Source of the DNA: Candidatus Marinacidobacterales bacterium
GTDB lineage: Bacteria > Acidobacteriota > Vicinamibacteria > Marinacidobacterales > SMYC01
NCBI GenBank assembly: GCA_965224085.1
Contig: CBDCYI010000004.1
Location: 781,170-845,169 of the forward strand
Reading direction: 5' to 3'
DNA: 64,000 nucleotides
This document shows, in pieces, positions 1 through 64,000 of the stretch. A program made the position numbers and the translations under genes. The notes beneath the pieces are model-generated. The model searched no databases. It was not told the DNA's origin and saw only the letters and a program-made list of their open reading frames with translations. Positions within the stretch are counted from its first letter, which is position 1. Each line of letters begins with the position of its first letter.

Positions 1-2
1 AT

Positions 3-494
3 TTGCCGTCCGGACTGATCGGCGCGGCAGGAGTCGTTGTTTACGCGGCGTTGATGTCCACCGCGGATACCAATCTGTATACCGCGGCTTCTGTCTTGGT
101 CCAGGACTTACTCGGATTGACTCGCCGAGGCCAATCGCCCAAAACAGTGGTTCGGTGCATACGCGCAGCGACGGTACTGATCGGTTCCGTCGCGTTCGTC
201 GTTGCGCTGCTGATCCCCGAACTCGTGCGGTTGGGTTTTCTTTACCTTGCGATGTACACCAGCGTCGGGGTCGTCGTATTGCTCAGCATTTTCGACCCTA
301 GGCTAAGCCCGCCCGCGTTGGCCTGTGGTCTAGCGGCGGGCGCCTCTGCGGTTCTCGGTGGGTTTCTGATGGTCAGCAGCGCGTGGCTGATTTGGTTGGG
401 CGCGGGGGCAAGCATTGGTGTCACACTACTCGTCGAAACCCTCGGCGGTCGACGGCAAACTGTACGGCCGGCGCGGCGCGAGACGACCCCATGA
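3..494 (+). CDS. Sodium:solute symporter (SSF) family protein, C-terminal fragment (5' partial at window edge)
   Basis: ORF with several hydrophobic helices and an SSF-like C-terminal region (STADTNLY...); it runs to the window start. Confidence 0.5.
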   Translation: MPSGLIGAAGVVVYAALMSTADTNLYTAASVLVQDLLGLTRRGQSPKTVVRCIRAATVLIGSVAFVVALLIPELVRLGFLYLAMYTSVGVVVLLSIFDPRLSPPALACGLAAGASAVLGGFLMVSSAWLIWLGAGASIGVTLLVETLGGRRQTVRPARRETTP

Positions 495-670
495 GTCCTC
501 CGGATTGCGGTGACCGTCAGCCGGCACGGCAACGAGAGTGGCACATGCGTCGTTTCGAAGCTCATGCAAACGCGAGCCGGGCGTCCCACGGCAAGGGGAC
601 GCAACGTGGAATCTGCGCCCCCGGGCGGTTCGTTCGCATCGAACAGCCCACAGGTCCTGCTGGCGACCAG

Positions 671-963
671 ACCGTTCTCATGACTGTTGGGGACGGGTTC
701 AGCCACGACGGTCCGACTGCCGTGTATTCTCAGACGGGAAAGACGAAAATCTTGATCGAGCGCGGGCGGGACGCCCGCTATCTGCCAACCGGGCACCTCG
801 TCGGTCGTCCGAAACGGAACGCTCATGGCCGCTCCGTTCGATCTCGAAGCACTCGAGCTCTCGGGCAGCTCCCGTCCCGATGGCGGAGGGCGTCACGACC
901 GCCCGGGAATCCGCCGCCGCGGCGTAGTTCAGCGTTTCGGAAACGGGCACGTCGGTCTATTAG
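671..963 (+). pseudogene. Degraded remnant of a TolB-like beta-propeller C-terminal domain, of the kind fused to Ser/Thr protein kinases
   Basis: Family-typical peptides lie in three different frames: ...ARYLPTGHLV / LMAAPFDLEALELSGS / PVPMAEGVTT...AAAA / FSVSETGTSVY. An in-frame TAG sits where CAG (Q) is expected, between AAAA and FSVSETGTSVY. Confidence 0.4.
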
Positions 964-1789
964 ACCGGTACCGCTCGGGCAAAGCGGACCCTCCCGTGGG
1001 TTAGTTTCGTCGACTTGACCGGAATCTACCGAGAACGCCCAGAGCCTCTCTACGTTGACGATGGTTGTCATATGAATCTCGCTGGCCAAACGATCATAAT
1101 CCGCTCGAAGCGATTGACCAATCGGCAGAAAACTGATAGCGACTCTCGCACTACCTCGAGCGGAGCCCCCTTCGGCCCGCATCTGGCCGACCAGTCGACT
1201 TGATCGCGAGAACGTTCTTTGCGGCATCCCCTAAATCGTCATATCCTTCATTTCAGGAATCCTCCTGGATGCTTTCGTTTAACTGATTCTGGCGAGATCC
1301 GCCGGCTCGTCCTCTCGGCAGTGGGAAGTGTCGCATGAGGTCGCGCAAGAGGGAGAGGGGCCGAGATTTTCATGAATTACTGATACAGGGCATTAGTGCT
1401 CGAACCCGCTAATCCTCGGTAGAGTCCGAGGTCATTCTTGGTGCTGGCAAGGCCGCTCCGACGACTTCATATCTAGACTAGATATTTCGAGGAGGAGCAA
1501 CGCAGCCAGCGCCGAAAAAGGACCCGGAATTTACCGGCAGGATTAGCAGGTTCGGGCACTGGGCTCGTGCACGTGGAGAGAATGAGATTTCTCGAGCTGG
1601 AATTTGCTTTGTCCCAGAGCTTTGGTCTCGGTGGAGGGAGCGCTTCCTTTCGCGTCCGGGGTGCTACGCACGCCGTGGCCACGGCGACATCGTTCTCCGT
1701 GCTCCTGATTCTAAGCTGGATCCTGGGTACGGACGACGCGATGATATCGACGAAGACATGGCCTCGGTGACGGACGCGTAAGGAGGAAT

Positions 1790-2626
1790 TTGACCTTGAT
1801 CGAAATGCGCGAGCTCATCGAAAATCTCGCCGTCGATTACGGCGCTCGCATTCTGGGCGTCATCGTCCTGCTCATCGCTGCCTGGATCGTTTCCGCTTTT
1901 GCCGGACGCGTCGTCGTTCGCGTTCTCGAGAAGGCGCGGTTCGGCCTCACCCTCACCAAGTTCTTCGGGAGCGCCGCCCGTTGGTTCACCTTGATTCTCG
2001 CTGGCATCGCCGCTCTCGGCGTCCTCGGGGTCGAGACGACGAGCTTCGCGGCCGTCATCGCCGCCGGGGGCCTCGCTGTGGCCCTGGCCTTTCAGGGCAC
2101 GCTCAGCAACTTCGCCTCTGGCGTCATGCTGCTGGTGTTTCGGCCCTTCAAGGTCGGCGACGTGGTTGAAGTCGCGGGAGTGACGGGACAGACGGACGAG
2201 ATCGGCCTCTTCCAGACGACCGTCGATACCTTCGACAACCGGCGGGTCGTGCTTCCAAACAGCTCGATCTTCGGCTCCACCATCGAGAACATGAGCCACC
2301 ACGAGACACGCCGGGCCGAGGTTCCCGTCGGTGTCGATTACGGCGCCGACATCGACCGGACGCGCGAAGTTCTCGAGGAGGCGGCGAGAAGCGTTCCCGG
2401 CTGCCTCTCCGATCCCGGGCCCCAAGTTGTCCTCACCGGACTGGGTGCTTCGTCCGTAGACTGGGAGGTGCGCATCTGGGCGTCCGCGGACGACCTGTTC
2501 TCGGTCAAGCAAGCGACCGTCCGTGCCGTCAAAATAGCGCTCGACGAGACCGGTATTCCGATCCCCTTTCCTCAGCTCGACGTCCACCTCGACGCCGAGC
2601 GCAAAGGAGAGACCATCGTTCGATGA
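1790..2626 (+). CDS. mscS: Small-conductance mechanosensitive channel (MscS family)
   Basis: N-terminal transmembrane helices followed by the conserved MscS beta domain (FRPFKVGDVVEV...GLFQTTVDTFDNRRVVLPNS). Confidence 0.85.
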   Translation: MTLIEMRELIENLAVDYGARILGVIVLLIAAWIVSAFAGRVVVRVLEKARFGLTLTKFFGSAARWFTLILAGIAALGVLGVETTSFAAVIAAGGLAVALAFQGTLSNFASGVMLLVFRPFKVGDVVEVAGVTGQTDEIGLFQTTVDTFDNRRVVLPNSSIFGSTIENMSHHETRRAEVPVGVDYGADIDRTREVLEEAARSVPGCLSDPGPQVVLTGLGASSVDWEVRIWASADDLFSVKQATVRAVKIALDETGIPIPFPQLDVHLDAERKGETIVR

Positions 2627-2654
2627 CGCGATGGGCTTCGATCGCGGCGGGATT

Positions 2655-2834
2655 TTAGCCGGACGATTTTCGCACCACCAACGCAGTATTCTCATCGCGC
2701 CAGGAGATGTGGTCGATGTCCAGGAAATGGCGCCGGAGGTTCCGCTGGAACTGCCTCATCGCCCAATCGAACTCGGCGGCCTCGTAGAGCGCGAAGGTCG
2801 AGTAGTGACGGTTTCTCGCCTGCTCCTCTAGCAC
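2655..2834 (-). CDS. Small hypothetical protein (59 aa, GTG start), absent from the ORF track
   Basis: Manual translation gives VLEEQARNRHYSTFALYEAAEFDWAMRQFQRNLRRHFLDIDHISWRDENTALVVRKSSG*. The composition is balanced rather than the Arg-rich pattern of spurious GC-rich ORFs, and it is convergent with mscS. Confidence 0.25.
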   Translation of the reverse strand: MLEEQARNRHYSTFALYEAAEFDWAMRQFQRNLRRHFLDIDHISWRDENTALVVRKSSG

Positions 2835-3157
2835 CTAGCGGACGAGCGCCTGGATTTGCTGTGATGCCGCGCCTACCTTGCTCGTTACCGCACACAACGC
2901 CGGACGACCTGGCTCACGATGATCGAAACGGCGATCCGCAAACCGCGAATGCAGGCTCTGCCCATAACGCGGGGGTCGAACGTGATTCGACCAAACGTGG
3001 TTTCACCGGCCATCTTCGGACTCCCGCGCATGCATTCGACCTGAAACGGTCTCCGCGCGTCCCTTTGCTCAACGACTTCGTGGCTAGCTTGTGCCGGAGG
3101 TTGGAAGTCAGGGCGGGAAAATGAGTCAAATCATTGGAGAGGTGCTCCTTTGTTTTA

Positions 3158-3233
3158 TGGTGCCGGGGGCCAGAATTGAACTGGCGACGCAAGGATTTTC
3201 AGTCCTTCGCTCTACCGACTGAGCTACCCCGGC
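3158..3233 (-). tRNA. tRNA-Phe (anticodon GAA)
   Basis: Reverse complement folds as a cloverleaf: GCCGGGG acceptor stem, GCTC/GAGC D-stem, AAGGA-CTGAAAA-TCCTT anticodon arm with GAA at positions 34-36, GCCAG-TTCAATT-CTGGC T-arm, and a 3' CCA. Confidence 0.9.
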
Positions 3234-3291
3234 AAAAGAGCCCCCCATTCTAGCGGCGGGCGGAGAAAAGTCAAGATGCGGAAAAAGTGCG

Positions 3292-3324
3292 GCCGGAGCC
3301 TCGCGGGGGGGTGCGGGCTCCGGC
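3292..3324 (-). terminator. Putative intrinsic terminator downstream of recA
   Basis: Perfect 9-bp stem GCCGGAGCC/GGCTCCGGC with a 15-nt loop; on the minus-strand transcript it is followed by CGCACTTTTT (T5 run). It sits about 17 bp after the recA stop. Confidence 0.45.
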
Positions 3325-3340
3325 CTTCGCCCCGAGGGGC

Positions 3341-4450
3341 TTAAGCTCGTGGGCGTCCCGCGACTTTGACCTCGCGGGGGCCGCTTCGCGCTTTCGACGC
3401 CTTCGGGGCAGCGGCCTCCTCTTCATTTGCGGCGGGTTGGGCTGCGCCGTCCGAGGTTAGGCCGAGTTCCTTACGTAATTGGCTCTCCATTTTCTGGGCC
3501 ACGTCTTGCTTGTCCATGAGGAAGCGCCGAGCGTTCTCGCGGCCCTGACCGATACGCTCTTCTCCGTAGGAATACCACGCGCCGCTCTTTTCAATGATGT
3601 TGTACGACACGGCGAGGTCGAGGAGATCGCCCTCTTTCGAGATCCCTTTACCATAAAGAATGTCGAACTCTGCTTGGCGGAAGGGCGCGGCGACTTTGTT
3701 CTTGACGACTTTGACTCGTGTGCGGTTGCCCACGACCTGGTCGCCGTCTTTGATGGACGCGGTCCGCCGGATGTCGACACGGACTGAAGAATAAAATTTC
3801 AGCGCCCGGCCGCCTGTCGTCGTCTCGGGATTCCCGAACATCACGCCGATCTTTTCGCGGATCTGGTTGATGAAAATGAGACAGGTGTTCGATTTCGACG
3901 TGATGGCTGTGAGCTTTCTCATCGCTTGCGACATCAAGCGCGCTTGAAGACCCATCTGCGCATCACCCATTTCGCCGTCGAGCTCGGCGCGTGGCACGAG
4001 CGCCGCGACCGAGTCCACCACGATGACGTCGACCGCGCCGCTCCGGATGAGCACTTCGGTGATCTCGAGTGCCTGCTCACCGCTATCGGGCTGCGAGACG
4101 AGCAGCTCGTCCGTGTCGACACCGAGCGCTTTCGCGTAGACCGCGTCGAGCGCATGCTCGGCATCCACGAAGGCAGCCATGCCGCCCGTTTTTTGCGCTT
4201 CGGCAATGATGTGAATCGCGAGCGTGGTCTTACCTGAAGATTCAGGTCCGTAGATCTCGACGACGCGCCCTCTGGGCATCCCGCCCACACCGAGCGCGGC
4301 ATCGATCGATATCGAGCCGGTAGAGATGGACGTTACATCCGCTGTATCGCGCGAGCCGAGCTTTATGATCGATCCTTTGCCGAACTGCTTTTCGATCTGG
4401 CCCAACGCCATGTCGATCGCTTTGGACCGTCCGTCTTTGTCTTCCGCCAT
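3341..4450 (-). CDS. recA: Recombinase RecA
   Basis: Full-length RecA similarity ([20 protein letters not shown], Walker [23 protein letters not shown]). True start is the ATG at 4448-4450 ([27 protein letters not shown]) with SD GGAGAA upstream; the longer ORF to 4579 is an N-terminal over-extension. Confidence 0.97.
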
Positions 4451-4625
4451 GGTTCTCCTTTCCGGGAGGCTACCCCGTGTAGCCTTCGGATCGTGTTCTG
4501 GTTCGACTTCGGGGAAGTCGTAGGACTCCCCACCACCGGAGACGACCCATGCAACGGCCGCGCTCTGGCTCTTCTCCATCTAGACGAAATCGAGACGTTG
4601 TAACCTCCCGGTCGGCGGGAGCCTA

Positions 4626-4671
4626 CCACATATAGAGTGCTCAAGCCAATCACCCACCGGATATAGATGTG
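4626..4671. promoter_or_regulatory. AT-rich repeat pair (CACATATAGAG ... GGATATAGATG) in the recA/ydjM divergent intergenic region; candidate promoter or operator
   Basis: Two ATATAGA-containing 11-mers 33 nt apart inside an otherwise GC-rich intergenic region between divergent recA and a YdjM-like gene. Confidence 0.25.
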
Positions 4672-4688
4672 TTACGCTCTCGTTTCCG

Positions 4689-5207
4689 ATGCCAACACCT
4701 GTCGCTCACGCTCTCGCCGGCGCTGCTGTTCATCTCGCTGCGCGTCAAGATCAAGACCGCCGGGAAAACTTCTTGCGGTTCGGAGTCACCGTCTTCGCTG
4801 CTTGTGCCGCCGATCTCGATTTCGGGATCAGCTTTCTCTCCGGTCACAACTATCACCATTATTTCACCCATAGCCTCGGGTTCGCCACTTTTTTTTGCTT
4901 GGCGGCGTATTTTTTCGCCCGTTGGGCCAAACGGTCTCTTCCCGAGCGGGACGCGTGGATACTCGGCGTGGCCTACGTCACGCACATCGTCTTGGACATG
5001 TTCTCCAAAGACACGGCCGCACCTTTCGGGGTGGCGCTTCTATGGCCGTTCTCGGATACGTTCACCATCTCGCCCGTGCCGCTCTTCGACGATATCTGGA
5101 GAGGGTCGCTCAAAAAGCTCCTCGGACTCCACAATTGGCTCGCGGTGGCGCGTGAAATCGCGATCGTGGGGCCGGTCGTCGCGCTCGTGTGGTGGCGGCG
5201 CCGTTAG
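4689..5207 (+). CDS. ydjM: YdjM-like membrane-bound metal-dependent hydrolase (DUF457)
   Basis: Conserved YdjM motifs YFTHSL, HIVLDMFSKDTAAPFGVALLWP. The E. coli homolog is a LexA-regulated inner-membrane protein; here it is divergent from recA. Confidence 0.7.
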   Translation: MPTPVAHALAGAAVHLAARQDQDRRENFLRFGVTVFAACAADLDFGISFLSGHNYHHYFTHSLGFATFFCLAAYFFARWAKRSLPERDAWILGVAYVTHIVLDMFSKDTAAPFGVALLWPFSDTFTISPVPLFDDIWRGSLKKLLGLHNWLAVAREIAIVGPVVALVWWRRR

Positions 5208-5213
5208 GACGAG

Positions 5214-6065
5214 TCAGTCCGAGTACTCGTAGAATCCCTTCCCGCTCTTCCGGCCCAGATAACCGGCATCCACCATCTTCTTCAGTAGCGGGCACGGCCG
5301 GTACTTGGGATCGCCAATGCCGTCGTGCAGCACTTCCATGACGCTCAAACAAACATCGAGGCCGACGAAGTCCGCGAGCGTGAGCGGCCCCATCGGGTGG
5401 TTCATGCCGAGCTTCATGACCGTATCGATCGCCTCGGGACTGGCGACGCCTTCCATATAAGCGAAGATCGCTTCGTTGATGAGCGGCATCAAGACACGGT
5501 TCGAGACGAAGCCAGGGGCGTCGTTGACCTCAACGGGTATCTTGCCGAGCTTTTTCGAAAGCTCTTCCGTCACTCGATAGGTCTCGTCCGACGTCGCCAA
5601 CCCGCGAATGATCTCGACGAGCTTCATCACCGGCACGGGGTTCATGAAATGCATCCCGATGAAGCGGTCGGGGCGCGACATCATCGCCCCCAGCTTCGTG
5701 ATCGAGATCGACGACGTGTTGCTCGCGAGAATCGCCTCGGGAGCCGTGATGCGATCGAGCTCTTCGAAGATGGCCCGCTTCGCGTCGCTATTCTCGATGA
5801 TGGCTTCCACGACGAACGGGGCGTCCTTGGCGGGCTCGAGCTCCGTTCCCGAGCGCACTCGAGCAAAAGCCGCTTTCGCGTCGTCGTCCGTGAGTTTTTC
5901 CTTTTTCACCAAACGCGCGAGACTTTTTTCGATGGCGCCGCGGCCACGGTCGACAAACGCGTCTTCGACGTCGCGTAGATAAACTTCGAATCCCGATTGC
6001 GCGAAGACTTGAGCGATGCCACTTCCCATCGTGCCCGCACCCATGACGGCGATTTTTTCGATCAT
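5214..6065 (-). CDS. hbd: 3-hydroxybutyryl-CoA / 3-hydroxyacyl-CoA dehydrogenase
   Basis: Rossmann motif [16 protein letters not shown] and a 3HCDH C-terminal domain. True start is the ATG at 6063-6065 (MIEKIAV); the ORF in the track is over-extended at its N-terminus. Confidence 0.9.
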
Positions 6066-6079
6066 TTTCTTCGACGGCC

Positions 6080-7273
6080 TCACGAAACCAGCTCGATCGC
6101 GAGAGCGACGCCGTTGCCGCCCCCGAGACAGAGCGTCGCCACACCGCGGCGGCCGCTGCGATCTTTCAACGCATGTACCAGCGTCGTGAGAACACGCGCG
6201 CCGCTCGCGCCAATCGGATGGCCGAGGGCGACCGCGCCCCCATGAATATTCGTCTTCGCCGCATCGAGGTTGAGCTCTTTCGTGACGGCGCACGCTTGCA
6301 CCGAGAAGGCTTCGTTGAGCTCGATGAGATCAACGTCATCGTTGCTCCAGCCTGTCTTCTCGAGCAGCTTTTGTACCGCCGGAACGGGTGTCATCATCAC
6401 CCACTCTGGCTCGAGACCCGAAATCGCTTGGGCGACGATGCGCGCGATCGGCTTCAGACCCCGCTTTTCCACCGCCGCCGCCGAGGCGACAACGAGCGCC
6501 GCAGCGCCATCGTTCATTCCCGGCGCGTTTCCGGCTGTCACCGTGCCGGCCTTCTTGAACACGGGTTTCAGCTGCGAGAGCCCCTCCACCGTCGTATCGG
6601 CGCGGATGGGCTCATCCGTATCCATGACAACTGGGTCGCCCTTTCGTTGCGGGACGTCTATCGGCAGAATCTCGTCCCGAAATTTCCCGGCCGCGGTCGC
6701 CTCCGCCGCGCGCCGATGGCTCTCGGCCGCGTAAGCGTCCATTTGCTCGCGCGAGACATCATATTTCTCGGCGACCATCTCGCCGGTGATGCCCATGTGA
6801 AAATCGTTGTAGATATCCCAGAGCCCATCGTGAACGACGGCGTCGACAAGCTCGCCGTGGCCAAGCCTCAAGCCTTCACGCATCCGCGGGATGAGGTAAG
6901 GGGCGTTCGACATCGACTCCATGCCACCAGCGACAACCACGTCTGCGTCGCCCGCGGCAATCGCCTGGCGTGCGAGCATGACGGCTTTTAATCCGGAACC
7001 GCAAACTTTGTTGATCGAAAGCGCCGCCACCGCTTTTGGCAATCCCGCACCGAGCGCTGCCTGGCGCGCAGGGTTTTGTCCCAGCCCGGCCGAGACGACG
7101 TTGCCCATGATGACCTCGTCGATATTGTTGGGCTCTGCTGGCTTCAGTCCCGCGCGGCTCACGGCTTCACGAATCACGAGCGCGCCGAGCTCGGTAGCCT
7201 TGAACGGCTTCAAAGCTCCCAGAAACTTGCCCGTCGGCGTCCTTACGGCGCTGACGATGAATATGTCGTCCAT
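6080..7273 (-). CDS. Acetyl-CoA acetyltransferase (thiolase II)
   Basis: Thiolase signatures: [11 protein letters not shown] (active Cys), [12 protein letters not shown], and C-terminal [13 protein letters not shown]. Confidence 0.92.
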
Positions 7274-7277
7274 CGAA

Positions 7278-7748
7278 TTAGGTTCTCCTACGCTGCCCCT
7301 TCGCTTTCAAATACCGCGCCGCGCTTTGCAACACGAGCTCGCGCAGGTTGGGGTCTTCGATCCCAGATGCCAAAGCACAGAGCTCTGCGGGCGGCACGAG
7401 ATGCGCGCGCTCACCTACGTCCTCCACCACAGTCTCAGGCAGACCGTGCAAACGACTTCTTTTGGTAAAGTTGATCCGCCGCACCAAAGTCATCCCCAGC
7501 GCGCGGTTGAGCTTCGGCATGATGCGATTTTGCAAGCGATAGATCATTTTGCCCCAAACGACGTCGGTGACGCGCACTGTCAAGACGCCTTGGCTCAGTG
7601 CTTCCGGCTCGGAGCGCCGCGCGAACTCAAGGCCGACGACATCCACCCATCGTCGAGCTACGAACTCTACCGAATAAACGCGCTCTTTCGCTACTTTCGG
7701 CAACGCGTGGCTAAGAACATCCTTGAGCGAAGCATGTTCTCGGCGCAC
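7278..7748 (-). CDS. DUF721 (DciA-like) domain protein
   Basis: DUF721-like core [32 protein letters not shown]; it is the first gene of a minus-strand operon with the thiolase and hbd. Confidence 0.55.
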
Positions 7749-7768
7749 GTTGTTATTATGTCACGAGC

Positions 7769-9157
7769 ATGATCGCCGCGATGATCCTCGCCGCTGGTGA
7801 ATCGCGGCGTATGGGCTCACCGAAAGCCCTGCTTCCTTTCCCCGAGCCCGCTGGCACGGAAAACACGTTTCTTGGCCACTTGCTCCAGGTTTTTGGCGCG
7901 ACGCGTGCGAAGCCCATCATCGTGGTGGTTGGCCACCACGCGGAGAAGCTTCGTCGTGAATTCGACTTCAGCAACGCTCGCGTCGTCGTGAACGAAAGCT
8001 ATCGCGACGGCATGCTGTCTTCCATTCTTGCCGGGCTCGAAGCCTTGTCGGGCGAGCCCGTCGACGGTGCGCTCATCTGTCCCGTCGACCATCCCGATGT
8101 CAGCCCTGCGGTCGTCGGCACGCTCATCGCTCGCTTCGAGCGTGAGCGGCCTCCCATCGTCCTCCCAACGTTCCAGGGACGCCGCGGACACCCCGTGTTG
8201 TTCTCGAGCGCCGTTTTCTCGGAGCTTCACGCCGCCCCCAAGGGGGTTGGCGCGCGCCGAGTCGTGTGGGATCATCAAGAGGATCTCGTAGAAGTGGAAG
8301 TTTCGCACGGGGGCGTGACGATCGATGTCGACACGCCGGGGGACTACCGTGCTTTCCGAAAGATATCGGTGGTGGACACACTCTCGCAATTGACATTGAG
8401 CCTTTCGAAAGAGCTCGAGCGGCTCGAAGTGCGTGGCGCGCGCTCGCTCGCCGCCGCGGATCGCGAGCGTGATCGCGCGCTTCTCGAAAGTCCCGCCAAG
8501 AGCGTTTTGACTCGCTACCACCGAGGTCTCGAAAAGGCGAAGGTCGCCCATTTGCGCGCCATCGACGACGCGGAAGCCGTGCGGGGGCAGGAGATCGTGG
8601 CCGCCGAAGAAAAGCGGCGGCGTGACGCGCTTCGCGAGGAGCGGAAGTTTCGCGACGCGCGGCGAAAAGCGGACATCAAGAAGCGCGAGGCGACGCAAAA
8701 AGCGCGCAAGACGTGGCGCGAAGCTGTCAAGAACGCACGTAAGAGCCGTCTCGCACAACGTCGCCAGATGCGAAAAGCCGCCGACGAGGCGCTCGAAAAA
8801 GCGCTCGACGAGGTGCGCGAGAATTACAACGAGTCCATCGAGGACGCTCGCCTCGCCCACCGCGCGGCGCTCCAAGACGACCTCGTCGACGAACGGCTCG
8901 CCGTCGAAAAGGCCCGCCGGAAATCCGAGCGGCTCATCACCGGCGCCGCCATCGCCCATGAGCGCGCGGTGGCGCAAGAAGAAGCCCGGCTGCGAAGCGA
9001 GCTCGTCCGCCACCCCGAAGCGCGGCTCACGCAGGAAGAGCACGATCGACGTGTCCACGAGCTGCGTCAAGCATCCGACGCGGAGAAGGAATCGCTCTTC
9101 CGCGCGTTCACGCGCGAGCGCCGCCAGCAGAGAACGACACGCCGCCGAAAAAAATAG
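7769..9157 (+). CDS. MocA/MobA-like nucleotidyltransferase fused to a long Glu/Arg/Lys-rich predicted single alpha-helix/coiled-coil C-terminal region
   Basis: N-terminal 200 aa reads ILAAGESRRMGSPKALLPF...ICPVDHPDV (MobA-like NTP_transf_3). The C-terminal 260 aa is ER/K-rich low complexity (RRKADIKKREATQKARKTWREAVKNARK...). The 417-aa antisense ORF was judged spurious. Confidence 0.6.
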   Translation: MIAAMILAAGESRRMGSPKALLPFPEPAGTENTFLGHLLQVFGATRAKPIIVVVGHHAEKLRREFDFSNARVVVNESYRDGMLSSILAGLEALSGEPVDGALICPVDHPDVSPAVVGTLIARFERERPPIVLPTFQGRRGHPVLFSSAVFSELHAAPKGVGARRVVWDHQEDLVEVEVSHGGVTIDVDTPGDYRAFRKISVVDTLSQLTLSLSKELERLEVRGARSLAAADRERDRALLESPAKSVLTRYHRGLEKAKVAHLRAIDDAEAVRGQEIVAAEEKRRRDALREERKFRDARRKADIKKREATQKARKTWREAVKNARKSRLAQRRQMRKAADEALEKALDEVRENYNESIEDARLAHRAALQDDLVDERLAVEKARRKSERLITGAAIAHERAVAQEEARLRSELVRHPEARLTQEEHDRRVHELRQASDAEKESLFRAFTRERRQQRTTRRRKK

Positions 9158-9192
9158 ATCACCGTGCGCGAGCGCGATAGGATTGCGCGCTC

Positions 9193-9777
9193 ATGAAACC
9201 TACGCCCGTGATCCTCGCCTCGTCGTCGCCACGCCGCGCTTCTTTGTTGAAAGCGCTCGGTATCCCGTTCCGACGTGTCGCGCCCGATGTGAACGAGACG
9301 CGCCGGCCCGGTGAATCCGTGCGCCGCTACGTACAGCGGCTCGCTATCGAGAAAGCGCTCGCCGTAGCGAAAACACGCCCCCACTCTTGGGTCATCGCCG
9401 GCGACACGACCGTCGTCCTCGACGAATCGCTGCTCGGGAAACCGCGCAACGAGCGCGAAGCCCGAAAGATGCTCCGTCAACTCTCCGGCCGCAGTCATCG
9501 TGTTCTGAGCGGTATCGCGCTCGTTCGCGGCGATCGCGATTCGATCCAAAGCGCGATCTCGTCGACGCGGGTCACGTTTCGCCCGTTATCGGACGACGTG
9601 ATCCGCTGGTATGTGCGCACCGGCGAGCCTCTCGACAAAGCGGGTGCCTACGGCGTGCAAGAAAAAGGCGGGATGCTCATAGCGAGCATCGACGGCTCTT
9701 ACTCGAACGTCGTCGGCTTTCCGCTCGAGAAGTTCTACGACCTCTGGGAAGCGGCAGGCTTGCCGCTTCCCGCCTGA
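9193..9777 (+). CDS. maf: Maf-like nucleoside triphosphate pyrophosphatase (septum formation protein Maf)
   Basis: Maf motifs ILASSSPRR, GDTTVVLD, AGAYGVQEKG. Confidence 0.85.
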   Translation: MKPTPVILASSSPRRASLLKALGIPFRRVAPDVNETRRPGESVRRYVQRLAIEKALAVAKTRPHSWVIAGDTTVVLDESLLGKPRNEREARKMLRQLSGRSHRVLSGIALVRGDRDSIQSAISSTRVTFRPLSDDVIRWYVRTGEPLDKAGAYGVQEKGGMLIASIDGSYSNVVGFPLEKFYDLWEAAGLPLPA

Positions 9778-10364
9778 GGCACCCAGTTCAATAACTCTAG
9801 CCGCGGCCCGCGCCGGCTGAAACGGATCCAGCTTATCGAGCCGTTGTCACAGGCGAGGCGTCGAAAGCTAGCGAGCTCCAGTTCTAAATAGTGCGCGATG
9901 AGCACGCGCAGCGGATCGCCATGCGAGACGATCATGAGCGTTTGCTCTGTTCTCGTTTCGAAAAGACGTTCGGCCGCTGCGGCGCTTCGGTTTTGTACCT
10001 CAGCGATGGGCTCGATGAGCTCAGAGCGGTGGGTCGGGTCCTCGATCACGCGTTCGAGCTCGCTATCCCCCCGGAGCTCTACGACGGTCTTGCCTTTCCA
10101 TGCATCCGAAAGCCACACTTCGTCGAAGCCGGGCTCAACGAGGACAGAAAGCCCGCGTGGCGCCGCGATAGGCTCGGCGGTCTGCCTAGCTCTCGGTTGC
10201 GGGCTCGAATAAACGGCGTCGATCGAGACGTGTGCCAACGCTTCCGCAACGCACTCTGCTTGCACACGTCCACGCGCGTTGATGTCGAGATCGACGCGCC
10301 CCATGAGACGGCCGTCCTCGTTCCAATCCGTGACACCGTAGCGGACAAGAACGAGGCTCTTCAT
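9735..10364 (-). CDS. Histidine phosphatase family protein (phosphoglycerate mutase-like)
   Basis: RYGVTDWNEDGRLMGR (RHG-like catalytic motif) and SHGDPLRVL; its 3' end overlaps the maf 3' end by 43 bp (convergent). Confidence 0.7.
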   Translation of the reverse strand: MKSLVLVRYGVTDWNEDGRLMGRVDLDINARGRVQAECVAEALAHVSIDAVYSSPQPRARQTAEPIAAPRGLSVLVEPGFDEVWLSDAWKGKTVVELRGDSELERVIEDPTHRSELIEPIAEVQNRSAAAAERLFETRTEQTLMIVSHGDPLRVLIAHYLELELASFRRLACDNGSISWIRFSRRGPRLELLNWVPQAGSGKPAASQRS

Positions 10365-10575
10365 GGCTCAAAGTCTGAAAAAGCGCTCGTTGCCTTCATC
10401 GCCAGTGAGCCGCAAAGGCCCACGCCCGTTAACGTCCACAACGAAAATATCCTACTGCTCCCACTGCTCAGTGCCGCCGTGAACGACGGTCGAGGCCATC
10501 GCGAGCAATAATCCGTCGGAGGAGAACAAAGGGCGATGGCAAGGGCGAGAGAGGACGCTCGAGCTCCGATCGCGA

Positions 10576-11388
10576 TCAGTCCCTGAGCTCAGTGGAGAGA
10601 ACGCTGAGCTGAAACAGCTCGAGGTTTCTCATGGACTTCTTGAAAAAGCCCGCATATTCGAGCGCGGACGCATCCTGTTGGACCATGACAACCGCTTCCC
10701 TCCCGTCGCTGACGTCGACCGAGAACGATCGCGAAACGACGTCGACCCAGCGCTCGAACGATCGGTCACCTTCATTGACCTCGTAGAGCATTCGAATGAG
10801 CTCGCGTTCCGAGCTCGCCGAGGGCGGCAAATCGATACGGAGCGACACCTCCCCTTCCTCGGCTTCGAGAACGGAGCACTGGAAGCCATCCAGAGTCTCG
10901 ACGAGCAGAGCGTCGGTCGGGGAGAACGTGAACGAGTTGTAGAGCGTACCGCCATCCACCGTGTCGGGCTTCTCGTCGTCGAACGTGCATGCGCGGGCGT
11001 TGCCGATATGGATCCTCAACCTTATTCTCGTATCCGTCGCGTTGTCGCTTCCGGTCTCGAACGCGTACCAGAACGAGCGACCGCTCAGACGGAGTGAGAT
11101 GACGCGGCCATCACGCACAATGGTCTCTGCGGGTGCAGCGTCCGGCTGCACGTTTCCCGAGACTTCCGTCCCCGTCGCCCCGGCATCCTCGTAGTCGATG
11201 CGCTGGATGTCCTTTTTCGAGATGACGAGCTCGCCGTAGGCGGTCTCGAGCGTGATGACCATGTTGTTCGCCGCCACGAGCTCACCATGCAAGACGTCTC
11301 CGTTGTTCAGATAGACGACCTCGGCCGGCGAGAGGGCGGAGGCGGCCAAGATCAACACGATCCAGTACGCCCCGCGTATTCTTGACAT
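10576..11388 (-). CDS. Secreted hypothetical protein
   Basis: N-terminal signal peptide (MSRIRGAYWIVLILAASALSPAEV); no recognisable domain. Confidence 0.5.
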   Translation of the reverse strand: MSRIRGAYWIVLILAASALSPAEVVYLNNGDVLHGELVAANNMVITLETAYGELVISKKDIQRIDYEDAGATGTEVSGNVQPDAAPAETIVRDGRVISLRLSGRSFWYAFETGSDNATDTRIRLRIHIGNARACTFDDEKPDTVDGGTLYNSFTFSPTDALLVETLDGFQCSVLEAEEGEVSLRIDLPPSASSERELIRMLYEVNEGDRSFERWVDVVSRSFSVDVSDGREAVVMVQQDASALEYAGFFKKSMRNLELFQLSVLSTELRD

Positions 11389-11441
11389 AGTTTTTCTTTG
11401 TCGCCGAAAAACGCATTATAGCCCGTGGTAGCCTTCTGGAC

Positions 11442-12109
11442 ATGTACCGCGACCTCCAAACCATGGCGCTAACGGCCGGATATTTCGCTGTCCTGCTCGT
11501 GCTGGTAGAGACCTTGCGTCGTCGCGTCCATGTCGCGTCGGACGTCACGCGCAAGATCTTCCTCATGGGGACCGGGGCTTGGGCGCTCGTCGCCGTACGT
11601 GTGTTCGAAGATAAAGGCTCCGCCGTGCTCGTGTATGCGGCGCTCGCAGTACTTCTCTATCTCTCGTTTCGTTTCGAGCTCTTCGCTGGTATCGAGGATT
11701 CTGGTCCGAGCCTCGGCACCGTCTTTCTAGCGCTGGCGGCTGCGTCGCTCCTGCTTTGTTCTGGGGTGGGCGCATCGAGATAGGCGTCGCCGCCGTCGTT
11801 GCCGCTGTTTTTGGAGACGCGGCGGCGGCGCTCGTGGGGAGGCGCTTTGGGACGCGGAAATTCCGCTCCTTCGCTCACATGCGGAGCATGGAAGGCACGC
11901 TCGCGATGTTCCTCGTCTCCGGTCTCGTAATGGCCCCGATTCTCGCGGGCTCGGGCGGGCTCGGCTGGCACCAGGCCGTCGCATTCTCTCTCATCACCGC
12001 CACCGTGGCGGCTTCGGTCGAGGCCGGCTCGGCCTACGGAGTGGACAATCTGACGGTGCCGCTCGCGGCCGCGGCCACCCTCGTTCTCCTGTTTCGGTTC
12101 ACTCAGTAA
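11442..12109 (+). pseudogene. CTP_transf_1 family membrane protein (CdsA/dolichol-kinase-like), split by an apparent frameshift near 11756-11783
   Basis: The N-terminal hydrophobic ORF (11442-11783) and C-terminal ORF (11756-12109) are in different frames. The C-part carries the family motif GDAAAALVGRRFGTRKF...SMEGTLAMF. Confidence 0.5.
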
Positions 12110-12321
12110 CGCTCGACAGCAATACTTTCTGGCTCCGCCGCGATCGGCTCCGCCGCGAGAAGGACCGTCCCGTTGATGGGCAAGAAGGCCTCGAACAAGC
12201 GCTCTTTCACTTCGAGCGCAATCTCGTAATAGCCGCTTTCATGAACTTGAACGAGCTTGCCCTTCGCCCCTTTGACTCCGAGCGCTTCATTGTAAACCCG
12301 TACATGACTTTGAAGGTCCAT
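12103..12321 (-). CDS. Small hypothetical protein (72 aa), co-directional with and downstream of lat
   Basis: ORF with balanced composition; no domain recognised. Confidence 0.3.
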   Translation of the reverse strand: MDLQSHVRVYNEALGVKGAKGKLVQVHESGYYEIALEVKERLFEAFLPINGTVLLAAEPIAAEPESIAVERY

Positions 12322-12392
12322 GACGTCCCTTTCGCGTAAGCTAACTACTCAATGGGCTTTATCCGTCATTTTAGGCAACGCCTCGGGACCCG

Positions 12393-13716
12393 TCAACCGA
12401 GCTGCGCGAGTATCTTCTCCACGATGGTGAGCCCCTGGTCGATGTCTTCTTTCGAGACGGTCAAAGCGGGCCGGAAGCGCACCGAGCATGTCCCGCAGCC
12501 GAGCAGAAGCAGACCATGGTCGAAGGCGAGCTTCAAGAAACGATTACGCACGTCGCCGCTCTTGAGATCGAAAGCACACATGAGGCCGCGGCCGCGGACG
12601 TTTACGACCTGCCCGCTTCGCTCGGCCGCGCAGGCATGGAGCTTGTCGAGCAGATAGCCTCCGACGTCGCGCGCGTTGTCAACAAGGCTGTCTTGCTCGA
12701 TGATCTCGAGGTAGCGGCCGAACCGCACCATGTCGACGAGATTGCCACCCCACGTCGAGTTGATGCGCGTCGATTCGGAGAATACGTTGTGCTCCACTTC
12801 GTCGATCCGGGAGCCGGCAAGAATCCCGCACACTTGGGTTTTCTTGCCGAAGCAAAGGATATCGGGCTCGAACCCATAATGCTGATAGGCCCACATTTTC
12901 CCCGTGAGGCCGACGCCCGTCTGCACTTCATCGACGATGAACAGAAATTCGTTTTCGTCGGCGAGCTCGCGAAGCGTGTGAAAAAACTCAGGACGGAAAT
13001 GACCGTCGCCGCCCTCGCCTTGAATCGGCTCGATGATGAGCCCGGCAATGTCGTCAGGGTTTTCGACAAGGGCCTGCTTGATTTGCTCGATGGCCTTTTT
13101 CTCTGCCGCGGCGACGGCCTCTACATGGTCCGCGAGCGGGAACGTGATCTTGGGGTTTTTGATGCGCGGCCAGTCGAACTTCGGGAAATACAGGGTCTTG
13201 CGCGGATCGGCTGTGTTCGTCAACGAAAGCGAATAGCCCGTGCGCCCGTGAAAGGCTTCTTGGAAGTGGAGGATCTTCTGGCCTTTATCACCCGAGACGC
13301 CGTTTTTCGCGTTGAAGCGCACTTTCCAGTCGAACGCGGTTTTGAGAGCGTTCTCTACAGCAACCGAGCCCCCCCGCAACCATGAACAGACGTGGTAGGG
13401 AATCCGGAATGGCCACCCGAGCGAACGTGTCGACGAACTCTGCCATCGGGATCGTGTAGATGTCGGAGTTGCTCGGATTGTGAATCGCCACCTCCGCCAT
13501 CCGTTTCATGAAGTCCGGCTCACGCATCTTGGGATGGTTGATGCCGACCGGGTTCGTTGCCAAGAAAGAGAAGAAATCCAAGAAACGGCGGCCTGCGCGG
13601 CTGTCGTAGATATACGAGCCTTGACTTCGCTCCAGGTCGAAGACGAGGTCGAATCCATCGACCAGCATGTGCTTTTCGAGCGTACCGCGTACATCGGTGG
13701 GCTTCATCGTCAACAT
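12393..13716 (-). pseudogene. lat: L-lysine 6-aminotransferase (class III aminotransferase), interrupted by a +1 frameshift in a G7 homopolymer
   Basis: N-part (13288-13716) and C-part (12393-13379) align end to end with LAT (FMVAGG|SVAVENALKTAFDWK, EPIQGEGGDGHFRPEFF, DEVQTGVGLTGKMWAYQ, FGKKTQVCG, LNSTWGGNL). The break sits at the C-run 13369-13375 on the plus strand; deleting one base gives an intact ~440-aa protein. Confidence 0.85.
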
Positions 13717-13985
13717 CGGTGTCTCCTCTTATTCGTGGGGATTTGCCGCACGCGAATCGAGCCTGTCAAAATCTCAGTAGCGCTCGGGCAATGATGTTCC
13801 GGAGTCGCTAGGTACCCCGATCGAAGGCTCTACGTCGCCCCGTAGAGGTAGATCTGAAACATGACCCGATTATGCTGCTTCGTCATGGCTTGGGTTATTT
13901 TAGCATTTCCCGTGGCCCCGCCGCCCGGGGCTCTCGCTTTTGCGTCCGCAGCGCGGCATCGATATAATCCTGGGTTCTCTACGTT

Positions 13986-15017
13986 TTGCATGCCTTGGAG
14001 CGTATGACCGCGGCCAATTTTAGCGAGCTGGACGACATTGGCTTTCTCCGCGAGACCGCTCTGTTTCGGGACATGCCGGAATCTGTGATCCAGACGATCA
14101 TGACGCAGGGCCGAACGCTCGAGTTCGGCACCGGGCAGCTCGTCGTTAAACAGAAGACCCGGGGCGATAGCCTATTTGTCGTGAAATCGGGCGTGGTCGA
14201 GGTCGTTAATCCGGGGGAAGGCCCTCCCCTCGCTTATCTCGGGCGCGGGGAGAGCTTTGGCGAAATGGCGCTGCTAACGGACTCCGAAAGGAGCGCAGAT
14301 GTTCGGGTGCCCCAGCAAGCCGAGCTTCTGGTCATCGATCGCGCGTTGTTCGACGACCTGATGACGAACTACTCGGGCTTTGCGGCGCAAATGGCCGTCA
14401 TCCTCGCGCATCGGCTCGTCGCGGTCTTGGAGGACCTTCCCGAGCGCGACGTGAAGCGAGAGCTTCAGGGTGATCTCACCTTTTTCGACCTCGCTACGGT
14501 CGTGCAAACGCTCATCAGTTCTTCGCAGTCGGGCGTCATGACCCTTTCGGTCGATAAGGCGATGGTCGCGCAGCTTTTCTTCCGGAGCGGCAATATCTCT
14601 CGCGCGTATTACGGACACCGTCGCGGAGACGAAGCCGTGCACCATCTCTTCCAGGCGCTCCCCGGCGGCCACTTTTTGTTCGAGAACAGAGTCGACGACT
14701 CGGTTGTGGACGGACCCGATCCTGGAATCACCGTGCCCGCCATGGCTTTGATGATGGACTCGGTGCGGCTCCAAGACGAGCTCAAGATCCTTCTCGAGGA
14801 ATTGCCCGCCGACAAAACGCTTCTCGAGCGCAACGTGGATAAACTTGTCTGGGGCGAGGCCGAAGGCCAGGCGGACGCACACCAGGTCTGGGGGTGTCTA
14901 CACGCGCCGATGACCGTAGGCGAGCTGTTCGATCGCTCGCACGCATGCCATTTCCACACGGCGAGCATTATCGCCGCCTTGCTTCAGACGGAGCAGATCA
15001 GGCCCGTTTTGGGCTGA
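13986..15017 (+). CDS. Cyclic-nucleotide-binding domain protein with a C-terminal DUF4388 domain
   Basis: cNMP-binding fold (GESFGEMALLTDSERSADV) followed by a DUF4388 signature GDLTFFDLATVVQTLISSSQSGVMTL. Confidence 0.7.
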   Translation: MHALERMTAANFSELDDIGFLRETALFRDMPESVIQTIMTQGRTLEFGTGQLVVKQKTRGDSLFVVKSGVVEVVNPGEGPPLAYLGRGESFGEMALLTDSERSADVRVPQQAELLVIDRALFDDLMTNYSGFAAQMAVILAHRLVAVLEDLPERDVKRELQGDLTFFDLATVVQTLISSSQSGVMTLSVDKAMVAQLFFRSGNISRAYYGHRRGDEAVHHLFQALPGGHFLFENRVDDSVVDGPDPGITVPAMALMMDSVRLQDELKILLEELPADKTLLERNVDKLVWGEAEGQADAHQVWGCLHAPMTVGELFDRSHACHFHTASIIAALLQTEQIRPVLG

Positions 15018-15038
15018 CGATTCGGGAGGCCTCCTCGT

Positions 15039-15935
15039 ATGAACTCGAAGCTCATCGGCACGCTTGGTTGCGCGCTCGTCATCCTCAGTCTCAGCGGCCC
15101 CGTCACCACCCCAACCGCACACGGCGCGAACGTCCCCAATAATCTTGTCGTGGACTTTAGGCTGTTCGAAGCTCGCAGCACTTCACCCGATTTTAAAACG
15201 ATGGAGTCGCTCGCCTTTTTCATCGATACCGATGGGGCGGGGGTGACGGATCGCCAGTGGCTCGCGACCATCGCGGGCAAAGTTCCCGACTCTTTTCTCG
15301 CGACCCTGATGACGGAAACGGTAAAGGTCAAAGGTGGCGCGGCTCTTTTCAAAGTGGACAAGAGGTCCCGCAGCTTCGAGACACGCGTCGACCTTAGCGA
15401 GTTTCTCGAGCGCGGCACGTTCGACGCTACCGCGACCGGCGAGCTCAAGCGTCGGAACGAATCGGAGCGCTCGTTCGAGCAGACGATCGAGCTCCGCGCT
15501 GGCAGGACGTCCGTCGTGAGCGGACGCGGCTTCGAGCTTTCCGCGAGCGAGTACTTGTCGCACTTTCGCGATTACAGCGACGGCGACAATCGGCGCAACG
15601 TCTATGACCGGCTTCGAAACTTCGGCGTCTTTCTGATCTTGGCGGTGACACTGCGCCTCGAAGAGGAGCCAGGGGGCGAGGCTCCCATCACGCTGTCGCT
15701 TCCACCCGATGTCGAGTTGCCCGTTCTCGAGAGCCCTCTCGACGTCCGCCTCGTCGGCACGGTCGAGCTCGAGCTCGATATCGATGCGAGCGGGGCGCCC
15801 GAGGACGTCAAGATCGTGCGCTCCTCCATTCCAGAAGTGAATCCGCGCCTTCTGGGCGAAGCCTCCAAGTGGCGATTTCCGAACGCGGCGGGCGCGACCG
15901 GAAGAATCGTTCTCGAGCTCGTCGCCGAGCCCTAG
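15039..15935 (+). CDS. Secreted protein with a TonB C-terminal-like domain
   Basis: Signal peptide; C-terminus VELELDIDASGAPEDVKIVRSSIPEVNPRLLGEASKWRF resembles the TonB_C fold. Confidence 0.55.
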   Translation: MNSKLIGTLGCALVILSLSGPVTTPTAHGANVPNNLVVDFRLFEARSTSPDFKTMESLAFFIDTDGAGVTDRQWLATIAGKVPDSFLATLMTETVKVKGGAALFKVDKRSRSFETRVDLSEFLERGTFDATATGELKRRNESERSFEQTIELRAGRTSVVSGRGFELSASEYLSHFRDYSDGDNRRNVYDRLRNFGVFLILAVTLRLEEEPGGEAPITLSLPPDVELPVLESPLDVRLVGTVELELDIDASGAPEDVKIVRSSIPEVNPRLLGEASKWRFPNAAGATGRIVLELVAEP

Positions 15936-16008
15936 AGCGCTCAATCACCGTTTTACTGGCCTTCGCTTGTGGGCGCTTTCGCGTCATGCTATTTTCCGCT
16001 TAACTCTC

Positions 16009-17319
16009 ATGGGAACGACGTTATCGCCCGACCAGCTGGTGATGGTCACTATCCTAGTCAAGCTGGGCGTCATGGCCTCGATCGCGAGCCTCTTGATTCG
16101 CTTCGGTGCCTTCAAGAGCCTTCTCTACAAAACAGAGCTCTCGCTCAAGGAAAAGCTCATCTTCGCGCTTCTATCGGGGATGCTCTTGTCTTCGGGGGTC
16201 ATTGTCCGTCTTCTCTTGAACTACGGCGCGGCCGATTTGTCGCTCTCGGGCACGGTGCTCGTCGGCTTGCTCGCGGGCCCTTTGACGGGCGCGGCCGTGG
16301 GTCTCATGGTGGGTGCGCCCGCCGCGTTCAACGGCGCGCTCCTCGCGTTGCCGCTCGGGGTGCTCTACGGTGTGAGCGGCGGTATCGTTCGTGAGCTGTG
16401 TCGTAAAGAAGATATATGGAGCTTTTCACCGCTCATCTTCTTGAACCTCTACCGGATCGGTAAGACCGCCATACGAGACCGCATCTTCGATTGGCAGGTC
16501 GTCATTTTCGCGGTCACACTCGCGCTCGAATCGTTGCGCATCTTCGTCGGCTCGGAGTTTCCCGGTTTCATCTTCCATCTGTCGTCGCAGAATCCTTGGG
16601 TCATGCTCGCCATTTACACCAGCACGCTGGCGGCGCTCGGCATTCCTTTGAAGATTTGGAACAACGTCCGGCTCGAGCGCAAGCTCGCTGAGCAGGAAGT
16701 GCTCGTGGTCCGGGCGCGACTCCAAGCGCTCTCGAGCCAGATCAATCCCCACTTTCTGTTCAATACGTTGAACTCTATTGCGTCGGCGACACGCACCAAC
16801 CCGGAGGTCGCGAGGCGTCTCATCCGTAAGCTTTCGAGCATTCTGAGAAAGCTTCTTCAAGAGCAGGAGCACTTCGTACCGCTCAAAGAAGAGCTCGAGT
16901 TCATCGACTCCTATCTCGACATCGAGTCAGTCCGCTTCGGCGCGGGCAAGCTCGTCGTCGAGAAAGAAGTCGAGGACAACACACTCAACACCCTCGTGCC
17001 GTCGATGATCATCCAGCCTCTCGTCGAGAATGCCGTCAAGCACGGCATCTCGACCCGGCTCGAGGGCGGGCGCATCGTGATCCGCGCCCGGCGCGGGATG
17101 GGCGCCGTCATCATCGAGATCGAAGATAATGGTGACGGCCTCCCGCAAGGCGAGCGCGCCGCCGAAGGCCACGGGATCGGCATCGCGAACGTAAACGAAC
17201 GACTGAACGTCATCTATGGCGAGCCGTACAAGATCGAGCTCGTGAGCGCTCCCGATGAGGGCACCGTGGCGCGCATCGAGATCCCGGACGTCGATATCTC
17301 CCATTTGCGAGCGAGCTGA
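16009..17319 (+). CDS. Sensor histidine kinase, LytS/YehU family
   Basis: Polytopic N-terminal membrane domain, His_kinase (PF06580-like) motif QINPHFLFNTLNSIAS, and an HATPase_c domain. The ATG at 16009 is preferred over the TTG at 15967. Confidence 0.8.
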   Translation: MGTTLSPDQLVMVTILVKLGVMASIASLLIRFGAFKSLLYKTELSLKEKLIFALLSGMLLSSGVIVRLLLNYGAADLSLSGTVLVGLLAGPLTGAAVGLMVGAPAAFNGALLALPLGVLYGVSGGIVRELCRKEDIWSFSPLIFLNLYRIGKTAIRDRIFDWQVVIFAVTLALESLRIFVGSEFPGFIFHLSSQNPWVMLAIYTSTLAALGIPLKIWNNVRLERKLAEQEVLVVRARLQALSSQINPHFLFNTLNSIASATRTNPEVARRLIRKLSSILRKLLQEQEHFVPLKEELEFIDSYLDIESVRFGAGKLVVEKEVEDNTLNTLVPSMIIQPLVENAVKHGISTRLEGGRIVIRARRGMGAVIIEIEDNGDGLPQGERAAEGHGIGIANVNERLNVIYGEPYKIELVSAPDEGTVARIEIPDVDISHLRAS

Positions 17320-17369
17320 CTAGTGGCCTCGAGCTTTATGCAACGAACCACTGAAAGAGGACACTACCC

Positions 17370-18131
17370 GTGAGCGTACGTGCCCTCGTCGTGGACGACG
17401 AACAGCTCGCCCGAGAGGAGCTCTGTTTTCTTCTCGAATCGGTCCCGGAGGTTGAAGTCGTTGGCCAGGCGCAAAACGGCCTCGAGGCCGTCGCGCTCGT
17501 GGAACGGCTCGCTCCCGAGCTTTTGTTTCTCGACATCCAGATGCCAGGTCTCGACGGATTCCAAGTGGCGCGCGAGCTCATGGGCCGCGACGATCTCCCT
17601 CGATTCATCTTCGTGACGGCCTACGATCGCTATGCGATCAAAGCCTTCGAAGTCAATGCCGTCGATTATCTGCTGAAGCCCGTCGACAAAACGCGACTGG
17701 GCGAGGCCGTATCGAGGATCACACACGAAAAAGAAGGGAAGCCCATTGCGAGCCAGCTCGAGCGGCTCCTCGGAGCCCTCGAACGGACAAATGCGCAAAA
17801 GCGCCTCGTCGTCAAAGCGGGGGACCGCTTCATGCTCGTCGATGCCTCGGACGTCATCTATGCAATGGTTGAAGACGGTGTCGTGACGATCGCGACGGAT
17901 CGGGTAACGGGCACGTCGAACGTGCGCACGCTCGACGAGCTCTCGGCATCGCTCGACGCGGACGTGTTCTGGCGCGTCCACCGCTCGTACATCGTGAATT
18001 TGCAACGCATCAAGGAAGTCGTCCCATGGTTCAACCGCACGATCCAGCTCAAGATGGCGGATCGGAACGAAACCGAGATTCCGGTATCGCGCTCCCACAC
18101 GCGGCGCCTCAAAGAGCACTTGAACTTGTAG
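17370..18131 (+). CDS. LytR/AlgR family response regulator (REC + LytTR DNA-binding domain)
   Basis: REC domain (VVDDEQLAREEL, FLDIQMPGLDGF) and a LytTR domain; GTG start with AAGAGG SD. Confidence 0.9.
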   Translation: MSVRALVVDDEQLAREELCFLLESVPEVEVVGQAQNGLEAVALVERLAPELLFLDIQMPGLDGFQVARELMGRDDLPRFIFVTAYDRYAIKAFEVNAVDYLLKPVDKTRLGEAVSRITHEKEGKPIASQLERLLGALERTNAQKRLVVKAGDRFMLVDASDVIYAMVEDGVVTIATDRVTGTSNVRTLDELSASLDADVFWRVHRSYIVNLQRIKEVVPWFNRTIQLKMADRNETEIPVSRSHTRRLKEHLNL

Positions 18132-18245
18132 CGGAACCGGTCAACGATCTTCCCACTCGCGGACGCCACCGGCCCTCGAATCACATTATTGCAGGGCGGG
18201 TTCGTGGCACGTGGTTTGCTACTCGATTGAGCAAGGAGGAATCTA

Positions 18246-18679
18246 TGACCCATGAACGCTGGCGAGAGCCCGTATCGACCCTACCCAGCCCAGAGCACTG
18301 GGCGGCCAAAGAGAAGGAAGGATGGCACCCGGTGGCGATCGAGTGGGCGCGCGAGCCGAAGCCATCTGCCGAGGAGGCGCGTCAATATCAGCCCATTCCT
18401 TACGGATTGTGCATTTCTTCCGACTGCGCTCATCTCGAGGTCGATCCCATCGAGAAAGAAGTCATGACGCTCGTGATCGCGATGATTGCCGGCGACCACC
18501 GCTTGTCCAAGATCGCCGCGGAGTTGAACCAGCGAGAACTTCGACCCCGTCAAGGGACGGAGTGGACTCAAGTGACCATCTTCAAGTTGCTGCCGCGCAT
18601 CATCGAGTTCGGCCCAGAGATCATGTCGGCAGAGGCGTGGTCGAGCAGCAAGAAGGACGTGCTTGCCGCAGTCAGCTGA
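18246..18679 (+). CDS. Hypothetical protein (144 aa)
   Basis: Strong SD AAGGAGGA 5 nt upstream of the ATG at 18246. No domain recognised; it is followed immediately by a 17-bp tandem repeat. Confidence 0.4.
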
Positions 18680-18689
18680 ACATCCTGGT

Positions 18690-18757
18690 CTGTGCGGAGG
18701 CCTGATCTGTGCGGAGGCCTGATCTGTGCGGAGGCCTGATCTGTGCGGAGGGATGAT
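18690..18757. repeat. 17-bp tandem repeat (CTGTGCGGAGGCCTGAT) x3 plus one degenerate copy
   Basis: Read directly from sequence: units at 18690-18706, 18707-18723, 18724-18740, and a degenerate unit at 18741-18757. Confidence 0.9.
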
Positions 18758-18985
18758 GAGGTGAGGATGAAGTCCCAACCGAGATAAAGGCGCCGACCTC
18801 TCAGATTCTTCCCCTCGGATTACAACACGAGAGACCAACTCCCCCTCTATCCGCGCTCCACCCCCACCTCGCAAACAAGGGCACCAGGACAGCCGTGGGC
18901 CTTTGAAATTGCCTTTTGACTGAAGAGGAAAGTACACGGGTGCGTCCATATCTGTCAAGAACGTTTTTTAGCGTATGATGCTTTC

Positions 18986-19696
18986 TTGAATACAGTCCTA
19001 TATGTCTCGATTGCCGCTTTCACCGTAACGCTCCTGAGCGGGCTTTTGGCGCTCTATTTGCACGACCGAAAAGCTGAAGTCTTCGCGTTTTGTGCCGGCG
19101 CGCTCATCGGAGGCGCGGTTATCGTGCTCCTCCCCGATGCGTGGCAATTACTGGAAGAGAGCGACACTACACTCGGCTCCAGCGTCGTGTGGCTGTTCTG
19201 CGCCGTCGGATTTCTCAGCTTCTATCTGCTCGAGCGTGGGAGCCACAAAAAGGGCAGAACGAGGCTCGCAGGGCTCGGCGGCGCGATCGGCCTGGCAACC
19301 CACAGCTTCTTCGACGGCGTGGTCATCGGCCAAGGGTTTCGCGCGGGCGAGGATATCGGGGTCTCGCTCGCGCTCGCGGTCTTGCTTCATAAACTCGCCG
19401 ACGGCGTGAGCGCCGTGGGCGTCATGCTCGGCACCGAGCACAACGTGCGTGAGACGGTAGGAATGCTCGTCATCACGGCCGTGGCGCCAGTTTTTGGGGC
19501 TATCGCGCAGTCTTTTCTGGTACTGCCGACCTCACTCCTCGCCCTGCTCTTGAGCTGTTTCGCCGGGATGTTCTTGTACCTCGCTGCGAGCCGACTCTGG
19601 CCCGAAGCGCGGCGGGCGAGCGCATCCATGGCCGTCCCCGCGCTCTCGCTCGCGGGCGTCGCGGTCGCTTATCTCGCACACACCCTATCCCAGTAG
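18986..19696 (+). CDS. ZIP family metal (zinc) transporter
   Basis: ZIP motifs HSFFDGVVIG and LLHKLADG, about 8 transmembrane helices; TTG start. Confidence 0.8.
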   Translation: MNTVLYVSIAAFTVTLLSGLLALYLHDRKAEVFAFCAGALIGGAVIVLLPDAWQLLEESDTTLGSSVVWLFCAVGFLSFYLLERGSHKKGRTRLAGLGGAIGLATHSFFDGVVIGQGFRAGEDIGVSLALAVLLHKLADGVSAVGVMLGTEHNVRETVGMLVITAVAPVFGAIAQSFLVLPTSLLALLLSCFAGMFLYLAASRLWPEARRASASMAVPALSLAGVAVAYLAHTLSQ

Positions 19697-19745
19697 CGAC
19701 GAGGCTAGGAATTCTGATAAAAGTACTCGTTTGGGAGGCATCCAT

Positions 19746-21065
19746 ATGAAATCTAAGTGGCTCATCGCGCTGGTCCTGATTCTTTCGAGCGCCTGTATGG
19801 GCTACGCGCAACAGAACGTTCTCGGTACGATCGACATTCCGAATTCCGGCTCCGCCGAAGCCCAGAACGCTTTTCTAAACGGCGTCCGCATGGTTCACAG
19901 CTTCGAGTGGGAAGACGCCATCGAAGCGTTTCAAGAAGCACAAAAGATCGACCCGGACTTCTACCTTGCCTATTGGGGTGAAACAGTGAGCCACTACGTA
20001 GGCCATCACTTCTCGGCGACGTCGACCGATGTCTCCGCTGGCCGCGCCGCTCTCAAGAAGCTCGGGACAACGAAAAAAGAGCGGCTCGAGAAAGCACCGA
20101 CGGAGCGTGAGCGCGGTTACATGGAAGCGGTGGAGCTTCTCTTCGGTGCCGGCTCGCCGAAAGAGCGCTCGCTCGCTTATTCGGATGCAATGGGCCGTCT
20201 CTGGGAGGCTTATCCCGAAGACCACGAAGCCGCCACGCTCTATGCGCTGGCCTTGATGCGGACGAACGTTCGCGGCGAAGATAGCATCCGTGCGGACATG
20301 AAGGCCGGATCGATCGCGCAGTTGGTGTTCCGCGCCAATCCCGATCACCCGGGTGCCGCGCATTACGTTATCCACGCCTATGACGATCCGATCCATGCAC
20401 CCATCGCGCTTTACGCAGCGCACAAGTATTCCGAGATCGCCCCGGCAGCCGTACACGCTCTACACATGCCGGCGCATATTTTCGTACAGCACGGTATGTG
20501 GGACCACGTCGTCGAGCGCAACACCGAGTCCTATGACGCCTCCGTCGCGCGCGCGAAGCGCAAGGGCTTGTCGCCGACGCGGCACTCGTGGCACGCGCTC
20601 TACTGGCTCCAATATGGCTACTTGCAGCAGGGACAATACGCGAAAGCCCAGGAGCAGATCGAGAAACTCCGCGTCATATCCAAGCGCGACGACGCGACGA
20701 GACGGCAGGGCAATACGCTCATGCGCATGGAGTCGCTCCAGGTCGTCGAGAGCGAGAACTGGAAAGTGAACGACATTGACACCGTCCTCGAGCAAGTGCG
20801 CGGAACCGGAGAGATCGACGAGCGCGCCGCCGCGGCCGCGAAGAAAGCCGCCGCCGGGCTCAAAGACCTTACCGCGAAGATGGAAGAGGATGCTCCCGGT
20901 CGGGAGCAAGTCACCATTTCCTGGATGGAAGTGGACGCCGTTATCGCCGAGGCCGAAGGCCGAAAGAGCGACGCCTTGGCTCTCATGAAAGAGGCTGTGG
21001 CGGTTGCCGAGACCCTCGTTCCACCGTCGGGACCTCCAGGAGAATCTGCTACGGACACGCCGTGA
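19746..21065 (+). CDS. Secreted protein with a TPR-like helical C-terminus
   Basis: Signal peptide MKSKWLIALVLILSSACMG after SD GGGAGG. Its C-terminal helical repeats appear to continue in another frame (21062-21328). Confidence 0.5.
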   Translation: MKSKWLIALVLILSSACMGYAQQNVLGTIDIPNSGSAEAQNAFLNGVRMVHSFEWEDAIEAFQEAQKIDPDFYLAYWGETVSHYVGHHFSATSTDVSAGRAALKKLGTTKKERLEKAPTERERGYMEAVELLFGAGSPKERSLAYSDAMGRLWEAYPEDHEAATLYALALMRTNVRGEDSIRADMKAGSIAQLVFRANPDHPGAAHYVIHAYDDPIHAPIALYAAHKYSEIAPAAVHALHMPAHIFVQHGMWDHVVERNTESYDASVARAKRKGLSPTRHSWHALYWLQYGYLQQGQYAKAQEQIEKLRVISKRDDATRRQGNTLMRMESLQVVESENWKVNDIDTVLEQVRGTGEIDERAAAAAKKAAAGLKDLTAKMEEDAPGREQVTISWMEVDAVIAEAEGRKSDALALMKEAVAVAETLVPPSGPPGESATDTP

Positions 21066-21328
21066 AGCCTCCGCACGAGCTCTATGGCGAAATGCTCCTC
21101 GGACAAGGCATGGAAGAAAAGGCGCTCGAGCAATTCGAGACCTCGCTTCTTCGCACGCCCAACCGGGCGCGCTCGCTTCTAGGGGGCGCGCGGGCGGCCG
21201 TCGCGAATGGCAAGACCGAGCTCGCACGGGAGTTCTACGAAGTCCTGGCGCACTTAGCGGGCGCCGGGCCGAACCTTCCCGGCCAGAACGAAGCGCAGCA
21301 ATACGTCGCATCCACGGAAGATCACTGA
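21062..21328 (+). CDS. TPR-like C-terminal segment, either a separate small ORF (GTGA overlap) or a frameshifted tail of the upstream gene
   Basis: HELYGEMLLGQGMEEKALEQFETSLLRTPNRA... reads as a TPR-type ending; frame +2 relative to the upstream gene. Confidence 0.35.
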   Translation: MKPPHELYGEMLLGQGMEEKALEQFETSLLRTPNRARSLLGGARAAVANGKTELAREFYEVLAHLAGAGPNLPGQNEAQQYVASTEDH

Positions 21329-21485
21329 AGCTGAGGTTGACGCGGTCGAATTTCATATCGATGCCGAAAGGCTGAAGGGCTTTCTCACCGAGATCGCCGC
21401 CTTCGGGAAACGGCCGGAAGGCGGGGTCTCCCGCCTCGGCTTCTCCGAGGCTGACGAGCAGGCGCGAGCTTGGCTCGTCGCCAAG

Positions 21486-22586
21486 ATGCAAGAGACCGGG
21501 CTCGACGTCTGGGTCGACGCTGCGGGAAACATCCACGGGCGGCGCGCCGGGTCGGAGCCCGGCCTCCCCGTCATTCTTTTCGGCTCCCATATCGATTCGG
21601 TCCCCGAAGGTGGGATTTTCGATGGCACGTTAGGGAGCCTCGGCGCTCTCGAAGTCCTGAAGACGTTTTCCGAGCGAGGCCGCGAGTCGCGCCATCCGCT
21701 TCAGATGGTCGTATGGGCCGACGAAGAGGGAGTTCATTTCGGGCAAGGCCTTTTCGGAAGCCGCGCGGCTACCGCGGGTCCACATCACAGCGAGCTCGAT
21801 CTGACGGGCTCAGACGGCAAGAGTCTCTCGGAGTGGCTCGAGCGCTATGGACAGCGCCCTTCGGAGATCGATTCGGCGGTCTTGAACCCGAGAGACTTCG
21901 CTGCTTACTTCGAGCTTCACATCGAGCAGGGTCCCAAGCTCGATCGCCAAAGTGTTCCCATCGGGATCGTCGAGGGTATCGTCGGTATCTACCGCTTCGA
22001 AGCGACCGTCGAGGGCTTTGCGAACCACGCAGGTACGACCCCCATGCATGAGCGGCGTGACGCCATGTTCTCGGCCGCGAAGCTCACGCAAGCCGTACGC
22101 GAAGAAGTGATGGCGAAGCCGGGCCGTCAAGTCGGCAATGTCGGCTCGTTGAAGGCTTTTCCTGGAGCACCGAACGTCATTCCAGGACGGGTTCAATTTC
22201 CTATCGAGCTTCGCGATATCGATGAAGCCGTCGTCATGGAGGTGCTCGGGCGCATTCGCGGCCGCGCCGCCGTCATCGCACGGGAGGACAGCACCACGAT
22301 CGGGATCGCACCTTTCGCCTCGGAGCGACCCGCCTCAACGGATACGGGACTCCAAGAGCAAATCCATCGCGCAGCGCGTGGTCTCGGCCTCGATACGATC
22401 CGGCTTCCAAGCGGCGCGGGGCATGACGCACAAAACGTGTCCAGCCACGGCATCCCGACAGGAATGATCTTCGTGCGCAGCAAAAACGGCGTGAGCCACA
22501 ATCCCAACGAGTGGACCGAATGGGACGACTGCGCGCGCGGAGTCGAAGTCCTCTATCAAGCCATCGCCGAGCTCGATGCCCGATAA
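21486..22586 (+). CDS. M20-family Zn-dependent amidohydrolase (N-carbamoyl-L-amino-acid / allantoate amidohydrolase-like)
   Basis: HIDSVPEGGIFDG metal-binding motif and M20 dimerisation domain. Conserved N-terminal residues (RLKGFLTEIAAFGKRPEGGVSRLGFS...) are encoded in frame upstream back to 21258, with no ATG/GTG/TTG start in that stretch. Confidence 0.8.
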   Translation: MQETGLDVWVDAAGNIHGRRAGSEPGLPVILFGSHIDSVPEGGIFDGTLGSLGALEVLKTFSERGRESRHPLQMVVWADEEGVHFGQGLFGSRAATAGPHHSELDLTGSDGKSLSEWLERYGQRPSEIDSAVLNPRDFAAYFELHIEQGPKLDRQSVPIGIVEGIVGIYRFEATVEGFANHAGTTPMHERRDAMFSAAKLTQAVREEVMAKPGRQVGNVGSLKAFPGAPNVIPGRVQFPIELRDIDEAVVMEVLGRIRGRAAVIAREDSTTIGIAPFASERPASTDTGLQEQIHRAARGLGLDTIRLPSGAGHDAQNVSSHGIPTGMIFVRSKNGVSHNPNEWTEWDDCARGVEVLYQAIAELDAR

Positions 22587-24213
22587 CGACGCGCTTCTGG
22601 CGCGCGCCCGCGCCTTTTTGGAGCACGATGTAGACCCGGACGATCGAGCAGAGCTCGAATCGCTTCTGAAAGCAGGCGATCGTGAGGAGCTGGCCGAGCG
22701 CTTCCGAGGCCTGCTTACTTTCGGGACCGCGGGGATCCGCGGGATCCTCGGCGCGGGCGAAAGCCGCATGAACCGCAGCCTCGTAATTCGCCTGACGCAT
22801 GGCCTCGTAAGTTATTTGCTCGAAGTAGTGCCGGACGCAGCGCGCCGCGGTATCGCCATCGAGCGGGACGGCCGTCATCGCTCCGAGGTCTTTCAGAAAG
22901 ACGTGGCCGCGGTCGCCGCTGCCCTCGGCGTGCGCGTCCACTGGATCGAAGGGCCCAACCCGACGCCGCTTCTCGCATTCGCCGTCAAACATTTGGGCGC
23001 CGCTGCGGGCATCGTGATTACGGCATCCCACAACCCACCGGAATATAACGGCTACAAGGTCTATTGGGAGAACGGCGCCCAGATCATTCCGCCCGTGGAC
23101 GCGGGGATCGCTGCCGCTATCGATGCGGCGCCTCCCGCCAACGCTATCCTGCGAGAGGAAAACTCGGCCCTCGTTGAGAAAGTTGATCTCATGGCGGACT
23201 ATCTCGACGCCGTCAACAGGCTCGCGCTCTCGAAGGAGACCGACACGTCGAGCTTCGCTGTCGCCTACTCCGCGCTACACGGCGTCGGACAACGGCTCTT
23301 TTTGGAAGCGCTCGGCCGTCGCGGCTTCAAGAAGCTCTTTCCCGTTTTCGAGCAGGCGGTACCGGATGGCGACTTCCCTACCGTTCGCTTTCCGAACCCG
23401 GAGGAGCCCGGAGCGCTCGACCTCGTCCTCGGTGAGGCAAAGCGCCACGGCTGCCCGCTCTTGCTCGTCAACGATCCCGATGCGGATCGACTCGGCGCGG
23501 CCGTGCGCGATCCTGAAGGACGCTACACCGCTTTGAGTGGCAACGAGGTTGGCGTTCTTTTGGCGTCCTACATCCTTGTACGCACGCGAGAAGAGATACC
23601 ACTCGTGGTCTCGACCGTCGTCTCGTCTCGTATGGTAGAGACGATGTGCTCCGAGCTCGGCGTGCGCTACGAGGACACGCTCACCGGCTTCAAATGGATC
23701 GCCAACGAAGCGTTGCGCCTCGAGGCGGTAGAAGGATGCCGTTTCGTCTTTGGCTTCGAAGAAGCGCTCGGCTACACCGTCGGAACGGTCGTGCGCGATA
23801 AAGACGGCATCAGCGCGGGCTTGCTGCTCGCGGAGATGGCGGCGGGGCTCGCGGAGAACGGCGAGACGCTTCTCGATGAGCTCGACCGGTTGCGCGAGCG
23901 CTACGGCCGCTTCGTGAGCCGTCAGAAGAGCTTCACGCTGACGGGTGAGGAGGGCGCGCGTGCCATCGAAGACGCCATGCGGAAGCTGCGGGACGAGCCG
24001 CTCGACCAGATTGCCTCCGAGCGGGTCCGCTTTCACATCAGGGACAGTGTCTTGATCTACGACCTCGAAGCCGGCGGGCGGATCGCCGTCCGCCCGAGCG
24101 GCACCGAGCCCAAGCTCAAGTTCTATCTCGAGCTCGTCGGCGCCGACGCCGAGTCTCGACTCGATGCCGTCGAACGTGACCTACTCCGCGCGGCGGGCCT
24201 CGAATCCCACTGA
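22576..24213 (+). CDS. Phosphoglucomutase/phosphomannomutase (alpha-D-phosphohexomutase family)
   Basis: GTAGIRG substrate loop, active-site TASHNPPEYNGYKVY, and a metal-binding loop. Confidence 0.9.
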   Translation: MPDNDALLARARAFLEHDVDPDDRAELESLLKAGDREELAERFRGLLTFGTAGIRGILGAGESRMNRSLVIRLTHGLVSYLLEVVPDAARRGIAIERDGRHRSEVFQKDVAAVAAALGVRVHWIEGPNPTPLLAFAVKHLGAAAGIVITASHNPPEYNGYKVYWENGAQIIPPVDAGIAAAIDAAPPANAILREENSALVEKVDLMADYLDAVNRLALSKETDTSSFAVAYSALHGVGQRLFLEALGRRGFKKLFPVFEQAVPDGDFPTVRFPNPEEPGALDLVLGEAKRHGCPLLLVNDPDADRLGAAVRDPEGRYTALSGNEVGVLLASYILVRTREEIPLVVSTVVSSRMVETMCSELGVRYEDTLTGFKWIANEALRLEAVEGCRFVFGFEEALGYTVGTVVRDKDGISAGLLLAEMAAGLAENGETLLDELDRLRERYGRFVSRQKSFTLTGEEGARAIEDAMRKLRDEPLDQIASERVRFHIRDSVLIYDLEAGGRIAVRPSGTEPKLKFYLELVGADAESRLDAVERDLLRAAGLESH

Positions 24214-24341
24214 TTCCAACGCTTCGGGAGGTTTGCCGTAGGCTCGCGTTCGGTCCCTGTCGCTAGACGAGCTGGACACATACTTGGAGCGCGTGCGCTC
24301 AGTTGAAACCCTCGAGGAAATGGGCCTCAGCTGACCCGTTT

Positions 24342-25330
24342 CTACGGCACCACCGAGAGCTCGAGGTACGACGCGTGCGACCGCGAGCGATAGATGGTGT
24401 GGGTCGCCGCCTGGAAATCGGATTCTTTGGCAGTGTAGATATCGACGAAGGTCTGCGGGTTGCGGTCGATGACAGGAAACCACGTGCTTTGAATTTGCAC
24501 CATTATGCGATGACCCTTCTCGAACGTATGGTTCCGGTCTCGCAGGCTGAACTCGATGGGAGTCGTCTGTAAAGGAACCAACGGCTGCGGGTGGGCGAAG
24601 CTGTTTCGGAACTTCGCACGCAACACTTCCCCCGCCAGAAGCATTCGAGAAAGAAGCGATAGCCATCCGGCGTCTTGTAGTCGAAGGCTTTCACGCGCTC
24701 GGTCGTCAGCTCGTCGCGCACTTGGGCGTTTTTGGAGAGCCAGCTAAAAGCATACATCAGACGGAACGCACCGTTGTGATGCCAATCGTCACCGATAAAC
24801 ATGTCCGAGGGTGAGGCTTGCGGGGAGGACGCCACGAGCGCCGGGTGCGCATCGATCATGCCCATGACGGTCTGGAATCCCGGATAGGATACACCGTATT
24901 GCCCAACTTTGCCGTTATGGTTCTCGACGTTTCCAAGGAGCCACTCGATCGTGTCGTAATTGTCAGTGCTGTCGTCGGATCCTCCGTCGGAGTCGTAGGC
25001 GCGCATTACGACGAACTCTCCCTCCGAGCGGAACTTTCCGCGGACATCCTGAAAGACGAATATGAACCCTTCTTCGTCGAAGGCCGGCGACGGACCGAGT
25101 TGATCTCGATATTCGTCCGGGCCATAGGGCGGGATGGAGTAGGGCGTGCGCAGCAACAAGATCGGATAAGTCTCGGAGCGTTCCTTCGGCTCGTAGAGGA
25201 TGGTGAAGAGCTGAACGCCGTCCCGCATCGGAACCATGACCTCGCGCTTCGTATAGTGCTCGCGGACGTCGAGCGCGGACGCGGCGGCGCTCGCGAGAAA
25301 CCATGCCGCCACGAGCCCGGCGCTTTTCAC
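24342..25330 (-). pseudogene. CocE/NonD (S15 X-Pro dipeptidyl-peptidase) family hydrolase remnant with an internal deletion and frameshift
   Basis: N-terminal 225 aa is intact (MRDGVQL, LLLRTPY, nucleophile GVSYPG). It then jumps, in a different frame, to the last ~100 aa of the CocE C-terminal beta-sandwich (KGHRIMVQIQSTWFPVIDRNPQ). The locus spans only ~330 codons against a family norm of >550. Confidence 0.55.
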
Positions 25331-26736
25331 TTCAACCCCACGAGTCCATCCACCGAGTCGATGAGCTTTTTCGAGTCGTAGCCCACGCCATCCTTGAAGA
25401 CCGTAATCACGTTTCGGATCTCGTTAGGCCGCGCCACCGGGTCCCCTTGGATGACGACGAGGTCGGCGATCTTCCCTACCTCGACGGAGCCTAGATCCTC
25501 GTCCACGCTCAGCACTTTCGCACCGTTTAGCGCAATGATTTGAATCGTCTCCGCGGGCGTGAACTCCGCCTCGAGCAAGAGCTCGTAGTTTCTCTGATCG
25601 CCAAATCCCGGAAGGGCACCGCCATTTCCCGTAGGGTCGACACCGGAGGCAAGCAAGCCGCCCGCTTTGAAGAAAGCGTACTCGAACGCTTGCGCCCGCG
25701 GGAAGAGATCCGCCATCACGGAATCGCTCGCTTGCTTGTTGATCTCCTCGCGACGCGCCAAGTATTCGTCGCGCGCGCCCGGAGCCAGGGCTGTCATCGT
25801 GCGGGCGTCGAGAGGCGGGCGATCGGGAACAGAGAGCTCATAGACGGCAAGGGTCGACGTCATGGCAACCTCGTTTCGGATCATGTGGTCGATCGTCGCC
25901 TTCACCGGCTCGCTATCGATGTCGATCGTCCTCAAGCTGTCGCGAAATCCAGGTGGACACTCATCGGGCTTCTTGTCCTCGTCATATTCCGTATTCGCGA
26001 AAAAACCGTGCTCGAGGCTGTCAATGCCGAGGTCGACGGCTTCACGATACGTGACCGAGCACAAATGCCCGGTGAATTTCAAGCCGCGGCTATGCGCTTC
26101 TTCGATCGCCGCTCTGAGCTCCGCTCGAGAGATACGGGTATAAGCCTTGAACCACGTCGCACCTTCTTCGGCCCAATAGGCGACGACGCGCTTCGCGTCT
26201 TCCGGCGTTCCTACTTGGGTCATGTAGGTGCTCGCGCCCGGGCCGGTGATGTAGGGGCCCGTTACGTGCATCCTCGGGCCGACGATCTCGCCTTGCTCAA
26301 CGGCGCGCTTCATGTTGATCTCGCTATAGGGCGAGTAACTTCCCGTGGTGCGGATCGTCGTCACCCCGCTCGCTAGGTAGAGTCGCGGTGAGGTCACGTT
26401 CATCTGAGATTGGCGCGCGGAAGTTGTATAGAACGTGTGGTTGTGCACGCCGACGAGGCCGGGAATGACGGTGTACCCGGAGAGATCGAGTCGCTCGGCG
26501 CCGTCTGGAATGGGCACGTTGTCGCCTACCGCACGGATACGCGCATTCTCGACGAGGATCGTTTGGCCGGACTTCGGCGCCACGCCCGTACCGTCGATCA
26601 ATTGAACGCCGACGAGCGCCACAACGGGCGCATCTACGCTTACAAAAGCGCGCGCTTGCTCCGAGAGCTGGCTTGCGGGCTGCGCCATCGCCCAAGCGGG
26701 AGAGAATATCAAAAACGCTAGAAAGCATTTACGCAC
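25327..26736 (-). CDS. Secreted metal-dependent amidohydrolase (COG1228-like)
   Basis: Signal peptide, VIPGLVGVHNHTF metal-binding motif, and amidohydrolase fold motifs. Confidence 0.8.
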   Translation of the reverse strand: MRKCFLAFLIFSPAWAMAQPASQLSEQARAFVSVDAPVVALVGVQLIDGTGVAPKSGQTILVENARIRAVGDNVPIPDGAERLDLSGYTVIPGLVGVHNHTFYTTSARQSQMNVTSPRLYLASGVTTIRTTGSYSPYSEINMKRAVEQGEIVGPRMHVTGPYITGPGASTYMTQVGTPEDAKRVVAYWAEEGATWFKAYTRISRAELRAAIEEAHSRGLKFTGHLCSVTYREAVDLGIDSLEHGFFANTEYDEDKKPDECPPGFRDSLRTIDIDSEPVKATIDHMIRNEVAMTSTLAVYELSVPDRPPLDARTMTALAPGARDEYLARREEINKQASDSVMADLFPRAQAFEYAFFKAGGLLASGVDPTGNGGALPGFGDQRNYELLLEAEFTPAETIQIIALNGAKVLSVDEDLGSVEVGKIADLVVIQGDPVARPNEIRNVITVFKDGVGYDSKKLIDSVDGLVGLK

Positions 26737-26749
26737 GGGACCTCCTTGT

Positions 26750-28798
26750 TTACTCGACGTTGAAGACGAGCTTCATGCCGGTCTCGAGGTGTTCGGCAAT
26801 GTGGCAATGCGCCATCCATTGCCCTGGGTTCGAAAGCTCCAAAAGAATGTCGGCCGTCTCGCCCACGCTCAAAAGCATTGTGTCCTTCCAAACGAGGTTG
26901 TCGTTTGGGGCTCCGTTTCGCGACAGCACGAGAAAGCGCTGGCCGTGAATATGGAAAGGATGCTGCATCGCGTGGATGGCTTCCCGGTCATTGACGAGAC
27001 GGATCTTGACGGCGTCGCCGACGTCGAAGCGCCAATCGATATCCATGTTCTCCTTGCCGGAATCCGTATCGCGTAAGATCCAAGTGGCTTCTCGGCTCGT
27101 GGAGGTGAAGTTCATCATCGGCATCGTGCCGCTCCACTCAACAGGGGTGAAAAAAATGCGGTCGGCCCGCATCCGTTGCATGAGCTTTGGTGGCAAGTCC
27201 GAGACTCGTAGGGTGAAGACGAGCTCGCGATCCACGGGTCGGTCGAAAACGGCGCGGTAAGGTGCTACGTCCCGCACCACATCGTCATGCGTGCGGAGCT
27301 TCCGGAAGGTATCACGAAGACTTGACCCCGCCGCCTCGCCTGAGACATTGATCGTCCCGAGCTCGGTACGCTCCGCGAAGAAGCTCCCGAAGCTATGGTC
27401 GAGAATCTGCACGTGGTTCACGAGCGGCGAGGTCTCGTCGAACAACACTTCGACGATGTAGCGCTCGGCTGGTGCTACGACGACCGATTCCGCCCAGACT
27501 TCTTTCTCGAACTTCCCAAGATCGGAGCCGACCACTTTGATGCGAGACTTGCCGAACGACAAATTGTACGTCCGCGTGTTCGACACATTCGTGAGAAAGA
27601 AACGGACGACTTCGCCCTTGTGGACGGCGAGCTCGTATTTCGGCTCGCCGTTCACGAGGAGCACGTTCCCGAAACGGCCCATCAGCGCGTGCGTCGCCGC
27701 CTCCGTACCGAAAGGAAGAAGACCGTGCTCGCCGACGAGCAGATCATCGAGCATCAGGACCTCTTCCCGATGCACGTCGTTGAAGAAATCCGGCTCGGGC
27801 GAGCTTACGAGCATGTTTCCGTACAGCCCGAGATCTTGCTGAATGTCCTCGCGATGATGGGGGTGGTACCAATAGAGGCCCGCATCGCGAAAGAAAATCC
27901 GGTACTCGAAGCTCTCGTTCGGCTCGACCGGAGCTTGCGTGACGCCGACAACGCCATCGTAGCGGTTTTCGAGCCGCACCCCGTGCCAATGCACCGAGGT
28001 CGGTAGGTCGGTTCGATTCGTGAAGTTCACCGTGATCGTCGCGTTCTGTTCGACGGCGATGAGCGGCCCAGGATACTGGCCGTTGAAGCCGTACATGATG
28101 GTGTTGTGGCCATGAATCGTACGGCGGACGAGGCCCGCTTCTAGACGAAGCGCCTGTCCATCCGCAAGACGCACGAGCTCTCGCGGCCGTGCGGTCGGCA
28201 CGTCCTGGCCTCGATCGACCTTCGGTAGGAACGGTTTCACGTCCGGCCTCAAGTCTTCGAGCCCCGGGATCATTGCGATCTGCGGGTGCATCGGCGGGTG
28301 TGGCCACGCGCCCACGTGCGCGCTAGCGCCCGCATCCACGGGTGGCAGCATCAAGTGGTTGTCGGGCTGAATGCTCATGCTCGGCGACCGGCCGCGCAGG
28401 ACCAAGCGTCCCTCGCGGGTCACGACATCCCGCGACGCTTCGGCAGAAACGAGCACGACGAACTGATTCAGCTCGACCCGGCCGAGATGGAGGTTGTCGC
28501 CGTTTTTCACCTCGCCGAGCTTGATGAGTGGATGCATCAAGGGCGTCGTTACCCAGGCGACATAAGTCGCGTAGGCGCCGAGGCTTTTCGGATCGGGGAG
28601 TCCCGAAAGTGCTAGCGAGAGCTCGTAACGATGATGCCCTTCCGCCGTCACTGCGATCCCGAAAGGTGTTCGCGCCCAGCCGAGCTCGGCCGTCCCGGCC
28701 ACGTTTCGCAGGTCGGGCGTCGGAACGAGATCGATCGTGTAGATATCGGGATGGCCCGCTTGCGTGAGCGCGAGAAAGGCCAGAAAGACCGCTCCCAT
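26750..28798 (-). CDS. Multicopper oxidase with a long N-terminal extension
   Basis: Copper sites VHWHGVRLENRYDG, WYHPH, HPFHIHGQRF, and MAHCHIAEHLETGM. Start taken at the ATG 28796-28798 (MGAVFLAFLAL, signal/TM-like); the longer ORF to 28960 would overlap the divergent oxidoreductase. Confidence 0.8.
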   Translation of the reverse strand: MGAVFLAFLALTQAGHPDIYTIDLVPTPDLRNVAGTAELGWARTPFGIAVTAEGHHRYELSLALSGLPDPKSLGAYATYVAWVTTPLMHPLIKLGEVKNGDNLHLGRVELNQFVVLVSAEASRDVVTREGRLVLRGRSPSMSIQPDNHLMLPPVDAGASAHVGAWPHPPMHPQIAMIPGLEDLRPDVKPFLPKVDRGQDVPTARPRELVRLADGQALRLEAGLVRRTIHGHNTIMYGFNGQYPGPLIAVEQNATITVNFTNRTDLPTSVHWHGVRLENRYDGVVGVTQAPVEPNESFEYRIFFRDAGLYWYHPHHREDIQQDLGLYGNMLVSSPEPDFFNDVHREEVLMLDDLLVGEHGLLPFGTEAATHALMGRFGNVLLVNGEPKYELAVHKGEVVRFFLTNVSNTRTYNLSFGKSRIKVVGSDLGKFEKEVWAESVVVAPAERYIVEVLFDETSPLVNHVQILDHSFGSFFAERTELGTINVSGEAAGSSLRDTFRKLRTHDDVVRDVAPYRAVFDRPVDRELVFTLRVSDLPPKLMQRMRADRIFFTPVEWSGTMPMMNFTSTSREATWILRDTDSGKENMDIDWRFDVGDAVKIRLVNDREAIHAMQHPFHIHGQRFLVLSRNGAPNDNLVWKDTMLLSVGETADILLELSNPGQWMAHCHIAEHLETGMKLVFNVE

Positions 28799-28837
28799 GG
28801 CAGCGGAGTATATCGCGATCGGATACGATGACACGCC

Positions 28838-29848
28838 GTGAAAGCTGCTGTCATCGAGAAACAAGGCGCCCTCGAAAACCTCGTCTACCGTGACTGGCCC
28901 GATCCCGAGCCGGGTCCGAACGACATTGTCGTCCGCGTTGCCGCCTGCGGGCTCAACCACCTCGACATTTTCGTCCGTCGAGGCATGCCTGGCCTTCCCG
29001 TAGCCGTCCCTTTCATTTCAGGCGGCGACATTGCAGGCACCGTGCACAGGTTAGGCGACCGGGTCAAAAGCGTCCACCTCGGCGACCGCGTCCTCCTGAA
29101 CCCGTCCTCCGAAGAGGGCATGCTAGGCGAAACGCTCCCCGGTGGCATGGCCGAGCTCGTACGCTCCCGAGCATCCCACGCGCTCCCTATCCCGCCCGGC
29201 GTCGACTTCGACGGCGCCGCCTGTCTTCCCGTCGCCTACGGCACGGCGTGGCAGATGCTGCGCGAGCGCACGACGATCGAAAAAGGCGAAACCGTGCTCG
29301 TGCTCGGCGCGAGCGGCGGCGTGGGCACCGCTTGCATTCAGATCGCCAAGAGGCTCGGTGCCCGCGTCATCGCCTGTACGAGCTCTGAGGCGAAAGGCCA
29401 AAAACTCAAGGCGCTCGGCGCCGATGACATCATCCATACGAGCCGAACGGATTTCAGCCGCGAGGCGTGGCGGCTCTCCGGAAAAAAGGGCGTCGACGTC
29501 GTCGTGAATTACACGGGTGGCGACACGTGGGTGCCTTCGCTCAAAACACTCAGAAAACGCGGCCGGCTTCTCACTTGCGGCGCCACAGCCGGTTTCGAAC
29601 CGCCCACCGATATTCGCTATATCTGGGTGCGAGAGCTGAGCATACTCGGCTCGGACGGCTGGACGACGGAGGGCATCCGCGAGCTTCTCGACGAAGTGGC
29701 CGCGGGACGTATCACGCCTACTCGACGAAGTGGCCGCGGGACGTATCACGCCTATCATCGTCGCGTGCTCCCACTCACCGAGGCGCGCGAGGGTGAGAAG
29801 CTTCTCGAAGACCGCGCCGTCTTTGGAAAGGTGATTTTGAGACCGTGA
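28838..29848 (+). CDS. Zn-dependent/quinone oxidoreductase (MDR superfamily)
   Basis: GroES-like and Rossmann domains (VLVLGASGGVGTACIQIAK). The C-terminus contains a 34-bp tandem duplication at 29687-29754. Confidence 0.8.
   Translation: MKAAVIEKQGALENLVYRDWPDPEPGPNDIVVRVAACGLNHLDIFVRRGMPGLPVAVPFISGGDIAGTVHRLGDRVKSVHLGDRVLLNPSSEEGMLGETLPGGMAELVRSRASHALPIPPGVDFDGAACLPVAYGTAWQMLRERTTIEKGETVLVLGASGGVGTACIQIAKRLGARVIACTSSEAKGQKLKALGADDIIHTSRTDFSREAWRLSGKKGVDVVVNYTGGDTWVPSLKTLRKRGRLLTCGATAGFEPPTDIRYIWVRELSILGSDGWTTEGIRELLDEVAAGRITPTRRSGRGTYHAYHRRVLPLTEAREGEKLLEDRAVFGKVILRP
29687..29754. repeat. Perfect 34-bp tandem duplication (CTCGACGAAGTGGCCGCGGGACGTATCACGCCTA x2) inside the oxidoreductase CDS
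   Basis: Read directly: copy 1 at 29687-29720, copy 2 at 29721-29754. Confidence 0.95.
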
Positions 29849-30257
29849 CCGATTGGACCCTCGCAAGCCTTCAAGAAGCTCTCGACGATCCGCCCTATCA
29901 ACGCTTTTTGGGATTGAGAGCGGTCGCGATGGATCCGGAAGCGGGCACGATAACCCTGGCACTGCCCTTCAAGCGCGAACTGTGCCCTCGTCCAAAGTGC
30001 CCGAGATCCATGGCGGCGTCACGGCCGCGCTCATCGGTATCGCCGGAGACTATGCGCTTGCGATCCGGTCGGGCGATCTCGTTCCGACGATCGATCTGCG
30101 TATCGACTATCTGCGCATGGCGGTCGAGACCGAGCTCACCGCGACTGCACGCGTAGTCAAAATGGGGCGCACGCTCGGCATCGTCGACGTCGAGGTCCAA
30201 GACAAAGACGGCCGGCTCGTCGCTATAGGCCGCGGAACGTACTATGTGAAGCGCTGA
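29845..30257 (+). pseudogene. PaaI-like hotdog-fold thioesterase with an apparent -1 frameshift near 29960-29995
   Basis: N-terminus (MTDWTLASLQEALDDPPYQRFLGL...ITLALPFKREL) is in one frame; the catalytic core (IHGGVTAALIGIAGDYA...DLRIDYLRM...GRLVAIGRGTYYV) is in the -1 frame. GTG start overlaps the upstream stop (GTGA). Confidence 0.6.
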
Positions 30258-30346
30258 GAGAGTTCTCGGCAAGAACACGTTTGCATCCTCCACCGACAGC
30301 AGGTCACAATCTGGGAAAATCCATGTGCCGGTATTAGGAGTGCGTC

Positions 30347-30826
30347 ATGAAGCGCCTGTTTTGGATCATGCTTGCAACGTTGCTGGCTTCCTCGGCGACT
30401 GCACAATCACTCGCCGAGATCGCTAAAAAAGAAAAAGAGCGTCGCGCGAATAACGGCGCGGAGCAAACGCAGACGATCACCGAAATTGATCTGGCCAGAA
30501 ACTTGCGTGGACCGATGACGATCTCTACCGCAGCGTCCGCAACGGTTGAAGACAGGAGCGCAGACGAGGAAGACGAGGGTGACGCTGCGCCCGAACCTGA
30601 AGACCCGAGGCAGACGGCGGAGTATTGGCGCAATCGTCTCTCGGGCGTGGATCAGAGGATCCAGACGCTCGAGCAACAGCTTCAAAGTCCGCTCTATACG
30701 TCCGATCCACGCGGCGCGCCACGGAGACAGCGTCTCGAGCAGCAACTCGCTCAGGCGCAATCGGAGCGCGCCGCCATCGTCGAAGAAGCCCGCCGCGCCG
30801 GCGCCCCGCCAGGCTGGCTGCGCTAG
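30347..30826 (+). CDS. Secreted hypothetical protein with an acidic, low-complexity middle region
   Basis: Signal peptide MKRLFWIMLATLLASSATA; no domain recognised. Confidence 0.5.
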   Translation: MKRLFWIMLATLLASSATAQSLAEIAKKEKERRANNGAEQTQTITEIDLARNLRGPMTISTAASATVEDRSADEEDEGDAAPEPEDPRQTAEYWRNRLSGVDQRIQTLEQQLQSPLYTSDPRGAPRRQRLEQQLAQAQSERAAIVEEARRAGAPPGWLR

Positions 30827-31431
30827 CGCTCGATAACAGGGACGATCAGGTAGGACGGCCGATCGCGGTCGTGGTACACGGTCTGCTCCGCGACGAGACC
30901 TTTGGTCTCTTTGCCGATGGGGCCGCCCGTGTTCAAGTTCCGATCGAACTTCGGAAAGGCGCTCGAGGAGATCTCTAGGCGCAGGCGGTGTCCCTCCAAC
31001 CGTACACGTCGACCAGCACGATAAGACCCGCCCGTCGTCCCGACTTTCCCGCTCGACCACGACTGCTCGGCGCACCACGTTTGCGTGTCGTAGCCGTCTT
31101 CAGCCTCGTAGATGAACGGATAGAACTCTCCGTCCGATTCGCCGCGGCCGCGCACGTCTTGAACGACATAGGCGTAGCCGTGCGAGGCCCAAAACATTCA
31201 TCGAGACGCATAACCCGCCCTGGCGTTGTCATAGGGCGTGCGGACGAGGATGACAGGAAACGTCCCCGGGGCATCGGGCCGGTACACATCGGCGGAGAGA
31301 GTGCTTCCGTCGCGCATCGGAACCCGCTGGTCGTATTCCATCTTGACCGCGTATTCCGACGCAGCCCCGACTGACCCGACTGACCCGACCGCGACGCCAA
31401 GGAGAACGAGGAGAAGACGCGCGGGCGTCAC
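30823..31431 (-). pseudogene. Second CocE/NonD family hydrolase remnant (in-frame TGA plus a large internal deletion)
   Basis: Signal peptide + VPMRDGSTLSADVYRP...VILVRTPYD, then an in-frame TGA at 31198-31200, then HGYAYVVQDVRGRGESDGEF...GKVGTTGGSY, which fuses directly to the CocE C-terminal end motif (EISSSAFPKFDRNLNTGG...LIVPVI). About 200 codons in total. Confidence 0.55.
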
Positions 31432-31432
31432 G

Positions 31433-33331
31433 TTAGCTGCGCCGCGGCTCGTTTCGCGCTACAGAGAAAAAGTCGTGCCACTCGGAATCGGCGCCGCCAT
31501 AGTGGCGTTCGATGGCAACGTCCAAAAGGTAAGGACGTCCGTCCGCCACAGCACCGAGACAGCGGTCGAGCGCGGCCGTCAGTTCTTCGGGCTTTTCGAC
31601 ATGCTCGCCTTCGACACCGTAGCCCTTCGCGATCGAAACGTTGTCGATATCCGGAGAGCCGAGGGAGACGCCAACGTACTTCCCCGTCGCGGCGGCGCGT
31701 TTGCCGTAGGCGTCCAGGAACTTGCGGTTGGCCTGGTACTGACCGTTCCTGAAAATCACGACACCGATCGGCACTTCGTAGCGCACCGCGCTCCAGAGCG
31801 CTTGTACGCCGAATTGGAAGCTTCCGTCTCCGACGAGGGCAATGACTTGCTGATGCGGTTTGGCAATCTTCGCGCCGATAGCCGCCGCCACACCCCAGCC
31901 GAGCACCCCGCCACTCGATGTCAAGTTGCGGCGGCGGCGAGAGCTCGTGTGATCCATCTCGAGATAGGTCGACAAGTACGCCTCAGAAGTCACGAGCTCG
32001 CTCACGACGATGGCGTCCGGCTCGAGCTTGTTGCTGAGCTCTTTCATCAGCCGCTCGCACGCGATGGGCGCCTGGTCCCACTTCTCTGCCATGACCCGGT
32101 CGAGTCTCTCCCGCCGCGCTTGATGATACGCGACAACCCTCGACCTTCTTTCAGCGATCGCGGTCGTATTCAAGTTGCGGCTTTCGAGCTCTTCCATGAT
32201 GACGCGGGCCGCGACTTGGACGTTCGCCATCATAGGAACGTCCACGGGGTAGGTTCTTCCGATCTCCGCCGCGTCGAAGCCGGTGTGGAGTACTTTAGCG
32301 CTTCTTGGAACGACAGGCGTTTTTGGCAGCGCGCCCAAGGAGAACATCGTCCCGCCCGCGCTCCAATAAAGGTCGAATTTTTTCGGGTAGCTCGGATCTT
32401 CCGTGAACATCCCGGCGGAGTGCGGGTGCGTCGACGGGACGACATGGGGGCAATGGGCCACGTGCAGCTCTTTGAAGAGCGGCGCGCCGATGAGCTCCGC
32501 GATGCGAAGAAGCTCGTCCACGCCGCCGTAGCGGCTCACTTCCCGGCCCGCGGTGATGACGGGGAATTCGGCCGCCGTTAGAAGGTCACAAGCTTCCTGG
32601 ACGAGGTCGTCGCTCGGCGGGAGCTCCAGATGAAGCCCCGATCGCGCTTTGGGAACGATCTCGGCCGACGCTACCGTCTCCTCCCATAGATCCTTCGAGA
32701 ACGTCACGAAGGTCGGCCCGCCGGGCGGAACCGTCGCCAGCAGAAACGCCCGGCGCAGCACGTCGGGAATGGTCGACGCCGCCATCACGTCCCATGTCCA
32801 GCGCGTGTAGTCCTTTGGAAATTGATGGAGGTTCACCGCTTCCAGAAACGCGTTGGTGCCGCGGATCTCGGTTGCTTGACGGCCGACTGTGATCACGACG
32901 GGGATGCGGTCTTTGAAGGCGTTCACCATCGGTGCGAAGGCGTAGCCGGCGCCTGCCACCGAGTGCAAGTTAACGATCGGGATCTCGCCCGAGGCGCGCG
33001 CGTAGCCATCGGCCATCGACATCACGGAGCCTTCATGAAGGCTCTGCACATAGTGAAGCTCGAGCCGATCGACGAGCGCATCGAGAAATCCGACCTCCTC
33101 GGAGCCGCCCAGTCCGAAGACATACGGCACCTTCCAATCAAGCAGGAACTCGGCCATGAGCTCTCCGCCCGTCATGCCGTGCACAACCCGGCCGGGATCC
33201 TCGGTGGCGGCTTCCAAGCTCCTCGTGACGCCCGACGCCGCAGCGGAAGCGACCCCGACTTGGGCGAGCTGCCCCATGAAGGAACGACGGCCGATTTTCT
33301 TGTCCAGAAACAGACGCGCAGATTGCTTCAT
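31433..33331 (-). CDS. Thiamine-pyrophosphate-dependent enzyme (ALS/benzoylformate-decarboxylase-like) with an N-terminal twin-arginine (Tat) signal
   Basis: TPP_enzyme N/M/C domains (GLGGSEEVGFLDAL, GDGSFQF). N-terminus MKQSARLFLDKKIGRRSFMGQLAQVGVASAAASGV matches a Tat motif (RRxF) plus an h-region. Confidence 0.8.
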   Translation of the reverse strand: MKQSARLFLDKKIGRRSFMGQLAQVGVASAAASGVTRSLEAATEDPGRVVHGMTGGELMAEFLLDWKVPYVFGLGGSEEVGFLDALVDRLELHYVQSLHEGSVMSMADGYARASGEIPIVNLHSVAGAGYAFAPMVNAFKDRIPVVITVGRQATEIRGTNAFLEAVNLHQFPKDYTRWTWDVMAASTIPDVLRRAFLLATVPPGGPTFVTFSKDLWEETVASAEIVPKARSGLHLELPPSDDLVQEACDLLTAAEFPVITAGREVSRYGGVDELLRIAELIGAPLFKELHVAHCPHVVPSTHPHSAGMFTEDPSYPKKFDLYWSAGGTMFSLGALPKTPVVPRSAKVLHTGFDAAEIGRTYPVDVPMMANVQVAARVIMEELESRNLNTTAIAERRSRVVAYHQARRERLDRVMAEKWDQAPIACERLMKELSNKLEPDAIVVSELVTSEAYLSTYLEMDHTSSRRRRNLTSSGGVLGWGVAAAIGAKIAKPHQQVIALVGDGSFQFGVQALWSAVRYEVPIGVVIFRNGQYQANRKFLDAYGKRAAATGKYVGVSLGSPDIDNVSIAKGYGVEGEHVEKPEELTAALDRCLGAVADGRPYLLDVAIERHYGGADSEWHDFFSVARNEPRRS

Positions 33332-34188
33332 GACGTTTCTCCGAACTCTAGAATGACCCCACCCGCGCGCTCGGGGCGAACCCAGATACCCGCCTCCGAC
33401 GCATGCGGCGTCACGCCACTCCCTTCCAGAAACTTTCGTGTCTCGTCGACGCTATCAACGGCGAGCGTCACAAGTGCAACGGACGGCACCGCGGGCAGCA
33501 CGGCTTCGGGGTAGGTCTTAGCCATCGCACCGCGCTCGGTGATGGCGACATAGCCTTCGTCGAGCGAAAAATAGGGATAGCCGTCGACCGCGGTACCCCC
33601 AAGACCGGTACAGAACTCGAAACGCGCCGCGCTTTCCTCCGGGTTCTCGGAGCAGATCGTGATTCCGGAGAGCCCCACCACGCCATTCTTGTGTTTCAGA
33701 AGCTTCTTCTGCCACAGCACGCTCGGCGTCGCTTGCTCGATGAAGAAAAGCTCCGCCTCGGGAAAGGCTTTCCCGTCGAGATGAGCGATTCTGAACAGCC
33801 CTTCGCGCGTGCTCTGCCCATAGGGTACGTCCCGCCCCACCTCGACGGGTTTCTGAAGGCCGGGGGTGCGGTCTTTCCGCTCGGCATAGAACGCCGCCGC
33901 GTTCGCGCATCCGAGTGCTACGAGAGAGACCCCGTGAAAGCGGTCGAGAGCGGCTTTGAAATGCTCGTGGTAACGGTTAGGGTCGGTGAGACCTAGGATC
34001 TCGTAATAGCCTCGCTTGAACATCGCGCAGTGATTCCCCGAGCCCCAAGGCACGATGGGGCCGTCGGACGTCACGCGCCCTTTGTGCGAGCTCTCGCGTG
34101 TGAGCTGAAAGCCGAGCGTCTCGTAATCGTTCTTCGATTGTCCCAAGTCGGGCGTCACGAGCGCGACGTGATCGAGTGTGAGTTTCAT
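33328..34188 (-). CDS. VOC (glyoxalase/bleomycin-resistance/dioxygenase) family protein
   Basis: MKLTLDHVALVTPDLGQSKNDYETLGF...; start at the ATG 34186-34188; 4-nt overlaps with both neighbours. Confidence 0.7.
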   Translation of the reverse strand: MKLTLDHVALVTPDLGQSKNDYETLGFQLTRESSHKGRVTSDGPIVPWGSGNHCAMFKRGYYEILGLTDPNRYHEHFKAALDRFHGVSLVALGCANAAAFYAERKDRTPGLQKPVEVGRDVPYGQSTREGLFRIAHLDGKAFPEAELFFIEQATPSVLWQKKLLKHKNGVVGLSGITICSENPEESAARFEFCTGLGGTAVDGYPYFSLDEGYVAITERGAMAKTYPEAVLPAVPSVALVTLAVDSVDETRKFLEGSGVTPHASEAGIWVRPERAGGVILEFGETS

Positions 34189-35753
34189 GGGCGTTTCCCA
34201 GCTTTTGCTATCCCTGTTCCCAGTGTTTGTTGAAGCTCGCGCTGAACGATCCCGCGGTCGACTTTTCCGACTCCGTTGAGCGGCAGATGGTCGACGATCA
34301 CGATGCGACGAGGATGCGCGTAAGCGGGACCGTTCGCGAGACAAAAGCTTTTCAAAGTTTCCTCATCGATCAACGCGGCGTCTTCCCGTCGCATCGCCAT
34401 CGCCACCGGCACGTGACCTTTCACCGGATGCCCGACGGGCACGACCGCGGCATCATAGACATCGGGATGAGACAGTAAGAGATCTTCGACCTCTTTCGGG
34501 TAGATGTTCTCGCCGCCGCAGTTGAACATATCATCGGTGCGTCCCTTGAAATAAAAAAAACCCTCCTCGTCGCGCGCAAACAAATCACCCGTCGCGAGCC
34601 AACCGTCCCGGATCCGCTCATGGTTGAGCTCGGGCAAGTTGTGGTAGCCGGGCGTGACCCCGGGATTCTTGACCAAAAGCTCGCCTTCGTGAGGCTGCTC
34701 CGTCCCGTTCGCGTCGACGAGCTTGACCTCCCCCTCGGGCCACGCCACCCCGCAGCTTCCAAAAGGCACTCCGCGGCCATCGAGAGGCGGCCCAATCATC
34801 ACCGGTCCGCCTTCGGTTAGTCCATAACTTTCAGACACTTTGACACCGAAGGCGTCGCGCACCGCAAGCAAGAGCTCTTTTTGCGCTGGGGCGGAGCCCA
34901 GGCTGAACGATTCGAGCTTCGAGAAGTCGAGTTCTTCGATGAGGTCGTCGTGCTGCAAGAGCTTCGTGAAGACGGCCGGCACGGCACCCGCCTGGGTGCA
35001 GCCATATGCGGAGAGCGTTCTCAGAAATCGCCGGGGCTCGAAGTCTTCAAGCAGCACCACCGTCCCGCCGCTTTGAAGAAGCGGCTTGATGGCGCCCACC
35101 ATAGCGTTTTTGTGATAGAGCGGCACGGCAGCCGCCCACGCGTTCGATTTTTCCGGCCAGTACTTCTCGAGGCACCGGATCCACCAGAGCTGCCCTCCAT
35201 GGGTGAGGACGACGCCTTTGGGTTTTCCGGTCGAGCCAGAAGTGTAGGGCTGGAACGACGGGTGGCCGTCGTCGATCGCGAGGGGCTCGAAATGCGCGTC
35301 TGCGCTCCGGAGGGTCTCTTCGTAGTCGAGCCAGCCCGCCGGTATCGGCTCGAAGGAAAGCCGATGCGGAAGCGCGAGCGCGTCGACGACATCCACGATG
35401 AAGCGATTGCATGAAGGCTCGACGAAAGCGGCGACGGCGGACGCATCCTGCAAAACGTAGTCGAGCGTTTCGCGGCCGAGCTTCGTGTTCAGCGGCACGG
35501 GCACGAGACCCGCGCGCATCGCACCATACATGATCTCGACGAACTCGACCCGGTTTCCAATGGCCATCGCCACCCGATCGCCCAGAGAGAGACCGCGCGC
35601 CGCAAGCAGGTTGGCAACGCGATCCATCCGCTCGTCGATCTCCCGATAGCGCAGCTCGCGCGGTAGGTCTCGAGAAAGATCAATTATGGCGAGGCGCTCG
35701 GGATAACGCTCGACGGCGCGGGAGCACCAGTAACCCAAGTTATTCACACGCAC
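34185..35753 (-). CDS. AMP-dependent synthetase/ligase (acyl-CoA synthetase)
   Basis: AMP-binding motifs PYTSGSTGKPKGVVLTH, TGDLF, and KGRTDDM. Start assigned to the GTG at 35751-35753; the 717-aa ORF's N-terminal 190 aa is unrelated sequence from an SBP remnant. Confidence 0.75.
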   Translation of the reverse strand: MRVNNLGYWCSRAVERYPERLAIIDLSRDLPRELRYREIDERMDRVANLLAARGLSLGDRVAMAIGNRVEFVEIMYGAMRAGLVPVPLNTKLGRETLDYVLQDASAVAAFVEPSCNRFIVDVVDALALPHRLSFEPIPAGWLDYEETLRSADAHFEPLAIDDGHPSFQPYTSGSTGKPKGVVLTHGGQLWWIRCLEKYWPEKSNAWAAAVPLYHKNAMVGAIKPLLQSGGTVVLLEDFEPRRFLRTLSAYGCTQAGAVPAVFTKLLQHDDLIEELDFSKLESFSLGSAPAQKELLLAVRDAFGVKVSESYGLTEGGPVMIGPPLDGRGVPFGSCGVAWPEGEVKLVDANGTEQPHEGELLVKNPGVTPGYHNLPELNHERIRDGWLATGDLFARDEEGFFYFKGRTDDMFNCGGENIYPKEVEDLLLSHPDVYDAAVVPVGHPVKGHVPVAMAMRREDAALIDEETLKSFCLANGPAYAHPRRIVIVDHLPLNGVGKVDRGIVQRELQQTLGTGIAKAGKRP

Positions 35754-35759
35754 GCTAGA

Positions 35760-36812
35760 ATCTTCACCATCATCGACCTCGAACACGTGACGTATTTCGA
35801 TAGCTTGGCGATTGGGCTTCTCATCGCCCACTACATCTCTGTCAGCCAGCGCGGAGGCCGCGTCCTTCTCTTGAAGGCCGATGAAAAGATCCGCATCCTG
35901 ATGAGGATGACGCGTCTCGAGGATCGATTCGCGTGGGTCACGGATTTGGAGGAAGCGCTGCGCACGGTCGAGGAAACGGGATTGGCTCGACCTGACCCGC
36001 AAAGCGACAGCCGATGAGGTCAGTTTCCGACACGGCGCTCGAGCGCGTGGAAGCGTGCGCTCGAGCGCAGCACGTCGAGCCTCGGGTCGACGGCCATTCC
36101 ACGAGGTCTGATTCCTCGTCGTCGAAGGCGCGCTCGAGCCAATCGAGATCGCCGTCTCGTAGCTCGGCACGATCAGAAAATCGACGTCGATGCTCGGACG
36201 CCCTCCCCAGTACTCATCGTGCACCGCAAGCCGCACGACCTGGCCCCGACGCCATTCCATGAAAGAGAACGGACCCGTGCCCGCCGAGACTTTGCTCGGC
36301 CAGTCTTCGCCGTGCTCGTCGAAGACTCCACGATCCATGATGTAAATCGGACAGATCGGAAGAGAACCTCCGCCTCACGAAATCGCACGTCTAACGTGAG
36401 CTCGTCGACTACGGTAACCCCCGAAAGCTCCTCGGTCTCACCGCTTTGAACCGCACCCGCCCCCTCGATAGAAGCCGCATATTTCGCGTTCAACCCGCCG
36501 CGGTTTCCAGGAATGAGCAGTTGCTCGAGCGACCACTTGACGTCCGCTGCGCTCAAGATGCGGCCGCTTTTGAAACGAGACACGCGCACGCAGATGAAAG
36601 CGAAACCCGCGGTTGTCGTCGTGAGCCTCCCAAGACGTCGCCAAGAACGGCACAACATTGCCGTCCGCATCGAGCCCCGAAAAACTCTCGTACATGTTCC
36701 CAGCCAGAAGCTCGAAATAGGTGATGGGGTCGATCATGGCTGGATCCGCCTTGAGATTAGTCCGCAGAATATTCCAGATGGTAGATCCGACAATCCCCCA
36801 AACACCCTGCAA
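35760..36812 (-). pseudogene. Remnant of a family-5 periplasmic solute-binding protein (Dpp/Opp-type), frameshifted and 3'-truncated
   Basis: Successive SBP_bac_5 segments lie in three frames: DPITYFELLAGNMYESFSGLDADGNVVPFLATSWEAHDDNRGFRFHLR / SAADVKWSLEQLLIPG...VTVVDELTLDVRF / AGTGPFSFMEWRRGQVVRLAVHDEYWGGRPSIDVDFLIVP. No signal peptide and no C-terminal half. Confidence 0.5.
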
Positions 36813-36866
36813 GCATCAGAGAGCACGAGAGAGCCGATAGCAGATAGCGGGTCACCGAAATACCGT

Positions 36867-38147
36867 TCAATCCGTCAGGCTCTGCGTCTCCTGAGCCACG
36901 CGCTCGACCTCGCGCCAGACGCGCAGCAAGTTACCGCTCCAAAACTGCGCGATCTGCTCCTCGGCGTAGCCGCGCCGGACGAGCTCGAGAGTCACGTTGA
37001 AGGTCTCGCTCGCGTCGTTCCAGCCTTCGATGCCGCCGCCGCCGTCGAAATCCGAGCTGATGCCGACATGGTCCGCGCCCATGATCTCGACCGCGTGGTC
37101 GATGTGGTCGACGAAGTCCTGGACGGTGGCCGGCGGCCACTGCTCGTCGAGCTCCGCGCGGCTGGCGATGAGCTCTGCGCGCTTCTCGTCGGAAAGCTCC
37201 GAGAGACTCCCCATCGACGAGATGCCGAACTCCGCGAAAAGCTCGTCCATTGCCGCCCGTTTTTCGGGCGGGTTGTTGACGTAAGAACCGAGCGCGACCG
37301 TCTGCATGACGCCGCCATTTTCCGCGAGGGCGCGAAGTTGCTCGTCATCCATGTTGCGCGGATGGTCGGCGAGTGCTTTGGTGCTCGAGTGCGAAGCGAT
37401 CGCGGGCGCTTTCGACAGCCGCACCGCGTCGAGCATCGCGGCCTTAGAGATGTGCGACACGTCCACCATGATCCCGAGGCGGTTCATCTCGGCGATGACT
37501 TCCTCGCCAAAACCACTCACCCCGTCATGCTCCGATTCTGCATCGCCGAAATTCTCGCGCGGTGTAGACGAGTCCGCGATGTCGTTGTGGCCGCCATGGG
37601 CGAGCGTGATGTAGCGCGCGCCGAGCTCGTGATACTTCTCGAGCAGACTCAAATCCTTCCCGATGACATAGCCGTTCTCGATCCCGATCGTGGCGACGAG
37701 CTTTCCCGATTCGTAGATACGGACGACATCATCGGCGGTATAGGCGAACTCGATCCGATCGGGATACATGTCATCGGCCATACGGTGGATGGCGTTGAAT
37801 TTCGTCATCGCATCCCGCTTCGCCTTTTCGTAGTTCTCCGGCGTACGGGCCGTCTGCCCCACATAGACGATGAAGAAGGCCGCGTTCAGACCGCCCTCTT
37901 CCATTTTCGGGAGATCGACTTTGAAGTCGCCGCGGACACCTGGATCGACTTCCTCGGTGGCGTAGTTGCTCGGGATGTCAACATGCGTGTCGAGGGTCAA
38001 CACGCGATCGTGGATCCCGCGCGCTCGCTCGACGAGCTCGGCTTCGGATTCGGCGGTGTCGGCCGCAGACGCCTCGGTGCTATCCGTGGGCCGGCAGGCG
38101 ACCAAAAAAGTGAGGACGAAAAGGGCCAAAAATAGCTTGGTTGTCAT
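36867..38147 (-). CDS. Membrane dipeptidase (peptidase family M19), lipoprotein
   Basis: Lipobox LVAC; M19 motifs LDTHVDIP, HGGHNDI, and VSHIS. Confidence 0.85.
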   Translation of the reverse strand: MTTKLFLALFVLTFLVACRPTDSTEASAADTAESEAELVERARGIHDRVLTLDTHVDIPSNYATEEVDPGVRGDFKVDLPKMEEGGLNAAFFIVYVGQTARTPENYEKAKRDAMTKFNAIHRMADDMYPDRIEFAYTADDVVRIYESGKLVATIGIENGYVIGKDLSLLEKYHELGARYITLAHGGHNDIADSSTPRENFGDAESEHDGVSGFGEEVIAEMNRLGIMVDVSHISKAAMLDAVRLSKAPAIASHSSTKALADHPRNMDDEQLRALAENGGVMQTVALGSYVNNPPEKRAAMDELFAEFGISSMGSLSELSDEKRAELIASRAELDEQWPPATVQDFVDHIDHAVEIMGADHVGISSDFDGGGGIEGWNDASETFNVTLELVRRGYAEEQIAQFWSGNLLRVWREVERVAQETQSLTD

Positions 38148-38208
38148 AACGCGCTCCTATGATAGGAGCGAGTTTATCATGACGCCGGCACGACAGAGAC
38201 GCCGCGTG

Positions 38209-38448
38209 CTAGAGGATGTCTTTGAGCTTCAGGCCTTCGTCGCGCAGATAGGTAAGGAGGCCCTTTTTGTCGATTGTGCGAAGCGCTCGTGTGGAGAGCC
38301 GTATGCGGACGGTCCGGTCGAGCTCGGGGATGTAGATGCGCTTCCACTGAAGGTTGGGAAGCTGCCGACGCCGCGTCTTGTTATGAGCGTGGGAAACATT
38401 ATTCCCCGCCATGGGGCCTTTGCCGGTGAGCTTGCACTTGCGGGACAT
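38209..38448 (-). CDS. rpmB: 50S ribosomal protein L28
   Basis: MSRKCKLTGKGPMAGNNVSHAHNKTRRRQLPNLQ matches the L28 consensus. Confidence 0.85.
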   Translation of the reverse strand: MSRKCKLTGKGPMAGNNVSHAHNKTRRRQLPNLQWKRIYIPELDRTVRIRLSTRALRTIDKKGLLTYLRDEGLKLKDIL

Positions 38449-38623
38449 TTTCTCGAACTCCTTACGTCAACAAACATACTAGTATACTTGTTTCCGCCTC
38501 GCACACACAAGGCGGGGACATTGCGAAGACGGAGGAGTTCATGTTCGGGATGAAACCAAGGGGTCAGCGCGAGCCGGAGCGCGATTTGGGCTTCGGGTCC
38601 GCCCTACCGTCGCCTTCAGTCGC

Positions 38624-38998
38624 ATGGTGGAAGAAGACGGGCGCTGCATCCGCCGTTTCTACCCGCTAGCGCTCGAGCGGCAGAAAGTCGTTTTCTTCCC
38701 TCTTGCGTGGACCATCGTCCATCCCATCAACAGGGACAGCCCGATCTACGACCTGACGAGCGAAGAGTGCATCCGCTCGGATGCCGAGATTCTCGTGCTC
38801 CTCAAAGGGATCGACGAGACGTTCTCCCAAACGGTGCACGCGCGCTCGTCCTACATCGCCGAGGAGATCCTGTGGAGCTCCAAGTTCTCGGATCTATACC
38901 TGCGCGAAGGCGAGCACATCGTCGGGATCGACCTCGGCCGGCTGAGTGATTTCGAGCGCGCTACGGCCCTTATGGCCACTACTGCCACTACTGAATAA
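38624..38998 (+). pseudogene. Isolated C-terminal cytoplasmic-domain fragment of an inward-rectifier (Kir/KirBac-type) K+ channel
   Basis: FFPLAWTIVHPINRDSPIYDLTSEE...ILVLLKGIDETFSQTVHARSSYIAEEILWSSKF...IVGIDLGRL aligns with the Kir2 stretch [21 protein letters not shown]...QCRSSYLANEILWGHRYEP...KVDYSRF. There is no transmembrane/pore region upstream; rpmB lies 175 bp away on the other strand. Confidence 0.5.
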
Positions 38999-41329
38999 TG
39001 ACGAGCGGAATCGCACTTTCACGCACGAGCGTGTTGAACGCGTCGAGCTCGGCACCGAGCAACGGATTGAGCTTCGCCTTCTGCCCGTCCCACTGCGCTT
39101 TCAAATCGGCGTAGCGCTCGCGGGCGCCGTCGATGACGCCGACTTCGGAGCCGTCCACCGCCCCTCTCAAATAAGTGAAGTGGTGATTCAGACGCGATGG
39201 AAAATTGATCACCGTCTGACCGTCGACCGTGCGCTTTTGGATGAGCGCGCCCTCGACTTCCGTCAGCTTCTCGACAAGCGCGTTGCCTGCTTCCTCGATC
39301 GCCCCGCCGCCCTCTTCCTCTTTCGCACGTGAGACGAAGTCTTCGATCTGCTCGCGCACGTCCCGCAGCCGGTTGACCGAGCCATGTAGAGCGGAAATCG
39401 TTTCTTCGATCTCCGCGAGCAGCCTGTCTTGAGCCTCGAAGTCGGCGAGCGTCGTATCGACACGCGGATCCTTGACAACCTCGAAAGACTTCGTGCGGGT
39501 CTCGTCCCCGACCGTGAGCTTCACCTGATACGTCCCCGGGACGACTTTGCGCCCACGCAGGGAGCCGAAGATGTAGAGGCCAGGGACGCGCTCGGGTGTT
39601 TCATGACGCAGATCCCACGACGTGCGGTTCATGCCCTTCTCGATCTCGAGCTTCGCGCCGTCCTCCTCGGAGTCCTCCTCGGAATCCTCTTCGGCGTCCG
39701 TCGCGTAGGTGCGGATCGTCGCGCCGGAGGCATCGAGTATCTCGATCTTGGCCTTCGCGTCCTCGTCGACTTCGGCGACGATGAAATCGATAACGGCACC
39801 GTTCGGCGGGTTCTTACCGACGTTCGGTGTGGTTCGAGAGCCGCCTTGCTGGACGCGATAAGCGAGCCGCAGCGTGAAGAGGTGCACCGAAGCGTCACCG
39901 GCCTCGCTCATCTGCTGGAGCGGCGACAAGTCGTCGAGGATCCAAAACGCGCGGCCTTGCGTGGCCGCAACGAGATCGTTGTCCCGCGCCTGAACGATCA
40001 GATCCGTAATGGGCACGACAGGAAGTTTGAGCTGCAAGGACTGCCAGCTCTCGCCGTCGTCGAACGATACATGAATCCCGGTCTCCGTCCCCATATAGAG
40101 GAGGCCGCGCCGCTTCGGGTCTTCTCGAATCACGCGAACCCAGTCCTCCTCGGCGATGCCGTTCGTGATGGCCGTCCAGCTTTCGCCGTAGTCGTTCGTT
40201 TTGAAAGCGAGTGGCGTGAAGTCGTTGAACTTGTACTTCGTGACCGCGACATAGGCCGCGGCCGGGTCGTGCGGTGACGCTTCGATCGCGTTAATCATCG
40301 CCTCACCGATGCCCGGCGGCGTAACGTTTAACCAACTCCCGCCGCCATCGCGCGTGACGTGGACGAGGCCGTCATCGCTACCCGTCCAAATCGTAGACGC
40401 CGCGTGGGGCGACTCCGCAACGTAGAAAATCGTGCCGTAGATCTCGCCGCCCGCACCTTCGTTCGTGATCGGCCCGCCGCCCCGGCCTACAGGCCTCCGT
40501 CCGGATCGGCTTCTACGAGCGCATAGAGGCGATCCGGATCGGCGGAAACGGAGATGCTCATCTTGCCCTTGAGCTCTGGAAAGCCCGTTTCGGGATCCGC
40601 GCCAATCTCCTCCCACGTTTCACCGCTGTCGGTGGATTTGTGGAGCCCGCTCCCTTCGCCGCCGCTGTGAACTTCCCACGGCGTGCGCGGGTGATCCCAA
40701 CACGCCGCATAGAGGATGCGCGGGTTGGTGGGATCCATCGCGAGATCGGATGCTCCTGCGGTTTCACCGATGTAGAGAACGTGATCCCAGGTCGCGCCGC
40801 CATCGGTCGAGCTATAGATGCCGCGCTCTTCGGTGGGCCCGTAAGGCGCACCTTGCACCGCGACGTAGACGCGATCGGGATCCGTCGGATGGACCCGGAT
40901 GCGCGAGATCGCGCGGGAGTGCTTTAGGCCCATATGCGTCCACGTCCGTCCAGCATCCGTCGACTTGTAGACGCCGTCGCGATGAGACGTCATCACGCCA
41001 CGAATAGCGTGCTCGCCCATACCCACATAAATAACGTTGGGATCGGAATCGGCGACGGTAATGGCGCCGACGGAGGACGTGTTCAAGAAACCGTCGGTGA
41101 TGTTAGTCCACGTCACTCCGCTATCGGTCGTTTTCCAAACGCCTCCGCCGACGCCTCCGAAATAGAAAACACCCGGCTGCGACGGCACACCGGTGGACGC
41201 GTTAGAGCGCCCCCCGCGAAACGGGCCGATATTGCGCCACTCCATCGCCTGGAAGTGCTTCGGGTCCACGTTCTCGGCCGCCTCGAGCGTGACCGAAACA
41301 AACCACAACAAAAGGACGCGTCGTAGCAC
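38988..41329 (-). pseudogene. BNR/sortilin (Vps10)-like beta-propeller protein, split by a frameshift near 40478-40500
   Basis: N-part [11 protein letters not shown]...[13 protein letters not shown] with BNR repeats (40487-41329); C-part continues the propeller in another frame (38988-40616); includes a [14 protein letters not shown] acidic repeat. Confidence 0.65.
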
Positions 41330-41338
41330 TTTGTGCTC

Positions 41339-43975
41339 CTAAGGCTCGCTGGAATCGGTCTCGATCGACCACGGCATGTCTTCGAGAGTTGCGCCTTGAA
41401 GCGCGTTGAAAAAGAGCTTGTAGGTGCCTCGCGGCTGCCCACGAAATTGTGGGCGGAACGCGAACAAAATGACCTCGCCCGCGCCGAGCTTAACGCGCAT
41501 CACGGCCGACTTGCCGCCGATGTTCGATTCTTCGCCGAGCGCCCAGCCGCTCATGAGGATGTCTTTTTCCGCGTAGGTCACGACCGTCTCGACAGGAAAT
41601 GGCGGCGGCATCTTCACGTCTTCTTTACCGCCTTCACGCTCGCGGCTCGGCTCGAGCGCCTCGAAGGCGCGGCTGCGAACGAAAGAGGTCGCTACCTCGT
41701 CGGGCATACCCCAAGCAAGTGGGTGGGCGGTGTCGACCGTCGCACGGATCAGGGAGCCCGGAATGAAAAAGCTCGACGAAGAAACGCCCGATGTGACGTT
41801 TTTTACTGGAAGACCGAACTGCTGGATGGCGAAATCACTCGCACCGTCGAGTGCTATGAGAGTGCCGCCATTCTCGACGAAGCGCTTCAGCGCGTAAGCG
41901 CCCGCCAAGCCGAGGCCGCCGACATATTCGTCCGGCATCGTGCCCGGGGCGTGGCCGTTCAAGATGCGCGCCGCGTCTTGATCGGGCAAAACGATGACAT
42001 CGAAACGCGACAAATCAGACGTGCGGACGTCTTTGTCCACAAGCGTCGTCAAATCGAAGTCGTAGTCCTCCAAAAGCCATCGCGTCCAACCCTCGTCCAT
42101 GTTCGCGACCCAGGATTTGTACATGCCCACGCGCGTGTGCTGCAGCGTGTGCATGACGACGTCCGGGCTCTCGTCGATAGAATCGATGTCGAGGCCGAGC
42201 TCGCGCGCGAGCGCCGACAGCCGGTCGAACGTCTCATCCCCCGACTCGATGAGGATGGTGCCGCGCGGATGCCCATCGAAAGGAGCTCCCGCCCAGTGAA
42301 GTCTCTCGCCCAAGCCGAGCAATCGGTTCGCCGCCTTCATCGCAGCGTTTTGCCGATGCGATAGCAGGTAGCCGAATCTACCGCGCGTGACCCGGCCCGG
42401 GCTCGGCGTTACATAATCGGCGAGCGCCACAGCTTCGGCCGTGAACGAAGTCTCGATGCGGTCGACCTTGACTCCCATCTGCATCGGCAGGGTCCAACCC
42501 GCGAGATCGTAGGGCGGATCGGGCGGGCCGTCGGGCGTACGCCGCCGATCGGGATATTCTTGCTTCTCCATGAGATCGACGACATAAGGGAGGAACGACT
42601 GGGCACCGTAAATAACGTAGGAGCCCACCCCGTAAGACTTTCCGTTCGCGGTGAAATCGGCCGTCGCCCGCTCGATCTCGATGCCACCCACCAGCAGAAT
42701 ATTCACGAGAGCGTCCGCCTCGCCCGGATCCCACTGCTCCCGAGGGATGATGTACGCCGTCGGCTTTCCCGCCTCTCCCGTTTCGATGGCGTCTCGCCCC
42801 ATGCGATAGATGTCGTAGAGCCACTTTTCTTTGAGTTCGGCGGCAATGTCCAGAACGCCCATCGAGGCGGTCAATGTGTAGCGAACGGCATCACTGAAGT
42901 GAGACTCCCCGCCCTCCCAGGGGTACGGATGAAAAATATCCGTGGCCGAAGTCGGCGACGCACTGCCGCGACGCGGGTTGCCCACGAACTCGGGCCGCTT
43001 TTCCGGATCGTAGAATCGCGGCGTCGCGGACGCATGGGAGGTTTCAGTCAGGATCCCGATCATGTTGTGAAAGTAAGGCACGGTGCGCATCCCGCCGTTC
43101 CACCACATCGAATAGATCATGTCGGAGACGACGCCTGGCATTCTCTTCATGGCGAAGCGATTGGCCATCGCCGTACCCACCATGTTGACGCCCGTCGTCA
43201 CCCCGGGATGGATGTTCGGGTTGACTGGATCCGCGAATGGCGGCAAGAAGATACGCGCCCAAGCCGGGCCAGTCTGGTGATGGTTATAGACGATTTGCGG
43301 GAACCACTCGCGGTATAAAACTTCCGTCACCGCGTGAGACTCCGGCATGTTGTTCATGAACCAGTCGCGGTTGTTGTCGTGGCCGACATAGTGATGGTAG
43401 AGCTCGGGCGGCCGCGACGTCTCGAACGGTGTCTCGAGATGCTTTCGATACCAATCGGCGACGATGTCGAGCCCATCCGGGTTCATGCTCGGCATGAGGA
43501 GCAGGATCACGTTGTCACGGATCTTCTCCATCTCCGCGGAATCTTCGGTCACGACGCGATAAGCGAGATGCGGCATCATCTGGGACGGCGCGACCTCGGT
43601 CGCGTGCAAGCCGGCATCGAGCCACACGACCGCTTTGCCTTCGGCCGCGTAGCGCTCGGCGGTTTCATCATCGATGCGCGCGCGCGCAAGGGCCTCACTC
43701 ATCTCGCGCAGCTCGTCGAGCCGCGAGAGGTTAGCCTCGCTCGAGATATAGAGCAACAGGAGCGGTTTCTCGAGGACTGAGCGCCCGATCTCACGGAGCT
43801 CGACCCGATCGCTCGCGGCGTCCAGGGCCAGGTAATACTCGACGAGCTGGTTCCACTTCGCGAGCTTGTAGTCAGAGCCCGGCTCGAAGCCGATGACGTC
43901 CACCGGCTTCGGAACCTGGGTGGTTGCGAGAGTGGTCAGAAAAATCGAAAACAGGAAAATGGTGATGCGTGGCAT
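41339..43975 (-). CDS. Secreted M14-family zinc carboxypeptidase with large C-terminal extension domains
   Basis: Signal peptide; HxxE zinc motif (AGLHATEVAP); N/D-rich M14 core. Confidence 0.8.
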   Translation of the reverse strand: MPRITIFLFSIFLTTLATTQVPKPVDVIGFEPGSDYKLAKWNQLVEYYLALDAASDRVELREIGRSVLEKPLLLLYISSEANLSRLDELREMSEALARARIDDETAERYAAEGKAVVWLDAGLHATEVAPSQMMPHLAYRVVTEDSAEMEKIRDNVILLLMPSMNPDGLDIVADWYRKHLETPFETSRPPELYHHYVGHDNNRDWFMNNMPESHAVTEVLYREWFPQIVYNHHQTGPAWARIFLPPFADPVNPNIHPGVTTGVNMVGTAMANRFAMKRMPGVVSDMIYSMWWNGGMRTVPYFHNMIGILTETSHASATPRFYDPEKRPEFVGNPRRGSASPTSATDIFHPYPWEGGESHFSDAVRYTLTASMGVLDIAAELKEKWLYDIYRMGRDAIETGEAGKPTAYIIPREQWDPGEADALVNILLVGGIEIERATADFTANGKSYGVGSYVIYGAQSFLPYVVDLMEKQEYPDRRRTPDGPPDPPYDLAGWTLPMQMGVKVDRIETSFTAEAVALADYVTPSPGRVTRGRFGYLLSHRQNAAMKAANRLLGLGERLHWAGAPFDGHPRGTILIESGDETFDRLSALARELGLDIDSIDESPDVVMHTLQHTRVGMYKSWVANMDEGWTRWLLEDYDFDLTTLVDKDVRTSDLSRFDVIVLPDQDAARILNGHAPGTMPDEYVGGLGLAGAYALKRFVENGGTLIALDGASDFAIQQFGLPVKNVTSGVSSSSFFIPGSLIRATVDTAHPLAWGMPDEVATSFVRSRAFEALEPSREREGGKEDVKMPPPFPVETVVTYAEKDILMSGWALGEESNIGGKSAVMRVKLGAGEVILFAFRPQFRGQPRGTYKLFFNALQGATLEDMPWSIETDSSEP

Positions 43976-43990
43976 GGCTGCCTCCTAATC

Positions 43991-45175
43991 TCAACGCGAG
44001 AATGGCCCGGATTCTATCAAACGGCCGACGCGCAAATGAATCCAAGGGATCGTCCACGCGACCGCCGCGATGACCGCATCGGTCACATCGGGCGAGCGCC
44101 CCGGGACGAACTTTTGAAACCACTCCAGGAAGAGAACAGACAAGAATACGACTCCGATCCCGGTGGCCGCTACCCGCTCGGGACGGCTCGGTTGCGCGTG
44201 GATCGCAAGAACCGCGAGCCCGAGAAACGGCCAAACCGAGTTGAGCACGTCTTCGATACGCGTCAATTCGCTCACGAGATGACTTCGAAAGGGAGTCCAG
44301 TTGAACGCCGAGATTCCAGCCGCGCCGACGCCCGGTCGAAGCTGGTCGACGACGACGGTGCCCACAATGGCCGCGAAAGCGAGACGGGACACGCGCTCGG
44401 GCGCACGCAGAAAACCAGCGACGACAAAGGCGAGTCCGGCGCCGGCGAGCGCCTCGAGCGATAGTTGCTGGCGCACGATGGGCACTTTCGCGAGGAGCAC
44501 ACAGAAGAAGAACGCGGACACGAAGAAGCGGCGACGGTATTTCGACCGTAGCGCCGTGGACAACAGGATCGAGAGCGCCAAGATAGCGAGCCCATAACCG
44601 AGGGCGCTCGAGAACTCGAAAGACCGAGAGCCGCGTAGGACGTGCCACACCGGCCGAAGCCCCGCGCGGAGATTGCCGACGTCGGGAGAAGGCACGAAAG
44701 GAAAGAGTTGCCCGCCGGCCCAGACCCCGACGACCGCCGCACCGAGCCTCGTCACCGGCTCATCGACGAAGATGCGCGCTGCCGTTCGCCGAATCCAGGG
44801 TTCAAGCGCCGCGAGCTGCCGATGAACCACCGCGCCGCCGCACGCGCCGAGCGTGTTCCAGCCCCAGTCATGAAAAGAAGGAACACGACGCGGAAGAAAA
44901 GCCTGCAGATACTCGACCCCGAAGCTGAAAAGACTGCCCGCGAGCGTCGCCAAGAGCACAGTGCGCACGCGACCCAATCCCGCGAAAACGCGCGCGGCGA
45001 GCCAGCCGAACGGGATGTAGATGATCACGTTCACGACGAGGTCCGTGCGCGACAGCCGTCCCGGTTCCAGAAACTGATGCCACGCGCTGACGTCGAGTGC
45101 CCGCCAGCCAGTGAAGGGAAAGAGGCTTCCGTAAACGAGGAGGGCCGTGTAGCCGAGGAGAAATGCGCGGGTCAC
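43991..45175 (-). CDS. VanZ-like family membrane protein (tandem VanZ domains)
   Basis: Two repeats of the VanZ pattern (LLVYGSLFPF...NVIIYIPFGWL; second copy similar). Confidence 0.7.
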   Translation of the reverse strand: MTRAFLLGYTALLVYGSLFPFTGWRALDVSAWHQFLEPGRLSRTDLVVNVIIYIPFGWLAARVFAGLGRVRTVLLATLAGSLFSFGVEYLQAFLPRRVPSFHDWGWNTLGACGGAVVHRQLAALEPWIRRTAARIFVDEPVTRLGAAVVGVWAGGQLFPFVPSPDVGNLRAGLRPVWHVLRGSRSFEFSSALGYGLAILALSILLSTALRSKYRRRFFVSAFFFCVLLAKVPIVRQQLSLEALAGAGLAFVVAGFLRAPERVSRLAFAAIVGTVVVDQLRPGVGAAGISAFNWTPFRSHLVSELTRIEDVLNSVWPFLGLAVLAIHAQPSRPERVAATGIGVVFLSVLFLEWFQKFVPGRSPDVTDAVIAAVAWTIPWIHLRVGRLIESGPFSR

Positions 45176-45981
45176 GGAATCGAGCCCTGGAGGACGATGA
45201 CGTCATCATAGTGGCGGTTGGCGTCATTGGGGGTGTCGGGATCGAGATAGTAGGGCGTGATCGTGGCGCGATACGCCGATCCACCCTGATGTTCGATACA
45301 AACGCCGACATAGCCGTGACGACGATTGCCTTCGGGGTAGATGAAGCGTGAAAAGCCTTCCTGCCACTCCGGGTTCTCTTCCAGATCGCGCACATTAGCG
45401 ACACCGGCCTCGGCATACGGCTGCGCATGGGCCACGCGGTTGCCGCGAAGCGTCGTGTCGAGGCCATCATTGTCATGGTTCCCGAGCGCGGGGTAAACGG
45501 GCGTCGTGGCGGCGAAGCCCGCCATGTCCGGCCAAAACGCGTCCCAGTCGTCTTGAGCGTTGCCCTGATCGACGAGATCGCCCGCGTATAGAAGAAAGCG
45601 CGGCGCGTAAGTCGCGATCTGATCGAGAACTGCCCGCTGCGTGATATTGCGCACGGGCTCGGTCGCCTTTGATTCCGGATCGGCGGCGACGGCGAACGTG
45701 AAATCCGTTCCGAGCTCGACGGCCGTCGTGAAGTGCGCCGCCTCGGTCGACCCATCTTGGACGACTCGATAGAAATGGCGCATGTTCGATTGGAGACCCA
45801 TGAGTTGCACCTCATGGCGAAAGCCGGGAACGTGATCGAAGGCTTCGTGCGCGCTCGACACGCGTTCGCCGTAGCTATCGGACAGGCCCCATTCGAGCGT
45901 GCCGGGGGTATCGTTCTCCGACCACCAGACCATACGGATGCTGTCGGTGCTCACGAGTTGAACGTAAGGGCCGACGGTCAT
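45172..45981 (-). CDS. Purple-acid-phosphatase-like metallophosphoesterase, N-terminal half only (probably truncated or inactive)
   Basis: Fn3-like PAP N-domain (PYVQLVSTDSIRMVWW...) and motifs GDLVDQG, GNHDNDG. The downstream HxP/GHxH motifs are absent and the stop abuts the VanZ gene start. Confidence 0.5.
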   Translation of the reverse strand: MTVGPYVQLVSTDSIRMVWWSENDTPGTLEWGLSDSYGERVSSAHEAFDHVPGFRHEVQLMGLQSNMRHFYRVVQDGSTEAAHFTTAVELGTDFTFAVAADPESKATEPVRNITQRAVLDQIATYAPRFLLYAGDLVDQGNAQDDWDAFWPDMAGFAATTPVYPALGNHDNDGLDTTLRGNRVAHAQPYAEAGVANVRDLEENPEWQEGFSRFIYPEGNRRHGYVGVCIEHQGGSAYRATITPYYLDPDTPNDANRHYDDVIVLQGSIP

Positions 45982-46003
45982 CCCAAGAGGAATAGTATAG
46001 GCA

Positions 46004-47773
46004 TCACAATCCCACGAGAAGTACCACCGCGGCGACGATCACTGGGACGACAGCGAACGTTACGGCACCGCCAAGCCGCGCGTAGTCGGAAAAACGATAC
46101 CCGCCGGGCCCGTAGACCATCAGGTTCGTCTGATAAGCAATCGGGGTCAAGAAAGACGCGGAGGCGGCGACCGCCACTGCAAGGGCGAAGGGACGAGGCG
46201 CAACCCCGAGCGACGAGGCCGTCGAAACCGCGATGGGAAACATCAACACCACGGCGGCGTTGTTCGTGATGAGCGAGAGCAGCAGAATGGTGGCGCCGAT
46301 GAGACCAACAAGGACACCGAAGGTGCCAAAGCCCCCGAGCGTGCCGATCAGCGAGCTTGCGAGAAATGCCGCGAGACCGGAGCTTTCCATCGCAGCACCG
46401 AGCCCGAACGCCGCAGCAATGACGACGACGACGTCCAAGTCGACAGCACGGCGGGCATCCCATGGAGTGAGCACCCCGGTCGCGACGAGCGCGAACGCGC
46501 CGAGAAGCGACAGGTGCAGAATGGGCATCGCCCCGAGCGCCGCGCCACCGACGATGACGGCGGCGATGACGCCGACCAGCAAGGCCTTTCTGCTTGGAAC
46601 CGCCGGCGCCCCGCCCAAGCCCGAGACGAGCAAGAAGTCGTTCCGGTCCCGCCAACGATCGCGAAAGCTCGGATCGGCGAGGATCACGAGCGTGTCGCCC
46701 ACGCGTAGCCGCACTTCGCCGAGCTTCGCTTTGACTCGTTGACCCGAGCGATGGATAGCAACCACGGCCGCTTGATAACGCGACCGAAATGAAACTTCTT
46801 TCGGGGTTTTCCCGACGAGCGGAGACACTTCTCCGATGGCGGCCTCGAAAAAAGTATGGCGCGCCGAATCGAGGCCGCCGGTGTGCTCGTGCTCGGTCGA
46901 CACGAGACCGCGCATCGCTTGGAGATCGACAACCAAATCCGCCTTCCCGACGAACACCAATCGGTCCTGACCGCGCAGAACGGTCGTTGGTGTGACGGGC
47001 GCGATGAGCTCCCCCTCCCGTTCGATCTCGACGAGAAAGACGCCTTGAAGGTGGCGAAGACCACCGTCCTCGACCGTCTTTCCATCGAGCGGGCCGCCTT
47101 CCTCGACCAGCATGTTCAGAACGAACTCGCGGAACTCCTCATCGAGCTCGCGGCCCGCGGCACGGCGCTCCGGGACGAGTAGCGGCGCGAAAGCAACGAT
47201 GACGACGAGTCCCACGACGGCCACGGGGACGCCGACCGGTGCGATCTCGAACACGCCGAGGGGATCTTCTCCTGAGGCTTCGAGCAAGCCGGAAACCACG
47301 AGATTCGTCGACGTGCCAATCGTCGTGGCGACTCCGCCCAGGATCGCAGCAAAAGAGAGCGGCATCAGATAGCGCGAAGGCGACTGGCCGCGCTGCTCAG
47401 CCCAATCCGTCACCTGCGGCGCGAGCATCGCCACGATAGGAGTGTTGTTGAGAAAGGCGGACGCCGCCGCCGTCGGCACGACGAGTCGTAGAAGTGCGCG
47501 ACGAGCGTGGACGCCCTTACCAAGCGTGGCGGCAACCAACGGCTGAAGGGCTCCTGTTTTCTCGACGCCGCGCGCGAGCACATAGAGAGCGGCCACCGTG
47601 ATGGGCGCGGGATTGCTGAAACCCGCGAAAGCCTGCTCCGTCGTCACGACTCCGAAAACGAGCAACAAGACGACCGCGCCAAGGATGGTCGCGGGCGGAG
47701 GAGCGAGATCGCGCGCGAGGACAATAAGAGTCACGATCAAGACCGCGACCGTGACGGCGCTATCGGAACCCAT
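46004..47773 (-). CDS. SLC13/DASS-family anion permease with two central TrkA-C domains
   Basis: CitMHS/DASS permease halves flank two TrkA_C-like domains (VTPTTVLRGQDRLVFVG...). Confidence 0.8.
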   Translation of the reverse strand: MGSDSAVTVAVLIVTLIVLARDLAPPPATILGAVVLLLVFGVVTTEQAFAGFSNPAPITVAALYVLARGVEKTGALQPLVAATLGKGVHARRALLRLVVPTAAASAFLNNTPIVAMLAPQVTDWAEQRGQSPSRYLMPLSFAAILGGVATTIGTSTNLVVSGLLEASGEDPLGVFEIAPVGVPVAVVGLVVIVAFAPLLVPERRAAGRELDEEFREFVLNMLVEEGGPLDGKTVEDGGLRHLQGVFLVEIEREGELIAPVTPTTVLRGQDRLVFVGKADLVVDLQAMRGLVSTEHEHTGGLDSARHTFFEAAIGEVSPLVGKTPKEVSFRSRYQAAVVAIHRSGQRVKAKLGEVRLRVGDTLVILADPSFRDRWRDRNDFLLVSGLGGAPAVPSRKALLVGVIAAVIVGGAALGAMPILHLSLLGAFALVATGVLTPWDARRAVDLDVVVVIAAAFGLGAAMESSGLAAFLASSLIGTLGGFGTFGVLVGLIGATILLLSLITNNAAVVLMFPIAVSTASSLGVAPRPFALAVAVAASASFLTPIAYQTNLMVYGPGGYRFSDYARLGGAVTFAVVPVIVAAVVLLVGL

Positions 47774-47781
47774 GGCGTCGA

Positions 47782-48711
47782 TCAGCTCCGCGCGCGCGCC
47801 ATGAGAAGACGCACGAACGAAACATGTGGGTCCTCGTCATCCCAAAACCCGACGCGGCGAAGCTCGAAAGGATCGCTCGAGGCGTCGTTCGAACCGGAAA
47901 TCGTCGTCACCGCGCAGCAAAAACCTTCTTCGCGGAGGATCTGCTTCGTCGTTGCACCGAAATCCACGGACCGTCCATTGGGATAGGCAAAGGACGTGAC
48001 CTCGCAACCGAGCTCGGACTCGATCCGTTCTTTGGAGCCTTTCACCTGACGGCGGGCTTCCATCGCACTCACTTGGCTCAAGATAGGATGATCGAGCGTA
48101 TGGGCACCGAAACGTATGCCGGCGGCCGCCATTTCACGCGCGTCCGCCCATGTGAGCTTGTCCCAACCCACATCGCTCGAGTCAACCCCGAGCCGTTGCA
48201 AAAGGCGTGAGATAAGCTCGGAGCGCTCGTCGGGGCCCACGCAGCGCACTTCACCAAGGATGGCCGCAAGCTCATGATGTTTATCGGGAATCGGGGCGGT
48301 TGTACGATGAAAGGCATCGAAGATTCGATCGTGCCAAATCAACCGATTCGCGTCAACGGCGCCGGTGACCAAGAAGATCGTCGCGGGGAGCCCGAGCTCC
48401 CGCAGGATGGGGAAAGCGTGCGTGTAGTTGTCGCGATAGCCATCGTCGAAAGTGATGGCTATCGCGTTGGGAGGCGCACCGTTCGCTACAAGCGCCTCGA
48501 GCGGCTGCACGGAAAAGTACCGCTGCACGAGCTCCATCTGCTCCCGGAACATGCGTGTGGGGGTGCCACGGAAGAACGGATGGCCGTCGTCATTGACACG
48601 GTGATAGCAAAGCACGAGAAAGCGGTTGGGTCGTGTGAGCCCAACCAGACCACGTGCGAGCGTGGGAGCCCGTGCCGCGAGCCCGAGAACGCGCTTTGCC
48701 GAAGACTTCAT
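47782..48711 (-). CDS. Polysaccharide deacetylase (NodB-homology / CE4)
   Basis: ITFDDGYRDNY motif, HTLDHP. Confidence 0.8.
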   Translation of the reverse strand: MKSSAKRVLGLAARAPTLARGLVGLTRPNRFLVLCYHRVNDDGHPFFRGTPTRMFREQMELVQRYFSVQPLEALVANGAPPNAIAITFDDGYRDNYTHAFPILRELGLPATIFLVTGAVDANRLIWHDRIFDAFHRTTAPIPDKHHELAAILGEVRCVGPDERSELISRLLQRLGVDSSDVGWDKLTWADAREMAAAGIRFGAHTLDHPILSQVSAMEARRQVKGSKERIESELGCEVTSFAYPNGRSVDFGATTKQILREEGFCCAVTTISGSNDASSDPFELRRVGFWDDEDPHVSFVRLLMARARS

Positions 48712-49279
48712 GTCTCGCTATCGTATCCGAACTGTGCTGTGCAAGTTTCTCGACATCACGCGGACGCCGGAGCAAGCCGACCTCATCTTCGTCTTCGCGG
48801 GGCGCGAGGAGCGAAAGCGTTACGGGATCGAGCTCTACGAGAAAGGCTACGCTCCACGCCTGGTTCTCAGTGTCGGCCGCTTCGAATGGCGCCGCTTCGC
48901 CGAGCTTGGACTAGCGAGTGACGGGGGCCTCGTCGAAATGGTCCCCACGATCGAGGCACCCAAGCGCCACTTCTTGGTCGAGATCGAAGATGAGAAAACC
49001 ACTTGCCACGGGATCGCGCGCGACCGCTACGGAACGCTTTCCGAAGCTCGCGCCCTGGCCATCCACGTGAAAGACGGTAAAGCCATGACCATCTTGCTGG
49101 TCTCGTCGCCGGAACACTCGAGACGATGTCTTCTGGCGACGAAAAGCGTCATTTCCCCGCGCCACCGATTGATACCCATCGGGTGCGCTCCTTCCAGGGA
49201 CTCGTGTGCCCACGAGTTCGTGAAGTGGATAGGCTATCGCGCGCTGACGTCGCGAGTTGCACGGGGTAGTAATTCTTGA
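48710..49279 (+). CDS. DUF218 (YdcF/ElyC/SanA-like) protein
   Basis: DLIFVFAGREERKRYGIELYEKGYAPRLVLS. Its ATG at 48710 shares the CATG tetranucleotide with the divergent deacetylase start. Confidence 0.6.
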   Translation: MSRYRIRTVLCKFLDITRTPEQADLIFVFAGREERKRYGIELYEKGYAPRLVLSVGRFEWRRFAELGLASDGGLVEMVPTIEAPKRHFLVEIEDEKTTCHGIARDRYGTLSEARALAIHVKDGKAMTILLVSSPEHSRRCLLATKSVISPRHRLIPIGCAPSRDSCAHEFVKWIGYRALTSRVARGSNS

Positions 49280-49358
49280 TATAAAATAGTGAAGCCCTTT
49301 CCAACCAGGGGAATTTCGAAGGACAAAAACGGCTGTACTTGCAGCCAAGTGCTTTAGA

Positions 49359-49392
49359 TTGACACACATGTAAGCCGACTCCGGGTTATAAT
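49359..49392 (+). promoter_or_regulatory. Candidate promoter (TTGACA ... TATAAT) upstream of the Wza-like gene; spacer is non-canonical at 22 nt
   Basis: TTGACA at 49359-49364, TATAAT at 49387-49392, in an AT-rich island. Confidence 0.2.
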
Positions 49393-49478
49393 GGAGGGTC
49401 GATGTGGCGCGATTTTGGGGAGTTACCCCTGGCCCCCGCTTTCGAGGCCTTCGAAATTCTGAGGAGTCGTTTCGAAAA

Positions 49479-50058
49479 GTGAAGCTCAAATGTGCGCTCA
49501 TCATCTCTGCCACAGCCCTGGCGCTGGCGGCAAACGCTTCGGCGCAGCAAGGCAACCCGGACCCGCGTCAAAGGGGCCCGGAGGCTTACATCATCGGTGC
49601 GGGAGACTTGATCCATGTCCTGACAAGAAGACAACTTCAGTGGCTCGTTCCAAGTCCGCTACGACGGCAAGATCACCTTGCCGCTCGTCGGCGACATTTT
49701 GGCCGCGGGCCGAACTCCAGAACAACTCGCGGAACATTTGGAAGAGCAGATCGGAGTCCTCGTGGAGCTCGCCCAGGTCACGGTATCGATCGATCAGGCC
49801 AACAGCGCGCAATTCTACGTCATCGGCAAGGTTGCCAAACAGGGCGCTTTTCCGTACATCGGCGAAATCCGTGTGGTTCAAGCGCTCGCGCTCGCCGGCG
49901 GTTTTCAGGAATTCGCGAGGCTGAGCAATATTTTCGTGATCCGCGAAACGCAGGGACGGCTTATCTACTATCCGTTCAACTATGACGACCTCGTCGGCAA
50001 GCGTCAGCTGGGTGGCAACATGATTCTGCTCCCTGGAGACACGATCGTCGTTCCCTAG
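49479..50058 (+). pseudogene. Polysaccharide export protein (Wza/Poly_export + SLBB-like), +1 frameshift in an AAGAAGA tract at 49624-49630
   Basis: Signal peptide + YIIGAGDLIHVLT in frame 0, then FSGSFQVRYDGKITLPLVGDILAAGRTPEQL...GDTIVVP in frame +1. GTG 49479 (SD GAGGAG) or ATG 49404 are candidate starts. Confidence 0.65.
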
Positions 50059-50059
50059 T

Positions 50060-50900
50060 ATGCGTGCATCATGTGCAACAGCGATGGCCGTAATCATCTC
50101 TTCGATGGCAAGCTGGAGCGAAGGCCAAACGCCCCCTAATCAATGGAGCTTAGGATTGAGTCTTCGTGAATCCAGGCAGTTCGATCGCGTCGTCAATGAC
50201 GGGCTGGGGGATGGCCGGATTACGGACAGCGCTAGCGTCAATTTCGGCTACTCGACCAATCGTGAGCGCTCGAGCCTCTCTTTGTTCGCGCGCGGGAGCG
50301 AGCTTTCCTAGAGCCGAAGAAGAGCGCAACCGCCCGATCAATTTTGGTTTGGGTTTGCGTTGGAGTCGGCGGGTGACGGAGCGTTTTCAATCTTCGATGC
50401 GTGTGACGGCCAACCGAAACTTCTCCCGCGAGAGGCTAACGGAGCTCGGCATCGTCGCGCCCGACCTGGAGAGTTATTCCGCGGGTGCGAGTTGGCGCAC
50501 ACAGTACCAGGCGAGTGCACGCACCGGCATGTCGACGTCGCTCAGCTACCGGTTCACGGACATCGTGAATGCACAGCCGATCCCTGGCTCTCAAATCGTT
50601 CTCGAAGAGCAACCTTTCGGCGACAGCTTGTCTATTCCCGCGGGAATCGACGTCGACGCGAACGTGCCGGTTCGGGATGGTCAGAATGACGTTCTAGACA
50701 TCCTCGCTGCCGAAGGACTCGACAGCCTAGCGAATCGCAGCCAATTTGCATCCGCCGGCTTCGGCCTGAGCCGTACGCTGTCCCAACGCACGTCGATCGG
50801 CTTGAATGTTTCGGCCGGCTATCGAATTTTGGACAGGGGCAGAAGTGACGGAGGGTCGAACGCGTCGGGGGGGGGTTCACATACAGCGTTCTCTGGGAAC
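50060..50900 (+). pseudogene. Putative outer-membrane beta-barrel protein of the EPS locus, frameshifted near 50300 and 3'-truncated by IS insertion near 50900
   Basis: Signal peptide (MRASCATAMAVIISSMASW), alternating beta-strand-like segments ending in aromatic residues (SLSYRF, NVSAGYRIL). The reading frame runs into the poly-G at 50871-50879 and then into IS-derived sequence. Confidence 0.4.
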
Positions 50901-50914
50901 GACGAGCTCATTGA

Positions 50915-51699
50915 GCGCAGCCTACAATGTCGGACGTACGCTCGCGATTGTGCCGGCGACCATGGTGTTTCATCTGTCATCTAGGCAGAGCGAGGGATTG
51001 CTGCGATCGTTGTTCGCTCTGATGAAGCTAGACAATGATGTGCCCGATCACACCACGATCTCGAGGCGCAAGGCGAAGCTGGGTAAGGTCCCCTTCTACC
51101 AAGACAAGCAGAAGACGCCGTTGCACATCTTGATCGACAGCAGCGGTCTCGCTGTCCACGCCGGCCAGCTGCGCAGAGCACCAAATAGCAGAGACTATCG
51201 CAAGCTCCATCTGTGTGTCGACGAGCAGACTGGCGAAGTCGTCGCTTGCGAGCTGACGAGCAAAAGAGCCCGCGATTCATCGCGGGTTGCATCGCTTGTC
51301 GGACAGAGCGACAGTCCCATCTCATCGGCCAGAGCTGACACCGCATACGACGCCAGCGGCGTCTATGAGGCAATCGAGAATCACAGCGCTCATCGCTCGC
51401 CGAGGGTGCTGATACCGCCGCGCAAGGGCGCCCAGCTCGCATCGGGGCCGGCGAGCAGCCGACAGCGCAATCGCAACATTGCAGCACAAGCTCGGCTCGG
51501 CAAACGAAAGTGGCACACAGAATCGGGCTACAGCAAACGGAGCAAAGTCGAGACAACGTTCCATCGCTACAAGGCTATCGTGGGCTCAGCGATGCGAGCG
51601 AGAGGGTTGGCGGCACAGAGAGTCGAGGCAAGGATCGGGTGCAAGATTCTCAACACCATGACGGCGCTCGGGATGCCTGATAGCGAGATGATCGGATGA
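50915..51699 (+). mobile_element. IS5-family (IS903-group-like) transposase remnant, 5'-truncated
   Basis: LLRSLFALMKLDNDVPDHTTISRR...LHILIDSSGLAVHAGQ...RKLHLCVDEQTGEVVACELT...DTAYDASGVYEAI...YKAIVGSAMRARGL... matches the IS903-type DDE transposase from about residue 60 onward. The N-terminal ~60 aa are missing and the upstream sequence reads through from the host gene. Confidence 0.7.
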
Positions 51700-51929
51700 T
51701 GGGAGTCGGGGCCAAGCGAGCTCTCGGCCTCTATCGGAGTTGTGCACCAAGGCACGACAGTGGCGGCAAAGGAGAAAGTGAAGCCATGCTCTCCAACAAC
51801 GACGGCTATCTCGCAGGCCGCGGCTGCGAGACGCGTTCAGAATGGATCCCGAAACACAGCCACTTCGATCAAGTGAGCCCGTACCATTGGAGTGCAGTAA
51901 CGATCGCCACCTAACTCGAGCAGAGCCCA

Positions 51930-52115
51930 CAATCCGAAGGTACCCGCTCCCCGAGTAACGCCAACTTGACAGCAATGGCATCGCCCGGGCGGGCGAAGGT
52001 AATCGGAGACTGACCCTTTGAGATCTGTGGGAGGAAGTAGACTCCGATCGAGTGCAGCCGGGAGTCAAGGCCGAAGGTACGATGGTGCTCAGTGCCCGTT
52101 TGACAGCAAGGTCTG
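51930..52115 (+). ncRNA. Structured non-coding 5' region of an IS110-family element with a direct-repeat pair; candidate bridge-RNA locus
   Basis: CCGAAGGTAC (51934-51943, 52071-52080) each followed after 19-22 nt by TTGACAGCAA (51966-51975, 52100-52109). There is no ORF; it lies immediately upstream of the IS110 transposase gene. Confidence 0.3.
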
Positions 52116-52221
52116 GAGGGTTAGCGGGAGTATCCGTGGTGGCATGTCGCGAGGCATGACCCCGTTCGAAAGAATGTTTTGAATCGCCCCTCTCTCCTGG
52201 TTGCGCCGAAAGGAGCGAGAA

Positions 52222-53610
52222 ATGGCACGTCGCGTCAGGACAAAAAGCAGTCGTCAAGCAAGACGGAAAAAATTGGAGCACGAGCTCGACACGGTAAATC
52301 TAGATGCTGCAGGGATTGATATTGGAGCGGAGTCAATCGTGGCGGCAGTCCCGAAGGGGCGCACTCCTGAGGGCGAACATGTCCGCACGTTTCAGAGCTT
52401 TGTATGCTCGCTGCGAGAGCTGGCCAATTGGCTGAAGGCGTGCGGCGTGTGCACGGTGGCGATGGAGTCGACCGGAGTTTATTGGATTTCACTGTACGAG
52501 TTGTTGGAAGACGAGGGATTTGAAGTCTATCTGGTCGATGCTCGCAAAGTGAAAAACGTATCTGGGCGCAAGTCAGACGTGTCGGATGCGGAGTGGCTGC
52601 AACAGCTGCATACATTCGGGCTACTCCCAAAAACCTTTCGGCCGGAATCGGCGATTTGCGAGCTAAGGGCATACACCCGCCAACGAAGCTCGCTGGTGGA
52701 GTCAGCGGCTCGCCACATTCAGCATATGCACAAAGCGCTCAACCAAATGGGGCTCCAGCTACAACACGTCCTGCGCGACGTGACCGGAGTCACCGGCCTT
52801 GCGATCATCCGAGCGATCTTGAGAGGAGAGCGAGATCCTCGTGACCTAGCAAAACTGAGGCATGAACGTTGCCACAACGATGAGGCCACGATCGCGAAAG
52901 CCTTAGAAGGTAACTATCGGAGCGAGCATGTTTTCGCTCTTCAACAGTCGGTGGAGTTGTACGATTTCTATCAAGAGAAAATGGAAGACTGTGACAAGCG
53001 GATCGAGAGATGCCTGTCCAAATTGGAGACCCGGCCTCAGGACGCTCGGCCTAAGCCGAAACCACGGACACGGCGAGCGCGTAGCGGCAACGGGCCGCGC
53101 TTTCCGCTCGCTGAGTCTCTATTGGGACTCACGGGGGTGGACCTAACCAGGGTTCCCGGCTTAGGTAGCTATGCCGTTCTGCAGCTCGTAGGAGAAACCG
53201 GTTGCGACATGAGCCCGTGGAAAAGTGACAAGCACTTCACCTCATGGCTAGCTCTCGCACCGAATAATAAGGAGTCCGCTGGTCGAATCTTTCGCCGGGC
53301 CACCCCAATGAGCTCCAGTCGTGCTGCAAAACTCTTTCGCCTCGCCGCGTGCGCTGTCCGCAATACCCAAACCGCGCTCGGCGCTTTCTATCGACGAATC
53401 CGATCGCGACGAGGTGCTCCAAAGGCCATCACAGCTACCGCCCGTAAAATAGCGACCATCTACTTCCGCATGCTTGCGACTGGAGAGGAGTTCATTGAGC
53501 TCGGTCAGGACGCCTATGAAAGGCAATACCAGCAACGCCTCCTGAGTAATCTCCGACGCAAAGCTACCCGACTCGGCTTCAGCCTCGTTCCCGATCAATC
53601 CATATCATGA
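52222..53610 (+). CDS. IS110-family transposase (DEDD_Tnp_IS110 + Transposase_20)
   Basis: AGIDIGAES...VAMESTGVYW (RuvC-like DEDD N-domain) and a C-terminal Tnp_20 domain. The ATG at 52222 carries SD AAAGGAG; local GC is lower than the flanks. Confidence 0.85.
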   Translation: MARRVRTKSSRQARRKKLEHELDTVNLDAAGIDIGAESIVAAVPKGRTPEGEHVRTFQSFVCSLRELANWLKACGVCTVAMESTGVYWISLYELLEDEGFEVYLVDARKVKNVSGRKSDVSDAEWLQQLHTFGLLPKTFRPESAICELRAYTRQRSSLVESAARHIQHMHKALNQMGLQLQHVLRDVTGVTGLAIIRAILRGERDPRDLAKLRHERCHNDEATIAKALEGNYRSEHVFALQQSVELYDFYQEKMEDCDKRIERCLSKLETRPQDARPKPKPRTRRARSGNGPRFPLAESLLGLTGVDLTRVPGLGSYAVLQLVGETGCDMSPWKSDKHFTSWLALAPNNKESAGRIFRRATPMSSSRAAKLFRLAACAVRNTQTALGAFYRRIRSRRGAPKAITATARKIATIYFRMLATGEEFIELGQDAYERQYQQRLLSNLRRKATRLGFSLVPDQSIS

Positions 53611-53786
53611 AAAATGCCTTCGGCCGGGAGTGTCAGTCGAAAGTACCGTCAGGAAACGGCGTGCGACTCCTTGCGGAGCAGCCCGTGCCAATGCAGCGAC
53701 AAACCCAGAGAACGATGGTGGTTTTCCAGTACTCGCGCTCCGTGTCGTCGAACCTTGCACGATCTCTGTATGACAGAAAGAAGGTT

Positions 53787-53996
53787 CTATCCGGGCGCGC
53801 CGGCACTTCGGGCTGAATTCCTTTCGTAGTGTTGAGAAATGGAATCGTCTACTGAGATGGGGCCTTCAGCGATCCGCTCGGCGAGCGTTTGACCTTCGAC
53901 GAGCTCGAGAACGAGTGCGTTCTGCTCGAACCGAGAAATACTCGCAATGTTCGGATGATTCAGAGATGCGAGCAGCTTCGCTCCCGGGGACAGTGG
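53787..53996 (-). pseudogene. Ser/Thr protein kinase catalytic-domain fragment (subdomains IV-V only)
   Basis: AKLLASLNHPNIASISRFEQNALVLELVEGQTLAERIAEGPISVDD matches the kinase subdomain IV-V consensus (L.HPNI...L.LE.VEG.TL...GP). It lacks both N- and C-terminal parts and is flanked by IS110 and vapC. Confidence 0.5.
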
Positions 53997-54080
53997 CATG
54001 ACTCGATGTCTACCCGCGCCGAAGCATCGACGCGAAGAGTACAAACAAGTCGTGCAGACGAGTACCACGGAAATGGGCGC

Positions 54081-54503
54081 CTAGCGATCGTGCCAGTCTT
54101 CGATCGTCAGTCCGTCAAAGCCTTGATAGTCTCTGACGTTGGCCGTCACGAGCACCAACGCATGGACACGGGCGACGGCTGCAATTTGCCCGTCGGCGAA
54201 GGAAGGCGTATTGCCCGAGGCGGTCAGCCGCACTCGCTCCGACGCGTGCCACACGGCCGCAGCGTCATCGTAGCCGAGAACGGGAACGTGAGGACCGATC
54301 ACGTTCCTGAGGTACGCTTCGAGCGACGATCGTCGGCGCGACGGTTCGAGCCGATAGCAGCCGAACCAAAGCTCGTGCCAGACCACCGATGCGGTGGCGA
54401 TGCGTCCTTCGGCTTCGACGATTCTTTTCTGAACCCGCGGATTCGGTGTTGGCTTCGCCGGCTCGGAGAGAACATTGGTATCGAGAAGGTACGTGAGCGT
54501 CAA
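54081..54503 (-). CDS. vapC: Type II toxin VapC (PIN-domain ribonuclease)
   Basis: LLDTNVLSE acidic PIN motif; 4-nt overlap with the upstream antitoxin. Confidence 0.85.
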   Translation of the reverse strand: MTLTYLLDTNVLSEPAKPTPNPRVQKRIVEAEGRIATASVVWHELWFGCYRLEPSRRRSSLEAYLRNVIGPHVPVLGYDDAAAVWHASERVRLTASGNTPSFADGQIAAVARVHALVLVTANVRDYQGFDGLTIEDWHDR

Positions 54504-54790
54504 AGGCGAACGTCCCGCCCCCGTGACCGATCGCGTACGCCGTCGTAGGCGGCCTCGATGTCCAGTTCCTCGAGGTCGACATTTCTCCTGAAGTCGTCGA
54601 TGGCACGACTCAGCGGGACGGAGCGCTTCATCTGGGCGTCATACCGATCCGTCGCGATGAGCACGGCCACCGGCTCGCCACGCCGCGTCAACGTCACGAT
54701 CAAGCCGCGCTCGGCGTCGCGCACGAGCGACGGAAGGTTCTCCCGTGCCGCCGAGATGGATACCTCTTTCCTCTGCTCCACGATGTACAT
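54500..54790 (-). CDS. vapB: Type II antitoxin, Phd/YefM family (VapB)
   Basis: SISAARENLPSLVRDAERG..IVTLTRRGEPVAVLIATDRYD matches the YefM fold consensus. Confidence 0.75.
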   Translation of the reverse strand: MYIVEQRKEVSISAARENLPSLVRDAERGLIVTLTRRGEPVAVLIATDRYDAQMKRSVPLSRAIDDFRRNVDLEELDIEAAYDGVRDRSRGRDVRL

Positions 54791-54806
54791 TATATCTGTA
54801 CATTAC
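54785..54806 (-). promoter_or_regulatory. Direct repeat TAATGTACA x2 overlapping the vapB start; candidate autoregulatory operator and leaderless promoter
   Basis: Minus strand reads TAATGTACAGATATAATGTACATCG; the TATAAT-like hexamer ends at the initiating ATG, and the two TGTACA palindromic hexamers are 6 nt apart. Confidence 0.35.
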
Positions 54807-55029
54807 ACTGATTTCAATGGGAGACGGGCGCGAGACAATCTCATTAAACGCCGAGCTAAGTGGCATGGGCTCGATGATCTACCTTCCCGCTAACCTTTTC
54901 TCAGTCAGTATGAAACGACCAGCTCCGTGACGTAGCGTCGTGGATTAGGCTACGGAACGGAAATCTCAGTGGCCCAGAGCCACGATACGAAAGGAGCTGG
55001 TCGTATGAAGGATTGTACCTTTACTAGGA

Positions 55030-55272
55030 TTGGATGTACATGCGGAGACGATAGCGGCGTTTGTGGCGGACGAGGACGGCACGGAACGCAATCTGGGCGT
55101 GGTTGCTCACCGTCCGTCGTCGATCGAAAAGCTGTTGAAGAAGGTCGGCTCGAAGGAACGCATCCACGCGGTCTATGAAGCCGGTCCGACGGGGTACCAA
55201 TCTCACCTGAGCGATGGGTTCGTCGAATCGATGTCGCAAACCCAGAAATACTACAATCTTTCAAAGATCTAG
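55030..55272 (+). mobile_element. IS110-family transposase N-terminal fragment (80 aa)
   Basis: MDVHAETIAAFVADEDG...VYEAGPTGY matches the start of IS110 transposases; the rest is missing. Confidence 0.6.
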
Positions 55273-55376
55273 GCCCGAGCTCAATAGCAATGACGTTCGT
55301 GAGGCCATTCGAGATCCCTTCCGCACAACCTAGTAGGGGCTAGCGCGTCCCTCGACGGACGTCGGTATAATTCTTT

Positions 55377-56009
55377 GTGGCTGGGCTTCCCTTTGACGAT
55401 CATTTTCGGGAGCGCGTATCGGAGCATCTCGATCGCTTCGATCGGCGCGCGATAGCACCCGACGCTCTCACACGGGCGGCGGTCGCGATCGTGCTCGTCG
55501 GCGACAGTATGGGTGAAGCCTCGTTCATCTTGACTCGCCGGCCGCCCAACCTTCGTCGACACGCGGGACAATGGGCGTTGCCCGGAGGCCGTTGCGACGA
55601 TGGCGAGAGCCCGATCGACGCCGCACGGCGAGAGCTCGAAGAAGAGGTCGGTGTCAGCCTCGACCACGAGAGCGCCGTCGGCCGTCTCGATGACTTTAAG
55701 ACACGCTCGGGCTTTTTGATCACGCCTGTCGTCTTCTTTGGACCGAGCGAGCCCGCGCTACGCCCCGACCCCACCGAGGTCCACGCCGCCTATGTCGTCC
55801 CGCTCAAAGTCCTCGAGGCACCCGACGTTCCGACCATCCGGGAGAGTGCAACAAGCGTCCAACCCTTGATTTCTATAACAGTCGAATCGCTGGGCACAAC
55901 GATCTGGGCGCCGACGGCGGCGCTGCTCTTCCAAACACGCGAAGTCGTCGTTCACGGCCGTTCGACGCGCGTGGCACATTTCGAGCAACCACGTTTCGCG
56001 TGGAAGTAG
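55377..56009 (+). CDS. NUDIX hydrolase (CoA pyrophosphatase-like)
   Basis: Nudix box GGRCDDGESPIDAARRELEEEVGV; LTRR...LRRHAGQWALPGG as in CoA pyrophosphatases. Confidence 0.75.
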   Translation: MAGLPFDDHFRERVSEHLDRFDRRAIAPDALTRAAVAIVLVGDSMGEASFILTRRPPNLRRHAGQWALPGGRCDDGESPIDAARRELEEEVGVSLDHESAVGRLDDFKTRSGFLITPVVFFGPSEPALRPDPTEVHAAYVVPLKVLEAPDVPTIRESATSVQPLISITVESLGTTIWAPTAALLFQTREVVVHGRSTRVAHFEQPRFAWK

Positions 56010-56030
56010 CTCGCGCGGCAGCTCTCTGAG

Positions 56031-56252
56031 TCACGCCACCTTTCGCTCGATGCCCTCTTGAACTTTGAACTCTGCGACGAGGCTTCTCAGCTCCGCGGCC
56101 ATTCGAGAAAGCCCGTCCGCTGCACTTTGGGTCTGGCTGACGCCGGCCGAGGCGCTCTGCGCCGCCTCAGCGACACCGACGATGTTCTGAGCGATCTCGC
56201 TACTGCCCTTGGCCACCTCAGCGACGTTCCGCCCCATCTCATTGGCCGTCAC
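56031..56252 (-). pseudogene. Methyl-accepting chemotaxis protein C-terminal fragment (last ~70 aa of the signalling domain)
   Basis: EVAKGSSEIAQNIVGVAEAAQSASAGVSQTQSAADGLSRMAAELRSLVAEF matches the MCP signalling-domain tail; there is no upstream HAMP, ligand or transmembrane region. Confidence 0.55.
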
Positions 56253-56312
56253 AAACTGCTCCTCGACGGCACTGGCAATGACATTTTGGGCGTCATTTAT
56301 TTGGCCAATGAT

Positions 56313-57398
56313 CTAACCGCGCTGCGTGCGTTGGCGGAGCGCGTGATCGGCGAGGGTCACCGCCATCATCGCTTCGGCCATCGGGACGAACCGCGGCAAG
56401 AGGCAGGGGTCGTGCCGCCCTTTAGTAGCGATCGTCGTGGCCTCACCTTCGCGGTTCACCGTTTCTTGTTCCCGGGGAAGGCTGCTCGTCGGTTTGACCG
56501 CACACCGCAGCACGATAGGCATGCCCGACGAGATGCCGCCTAGCATTCCGCCATGTCGATTGGTGCGGGTCACGATGCGCTCGCCGTCGCGCGTCAACAC
56601 GTCGTTGGCTTCGCTTCCCCGCATCGTCGCGACGCCGAAGCCCGCGCCGTACTCGACGCCCATAACGGCGGGAAGGCTCAACATGGCCTTTCCGAGATCG
56701 GCCTTCAGCTTGTCGAAGACGGGCTCGCCCCAACCCGGAGGGACCCCCGTCGCAACGATCTCCGAGATACCACCAACAGAATCGCGCGCGCGCCTAACCT
56801 CTTCAATGAGCGCAATCATCTCCTCCGCGACGGCAGCGTCGGGACAACGCACGATGTTGGCCTCCACGGCCTCGAGCGTCACGGCATCCGGATCGGGCAC
56901 CTCCGCCACCAGGTCTCCGATCTGTTTCACATAGCCGACGATACGCACGCCGAAAAGCTCACCAAGAAGCTTCTTCGCCACCGCACCGGCAGCGACCCGC
57001 ACGGAGGTTTCGCGCGCGCTCGAGCGGCCGCCGCCTCTATAGTCACGGAAACCGTATTTCGCGTCGAACGTCAGATCGGCGTGTCCGGGGCGATACTTGT
57101 CGCGGTTCTCCGAGTAGTCGCTGGGCCGTTGGTCTCGATTGCGGATGCTTATCGCAATCGACGTCCCCGTCGTCTTGCCGTCGAAGACTCCGGATAGAAT
57201 CTCGGGGGCATCCGCCTCTTGGCGCTGCGTGGTTACTTTGGACTGGCCCGGACGACGCCGATCTAGATCGGGCGTGAGGTCCGACTCCGAGAGCGCGAGC
57301 CCAGGCGGAACTCCGTCGATGATGACGACGTAGCCCGGCCCGTGGCTTTCGCCCGCGGTCGTGATCCGAAGACACTGGCCGAAACTGTTTCCAGGCAT
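56313..57398 (-). CDS. aroC: Chorismate synthase
   Basis: [32 protein letters not shown], and full-length similarity. Confidence 0.95.
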
Positions 57399-57406
57399 GG
57401 CCTATG

Positions 57407-57982
57407 TTACTTCGGTCGAGACGGAAAGGTAGGCGCAACGCAAAGATAAGAAAGAGGCACTGCGTCCGCGAGCCACACACCGTTGTCGGAGACCAACAAC
57501 GTGTACCCGTCCGCAGCCATTGCGTGGGCGTCGACCTCGAGGATGATGATCTCGCCCTTGCGCCGGGCGCCGACGCGGCAAGCCGTCTCCACATCCGGAG
57601 ACAGGTGCACGTGGTGGCGGCTCATCGGGCGCAAACCGCCGCTCGCTTGAATCTTGGCCCACTTCTCGCTCGTCGTGCCGTGAAACAAGTGGGCAGGCGG
57701 CTTCTGTGGTGTCGAAGACACGGCGTGAACGTAGGAGACGCTGTGCCCTTGATTGGCCCGCACCTGCCCATCCCGGAGCGTGTAGCGTTTCTTGTCGTCG
57801 TTGGCGACGATTTCCTGAAGCGCCTCCATCGTGAACTGTGGGTAGCGAGGGCGCATGGCGCTCACAAGCTCGGCGGCATCGACGTAGCCCGATGGGTCGA
57901 GCCTCACCCCGATCTCTTCAGGACGGTGACGCAACACGTAGCAAAGAAACTTGCTGACGTCCCGACGGATCCACTCAGGCAC
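57407..57982 (-). CDS. kptA: RNA 2'-phosphotransferase (Tpt1/KptA family)
   Basis: SKFLCYVLRHRPEEIG...GYV, HGT..., and HVHLS motifs of Tpt1; its start abuts the stop of the upstream ligase gene. Confidence 0.85.
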   Translation of the reverse strand: MPEWIRRDVSKFLCYVLRHRPEEIGVRLDPSGYVDAAELVSAMRPRYPQFTMEALQEIVANDDKKRYTLRDGQVRANQGHSVSYVHAVSSTPQKPPAHLFHGTTSEKWAKIQASGGLRPMSRHHVHLSPDVETACRVGARRKGEIIILEVDAHAMAADGYTLLVSDNGVWLADAVPLSYLCVAPTFPSRPK

Positions 57983-59665
57983 TTAGGCCTCGGATCCGGG
58001 GAATCGAATCAGCTTGCCCCGAATCCGCCCGCCAATGAGGGCGGAGTCCCACGCGATGCTAACAGGCGTGAGGTGCGGCGCGCGGGAGCGGATGAAACGC
58101 CCACGAGTAAAAGCCGGCGTCCCTTCCGGAGGCTCCGAAACGGCTCTTTCGATCTCGCCCGGTGCCACCAGGAACCGGTGCACGTTTCCGGTCGCCGCGA
58201 ACTTCTCCGCATATCCTTCTTCGAGCTCGTGATAGCGAAGATCGATCGTCTTGAGCATCGCGAGGTCATTCTCATCGCCACAGGCCTCGAGAAGATAACG
58301 CTTCGTCACCCAGTCGAGGCGCCCGACGAGCCGCGACATCTCTTTGCGCTCGAGAGCCACGAGCACGTCTTCCCATTGCTCCACGACTTCGGACGCCTCG
58401 AGTGAGGTCGTCTTCGACGCGCTCAAAAAGCCTTTCGCTTTCTCGAGGTAGTAGCGCTGAAGCTCTAAGGCGCTCACCTCGCCGCGATCGCTCTGCACCA
58501 CGGCTTCGAGGCTAGGATCCGCCGTTAGCGCGTGAAGTGCGGCGACGGGTTTCGGGAGGTTCGGAGCGTCGCGGAGCCAGCCGGCTTCGGCCATATCGAT
58601 CACGAGCGCGGTCGTCCCCATTTTCAAGAACTCGGTGTCCTCCAGCATGCTGGAATCCGCGAGGCCGAGTTGCAGGCGTTGCCGCCGGCGAAACAAGCTC
58701 AGGAGCGGCAATATGTGGAAATGCGCCGCCGCGAGGGCCGGCTTCATCAAGTTACCGGTATCGAAGATCGCGCGGTCGTTAGGGCTGATCGAAAAACGCA
58801 TTTTTCGCTTGATCGCCGGCGCTTTTTCGGACAGCACGAAACGCCCGTCTGGCTCGACGCTTCCCGAACCGCTCAGCACGGGACGCGACACGAGAAATGC
58901 CAGCGTCTTTTGTCGCACGCGGCGGAAGGCGAAAAGACGGAGCAGCAAAGAAAGGGCTGCAATGACAGGCAAGGTCACAACATAGCTCAGCCAATAGAGG
59001 AAGCGTCCGAGTAGGTTCTCGAGCTTGTGATCTTCGAGCGACGTGAGACGAGCAAACCATCGGCGGTGTCGCAACGGCGGAAGCGCCGCCACGATGGCCG
59101 CAGCCGTTCCGACGACGATGGCCGCGACCAGGAGCGCCATGAAGACCAACCAGCCGAGGACCACCGTCGCTGCGAGAAGCGGCATGAGGAGTGTGAGGCC
59201 AAGCCGGTACAACCAGAGCACGCGGCCGGGGGCGACCCGGCATTCGAAGCTCTCCTGCGCGCCATAGACATGCCCTTCGACGTCACGGCAGTTTTTCAGA
59301 AGCCCGAGGCGACCGGGAAAACCGCTAGAACCGAGCTCCTGCTCGGCTTCGGGGATCGCTTTGCGGAGAAGCGATTCCTGAGCTTTCTGGTAGAGCAGGA
59401 GCTGCCCCGGCCCGCGACATTCGGGCGTGGCGCCTTCGATGAGACCGCCTTCCACATGGTAAGGCAGATACTCGTAGTGAAAGGCGCCACCATTCTCTGT
59501 GAAGATCTGGGGCCGCTCGGAGTACATGCCCGGCTCGGTGCGAACCCGTCTCCCGATGGCACGGGCCAACGAGTCGTAGATTCTATCGTTTCCTGGATGA
59601 GCGAAATCGGGAGAAAAGCGAATGGCGTATTCAGTCTCCTGTCCCATCAGGCGACCGAACAACAC
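57983..59665 (-). CDS. Pup-ligase/deamidase (PafA/Dop) family protein with a ~100-aa hydrophobic insertion (predicted 3 TM helices)
   Basis: N-terminal RLMGQETEYAI (PafA RIMGIETEYG motif) and GATPEC. C-terminal half aligns with PafA/Dop (LVIDMAEAGWL, SALELQRYYLEKAKGF, RLDWVTKRYLLE, IDLRYHELEEGY, TRGRF...). Residues ~150-250 read VLWLYRLGLTLLMPLLAATVVLGWLVFMALLVAAIVVGTAAAIVAAL...LYWLSYVVTLPVIAALSLLLRLFAF; GTG start. Confidence 0.75.
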   Translation of the reverse strand: MLFGRLMGQETEYAIRFSPDFAHPGNDRIYDSLARAIGRRVRTEPGMYSERPQIFTENGGAFHYEYLPYHVEGGLIEGATPECRGPGQLLLYQKAQESLLRKAIPEAEQELGSSGFPGRLGLLKNCRDVEGHVYGAQESFECRVAPGRVLWLYRLGLTLLMPLLAATVVLGWLVFMALLVAAIVVGTAAAIVAALPPLRHRRWFARLTSLEDHKLENLLGRFLYWLSYVVTLPVIAALSLLLRLFAFRRVRQKTLAFLVSRPVLSGSGSVEPDGRFVLSEKAPAIKRKMRFSISPNDRAIFDTGNLMKPALAAAHFHILPLLSLFRRRQRLQLGLADSSMLEDTEFLKMGTTALVIDMAEAGWLRDAPNLPKPVAALHALTADPSLEAVVQSDRGEVSALELQRYYLEKAKGFLSASKTTSLEASEVVEQWEDVLVALERKEMSRLVGRLDWVTKRYLLEACGDENDLAMLKTIDLRYHELEEGYAEKFAATGNVHRFLVAPGEIERAVSEPPEGTPAFTRGRFIRSRAPHLTPVSIAWDSALIGGRIRGKLIRFPGSEA

Positions 59666-59685
59666 CGACGTGGCGTGGCGACGCG

Positions 59686-59835
59686 CTATTCGCCGCCCTC
59701 GGGCACGATGGTCTCGCTGAGGTAGCGATCCTTGAGGGTGCGAGCGTCCTTCGCGATCTCGAGGATAATTCGCTGAGCGCTGTGCTCGCGCGCGTCGTGC
59801 TCTTCTTCGATTTCAAATTCGAGGATGGGTTCCAT
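59686..59835 (-). CDS. 49-aa acidic protein ending in -PEGGE; candidate Pup-like modifier (not in ORF track)
   Basis: Manual translation gives MEPILEFEIEEEHDAREHSAQRIILEIAKDARTLKDRYLSETIVPEGGE*. SD GGAG lies 11 nt upstream of the ATG at 59835; the stop is 20 nt before the ligase start. C-terminal Gly-Gly-Glu as in Pup(E). Confidence 0.5.
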   Translation of the reverse strand: MEPILEFEIEEEHDAREHSAQRIILEIAKDARTLKDRYLSETIVPEGGE

Positions 59836-59977
59836 GAGTGTTCACACTCCTACTTCGCTACGTCCACCATACCACAGTCTGCCATTCGCTGCAGCCTCAG
59901 CACGGCCACCAGCCGGAGCCGGCGCTCTGGAGTTGCGCGTTTCTAAATTGATCTCTTCGAGCGCACATCGTGTCGGG

Positions 59978-61330
59978 CTAGCCAAGAACCGCCTTGACGG
60001 ATTCGGTGATGGTTTCCACCGTCCGGTCGATTTCAGCGTCCGTGATAACCGCCGGCGGCGCGATGCAATAGACGTCGCCGCGAACCCTCGAGAAGAGCCC
60101 CCGCTGGTCGGTCTCGGCGAGAAGCTGGGGGCCGATTTTATCGGACGGCGGAAATTCCTTTTTCGTTGCTTTGTCCGCGACCATCTCGACGGCGCACATC
60201 AGCCCGAGGCCGCGAACCTCTCCAACGTGCGGGTGGCTCTCGAGCGCCCTACGCAAGCCGTCGTTAAGCCTTTTGCCTTTCTTCCCCGCCGCCTCCACGA
60301 GGCCTTCACGCTCGATGATGTCGAGGTTGGCCAGCGCGATTCGGCAACCGACGGGATGGGCGCTGTACGTGTACGCGTGCATCCAGATCGTATCGCCTTG
60401 GTTCAGCACGTCCGACACTACGTCGCTGATCCCAATGCCGCCTAGCGGAAAGTAGCCGGACGTGACGCCTTTCGCGAACTGGATCATGTCCGGCTTTACG
60501 CCCCAATGCTCGAGTCCGAACTTCGTCCCCGTGCGGCCGTAACCCGTGATGACTTCGTCCGCCACGAGAAGCACGTCGTACTGGTTGCAGATTTCGCGGA
60601 TGCGGTCGAAATAATCGTCCTGCGGCACGATCACGCCGCCGGCGCCTTGGACGGGCTCGGCAAGGAACATCCCCACCGTATCCGGTCCTTCCGCGAGAAT
60701 CGCTTTTTCCAGCTCGTTCGCAGCCGCGACACCTTGGCTCGTGCCCTCGGGCGCTTCGTAGCGATAAGGATACGGCGAGGGGATATGGACGAAGCCCGGC
60801 ACCCGCGGCTCGAACATCGGCCAATAGCTCTTGATGCCCGTGGCGCTCATCGCCGCGAGCGTCACTCCGTGATAGCCCCACTGGCGCGAGATGACCTTGG
60901 TCTTTTCGGGCTCGCCTTTGAGCTTCCAGTAATAGCGCGCGGTCTTGAAGCAGCTATCGCTCGACTCACCGCCGCCCGAAGTGAAGAAGAAATGATTGAT
61001 GTTCGGATAGGCCCACTCCGATAAGCGTTCTGCGAGGTCGATCGCGGGACGGTTTGTGCTTCCGGAATATCCCGAGCAGTAGCCGAGCGTGCTCATCTGA
61101 TCGGAAGCCACCTGCGCGAGCTCCTTGCGCCCGTGTCCGGCGAACACGTTCCAGAGGCCGGAGAGGCCGTCGATATATTCCTTCCCGTCCAAGTCGTAAA
61201 GACACGCTCCCTCTCCACGTGTCCAGACGTGGCCTTTTTCGTGGGCCGCGGGATTGTGGAGCGGGTGGATAAGATGCGCCTGGTCGCGCGCAAGAAGGTC
61301 GCCTTTCTTTCGGGCTTCGGAGGTTGCCAT
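59978..61330 (-). CDS. Class III (omega) aminotransferase
   Basis: PLP motifs DEVITGYGRTG, FAKGVTSGYFPLGG; full-length. Confidence 0.9.
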   Translation of the reverse strand: MATSEARKKGDLLARDQAHLIHPLHNPAAHEKGHVWTRGEGACLYDLDGKEYIDGLSGLWNVFAGHGRKELAQVASDQMSTLGYCSGYSGSTNRPAIDLAERLSEWAYPNINHFFFTSGGGESSDSCFKTARYYWKLKGEPEKTKVISRQWGYHGVTLAAMSATGIKSYWPMFEPRVPGFVHIPSPYPYRYEAPEGTSQGVAAANELEKAILAEGPDTVGMFLAEPVQGAGGVIVPQDDYFDRIREICNQYDVLLVADEVITGYGRTGTKFGLEHWGVKPDMIQFAKGVTSGYFPLGGIGISDVVSDVLNQGDTIWMHAYTYSAHPVGCRIALANLDIIEREGLVEAAGKKGKRLNDGLRRALESHPHVGEVRGLGLMCAVEMVADKATKKEFPPSDKIGPQLLAETDQRGLFSRVRGDVYCIAPPAVITDAEIDRTVETITESVKAVLG

Positions 61331-61355
61331 AGGCCTATCCTATCCCCTTTGTCAT

Positions 61356-62252
61356 CTACCGGGCGGACGCCCGCCGTCCCACAGCGAGCGCCTCTCGGGA
61401 CGTGACGATGAAGACGCGGAAGCCTTGTTCCAATCGCTTCTCTATATCGTCGGGTCCGGCGGTAATACCGCACGCCACATCGAACTCTTTACACGCAGCG
61501 AGCACGGTCTGGATCGCGTTCTCGATCGCTTCATCGTCGCCTTCATAGGCACGCCGCAAATCGCCCGGTCCGGGAATCACGATGCTAACCCCTTCTGTCG
61601 AGACGATGGCGCGCGTGTTCTCGATACCGATCTTGTCCTCGATGAGCAGCATGTTGATGAGCTCTCCCCGGGGACTCGCGGGCCAAACGTCCGCGCGCGA
61701 CGTATAATCCTCTCGACTGACGCCCCAGTAGCGAGCCGCAACGCCTTGCCCATTTGGCCGAAGCCCCTTCGGCCGATAGCGCATGGACCGGACCGCATGC
61801 TCCGCGTCCTCGGCGCTCTCGACATGCGGAAAGACGACGCCGTGGATGCCGGCGTCGAGAATACGCTGTGTGCGATCCTGCGCTTCCACGAATCCATCGC
61901 GGATGGGCGGGATGCGCGTAATGATAGGGTGCTCGTTGAAGAGGTTTTTCCGGCCGACAAGATCGGCCCGGTCGAGCATGAACTGCATGTAGACTTGCAT
62001 GCCGGGAACGTCGAACGGGCCGCGCTCCATCGAATAGAAGATGAAGTCGGCTTCAGTAGTAACGACCTCCATGGCGCTTTCCGGTGTCTTTTCTCCGGAG
62101 AAAATGCCAAAAACCGGCTTTCCCGAATCGAGAAGCGTGACGATCTTGTTGATTCTTTTTTCTTGGGCCGGTGCACTCGAGCTCGACATCAGGACGATCA
62201 TGCCTCCGAAACAAATAAAACGCCAAAGCGTATCTTTCAATCTTGTTGGCAT
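61356..62252 (-). CDS. HpcH/HpaI aldolase/citrate-lyase-like family protein with an N-terminal hydrophobic signal-like segment
   Basis: HpcH-fold motifs (GKPVFGIF, ADFIFYSMERGPFD, GIHGVVFPHVESAEDAEHAV); start at the ATG 62250-62252 (MPTRLKDTLWRFICFGGMIVLM). Confidence 0.65.
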   Translation of the reverse strand: MPTRLKDTLWRFICFGGMIVLMSSSSAPAQEKRINKIVTLLDSGKPVFGIFSGEKTPESAMEVVTTEADFIFYSMERGPFDVPGMQVYMQFMLDRADLVGRKNLFNEHPIITRIPPIRDGFVEAQDRTQRILDAGIHGVVFPHVESAEDAEHAVRSMRYRPKGLRPNGQGVAARYWGVSREDYTSRADVWPASPRGELINMLLIEDKIGIENTRAIVSTEGVSIVIPGPGDLRRAYEGDDEAIENAIQTVLAACKEFDVACGITAGPDDIEKRLEQGFRVFIVTSREALAVGRRASAR

Positions 62253-62331
62253 AACGGCGGAGACTACCAGTACCGAACGGCTCACGGCAAGATGGCCCGA
62301 GAACACGCGCTGAACTAAACTAAGCTCCTCA

Positions 62332-63654
62332 ATGGAAATGGCCCGACAAACGACGCCCATGCTCTCCGGATGGGGCCGCCTCTCGAAACCCGGCAAGGAA
62401 GTGTTCTCCGAGGACCTGAAAGCGCTGAGCGAAAACGCCGTGCTTTCTCGGGGACTCGGCCGCTCCTACGGCGACTCGGCGCTCCCACCGCCCGGCCAGC
62501 TAGAAGTGGCGACGACAACGCTCGCCGATCGCGTGCTCGGCTTCGATGAGACTTCTGGCATCCTCCGTGCGGAGGCAGGCATTTCGCTTCGCGCGCTGAA
62601 CCGTTTGTTTCTTCCGAGGCGTTGGTTCACTCCAGTAACACCGGGCACGCAGGACGTGACGCTCGGCGGCATGGTCGCGGCGGATGTCCACGGGAAGAAC
62701 CACCACGTCGAAGGTACGTTCGGACGACACGTGCGCGCCATCCTACTGCGCGTTGCCGACGGCCGATTGATCGAGTGCTCGCCGACCCACGAGCACGAGC
62801 TCTTCTGGGCGAGCGTGGGTGGTATGGGGCTCACGGGTCACATCCTCGAAGTCACGTTCCAGATGCGCGCCATCGCGTCGCCGTGGATCTACGAAGAGCG
62901 CGAAACGGTGCCGAACATGGCAACGCTCGCCGCCGCGCTGAAAGACGCCGCCCCCGATTGGCCGTTCACCGTCGGCTGGCTCGATTGCCTCGGCAAAGGG
63001 CGAGGCATTCTGGTTCGCGGACGATGGGCCGAGGCCAGAGAGGCGCCCTCGGATCCGCCGCCGCTGCTATCGACGGTCACCGTGCCCTTCGAGCTTCCCA
63101 ATTGGGTTCTCAACCGCTGGTCGATGCGCGCTTTCAACATCATGACCTACTACGTGCAAGGAAGCTCCCGTGGGAAGATCGTTCACCCCGAAGCGTTTTT
63201 CTATCCGCTCGACAAAGTGCGTCACTGGAATCGCATTTATGGCCGCCGAGGATTCATCCAATACCAATGCGTTCTGCCCTCGGCGGGCGGCCCCGACTCC
63301 ACGCGGAGGTTCCTCGATGTGCTCGACGAGCACCGCGCCGCCGCCTTCTTGTGCGTGGTCAAGGACTGCGCCGAAGAGGGCCAAGGCATGCTCTCCTTTC
63401 CGCTTCCCGGGATCTCTATCGCTTTGGACCTCGCCGTCAACGCCCGCACGCAAACACTCGTCGACGGCCTCAACGAGACAGTCCTCGCGCAAGGGGGGCG
63501 CGTCTATCTCGCGAAGGATGCTTTCACGCGGGAGGAGCATTTTCGCGACATGGAGCCGCGCCTCGATGCGTGGCTTCTCGTCCGCAAACGTTGGGACCCC
63601 GAGCTTCGGATCAAAAGCGCGCAATCCGTGCGTGTGTTGGGAGATCCGGCTTGA
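62332..63654 (+). CDS. FAD-dependent oxidoreductase, DprE1-like (decaprenylphosphoryl-beta-D-ribose oxidase family)
   Basis: GWGR, RGLGRSYGD, GGMVAADVHGKNHH, and ELFWASVGGMGLTGHI match the DprE1 family. Confidence 0.8.
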   Translation: MEMARQTTPMLSGWGRLSKPGKEVFSEDLKALSENAVLSRGLGRSYGDSALPPPGQLEVATTTLADRVLGFDETSGILRAEAGISLRALNRLFLPRRWFTPVTPGTQDVTLGGMVAADVHGKNHHVEGTFGRHVRAILLRVADGRLIECSPTHEHELFWASVGGMGLTGHILEVTFQMRAIASPWIYEERETVPNMATLAAALKDAAPDWPFTVGWLDCLGKGRGILVRGRWAEAREAPSDPPPLLSTVTVPFELPNWVLNRWSMRAFNIMTYYVQGSSRGKIVHPEAFFYPLDKVRHWNRIYGRRGFIQYQCVLPSAGGPDSTRRFLDVLDEHRAAAFLCVVKDCAEEGQGMLSFPLPGISIALDLAVNARTQTLVDGLNETVLAQGGRVYLAKDAFTREEHFRDMEPRLDAWLLVRKRWDPELRIKSAQSVRVLGDPA

Positions 63655-64000
63655 AGGTCGCGCTCCTCGGGGGCACGAAAGGCATTGGCCGCGCGCTCGG
63701 ACGCTTGCTCGCCGAGAAAGGCCACAACATCTGTCTACTCGGCCGCAACCCCGAGGAGCTTCTGGCGTCCAGCAGCGACTTGCAAATCCGAGGAGGCACA
63801 TCGCAATCCGTGGGAACTGCGACATGCGACCTCCTCCGACCCGAAACCTTCGCTCCCGCTCTCGCCGCCGCGGAGGAGCAGCTCCAAGGACTCGACACGG
63901 TCGTGGTCACAGCGGCGCAGTTCGCCTCGCAGCCCGAGCTCGAAACCGACCGCGAGCGCACGCGCAACCTACTCGTGGTTAATTTTGCGCACACCGTAAC
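63651..64000 (+). CDS. Short-chain dehydrogenase/reductase, DprE2-like (3' partial at window edge)
   Basis: TTG start overlaps the DprE1-like stop (TTGA). KVALLGGTKGIGRALGRLL Rossmann motif; not in the ORF track because it has no ATG. Confidence 0.55.
   Translation, partial: MKVALLGGTKGIGRALGRLLAEKGHNICLLGRNPEELLASSSDLQIRGGTSQSVGTATCDLLRPETFAPALAAAEEQLQGLDTVVVTAAQFASQPELETDRERTRNLLVVNFAHTV

Follow-up and report, generated by a model that had tools for sequence, protein, structure and literature searches.

Gene decay, mostly by deletions and mobile elements, in a 64-kb window of an Acidobacteriota genome

The 64-kb stretch of DNA analyzed here (the window) differs very little in sequence from an 8.7-Mb metagenome contig of an Acidobacteriota organism and contains many genes with broken reading frames. 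Several of these are split by the gain or loss of one base. The lat gene, which encodes L-lysine 6-transaminase (12393..13716, minus strand), is a pseudogene in which Aminotran_3 profile positions 10-62 and 92-403 fall in two frames; the frameshift predicted at 13372 is real and consists of one surplus G in the G7 stretch that spans 13369-13375. Taking out one G gives a 440-aa protein with 94% identity to intact 440-aa orthologues. This exact repaired allele was not on record in a database look-up, and the 142-aa and 309-aa fragments are present in NCBI, Logan, and ENA. Loss of one nucleotide at 21061 (CCGGTG to CCGTG) divides a gene for a TPR protein (19746..21328, plus strand) into pieces of 439 and 88 aa. 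A frameshift at 21060 had been proposed as a possibility, and it is borne out by the relative L010, which has the extra G and a single uninterrupted open reading frame (ORF). The 439-aa product is present in NCBI, Logan, and ENA. Likewise, the frameshift proposed at 29975 in a PaaI/4HBT thioesterase pseudogene (29797..30257, plus strand) corresponds to a 1-nt deletion at about 29984: Pfam 4HBT matches the downstream frame only, and the orthologous 177-aa ORF of L011 (stop to stop) aligns in two frames, with residues 28-87 and 89-176. The same lesion is found in the ENA contig.

Larger losses affect two CocE/NonD (Peptidase_S15) hydrolase genes, both compared with an intact 608-aa paralogue by tblastn. 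Remnant 1 (CocE1; 24363..25330, minus strand) retains paralogue residues 23-204 and 515-607 in two frames; residues 205-514, about 310 codons, were lost with a change of frame, and the Pfam Peptidase_S15 match is confined to positions 1-166 of 262. Two Logan runs and ENA contain an identical 275-aa product, and L010 has an additional 323-nt deletion in this gene. Remnant 2 (CocE2; 30823..31458, minus strand) retains residues 11-135 and 558-607 in one frame, with residues 136-557 (about 420 codons) deleted in frame, such that Peptidase_S15 positions 1-32 and 47-110 are fused straight to PepX_C positions 168-216. It also contains an in-frame TGA at 31198-31200, a site that the L035 orthologue runs across, and its product is present in NCBI, Logan, and ENA. 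Thus, the nonsense codon predicted at 31198 and the large internal deletions predicted in both remnants were confirmed. The predicted loss in an SBP family 5 gene (36142..36858, minus strand), the start of an Opp-like operon, was confirmed as well. Approximately the first 250 codons remain, with SBP_bac_5 positions 1-30 and 28-90 in two frames; against a 534-aa ORF of L009, tblastn placed the stub in three frames with three stops. The sibling L097 retains 3.9 kb of Opp-like operon at this site. The tail of the stub is in frame with a 717-aa ORF (34185-36338), of which the true AMP-binding part is 34185-35744 (the L011 orthologue has 523 aa).

The Kir (inward-rectifier K+ channel) remnant (38457..38998, plus strand) consists of 54 N-terminal and 127 C-terminal codons in different frames, separated by a blunt 520-bp deletion without microhomology (junction 38605/38606). 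In the sister strain L002, with 99.7 to 99.9% identity, these 520 bp are present and the 325-aa IRK/Ion_trans_2/IRK_C gene is intact. The deletion in the original prediction is therefore real. Kir is also intact in L009, interrupted by an IS630 insertion in L097, and truncated in L010. The adjacent BNR/Sortilin-Vps10 propeller gene (38988..41329, minus strand) is indeed disrupted near the predicted position, 40490, but the lesion is not a 1-nt frameshift: about 257 codons (roughly 770 nt) are deleted internally, with a frame change at about 40487-40490. Residues 45-315 and 573-1069 of the orthologous ORFs (1,051 to 1,073 aa) from L014, L015, and L016 align with the gene, and residues 316-572 are missing. 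L001 and L002 have the same junction, which was seen in three assemblies; L002 therefore shares the BNR junction with the window and differs from it at Kir. BNR is intact in L014 to L016, mostly gone from L009 and L097, and wholly gone from L010. In a purple-acid-phosphatase-like (PAP-like) metallophosphoesterase gene (45172..45981, minus strand), the predicted internal deletion was verified against L098, which has 501 extra nucleotides and an intact 444-aa gene. The 501-bp deletion is in frame (junction 45394/45395) and takes out the last two catalytic motifs (the metal-binding VxxH and GHxH), leaving Metallophos positions 19-88 of 191. The remnant is 83% identical to 444-aa orthologues, and the gene is absent from L097.

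Some features of these loci could suggest that split genes still function, with lat rescued by transcriptional or ribosomal slippage, the TPR protein made as two polypeptides, and PAP-like and CocE2 in new roles. The surplus base of lat lies in a slippery G7 run; the downstream TPR piece begins at a GTG overlapping the TGA stop (GTGA) and has a dN/dS of 0.20; and neither the PAP-like nor the CocE2 deletion shifts the frame. However, the PAP-like product lacks both metal-binding motifs, CocE2 has a nonsense codon and has lost about 70% of the protein, and each of the 120 lat homologues listed is a single protein, in most cases of 439 to 450 aa. A low pairwise dN/dS is, moreover, expected of any recently broken gene. 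We consider retained function extremely improbable.

The exopolysaccharide (EPS) locus is broken in several places. A gene for a Wza-like, PEP-CTERM-type polysaccharide export protein (49404..50058, plus strand) has a broken frame, as predicted at 49627, but through a 5-nt deletion at about 49625 rather than a single-base change; L098 has the 5 extra nucleotides at this site and an intact 192-aa gene. Repairing the frame extends the Poly_export match from positions 25-76, in the C-terminal frame, to 4-76, and TIGR03027 matches at positions 18-165. The outer-membrane barrel gene that follows (50084..50979, plus strand) had likewise been assigned a single-base frameshift, at 50305. It is disrupted, but by three lesions: 2 nt are deleted at about 50289, the frame shifts again at about 50845, and the 3' end is lost. 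Homologues of 452 to 462 aa align colinearly over three frames as far as residue 291 (of 452), at which point the gene breaks off next to a 5'-truncated IS5 transposase; the last 160 or so codons are gone, and the whole EPS locus downstream is absent from the window. In L098 the barrel and the full EPS locus are intact, and chain-length, ATPase, TPR, Asn-synthase, and glycosyltransferase genes follow over at least another 10 kb.

The IS5-family transposase itself (50962..51699, plus strand) lacks about its first 53 residues (NCBIfam transpos_IS5_2 positions 54-289 of 289). Downstream lies an intact IS110-family transposase (52222..53610, plus strand; NCBIfam transpos_IS110 positions 2-342 of 343), which recurs at three other positions of the 8.7-Mb contig (loci L093 to L095), with an identical protein in two other assemblies; another 462-aa IS110 transposase is cut off by the end of L094. 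The flanks of the identical IS110 copies are rich in gene fragments, these flanks being the only other regions sampled and thus biased toward insertion sequences (IS). An N-terminal fragment of a second IS110 transposase (55009..55269, plus strand; Pfam DEDD_Tnp_IS110 positions 1-64 of 155, E = 5e-4) and a large serine recombinase fragment (18446..18592, plus strand; Pfam Recombinase positions 1-49 of 102, E = 4e-5) complete the set. The latter is the scar of a mobile element, lies in a poorly coding gap of 0.85 kb, and was not in the original prediction.

These elements raise the question of whether most of the remnants were left by failed horizontal transfer in a flexible genomic island and are not decayed native genes. 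The 48- to 54-kb stretch, which holds the IS5, the IS110, the second IS110 fragment, and a PIN/PhdYeFM pair, has a G+C content of 0.56 to 0.59, compared to about 0.61, and poor codon scores; the recombinase scar lies at 18.4 kb, gene content from M19 to the Cu-oxidase varies among L002, L010, L097, and the window, and, as Liu et al. report, pseudogenes are enriched in transferred DNA. Against this, relatives with 70 to 94% identity carry orthologues of lat, TPR, PaaI, Kir, BNR, PAP-like, Wza, barrel, and SBP at matching syntenic positions, and all nine genes are native in composition and codon scores, which argues that they are native and were broken in place. Transfer debris is thus an unlikely source for most of the remnants.

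Three further fragments gave weak homology. A possible PD40 beta-propeller remnant (302..1015, plus strand; TAG at 925-927 in the neighboring frame) had nine matches in an exhaustive phmmer search (E = 1e-5 to 6e-4, query residues 118-178), one of which (P0187) has PD40 repeats; Pfam and NCBIfam searches gave no match. A possible Ser/Thr protein-kinase fragment read by eye (...LNHPNIASI...LVLELVEGQTLAERI...; 53870..54010, minus strand) matched kinase residues 67-115 in a PDB phmmer search at E = 0.08 and had no match in Pfam. A possible C-terminal tail of a methyl-accepting chemotaxis protein (MCP; 56031..56252, minus strand), which begins directly after the chorismate synthase stop codon, weakly matched the last 70 to 80 residues of three chemoreceptor chains (E = 0.011 to 0.09) and had no Pfam MCPsignal match; its sequence is identical in two Logan runs. 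Of the "at least 15" disrupted loci originally predicted, these three are weakly supported by homology, and the other 12 were confirmed by homologue alignments or profile coverage, with coordinates right to about 20 nt.

The window contains several gene remnants beyond those 15. By our own tally from gene calls, about 14 to 19 of about 60 to 66 loci are disrupted. The pseudogene background is 1 to 5% (PMC522871), and with the background set at 5% the binomial probability of this density is ≤1e-6. We conclude that about one-fifth to one-fourth of the loci in the window are true pseudogenes or gene remnants.

Artifacts of long-read metagenome assembly, including homopolymer indels, wrong consensus, and collapsed or chimeric strain joins, could in principle be the main source of these disruptions. 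The style of the contig name (ctgN_29x_l) presumably points to metaMDBG, a HiFi assembler. According to the metaMDBG paper, homopolymer errors are mostly repaired by polishing. The lat lesion lies within a G7 run, and the sibling assembly L097 ("contig_13") splits M19 and TPP enzyme genes that are intact in the window. In addition, three changes are private to the window. One is in a gene for a hypothetical 222-aa protein (11442..12109, plus strand), where a frameshift had been predicted at 11770: one G is missing at 11752/11753, but ENA contig L003 and Logan contig L089 keep the base and an intact gene, and a database look-up found the frameshifted 113-aa product on record nowhere. The name "CdsA" given to this protein is supported by no profile, and no family matched. 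The other two are in an ADH gene (28838-29848, plus strand), where a 34-nt tandem duplication (29687-29720/29721-29754) is followed by a frame-restoring 1-nt deletion (feature 29687..29760); the product on record (...GRITPIIDRVLPLT..., 325 aa) differs from that of the window (...GRITPTRRSGRGTYHAYHRRVLPLT..., 336 aa), which the look-up did not find. The CdsA-like frameshift and perhaps the ADH duplication, peculiar to the window assembly, may be consensus errors or rare variants.

Most lesions, in contrast, were found again in other ENA assemblies, and five were found again in the k-mer (Logan) assemblies. The two 1-nt indels and one duplication are the sole differences from the ENA contig over about 52 kb. 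The frameshifts of lat and TPR recur in Logan and in several ENA assemblies; over TPR (L004) and CocE1, Logan contigs match the window at 100% identity. Exact broken products of lat, TPR, CocE1, CocE2, and PAP-like, three of them spanning deletion junctions, are on record in NCBI, ENA, and Logan, and those of BNR and Kir in NCBI and ENA. The PaaI and Wza lesions have the support of one other assembly, and the sole record of the 203-aa barrel piece is ENA contig ERZ25072076. Allele support at each site is taken from agreement between assemblies, some of which (Logan and ENA) may share read sets. Of the seven single-base frameshifts originally claimed, six lie outside homopolymers, and three (barrel, Wza-like, and BNR) are deletions of 2, 5, and about 770 nt; the share of an error-prone assembly is small, since of the seven only the CdsA-like change is private to the window, and lat, the only homopolymer case, is reproduced by k-mer assembly. 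L010, which we take from its record name to be a short-read metagenome-assembled genome, likewise shows deletions here, together with a nonsense codon. The lesions, their reproducibility, and the intact or differently broken versions in sister strains and species were observed, and the remnants do not behave as assembly chimeras, since the broken products recur across sources. It is therefore very unlikely that artifacts are the main source. The core of the original prediction, real gene decay evident from large deletions and a nonsense codon, holds, and genes were mostly broken by deletions and mobile elements rather than by sequencing error.

The most probable explanation, which we hold with good confidence, is recent, lineage-specific decay of dispensable genes through deletion bias and IS activity. 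The window would come from the chromosome of an uncultured member of the Acidobacteriota related to the Vicinamibacteria, on a contig of at least 8.7 Mb that was probably built from accurate long reads, judging by its name. Three ordinary mutational processes could account for the remnants, the mechanism at each site being read from its lesion. Intragenic deletions of 0.5 to 1.3 kb would explain the 520 bp missing from Kir, the 501 bp from PAP-like, and the roughly 770 bp, 0.9 kb, and 1.3 kb from BNR, CocE1, and CocE2, respectively, and the Opp-like operon that followed the SBP stub and the EPS locus that followed the barrel may have been lost in multigene deletions. Point changes and short indels would explain lat (+1, G7), TPR (-1), PaaI (-1), Wza (-5), barrel (-2), and one TGA. 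IS activity is suggested by the 5'-truncated IS5 at the barrel end and by the presence of identical IS110 copies at several places in the genome. The affected genes appear to serve dispensable accessory functions: hydrolases and a binding protein for scavenging peptides and amino acids, lysine catabolism, a K+ channel, a secreted propeller protein, a phosphatase, and exopolysaccharide export. In close relatives these genes have been lost or disrupted independently, which suggests that selection on them is relaxed clade-wide and that deletion bias is eroding them. VanZ in L010 also carries a TGG-to-TAG change.

Intact neighboring genes have dN/dS values of 0.11 to 0.14 and no frame-breaking indels; they are under normal purifying selection. 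By comparison, the SBP remnant has a dN/dS of 1.17 and the Kir N-terminal stub 0.86, whereas the recently broken TPR (0.09 for the N-terminal and 0.20 for the C-terminal piece), CocE1, and Kir C-terminal piece still have low pairwise values (0.09 to 0.20). Hence, we infer relaxed selection as the cause from parallel loss rather than from its measurement. The original prediction offered relaxed selection or reductive evolution. The first fits particular dispensable genes, but the second gains no support from a contig of at least 8.7 Mb with constrained intact neighbors, and relaxed selection on such genes together with deletion bias and IS activity is the safer wording. The decay in the window is clear yet ordinary bacterial gene decay, a known phenomenon in a new lineage.

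We compared the window with other assemblies of the same population and with loci from its relatives. Exact-protein look-ups identified a near-identical linear contig of 8,700,493 bp at 29x in an ENA metagenome (ERZ25072076:ctg246125_29x_l), whose name style we take to be that of metaMDBG, a PacBio HiFi assembler. The polishing step of metaMDBG chiefly fixes homopolymer errors (PMC11392814). The differences between the window and this contig over ~52 kb are 8 substitutions, two 1-nt indels, and a tandem duplication of 34 nt. Run ERR13605531 yields Logan k-mer contigs that match the window at 100% identity for ~12 kb (stretches of 9.4 kb and 2.6 kb), and contigs from the same run cover a further 6.4 kb with 1 base difference. 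The related loci came from a sister strain, L002 (ERZ25067264, 7x), which is 99.7 to 99.9% identical; a sibling, L097 (ERZ25072074 contig_13), which is ~94 to 98% identical; the two closest metagenome-assembled genomes (MAGs), L009 and L010, at 87 to 91% DNA identity; a relative, L098 (a 4.11-Mb contig of ERZ26167216), whose lat is 94% identical in protein and whose DNA is 74 to 92% identical over aligned blocks; and the remoter relatives L011 and L014 to L016. L010 was taken to be a short-read MAG, an assumption made from its record name. The closest GTDB genomes are environmental Acidobacteriota MAGs of the Vicinamibacteria/"Marinacidobacterales" type, and a literature search found no papers mentioning the run or assembly accessions; no sample metadata were found either.

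The original prediction held that at least 15 loci in the window are disrupted, partly through error-prone assembly and partly through real gene decay. Several of these loci carry small lesions. In lat (12393 to 13716, minus strand), the Aminotran_3 profile is matched at positions 10 to 62 and 92 to 403 in two frames, which join at a run of seven G residues (13369 to 13375). Removal of one G gives a 440-aa protein that contains the expected ...FMVAGGSVAVENALK... motif and shares 94% identity with intact orthologues of 440 aa; the 120 listed homologues mostly measure 439 to 450 aa. The 142-aa and 309-aa fragments are recorded in NCBI, Logan, and ENA, including on several contigs longer than 1 Mb, and no record of the exact repaired allele was found. 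At the TPR gene (19746 to 21328, plus strand), the window has CCGTG and L010 has CCGGTG, with a continuous ORF at the syntenic position; a Logan contig matches the window exactly here, and fragments from both sides of the frameshift are recorded in NCBI, ENA, and Logan. The PaaI thioesterase gene (29797 to 30257, plus strand) lacks 1 base at ~29984 compared with the intact, syntenic orthologue in L011 (...PFRRELCRSSERPELHGGV...) and encodes PFKRELC and SSKVPEIHGGV in successive frames. For the Wza-like gene (49404 to 50058, plus strand), repair of the frame extends the Poly_export match from positions 25 to 76 to positions 4 to 76, and the intact 192-aa Wza gene of L098 has 5 extra bases at 49625 relative to the window. 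Homologues of the outer-membrane barrel gene (50084 to 50979, plus strand), which are 452 to 462 aa long, align colinearly over three successive frames (50105 to 50290, 50277 to 50840, and 50854 to 50979), and the match ends at residue 291. The first of these frameshifts is a 2-nt loss inside a GC repeat, and the gene then adjoins an IS5 transposase that is without its first ~53 residues.

Other loci have lost much longer stretches. The BNR/sortilin gene (38988 to 41329, minus strand), originally listed as a point frameshift, instead has ~257 codons deleted: orthologous ORFs in L014, L015, and L016 (1051 to 1073 aa) align with it at residues 45 to 315 and 573 to 1069. At Kir (38457 to 38998, plus strand), ~520 bases that are present in L002 and L009 are missing at the window's 38605/38606 junction, which is blunt; the L002 gene encodes an intact 325-aa channel with IRK, Ion_trans_2, and IRK_C matches. 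Compared with L098 and with 444-aa orthologues, the PAP-like gene (45172 to 45981, minus strand) has an in-frame deletion of 501 bp, which by alignment takes out the last two metal-binding/catalytic motifs; a phmmer search of the PDB gave no match for this gene. CocE remnant 2 (30823 to 31458, minus strand) matches Peptidase_S15 positions 1 to 32, is interrupted by a TGA, and continues with positions 47 to 110 and then PepX_C positions 168 to 216, corresponding to residues 11 to 135 and 558 to 607 of an intact 608-aa paralogue located just outside the window. CocE remnant 1 (24363 to 25330, minus strand) keeps residues 23 to 204 and 515 to 607 in two frames, and the SBP family 5 gene (36142 to 36858, minus strand) is left with ~250 codons in three frames with stops. 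Of the large intragenic deletions, two out of five are in frame, matching the chance expectation, and there was no sign of frame-keeping selection.

The SBP remnant also contributes to a 717-aa ORF at 34185 to 36338 (minus strand) that reads as "SBP_bac_5 + AMP-binding." This ORF consists of the remnant, ~130 codons that resemble a small gene located upstream of glyoxalase in L011, L014, and L016, and an AMP-binding gene of 517 aa with its true start at ~35744 (the orthologous ORF in L011 is 523 aa). It is a chance in-frame concatenation and a false domain fusion.

Long-read assemblies are known for indel errors that split ORFs, and part of what we observed looks the same: 1-nt indels split ORFs, one of them falls within a run of seven G residues, and one frameshift occurs in this assembly alone. 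The private lesion is the absence of one G at 11752/11753 in a gene for a 222-aa hypothetical protein (11442 to 12109, plus strand) that had been called CdsA-like, a name unsupported by any Pfam or NCBIfam profile. The 8.7-Mb ENA contig and Logan contig L089 both keep the G and encode the intact 222-aa protein, the lesion is not reproduced in other assemblies, and no exact record of the window's 113-aa product was found. Only this lesion and a duplication in the ADH gene (28838 to 29848) are absent from other assemblies of the population. In the latter, a perfect 34-nt tandem duplication is followed 6 nt on by a 1-nt deletion that restores the frame (29687 to 29760); the three residues IID become 14 residues, and the C-terminus is still in frame. 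Both ADH changes are absent from the 8.7-Mb ENA contig, and no exact record of the 336-aa product was found; they could stem from a rare strain with a compensated frameshift or from a quirk of the assembly.

Most lesions differ from long-read artefacts in that they lie outside homopolymers, exceed 1 nt, and are reproduced in other assemblies, including k-mer assemblies, and they are joined by deletions of hundreds of bases. Among the frameshifts originally claimed, lat is the only one at a homopolymer site; TPR is a change of GG to G, PaaI lies outside any run, and the Wza-like, barrel, and BNR losses amount to 5, 2, and about 770 nt, respectively. The lat and TPR lesions are present in Logan k-mer contigs. 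Broken products spanning the junctions of both CocE remnants and the PAP-like gene are recorded in NCBI, ENA, and Logan, and those of BNR and Kir are recorded in NCBI and ENA. Three assemblies have the BNR junction in common, among them that of strain L002, whose Kir differs from the window's. L010 has a nonsense codon in VanZ (TGG to TAG) and its own deletions in CocE1, Kir, and BNR. Given the recurrence of the lesions, the single homopolymer site, and the lesions in L010, artefact is credible only for the changes private to the window. Support for a lesion here means agreement between assemblies, some of which may share read sets. The original call of real decay is supported, and the error-prone assembly proposed alongside it is mostly refuted.

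The sibling contig L097 was treated with more caution. Its lat, Kir, and BNR fragments were considered as further independent lesions and set aside; small frameshifts on this contig were distrusted because the assembly also splits M19 (344 and 86 aa) and the TPP enzyme (three pieces, with +1 and +2 indels that jointly restore the frame), both of which are intact in the window. Either this assembly is noisier, or decay has gone further in that lineage. Its structural differences were trusted: Kir holds an IS630 element, the PAP-like and BNR genes are missing, and Opp-like genes are retained.

If the lesions are real, related genomes might be expected to carry intact versions, and syntenic ones were found for Kir, BNR, TPR, PaaI, PAP-like, Wza, and barrel genes; L009 and L097 have a longer SBP gene at the syntenic position. 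The state of a given gene varies among relatives. Kir, deleted for 520 bp in the window, is intact in L002 and L009, carries an IS630 insertion in L097, and is represented by its N-terminus only in L010. The BNR deletion is shared by the window and L002; the gene is intact in L014 to L016, reduced to approximately its last 70 to 100 codons in L009 and L097, and absent from L010. The PAP-like gene is intact in L098 and absent from L097. Behind M19, an Opp-like operon is a ~250-codon stub in the window, a long ORF in L009, retained in part in L097, and a 201-codon stub fused to the Cu-oxidase in L010. The EPS locus, where the window has the broken Wza-like and barrel genes, is fuller in L098 (Wza, barrel, 530-aa protein, ATPase, TPR, Asn synthase, and glycosyltransferases), and most of M14 and the adjacent genes have in turn been lost from L098. 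The region is structurally variable among close strains, and Kir, BNR, CocE, PAP-like, the Opp-like operon, and the EPS locus have been lost through different lesions in sibling lineages. It captures gene loss proceeding in parallel within an uncultured large-genome phylum, with sister strains resolved at Kir.

Further observations concern individual sites in these comparisons. The IS630-family (DDE_3) element in the sibling Kir (L097 10470 to 11531, equivalent to window 38666 to 38669) lies ~60 bp from the window's 520-bp deletion junction, with a 4-nt alignment overlap at the insertion site, and it is conceivable that the insertion and the adjacent deletion are linked. The Kir breakpoint (38606 to 38611) was also considered as a hot spot recurring in L010 and rejected: L010 merely keeps more Kir than the window, and the blastn boundary in that comparison arises from the window's own deletion. 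At the start of the L010 Cu-oxidase (8345 to 8434), 30 codons match window 36217 to 36306, an out-of-frame stretch of the SBP remnant that is separated in the window from its Cu-oxidase part (28840) by 7.4 kb, from ADH to AMP-binding. Judging from gene order, this chimeric 5' end was more likely made by a deletion in L010; a 7.4-kb insertion into the 5' end of the window's Cu-oxidase is disfavoured, as the order of the putative island genes is the same in L011. Between window 46025 to 48792 and L097 16199 to 18962, the genes for CitMHS and polysaccharide deacetylase are only 72% identical and the flanking genes are 94 to 98% identical, which suggests allele replacement by recombination.

By our own tally of gene calls, ~14 to 19 of ~60 to 66 loci are disrupted (~21 to 29%), compared with a pseudogene background of 1 to 5% in bacteria (PMC522871); the binomial P value against a 5% background is ≤1e-6. 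The 10 kb flanking the window look intact, as do the stretches at 3.3 to 11.4 kb and 56.3 to 64 kb inside it, except that the latter neighbourhood contains a short MCP tail just upstream of chorismate synthase. Because these stretches look intact, the excess is concentrated in the central 45 kb. Pseudogene load was surveyed in the window, its ~10-kb flanks, and IS-flanking loci, a fragment-rich, biased sample. Compared with L009 and L010, intact genes have dN/dS values of 0.11 to 0.14 and no frame-breaking indels. From small counts, the SBP remnant (1.17) and the Kir N-terminal stub (0.86) have high values, and TPR, CocE1, and the Kir C-terminal piece (0.09 to 0.20, also small counts) are near the intact genes, as expected if they were recently broken. 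The SBP and barrel genes carry several lesions each.

A 462-aa IS110 transposase (52222 to 53610) has identical copies at three more sites on the 8.7-Mb contig (L093 to L095), a further 462-aa IS110 transposase is cut off by the end of L094, and the identical protein occurs in two other assemblies. The IS110 flanks (L091 to L096) are full of gene fragments (DctM, SNF2, Type_ISP_C, D-Ala-D-Ala ligase C-terminus, and split kinases) and contain other IS families (IS66-like, rve, ISAZ013, and IS200/605). A serine-recombinase fragment (18446 to 18592), an IS110 N-terminal fragment (55009 to 55269), and the truncated IS5 were missing from the original list. Between the IS110 copy and the IS110 fragment lies an intact PIN toxin and PhdYeFM antitoxin pair (54081 to 54790, minus strand), and a CopG/DUF6036 pair lies just past the window end. 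At 57983 to 59838 (minus strand), a Pup ligase gene (PafA-like, 554 aa) adjoins a 49-aa Pup-looking ORF in this Acidobacteriota genome; pupylation is found mainly in Actinobacteria and Nitrospirota.

Atypical composition, mobility genes, and presence/absence variation among close relatives coincide at 48 to 56 kb. Presence/absence variation is also seen at 28.8 to 36.2 kb, yet most broken genes are native in composition and have syntenic orthologues. Flexible genomic islands, or hypervariable chromosomal regions, are well known in bacterial pangenomes. The region resembles them in that gene content between anchors (M19, M14, Cu-oxidase, and PGM) varies even at >99.7% strain identity and in its IS elements, toxin-antitoxin pair, and recombinase scar; it differs in that the broken genes are mostly syntenic native genes and not cargo. 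We found no intact integrase and no island boundaries in the region.

Ordinary bacterial gene decay is the best-supported explanation. In this reading, selection is relaxed throughout the clade on a group of dispensable accessory genes, which are broken by spontaneous deletions, slippage, and IS activity and then eroded step by step. Bacterial pseudogenes and their deletional bias have been described (Liu et al. 2004, PMC522871; Kuo & Ochman 2009, 2010, PMC2817411, PMC2916853; Danneels et al. 2018, PMC6054270), and the process is well known; this instance is new, well resolved, and a modest surprise for the specialist. As with background pseudogenes elsewhere, both native and accessory genes have been inactivated by frameshifts, nonsense codons, IS elements, and especially deletions, with piecemeal removal following, and young pseudogenes have one lesion and look selected, whereas old ones (here SBP and barrel) have several and look neutral. 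What differs is the local density, far above the usual range, and the large central deletion with both ends retained in several genes.

IS expansion together with pseudogenes is also known from host-restricted bacteria such as Mycobacterium leprae and Shigella. Sodalis glossinidius, which is recently host restricted, has almost 50% pseudogenes and an IS expansion (PMC7067036, PMC3091646). The likeness lies in the multiple identical IS copies, the many broken genes, and the differing lesions of the same genes in siblings. However, the contig measures 8,700,493 bp, the nearest relatives are environmental MAGs, the sample has no known host association, and the housekeeping neighbours are under normal constraint; the comparison covers the 64 kb plus IS flanks. 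The original conclusion of real decay is supported, and the "reductive evolution" offered with it is unproven for a genome that measures 8.7 Mb or more. We consider it unlikely that the window samples an early-stage genome degradation, with an IS bloom and at least 20% pseudogenes chromosome-wide and siblings each shedding the same genes for peptide scavenging, ion channels, and exopolysaccharide independently, as might follow entry into a host-associated or otherwise sheltered niche. If true, it would be the first such case described in Acidobacteriota, strain-resolved from long-read metagenomes.

Split or truncated ORFs are not necessarily errors when they occur in accurate long-read metagenome assemblies, and comparison of assemblies, k-mer assemblies, and sister strains allowed real decay to be told from artefact locus by locus. 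For annotation, at least 12 ORFs here should be flagged as pseudogenes, including the chimeric 717-aa ORF, which could be mistaken for a new domain fusion.

Some remnants gave weak matches. The MCP tail matched the last 70 to 80 residues of three chemoreceptor chains (E = 0.011 to 0.09), with just an insignificant, unrelated Mce4_CUP1 match in Pfam/NCBIfam (E = 0.064). The kinase fragment (E = 0.08) and the propeller remnant (E ~1e-5) were likewise weak, and Pfam/NCBIfam gave no match for the propeller ORFs, the kinase fragment, the 222-aa hypothetical protein, or the barrel gene. Finally, a weak DUF433 fragment (2888 to 3130, minus strand; positions 1 to 26 of 56, E = 0.002) lies beside tRNA-Phe (3158 to 3233) and may be the scar of an element integrated at this tRNA gene.

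Follow-up and report, generated by a model that had tools for sequence, protein, structure and literature searches.

Comparison of a 64,000-nucleotide stretch of genome (the window) with orthologous and neighbouring loci in relatives indicates that positions 50961-56312 are probably a deletion and rearrangement junction filled with mobile-element debris, rather than an island dropped into a working locus. A polysaccharide-export cluster breaks off partway through the gene for its outer-membrane pore, and the surviving stub abuts insertion sequence (IS) debris, an IS110-family element and a toxin-antitoxin pair. The preliminary description of this DNA had listed the same features, and profile and ORF analyses recover all of them in the stated order. 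It had however interpreted them as a horizontally acquired island that split a continuous locus, a reading that we consider quite improbable. The features are:

47782-48711, reverse strand: polysaccharide deacetylase, intact (PF01522, 87 bits), first gene of the surviving stub
48734-49279 (alternative start 48626), forward strand: DUF218-like gene of 181 aa, intact (PF02698, weak, 23 bits against a cut-off of 27.6)
49479-50058, forward strand: Wza-like (XrtA/PEP-CTERM-type) export pseudogene (PF02563, Poly_export, and PF10531 and PF22461, SLBB, all on the 3' part)
50060-50962, forward strand: TIGR03016-related outer-membrane beta-barrel remnant, retaining codons 1 to ~297 of ~460
50961-51754, forward strand: IS5-family element fragment (NF033579), nt 294-1087 of a ~1088-bp element
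51755-51961, no strand assigned: spacer A, 207 bp of unassigned sequence matching only locus L095, where the arrangement is the same
51962-53647, forward strand: complete IS110-family element (PF01548, 88 bits; PF02371, 34.7 bits; NF033542, 257.9 bits against a cut-off of 140)
53648-54080, reverse strand: spacer B, including a Ser/Thr-kinase-like fragment at 53787-54068
54081-54790, reverse strand: intact type II toxin-antitoxin pair (PIN toxin 54081-54503, Phd/YefM antitoxin 54500-54790, 4-bp overlap)
54791-55376, forward strand: spacer C, the spacer of lowest GC (0.529), with an IS110 N-terminal fragment at 55030-55272
55377-56009, forward strand: NUDIX hydrolase resembling CoA pyrophosphatase (PF00293, 71 bits), native neighbour of aroC
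56031-56312, reverse strand: chemoreceptor-like C-terminal fragment (weak phmmer matches to PDB chemoreceptor C-termini, E 0.011-0.055)
56313-57398, reverse strand: chorismate synthase aroC (PF01264, 452 bits), the first certainly native right-hand gene

From end to end the deacetylase shares 86% identity with the orthologue in locus L004, and the same 309-aa product is found in two independent short contigs. The DUF218-like gene is 75% identical to its L004 orthologue, and loci L005 and L003 carry a 181-aa gene at the matching position. The next two genes are broken. DNA alignment with L004 and L005 places a 5-bp deletion at ~49616 in the Wza-like gene, which falls into two frames in tblastn with the L004 protein; the intact orthologue in L004 has 192 aa and matches TIGR03027 with an E value of 1e-37, below the cut-off of that model. 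In the barrel remnant, alignment to L005 and L004 reveals a 2-bp deletion at ~50292 and one extra G in a run of nine (G9), and the tblastn match to the L004 protein is spread over three frames and stops at residue 297. As read from the sequence, the G9 run occupies 50867-50875 and not 50871-50879 as first given, and its additional G could conceivably be a homopolymer sequencing error. The three frameshifts, mapped against two orthologues (L004 and L005), had all been overlooked previously.

Barrel homologues are 429-462 aa long (452-462 aa for the L004 and L005 orthologues). The remnant is only 58% identical to its L004 orthologue, as against 77-93% for the flanking genes, which is compatible with pseudogene drift or with the normal fast evolution of the family. 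An AlphaFold2 model of a barrel orthologue (P0004, pLDDT 87) predicts a 20-strand barrel, and the best of its listed PDB fold matches are outer-membrane barrels. TIGR03016 is matched by eight of 24 aligned family members (best E 1e-11); P0004 itself has no NCBIfam match. The suggestion that the export genes are inactivated is thus borne out, and beyond what had been proposed: three frameshifts are present and the last nine of the 20 predicted barrel strands are gone.

It is very unlikely that these features are an assembly artefact, that is, a contig chimeric across repeated ISs with frameshifts arising from long-read errors. The sequence does derive from one metagenome contig with a coverage of 29x, both IS5 and IS110 belong to sets of near-identical, multi-copy repeats, and one frameshift sits in the G9 homopolymer. 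The pseudogenes are covered by no independent assembly: no independent contig spans 49458-51777, and L095 breaks off 24 bp before it would reach the IS5 end. The link of the export stub to spacer A rests on one long-read assembly. On the other hand, 5-bp and 2-bp deletions are atypical of read errors, and frameshifts are absent from the ~11 kb of adjacent coding sequence, about nine flanking genes that were set against those of relatives. The join across the IS110 element is repeated in L095, an independent assembly from a different sample (99% identity over 51778-54947 and 98.6% over 55196-60000). Furthermore, a repeat-mediated chimera would preserve the IS5 in full, whereas the one here starts only at nt 294 and is joined there to a unique gene.

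The barrel gene had been described as running into a 5'-truncated IS5-family transposase, and this is a true truncation: similarity to the barrel extends as far as 50962, and similarity to IS5 sets in at 50961. The joint is internal to both partners and carries 2 bp of microhomology (a shared CA), which points to a deletion joint and not to a transposition end or an insertion. The IS5 fragment has lost its first 293 nt, and with them its left inverted repeat and 76 codons at the start of the gene. Its right inverted repeat survives intact, ending at 51754, and since only one inverted repeat is left, the window copy is a fragment and not an element. Its transposase ORF ends at 51699 and matches NF033579 from profile position 54 (187.8 against a cut-off of 140), along with PF01609 and PF13737. 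The fragment is 98.5% identical to a full copy at positions 2728-3521 of L097, which has 19-bp terminal inverted repeats at both ends (CTGCCTTGGTGCACAACTC); the full-length transposase has 321 aa.

If an island had been inserted into the export locus, the locus should resume beyond it. In L004 and L005, the next gene starts 15-26 bp after the 452-462 aa barrel; it is an XrtA-type chain-length determinant in L004 and a cut-off unannotated ORF in L005. The chain-length determinant of L004 is followed by a tyrosine kinase, PrsT (TIGR02917, 330 bits against a cut-off of 312), an amidotransferase and glycosyltransferases. In the comparison with uninterrupted orthologous loci that had been recommended, the barrel is thus full-length in both L004 and L005, and the downstream genes are continuous in L004. 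A tblastn search with all L004 proteins recovered the flanking genes at 77-93% identity, yet in the whole 64-kb window it found neither a chain-length determinant nor a tyrosine kinase, PrsT, an amidotransferase, a CapK-type ligase or glycosyltransferases. The genes downstream of the barrel in orthologous loci are thus absent from the window, in which the far side of the supposed island holds no polysaccharide gene. As this absence covers 64 kb, and the source contig has another 8.6 Mb, the missing genes may survive elsewhere in the genome, in which case they would have been translocated and not lost.

The right-hand side also contradicts an insertion. The order aminotransferase, Pup-ligase-like gene, KptA, aroC is kept in loci L093-L096, and L019, from a distant Vicinamibacteria genome, has the same order without KptA. 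The NUDIX gene adjoins aroC in L093-L096, with nucleotide homology to L096 starting at 55340, so that it is not island cargo as once thought but belongs natively beside aroC, as in relatives. L096 has the run aroC, NUDIX, AdoHcyase, VCA0040-like gene, M3 peptidase, and L019 has aroC, AdoHcyase, VCA0040-like gene, M3 peptidase. The source itself is an uncultured, soil-type genome, probably of the Acidobacteriota (Vicinamibacteria-like) to judge by weak evidence from synteny and names. In the closest large relative, the polysaccharide locus (1.66-1.68 Mb) and aroC (2.78-2.80 Mb) lie on one contig, ~1.1 Mb apart. This distance argues that the apparent island is an IS-filled deletion and rearrangement junction, although the macro-arrangement of the relative could itself be derived.

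Between the two flanks lies a mixture of intact genes and relics. The PIN toxin (PF01850, 47.2 bits) and its antitoxin (PF02604, 40 bits) both score above the Pfam cut-offs, and the toxin has an adjoining upstream antitoxin gene, in agreement with the vapBC call made earlier as far as an intact Phd/YefM-PIN pair is concerned. The toxin falls outside the tRNA(fMet)-specific VapC equivalog (NF047863, 59.3 bits against a cut-off of 140). L095 carries the same pair; L093 and L094 instead have, where the toxin gene would lie, a UPF0236 gene that we take to be of the ISLre2 type. A site where related strains hold other insertion sequences lies at 54943-54948. The kinase fragment, second IS110 fragment and chemoreceptor tail that had been named are present as sequences, but their identifications are weak. 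The kinase-like fragment matches NCBIfam PknB over residues 30-77 with an E value of 9e-4 and has no Pfam match; its segment is 98% identical in L095. The IS110 fragment of spacer C (PF01548, E 0.008; NF033542, E 3e-4) is unrelated in pairwise comparison to the complete IS110 recombinase. The chemoreceptor-like fragment, which in the sequence follows in frame directly after the aroC stop codon, has no match to Pfam MCPsignal even at E values up to 1 and is not counted as an MCP; it occurs in L093-L095 and not in L096.

Some of this evidence is what a horizontally acquired island would predict: IS elements and a toxin-antitoxin pair are clustered within 5 kb, and 51755-55340 is missing from L096. 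The IS110 element, moreover, has a GC content of 0.563, the minimum of the window, whose mean is 0.609 (sd 0.017 for 1686-bp windows), and a GC3 of 0.60 against 0.69-0.75 in neighbouring genes. The reported drop in GC and codon usage is thus real, if modest, and the composition of the IS110 is foreign-looking. The GC content of the export remnant is also low (0.58-0.59). Against an island, the toxin-antitoxin genes are native-like in GC (0.615 and 0.643), no direct or inverted repeats bound the region, and its left junction coincides with no element end. Together with the synteny around aroC, these observations favour a rearrangement junction in which mobile elements have accumulated.

The complete IS110 element, which had been correctly recognised, consists of a non-coding left end of 260 nt (51962-52221), a gene for a 462-aa recombinase (52222-53610) and a right end of 37 nt. 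Copies at six other places, three of them in the same genome (on an 8.7-Mb contig), are identical except at base 1 or base 4, and the block 51966-53647 is invariant between copies. There are no terminal inverted repeats pairing 51962 with 53647, and the flanks of the window copy share no direct repeat. These flanks (left ...AACGC/CAAC, right GTACC/GTCAGG) are non-canonical compared with those of two other copies (left ...CCAGCT/CAAn, right GTAC/CT). Five sites did not yield one consistent core/target model, and their flanks do not fit a simple CT core. The last 57 bp of spacer A, just left of the element, are 78% similar to the left flank of another copy (copy 2 of L012), and include CCGAAGGTACC, which also occurs inside the IS110 left end.

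Such flanks could be taken to mean that the IS110 recombinase itself made the junction by fusing distant loci, either RNA-guided or through homologous recombination between IS110 copies, with flanks from different sites. In L012, from the same genome, IS110 copies are nested and rearranged. Inversion and excision are among the reactions open to bridge recombinases (PMC11208160), which also use sites that match only by half (bioRxiv 10.64898/2026.08.31.748434). We nevertheless regard this as unlikely, because the break in the polysaccharide locus is the barrel/IS5 joint, 1 kb left of the IS110, which bears a microhomology signature and no IS110 end. The lack of a consistent target model speaks against it too, and as L095 has the same flanks, any such event would be old. 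A microhomology deletion followed by rearrangement remains the preferred explanation of the junction.

Within the left end, the region 52061-52192 is conserved upstream of recombinase genes in 43 relatives (nhmmer, E < 1e-3). Its RNAalifold consensus comprises 28 pairs, of which 11 show compensatory changes, and a single clear loop whose variable arms measure 11 nt; folded as a single sequence, the left end is no better than shuffles (z = -0.43), and it matches no Rfam family. The 5' arm of this candidate donor loop (GAAGGUAC) is a same-sense match to the terminus of the right end (GAAAGTAC). For the 3' arm, five of seven subgroups show a same-sense match to the terminus of the left end, and there is no antisense signal. 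Guides for target binding could not be assigned.

Reading back from what is directly seen (the truncation point, microhomology, frameshifts, lack of downstream polysaccharide genes in the window, IS boundaries, copy identity and synteny in relatives), we infer an order of events, an extent of deletion and a decay after loss of partner genes as follows. The ancestor would have carried an XrtA/PEP-CTERM-type cluster of deacetylase, DUF218-like gene, Wza-like exporter, 20-strand barrel, chain-length determinant, tyrosine kinase, PrsT and more, with an IS5-family element somewhere downstream in the same orientation. An illegitimate, microhomology-based deletion would then have fused barrel codon ~297 to IS5 nt 294, removing the rest of the barrel gene and the intervening DNA, and at least one larger rearrangement would have brought the export stub beside the aroC-NUDIX neighbourhood. 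The orphaned Wza-like and barrel genes may then have decayed through the 5-bp deletion, the 2-bp deletion and the +1 G. The junction zone today holds an apparently active multi-copy IS110-family element with a predicted structured non-coding left end, the intact Phd/YefM-PIN pair, and probable relics of kinase, other IS110 recombinase and chemoreceptor genes.

The locus is thus a case of ordinary genome decay, an IS-rich junction beside pseudogenised export genes, and none of these findings changes current understanding. In practical terms, with both the Wza-like and the barrel gene reduced to pseudogenes and the remaining cluster genes missing at this locus, they should not be counted as exopolysaccharide-export capacity when the metabolism of this genome is interpreted. 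The region also documents a breakpoint where strains only 1-2% apart in sequence hold different insertion sequences. For the study of target choice in a bridge-recombinase subfamily distant from IS621, the seven IS110 copies with their mapped flanks, together with 80 related loci, offer a small natural data set.

By family membership, the IS110 element would encode an RNA-guided recombinase. With bridge-RNA elements such as IS621 (Durrant et al. 2024, PMC11208160; Hiraizumi et al. 2024, PMC11208158), it has in common the DEDD/RuvC-like and Tnp domains, the lack of terminal inverted repeats, a long non-coding left end with a short right end, and conservation of the left end. The predicted structure of this left end, with an internal loop whose variable arms lie between conserved stems, would be a further likeness, as would the 5' arm, which matches the right end in sense as expected of a left donor guide. 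The right donor guide of IS621 is antisense, whereas the 3' arm here is in the same sense as the left end in five of seven subgroups. It is therefore conceivable, if doubtful, that this element and its relatives in soil metagenomes use a donor-recognition geometry unlike that of IS621. On this reading, the confinement of variation between copies to base 1 and base 4 would suggest that the first four bases of the element are target-derived; if true, the bridge-RNA architecture would be a variant one in which the rule of strand pairing or the position of the crossover differs.

The remaining features resemble known systems in reduced form. The full copy of the IS5-family element (NF033579 type, DDE_Tnp_1_5 and DDE_Tnp_1) resembles its family in its ~1088 bp, its one DDE transposase of 321 aa and its 19-bp terminal inverted repeats, whereas 794 bp from the 3' part, dead and lacking the left end, are all that the window has of it. 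The toxin-antitoxin pair shares with VapBC-like modules an upstream antitoxin gene and a 4-bp overlap with the PIN gene; it scores below the NCBIfam VapC equivalog cut-off, and its activity and target are putative. Among XrtA/PEP-CTERM-type loci (TIGR03027, TIGR03007, TIGR03018, TIGR02917, TIGR03108, TIGR03016), L004 holds the gene set in an operon-like run, with PrsT above its curated cut-off and the other families strong but sub-threshold. The genes scanned, from 21 kb of L004 and from the window, included neither an exosortase XrtA nor a PEP-CTERM protein. Of this exopolysaccharide system the window retains no more than two broken export genes, along with the deacetylase and the DUF218-like gene. 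Set against IS-rich plasticity zones and IS-associated gene decay, the window shows nothing distinctive, and shares with such zones nested and truncated ISs, gene relics, strain variation at one spot and pseudogenes beside the break.

The window comes, in reverse orientation, from a metagenome contig of 8.7 Mb (ENA ERZ25072076, ctg246125; coverage 29x). A gene-by-gene inventory of the region bears out the gene order given in the preliminary description:

47782-48711, minus strand: deacetylase gene
between the deacetylase and Wza-like genes: weakly DUF218-like gene
between the DUF218-like and barrel genes: Wza-like gene
starting at 50060: barrel gene
ending at 51699: IS5-family transposase reading frame
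52222-53610: IS110-family recombinase gene
54081-54790, minus strand: PIN toxin and Phd/YefM antitoxin pair
55377-56009: NUDIX gene
56313-57398, minus strand: aroC

Several smaller pieces named there can be recognised at low significance only. The kinase piece has a weak NCBIfam match to PknB (E 9e-4) and none in Pfam, and the chemoreceptor tail has weak PDB matches to chemoreceptor C-termini (E 0.011-0.055), again with none in Pfam. The second IS110 piece is also a weak match (E 3e-4 to 8e-3), and was rejected as a relic of the complete IS110 element, to which it is unrelated in pairwise comparison. The G9 run exists, but at 50867-50875, four bases to the left of where it had been placed. Target-site duplications, inverted repeats and further insertion sequence (IS) copies were sought within the window and nothing meaningful was found, and Rfam gave no match in 48000-58000 at E values up to 1. 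Short tandem repeats occur at 18684-18751 and 29684-29751 (a 17-nt unit about four times and a 34-nt unit twice).

The barrel ORF has three full-length homologues (429-462 aa), the contigs of which yield two orthologous loci, L004 and L005. L004, on a 4.1 Mb contig, carries VanZ, metallophosphatase, CitMHS, deacetylase, DUF218-like, Wza-like (192 aa) and barrel (462 aa) genes, followed by genes for a 530-aa XrtA-type chain-length determinant, a tyrosine autokinase, PrsT (TIGR02917, 330 bits against a cut-off of 312), an amidotransferase, a CapK-type ligase and glycosyltransferases; L005 agrees with this order up to a cut-off ORF directly after the barrel. An IS1380-family insertion lies between the DUF218-like and Wza-like genes of L004 (7646-9181), where the polysaccharide locus is intact, and a transposase 100% identical to that of this insertion adjoins AdoHcyase near aroC on the same contig (L096, 14585-16120). 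When every L004 protein was used as a tblastn query against the whole window, the flanking genes were recovered at 77-93% identity, the Wza-like protein matched in two frames, and the barrel protein matched in three frames, up to residue 297 only; none of the genes downstream of the barrel was found. Nucleotide homology between the window and L005 ends at 50962. Polysaccharide gene pieces were also searched for beside other IS5 or IS110 copies, and none were found. From this gene content, the polysaccharide locus is to be read as truncated, not interrupted.

The nature of the break is indicated by comparison with a full copy of the IS5-family element (L097; approximately 1088 bp, bounded by terminal inverted repeats of 19 bp and encoding a transposase of 321 aa). 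Only nucleotides 294-1087 are present in the window, at 50961-51754 and with 98.5% identity, ending at 51754 with an intact right inverted repeat. Homology to the barrel extends to 50962 and homology to the IS5 begins at 50961, so that “CA” is common to both. Transposition places a complete IS end beside its target, while a joint internal to both partners with 2-bp microhomology is a mark of illegitimate recombination. Because the junction is internal to both barrel and IS5 and has such microhomology, it is best explained by a deletion that ran from within the barrel into an IS5 already present. That two loci were instead fused by IS110 is unlikely, as there is no IS110 end at the polysaccharide break. 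A 297-aa ORF (50806-51699, plus strand), in which the third frame of the barrel (after the G9 shift) is fused in frame to the IS5 transposase from Met77, is probably no more than an accidental product of the deletion.

Synteny assigns the genes to the right of the junction to another neighbourhood. Homologues of aroC with 95-98% identity lead to four further loci (L093-L096), of which L096 is on the same contig as L004. The gene order in L096 is aminotransferase, Pup-ligase-like, KptA, aroC, NUDIX, a 166-aa gene, AdoHcyase, an IS1380 insertion, VCA0040-like, Exo_endo_phos and M3 peptidase. As aroC is also followed by AdoHcyase, VCA0040-like and M3 peptidase genes in a distant Vicinamibacteria genome (L019), this arrangement would be ancestral; genes further downstream in L019 are unrelated to the window. 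A scan of GTDB genomes for aroC gave best matches of 79% identity, and synteny with L019 only. On the L004/L096 contig, the polysaccharide locus (1.66-1.68 Mb) and aroC (2.78-2.80 Mb) are far apart, compared with 5.3 kb in the window. Homology between the window and L096 begins at 55340, and AdoHcyase and M3 peptidase are absent from the window, as are the AXE1 and SNF2 genes that come next in L093 and L094, two close strains. The NUDIX gene is thus native, given its position beside aroC in relatives. The chemoreceptor-like fragment (56031-56315, minus strand), in frame immediately after the TAG stop codon of aroC, separates aroC from NUDIX in three strains whose aroC is 98% identical, and is absent from the 95% relative L096. 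The preliminary description took the region to be an island inserted into a continuous locus, a very improbable history that is contradicted both by this synteny and by the nature of the barrel/IS5 joint.

The description also considered the export genes to be probably inactivated, and here it holds: relative to L004 and L005, the surviving Wza-like and barrel genes carry indels that mark them as pseudogenes. The Wza-like gene has lost 5 bp at approximately 49616, and the barrel has lost 2 bp within a GC repeat (approximately 50292) and 3 bp in frame (approximately 50327), and has gained one G in the G9 run. About nine neighbouring genes (approximately 11 kb of coding sequence) are free of frameshifts and equal in length to their counterparts in relatives; the one exception is the metallophosphatase gene, where an internal deletion is in frame. 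The purple-acid-phosphatase-like gene (45172-45981, minus strand) encodes 269 aa compared with 444 aa in L004, residues 207-371 being absent in frame; the short product also occurs in an independent short contig (L002), showing that this deletion is real. Exact look-up of the 98-aa SLBB product returned the source contig only, hence the frameshifts are seen in one assembly. The G9 change taken alone could be a sequencing error; however, three frameshifts within 1.5 kb, two of them outside homopolymers, favour real decay over read error.

The types of indel also argue against the whole arrangement being an assembly artefact, as does the IS5 being truncated rather than whole. Moreover, L095, from a different sample, agrees with window positions 51778-54947 at 99% identity across the IS110, kinase relic and toxin-antitoxin pair, which supports the assembly across IS110 and makes an artefact very unlikely. 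The L095 contig stops 24 bp from the IS5 end, and the link across the IS5 fragment comes from a single assembly. L095 has 1489 bp in place of window 55033-55195, and a 1023-bp DDE insertion sequence (13784-14806) at 54943-54948, a site upstream of the antitoxin gene that is empty in the window. The counterpart of this site in L093 and L094 (13784-16610) holds a 2.8-kb block with an IS3-family element, and the site appears to be a local hot spot for insertions. These two strains also have, at the toxin position, a UPF0236 gene that we read as ISLre2-type.

The intact barrel orthologue P0004 was modelled with AlphaFold2 (24 sequences; pLDDT 87, pTM 0.82) as a barrel with 20 strands, and outer-membrane barrels are its best fold matches in the PDB. 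The window copy stops at the start of strand 12, so the last nine strands are missing. Neither P0004 nor the window ORFs have a Pfam or NCBIfam match of their own; TIGR03016, a PEP-CTERM-associated outer-membrane protein family, is reached by distant members only (8 of the 24 aligned). The family is small, with 63 representative clusters in 1.84 billion proteins.

The best-supported reading, which we consider probable, is that the region is an IS-rich deletion and rearrangement junction. The barrel would have been joined to an IS5 by a microhomology deletion, and at least one larger rearrangement would have brought the polysaccharide stub beside aroC-NUDIX; the orphaned export genes would have decayed, and IS110 and other insertion sequences would keep landing in the zone. 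All components are members of known families, and decay associated with insertion sequences at a synteny breakpoint is ordinary. The practical value is a corrected functional reading of the export genes, and the sole unusual thread is a same-sense arm in the predicted left-end RNA of IS110.

The IS110 element (51962-53647, 1686 bp) consists of a 260-nt non-coding left end, a 462-aa recombinase gene and a 37-nt right end. Exact look-up of a 469-aa ORF found no record, the called product being 462 aa; look-up of P0006 found none either. The reported drop in base composition is real, this being the 1686-bp stretch with the lowest GC of the window (0.563, with GC3 0.60; window mean 0.609, sd 0.017). 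Joining the spacers on either side (51755-51961 and 53648-54080) with IS110 taken out restores no convincing gene. The same element occurs at six other places, of which three are on the 8.7 Mb contig of the window. Differences between the copies (first bases at window 51962-51965 and at 2741-2744 of L007-L012) are confined to base 4 (CAA[n]TTGACAGC; n being C, G or T) or, in L011, to base 1, which suggests that bases 1-4 derive from the target. Four models of the core and crossover were compared with the five insertion sites (CT core preceding CAA, nT core following CAA, CC core, and insertion with no duplication), and none accounts for all five. Non-canonical flanks border the window copy and could be due to half-matched recombination (bioRxiv 10.64898/2026.08.31.748434) or to later rearrangement. 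In L012 (2741-6789; same genome, 2.89 Mb), an intact copy abuts a reversed, internally deleted copy that is itself split by an ISAzo13-type element.

Within the left end, 52061-52192 is conserved upstream of recombinase genes in 43 relatives (nhmmer E <1e-3; 46-63% protein identity). A consensus fold of 17 sequences has 28 pairs, 11 with compensatory changes, and an internal loop, bounded by stems, that has two hypervariable arms of 11 nt; the single-sequence fold is not better than shuffles. The 5′ arm of the window copy, GAAGGUAC, matches the right-end terminus GAAAGTAC, as is expected of the left donor guide in the model of IS621, an IS110-family bridge-RNA element (PMC11208160). Among relatives, the 5′ arm gave no signal above background in sequence downstream of the recombinase stop. 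A guide search under IS621 rules gave ambiguous matches from which target guides were not assignable. Across window 51962-52221 and loci L098-L177, five of seven subgroups have a same-sense match of the 3′ arm to the left-end terminus (9/9 for the window and for L098, 8/9 for L104, 9/9 for the L137 group, 8/9 for L114), with no antisense enrichment. The right donor guide of IS621, by contrast, is antisense (PMC11208158).

Follow-up and report, generated by a model that had tools for sequence, protein, structure and literature searches.

A two-gene locus that probably encodes a membrane-anchored, proteasome-independent Pup-like conjugation module

To our knowledge, Actinobacteria are the only group in which pupylation is understood; there, it feeds a proteasome or the ARC unfoldase. 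The pupylation enzymes of the Corynebacterium type are soluble. Proteasome-less pupylation is found in Corynebacterium and related Actinobacteria, whose loci form cluster III of Barandun et al. (2012; PMC3511204). The system closest to the one analyzed here was predicted computationally in Plesiocystis pacifica and Rhodopirellula baltica (Iyer, Burroughs and Aravind 2008; Biol Direct 3:45; PMC2588565): a Pup is paired with a Pup ligase that carries an insertion of transmembrane (TM) segments after core strand 4, the pair is not linked to a proteasome and the authors proposed that it pupylates membrane proteins. Hecht et al. (2020; PMC7947786) further reported a single-copy PafA/Dop-related protein in some species of Planctomycetes. 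These homologues (29–31% identity) fall outside both the Dop and the PafA clades and served only to root the tree; their function, a membrane insertion and a partner tag were not discussed. Our literature search returned no experimental study of such a module and no biochemical evidence on any member of the clade.

We analyzed a 64 kb stretch of DNA (64,000 nucleotides; hereafter, the window) from a Candidatus Marinacidobacterales bacterium (Acidobacteriota). A previous reading of the sequence alone had listed three co-directional ORFs on the minus strand and a Shine-Dalgarno sequence ahead of the smallest one, all of which are present:

57407..57982, minus strand: gene of a Tpt1/KptA RNA 2'-phosphotransferase (191 aa), identified by a PF01885 match, with a GTG start
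57983..59665, minus strand: gene of a Pup-ligase-family protein (560 aa), identified by a PF03136 match, starting 20 nt downstream of the small ORF
59686..59835, minus strand: gene of an acidic Pup-like tag (49 aa), identified as an ORF and by its translation
59847..59851, minus strand: Shine-Dalgarno-like AGGAG, 11 nt 5' of the ATG of the small ORF, read from the sequence

This sequence-only reading described a Pup-like mini-protein beside a membrane-inserted PafA/Dop-family enzyme, unlinked to a proteasome, and our results support it, the pair being found in at least six phyla. It also held that this architecture matched nothing described, which is wrong: the architecture was already predicted in 2008 (PMC2588565) and is not a new discovery.

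The 49-aa protein contains 14 acidic and 6 basic residues and ends in VPEGGE. Among 80 independent loci, tblastn found a homologous small ORF directly 5' of the ligase gene in 78, all of them ending in GGE, and another (L059) was located by hand, which brings the pair of GGE-ending ORF and ligase gene to 79 of the 80 loci. The hosts belong to Acidobacteriota, Myxococcota, Planctomycetota, Leptospiraceae, Oligoflexales and Verrucomicrobia, and they include Nannocystaceae/Enhygromyxa-group Myxococcota and Pirellulaceae; the closest relative of the window is a Ca. Marinacidobacterales. All database homologues of the tag end in GGE as well (7/7), and gene callers annotate the tag ORF in two further loci outside the 80 (L081 and L082). 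The Gly-Gly-Glu end first noticed in the window is therefore kept in orthologous loci far above chance. Most of the other tags are 45–70 aa long and mostly lie 2–60 nt from the ligase gene. Their N-terminal half is variable and their C-terminal half is conserved up to the final Glu, with the motif D[AS]x6-7[YF]Lx[ED][TS]xVPxGGE. The family agrees with the definition of Pup used by Iyer et al. (2008): 50–90 aa, a C-terminal G-[EQ] and a position beside a PafA-family gene. A comparison with Pup profiles, proposed as a check on the tag, gave no match: none of the 45 small proteins scanned matched a Pup model of Pfam (PF05639; E-values up to 10) or of NCBIfam, and a PDB profile search with the tag did not retrieve Pup chains. 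Aligned by hhalign against 21 database Pups carrying PF05639 (A4), the tag alignment (A2) yielded a weak match (P = 0.013; probability 3.3%) over 26 columns with the C-terminus in register.

The 560-aa protein matches Pup_ligase (PF03136; E = 2.3e-73; 248.1 bits; threshold 25), the only Pfam family reported for it, with residues 5–541 covering profile positions 1–439 of 441. The four PafA/Dop motifs quoted for it from the sequence are all present, and more than 750 homologues of ~550–600 aa were found. Its assignment to PafA or Dop proper was rejected, as it reaches 163 bits with the NCBIfam PafA equivalog (TIGR03686; cut-off 551.3) and 141 bits with the Dop equivalog (TIGR03688; cut-off 492.3). 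The AlphaFold (AF2) model of the protein (pLDDT 93.1; pTM 0.92) was compared to known structures with Foldseek, and it matched Dop (1.5e-24) and PafA (2.6e-23) far better than YbdK/GCS2 (1.5e-5), with TM-scores of 0.72–0.84 (target-normalised) for Dop/PafA structures and of 0.38–0.56 for YbdK/GCS2. Identity to the PDB chains of Dop and PafA is 19–23%, and among the PDB matches Dop is slightly ahead of PafA in both sequence and structure. A closer relationship to GCS2, which had been raised as a possible objection, is thus not observed, and we rejected an assignment to GCS2/YbdK given the far weaker fold match and PF03136 as the sole Pfam family. By family, the protein is a carboxylate-amine ligase with a glutamine-synthetase fold, and it represents a third clade next to those of PafA and Dop.

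The active site of this clade is partly conserved and partly replaced:

59630..59644, minus strand: GhExE ATP/Mg2+ motif (G8-Q-E10-T-E12), aligned with GIETE of PafA/Dop
59471..59473, minus strand: codon of Glu65, in the column of the catalytic Asp of PafA/Dop
59252..59257, minus strand: codons of Gln137-Glu138 in the motif YGAQESF, placed by alignment with PDB chains of PafA/Dop

In the GhExE motif, which was defined for carboxylate-amine ligases by Iyer et al. (PMC2588565), residues E10, T11 and E12 are invariant in ligase alignment A1 and conserved at 90% or more in A3. The profile alignment with C. glutamicum PafA places ...nGGafyyE opposite NGSRLYLD, and Glu65 is invariant in 89 ligase sequences. 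The corresponding column contains Asp in 4b0t (LYLD) and Asn in 4bjr (LYLN), a structure which carries a mutation of the catalytic Asp. Gln137 stands for the His of the PafA/Dop motif YGxHENY, and both Q137 and E138 are invariant in the 89 sequences. In Acel Dop, D94 has been proposed to activate water, and H155 is located at the active site (PMC8599861). The window's ligase has neither the catalytic Asp of PafA (Cg D64; Mtb D57) nor the His of YGCHENY, and the invariant Glu65 and Gln137 found instead differ from every characterised PafA/Dop, which suggests that the enzyme may use a different chemistry or acceptor. Conservation of the INTRDEPH region is poor in the ligase clade.

The ligase also contains a long hydrophobic insertion:

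58904..59245, minus strand: predicted membrane-anchor insertion of ~114 aa (residues 141–254), which has no counterpart in PafA/Dop
59072..59203, minus strand: hydrophobic block 1 (residues 155–198; 44 aa), defined by its nearly charge-free columns and by insertion energy
58925..59002, minus strand: block 2 (residues 222–247; 26 aa), weakly hydrophobic, with a conserved central Pro233, defined by hydropathy and conservation

The insertion sits after the YGxQE[NS][YF] strand, between residues ~135 and 143 of C. glutamicum PafA, where PafA and Dop have ~8–15 residues. It is 106–118 aa long in 89 of the 89 aligned homologues and is therefore not an assembly artefact created by indels. The sequence-only reading was thus right to report a hydrophobic insertion of about 100 residues, although it misplaced it at the position of the Dop loop. 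This loop is a 37-aa element (Ala43–Val79 of Msm Dop; Hecht et al., PMC7947786) N-terminal to the catalytic Asp. No such element (~37 aa) is found in the ligase between the GhExE and catalytic-Asp strands: E12 and E65 are 53 residues apart, and the N-terminal 143 profile positions are contiguous with residues 9–135 of PafA, the matching Dop segment staying unaligned. The same reading counted about three membrane helices, a number which is ruled out since a segment inserted into a cytoplasmic domain has to cross the membrane an even number of times; what we observed is one charge-free block of 44 residues and one weaker block of 26. Block 1 is flanked by an invariant Arg154 and a basic stretch (199–202). 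Across the 89 sequences, K/R frequencies within it do not exceed 0.02, D/E occur at two columns alone (0.11 and 0.06), and the 19-mer insertion-energy sums are negative from residue 157 to 177. Judging from these sequence properties, block 1 could form one long or two short transmembrane helices. The insertion-energy scan of block 2 found no 19-mer at the insertion threshold, and this segment probably forms a helix that is re-entrant or interfacial, or that pairs with block 1. Predictions of topology diverge: AF2 places helices at 147–194, 202–209, 212–245 and 248–260, two of them long, and hydropathy with the positive-inside rule suggests a TM hairpin and an interfacial segment.

The explanation that we favor, and consider reasonably probable, is that the tag and ligase genes constitute a self-contained, two-gene, proteasome-independent and membrane-anchored Pup-like conjugation module. 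Iyer et al. (2008) independently arrived at the same reading. The 49-aa protein would be a disordered acidic tag, whose conserved C-terminal 25 residues (a helix and the extended VPxGGE tail) would dock into the ligase's groove. The glutamine-synthetase-fold catalytic domain would face the cytoplasm, and the hydrophobic helical insertion would hold the enzyme at the inner membrane. We infer that the enzyme acts as a ligase rather than as a hydrolase; the amine to which it would transfer the tag is most likely that of lysine side chains, on proteins located at or within the membrane. Because every tag ends in Glu and not in Gln, no deamidase would be needed and a single enzyme would suffice. 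The outcome would be regulatory, or the recruitment of another factor, rather than proteasomal degradation.

Alternatively, the acceptor might be an amine of the membrane, for example the head group of phosphatidylethanolamine or a precursor of the cell envelope, and the peptide would then be anchored to lipid in a manner similar to Atg8-PE. We regard this as unlikely. In its favor, the conserved insertion, which lies beside the active-site sheet, would keep the catalytic domain at the membrane, other members of the superfamily ligate small amines such as cysteine or ammonia (PMC2588565), the catalytic base and the neighboring His are both replaced in the clade, and the module has no conserved protein partner gene. 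However, the closest characterised relatives use protein lysines, the C-terminal domain and the overall fold are kept as in PafA/Dop, and the change from Asp to Glu is conservative. The specific proposal that the clade-specific Glu/Gln active site ligates the terminal Glu to a membrane amine and not to protein lysines appears quite improbable.

The slightly better PDB matches to Dop also raise the possibility that the enzyme is mainly a Dop-like hydrolase, or that the small protein acts as a non-covalent regulator or as a substrate mimic, with no tagging involved. The residues following the catalytic position point in the same direction: the ligase has A-T-P-E where Dop has S-[AT]-P-E, the Pro being specific to Dop. 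Nevertheless, a lone depupylase without a ligase would have nothing to remove, deamidation is unnecessary for tags that all end in Glu, the Dop loop is absent, and a GGE end conserved so strictly is what a ligase would require of its substrate. The single-copy homologues of Planctomycetes, moreover, fall outside the Dop clade as they do outside the PafA clade (Hecht et al., PMC7947786). We therefore give this reading a low probability.

The Pfam scans of the window agree with the earlier statement that prcAB, Mpa/ARC and dop are missing from the 64 kb: no proteasome, AAA/Mpa or second Pup_ligase was found among its 30 largest other ORFs. Likewise, genes for the proteasome, Mpa or Dop are not conserved in the 8 kb flanking the ligase at the 80 loci, prcA/prcB, mpa/arc and dop were not found in the loci of the two nearest relatives (L001 and L081), and no locus contains a second Pup_ligase paralogue within 8 kb. 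It is very unlikely that the pair is part of a conventional Pup-proteasome system, with the genes for the proteasome, Mpa and Dop placed in another part of the genome. The span that was inspected (64 kb here and, for the other loci, 8 kb to each side of the ligase) leaves room for such genes, but the N-terminal half of the tag is unconserved and thus offers no conserved element to a common receptor like Mpa. Plesiocystis and Rhodopirellula also lack linkage to a proteasome (Iyer et al., PMC2588565), and some species of Planctomycetes have a single PafA/Dop-related copy (Hecht et al., PMC7947786). Clustering of neighboring genes at the 80 loci revealed no conserved third gene within 8 kb; a membrane-protein gene lies downstream in only ~9 of 77 loci and comes from unrelated families (DUF456, MFS, DUF2254 and PNTB).

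We then considered the third ORF of the locus. Its product matches PF01885 (7.9e-48; 163.3 bits; threshold 26) and scores 208.6 with the NCBIfam equivalog NF002013, just below the cut-off of 231. The neighbors of the tag-ligase pair in the window are an aminotransferase, kptA and aroC (Pfam scan). As noted from the sequence, the TAA stop of the ligase gene directly abuts the GTG start of kptA. This tight packing is real, but aroC starts 8 nt past the kptA stop and is packed equally close, so packing alone does not define the three-gene operon that had been proposed. KptA adjoins the ligase only in the window, in L001 (92% ligase identity) and in L081 (89%); the kptA of L001 is frameshifted. 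It is absent from L082 (74% ligase identity) and from the 8 kb around the ligase in the other 79 genome loci, and aroC directly follows the ligase in L082, L002, L005, L007 and L020. Thus, of the proposed neighborhood of mini-protein, ligase and kptA, the pair is conserved and kptA is not. KptA is a lineage-specific chance passenger outside the conserved module, and both KptA and aroC would be unrelated genes sharing the gene string by chance. A three-component system in which KptA/Tpt1 cooperates with both products of the pair, in a process such as RNA repair or defence, draws on the abutting genes and on their recurrence in two relatives, but it is largely refuted by this phyletic pattern, confined to relatives with at least 89% ligase identity, and, with a frameshifted copy in L001, spacing that carries no functional information, housekeeping genes as neighbors and a PADLOC defence search without matches, we consider it highly improbable.

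Within the enzyme family, the clade branches deeply as a third lineage, with only one enzyme, a membrane anchor and no linked proteasome. It may show the role that Pup-type tagging had before proteolysis or independently of it, and may uncover a regulatory modification located at the bacterial membrane. If the membrane-amine reading were true, it would represent a bacterial peptide-lipid conjugation, with an outcome like that of Atg8-PE reached through glutamine-synthetase-fold chemistry. To the prediction of 2008, our analysis adds a distribution over at least six phyla (including Acidobacteriota, Leptospiraceae and Oligoflexales), GGE at every tag end, the lack of a conserved third partner, the systematic replacement of two catalytic residues, and two cultured, experimentally usable hosts: Paraliomyxa miuraensis SMH-27-4 (L029) and Ca. 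Uabimicrobium amorphum (L042).

Compared to known systems, the ligase shares the superfamily fold and the GhExE motif with the gamma-glutamyl-cysteine ligases (GCS2/YbdK), whose match to it (E = 1.5e-5; TM 0.38–0.56) is far weaker than those of Dop/PafA (~1e-24; 0.7–0.8). Dop (4b0r, 7oyh and 9cku) provides the best sequence and structure matches and has the same T-P-E after the catalytic strand. In contrast to Dop, the ligase lacks the Dop loop, scores under the Dop cut-off, has tags that are already Glu-ended and has no ligase partner whose products it could reverse. The actinobacterial PafA-Pup pair (4b0t and 4bjr) is similar in its fold, its GhExE motif, the absence of a Dop loop and the adjacency of its genes; Pup also shares the C-terminal GG-Glu, and its aromatic/hydrophobic spacing before GG is in register with that of the window's tag. 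Unlike PafA, the ligase falls far under the PafA equivalog cut-off, has Glu for the catalytic Asp and Gln for the His of HENY, and carries a 114-aa membrane insertion; no proteasome, Mpa or Dop is linked, and the tag is missed by the Pup profile models.

Corynebacterium cluster III tags proteins without a 20S proteasome, as predicted for this module, but its loci keep Arc, Dop, Pup and PafA, whereas the window has one enzyme that would be membrane-anchored. The Planctomycetes homologues of Hecht et al. resemble the window's ligase (163 and 141 bits) in being single-copy and equidistant from PafA and Dop. Finally, the system of Plesiocystis and Rhodopirellula differs in several respects: the window's locus comes from Acidobacteriota and has KptA adjacent, the membrane-protein gene linked to their pair is absent from the window and is not general, and four TM segments were counted there, whereas the blocks of the window's ligase (44 and 26 residues) fit two to four. 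Otherwise the two are alike: a small G[EQ]-ending protein adjoins a PafA-family gene, the proteasome is unlinked and the TM insertion lies right after core strand 4, here at residues 141–254 following YGAQESF.

The three minus-strand ORFs described in the sequence-only reading are present in the window as read from the sequence, and that observation was largely correct. A fourth gene, aroC, directly follows them on the same strand:

Packed genes on the minus strand of the window
59686-59835, minus strand: tag ORF of 49 aa, ending in ...VPEGGE, with 14 acidic and 6 basic residues and an AGGAG 11 nt 5' of the ATG
57983-59665, minus strand: ligase ORF of 560 aa, starting 20 nt past the tag ORF and closed by a TAA stop
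57407-57982, minus strand: kptA ORF of 191 aa, whose GTG start abuts the TAA of the ligase
56313-57398, minus strand: aroC (chorismate synthase), starting 8 nt past the kptA stop

The four motifs expected in the ligase (RLMGQETEYAI, GATPEC, LDWVTKRYLLE and IDLRYHELEEGY) were all found in the 560-aa ORF. In the relatives without kptA, aroC lies 9-21 nt 3' of the ligase gene, so that a housekeeping gene belongs to the same packed string. A promoter/terminator scan was not informative and revealed no minus-strand terminator-like site in 56.0-61.6 kb; an Rfam scan of 52-64 kb of the window was not informative either. Because aroC is equally packed and no such terminator separates these genes, tight spacing cannot define a functional three-gene unit.

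We then considered the family of the ligase. Its single full-length Pfam match is PF03136 Pup_ligase (2.3e-73, 248 bits), and its scores against the NCBIfam equivalogs fall well below the cut-offs of both PafA (163 bits; cut-off 551) and Dop (141 bits; cut-off 492). The AlphaFold2 model, for which 89 homologues were used, is of high confidence (mean pLDDT 93.1, pTM 0.92). When this model was compared to the PDB with Foldseek, Dop (E 1.5e-24; TM up to 0.84 on target) and PafA (E 2.6e-23) ranked far above GCS2/YbdK (E 1.5e-5; TM 0.56); together with the Pfam assignment, this rules out a gamma-glutamylcysteine ligase of the GCS2 type, which the sequence-only reading had named as the identity that would overturn it. 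An exact-sequence look-up of the window ligase returned no record. The enzyme falls into a third clade of the kind represented by the single-copy PafA/Dop relatives that Hecht et al. 2020 (PMC7947786) describe in some Planctomycetes; Planctomycetota account for 20 of the 80 related loci analyzed below.

The GhExE motif of the ligase is intact (G8-Q-E10-T-E12), and two other positions of the active site are replaced:

Replaced active-site codons of the ligase
59471-59473, minus strand: Glu65, invariant, in place of the catalytic Asp
59255-59257, minus strand: Gln137, invariant, in place of the His of the HENY strand

In a profile alignment to C. glutamicum PafA, Glu65, which is invariant in the clade, shares a column with the catalytic Asp; the same column holds Asp in 4b0t and Asn in 4bjr, in which the catalytic Asp is mutated. 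Gln137 is also invariant in the clade (alignment of 89 homologues) and replaces the His of the YGxHENY strand of PafA and Dop. This His is H155 of Acel Dop (PMC8599861). From the GhExE strand to the catalytic strand, the sequence can be aligned to PafA in one piece and is devoid of the Dop loop, defined as 37 residues by Hecht et al. (PMC7947786). The A-T-P-E that follows the catalytic strand resembles Dop more. With this mixture of features, the enzyme is neither PafA nor Dop in detail.

Residues 141-254 of the ligase have no counterpart in PafA and Dop, which carry about 8-15 residues there. The sequence-only reading had placed this insertion at the position of the Dop loop, but it sits directly past the YGAQESF strand. 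Its length is kept at 106-118 residues in all 89 aligned homologues; the insertion is therefore real, and an origin through assembly indels is ruled out. Charged residues are virtually absent from block 155-198 across the 89 sequences, and this block is flanked by an invariant Arg154 and a basic stretch (199-202). A second block (222-247) is less hydrophobic, presents a conserved central Pro233 and is followed by R248-R251. Based on a simple sum of insertion energies, favourable 19-mers are found in the first block only, with room for two, and in the AlphaFold2 model two long helices span residues 147-194 and 212-245. Since both ends of the insertion must rejoin the cytoplasmic catalytic domain, the number of crossings has to be even. 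The candidate topologies are a transmembrane hairpin with an interfacial or re-entrant segment, two long transmembrane helices, or the four segments of Iyer et al.

We further analyzed the conservation of the tag protein. Scanning one genome per GTDB species yielded 182 relatives of the ligase, and 80 loci were kept: Planctomycetota (20), Myxococcota/'Deltaproteobacteria' (18), Acidobacteriota (16), Leptospiraceae and other spirochaetes (7), Oligoflexales (2), Verrucomicrobia (2) and unclassified MAGs (15). A tblastn match to the 49-aa tag was found on the same strand and 5' of the ligase gene, usually immediately, in 78 of the 80 loci, and every one of these matches ended in GGE once extended to its stop codon. 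Locus L059 likewise carries a GGE-ending ORF. The sole exception was locus L018, where none of the ORFs across its 17.6 kb (1-17653) ends in GGE or GGQ; a DUF5658 membrane protein is encoded there just 5' of the ligase. The conserved part of the tag consists of its C-terminal 25 residues (motif D[AS]x6-7[YF]Lx[ED][TS]xVPxGGE), and the N-terminal half varies freely. A phmmer search of the 49-aa tag against 1.84 billion representatives returned eight matches, of which seven were small GGE-ending proteins and none was a canonical Pup. The GGE ends of the 78 extended matches and of the seven database homologues show that the tag gene is real and that its GGE terminus is under strong selection. The tag-ligase pair was also found in two named strains rather than MAGs, Paraliomyxa miuraensis SMH-27-4 and Ca. 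Uabimicrobium amorphum SRT547, and these organisms constitute candidate experimental hosts.

The relationship of the tag to authentic Pup was less clear-cut. None of 45 tag members matched the Pup models of Pfam and NCBIfam, and a profile search of the PDB with the tag did not retrieve Pup. An HMM of the tag compared to Pup sequences was not significant, nor was an hhalign comparison to one Pup (E 0.064). In hhalign, the tag profile aligned to a profile of 21 database Pups with 26 columns in register (LLDEIDDVLEENAEDFVRAYVQKGG vs IILEIAKDARTLKDRYLSETIVPEGG), and this match was not significant either (P=0.013). Homology between the tag and Pup, as judged from their sequences, cannot be shown statistically. 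The tag fits the operational definition of a Pup orthologue used by Iyer et al.: it is small, has a G[EQ] end and adjoins a gene of the PafA family.

The sequence-only reading had also included KptA in the module and raised a possible role in RNA repair or defence. The 191-aa protein is a true homologue of Tpt1/KptA (Pfam, NCBIfam). Its gene adjoins the ligase only in the window and in two related loci, L001 (92% ligase identity) and L081 (89%), and aroC is found directly 3' of the ligase in L082 (74%), L002, L005, L007 and L020. As kptA is beside the ligase only at ligase identities of at least 89% and aroC comes directly next in the others, a single shallow sub-lineage gained kptA between the ligase gene and aroC. 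On this phyletic pattern, KptA was rejected as a third component. In the closest relative, kptA (L001:9681-10274, OZ240210.1) has a frameshift near residue 140 that places the C-terminal ~55 residues in another frame, and is either a pseudogene or affected by an assembly indel error. Bacterial Tpt1 is described as a widespread and inessential enzyme that acts on nucleic-acid ends (PMC6333775, PMC6097658, PMC12678800); no link of it to tagging was found. The tag, ligase and KptA did not match any PADLOC defence model and their neighbours are housekeeping genes; a defence system was rejected on these grounds.

The 30 largest other ORFs of the window encode ordinary metabolic, transport and regulatory proteins and one transposase, and a Pfam scan of these ORFs confirmed that they include no proteasome subunit, AAA/Mpa protein or second Pup_ligase. 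A DDE transposase (50806-51699, plus strand) lies in a region (49-55 kb) where coding density is low and the ORFs are short and fragmentary, and in L081 an integrase and transposases are likewise encoded no further than 8 kb from the module. A class-III aminotransferase ORF (12393-13379, minus strand) matches its Pfam profile from position 91 onward only; either its N-terminus is truncated or its start is set wrongly, and a frameshift may be the cause.

All-against-all clustering of the ORFs of the 80 loci and the window revealed no third gene kept with the pair across phyla. The only synteny observed was at the level of the order, in Acidobacteria (class-III aminotransferase, tag, ligase, aroC, NUDIX). 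Genes recurring near the ligase included the following:

Recurrent neighbours of the ligase gene in related loci
L008:3772-7686, L022:3139-6996, L062:6481-7389: examples of Ser/Thr kinases
L067:6094-6639, L068:2616-3161, L074:3423-3989: DUF456 membrane protein directly 3' of the ligase, in three related Pirellulaceae
L036:3333-4553, L043:2775-3995: MFS transporter 3' of the ligase, same strand, in Oligoflexales

In 18 of the 80 loci, Ser/Thr kinases are encoded within 8 kb, and most of them share the strand of the module; given their scattered distances and kinase-rich genomes, we judged this association to be due to chance. The DUF456 protein may correspond to the 'linked membrane protein' described by Iyer et al., but its absence from the other 77 loci rules it out as a general partner. 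Other families of membrane proteins are encoded 3' of the ligase elsewhere, and the 'membrane protein gene' of Iyer et al. is not general.

The tag and the ligase most likely form a Pup-like conjugation module of two genes that is membrane-anchored and independent of the proteasome. In analogy to PafA, we infer that the enzyme would use ATP to phosphorylate the terminal Glu of the tag at its gamma-carboxylate, and that the tag would then be transferred to an amine. Since the tags already end in Glu, the Dop loop is missing and the enzyme is the sole family member nearby, the simplest reading is that it acts as a ligase, with no need for a deamidase. Anchoring in the membrane points to acceptors on the cytoplasmic face of the inner membrane. 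A dedicated receptor of the Mpa type is less likely, since the tag varies in its N-terminal half and no partner gene is conserved. A different acceptor, for example a lipid amine, is conceivable given the replaced catalytic residues. Literature searches found no experimental work on this clade.

The Pup-like membrane module without a proteasome is thus what stands of the initial interpretation; KptA, the position of the insertion and the novelty of the architecture do not. Iyer, Burroughs and Aravind (2008; PMC2588565) reported Pup and Pup ligase unlinked to proteasome genes in Plesiocystis and Rhodopirellula, in the same architecture as the window locus, and placed the transmembrane insertion 'immediately C-terminal to core strand 4', the site that follows YGAQESF in the window ligase. 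The locus is therefore an Acidobacteriota example of an already predicted, uncharacterised architecture. Relative to the 2008 description, our analysis widens the distribution, shows that the GGE end is invariant and that no third gene is conserved, identifies the Asp-to-Glu and His-to-Gln replacements, places the insertion correctly and excludes KptA.
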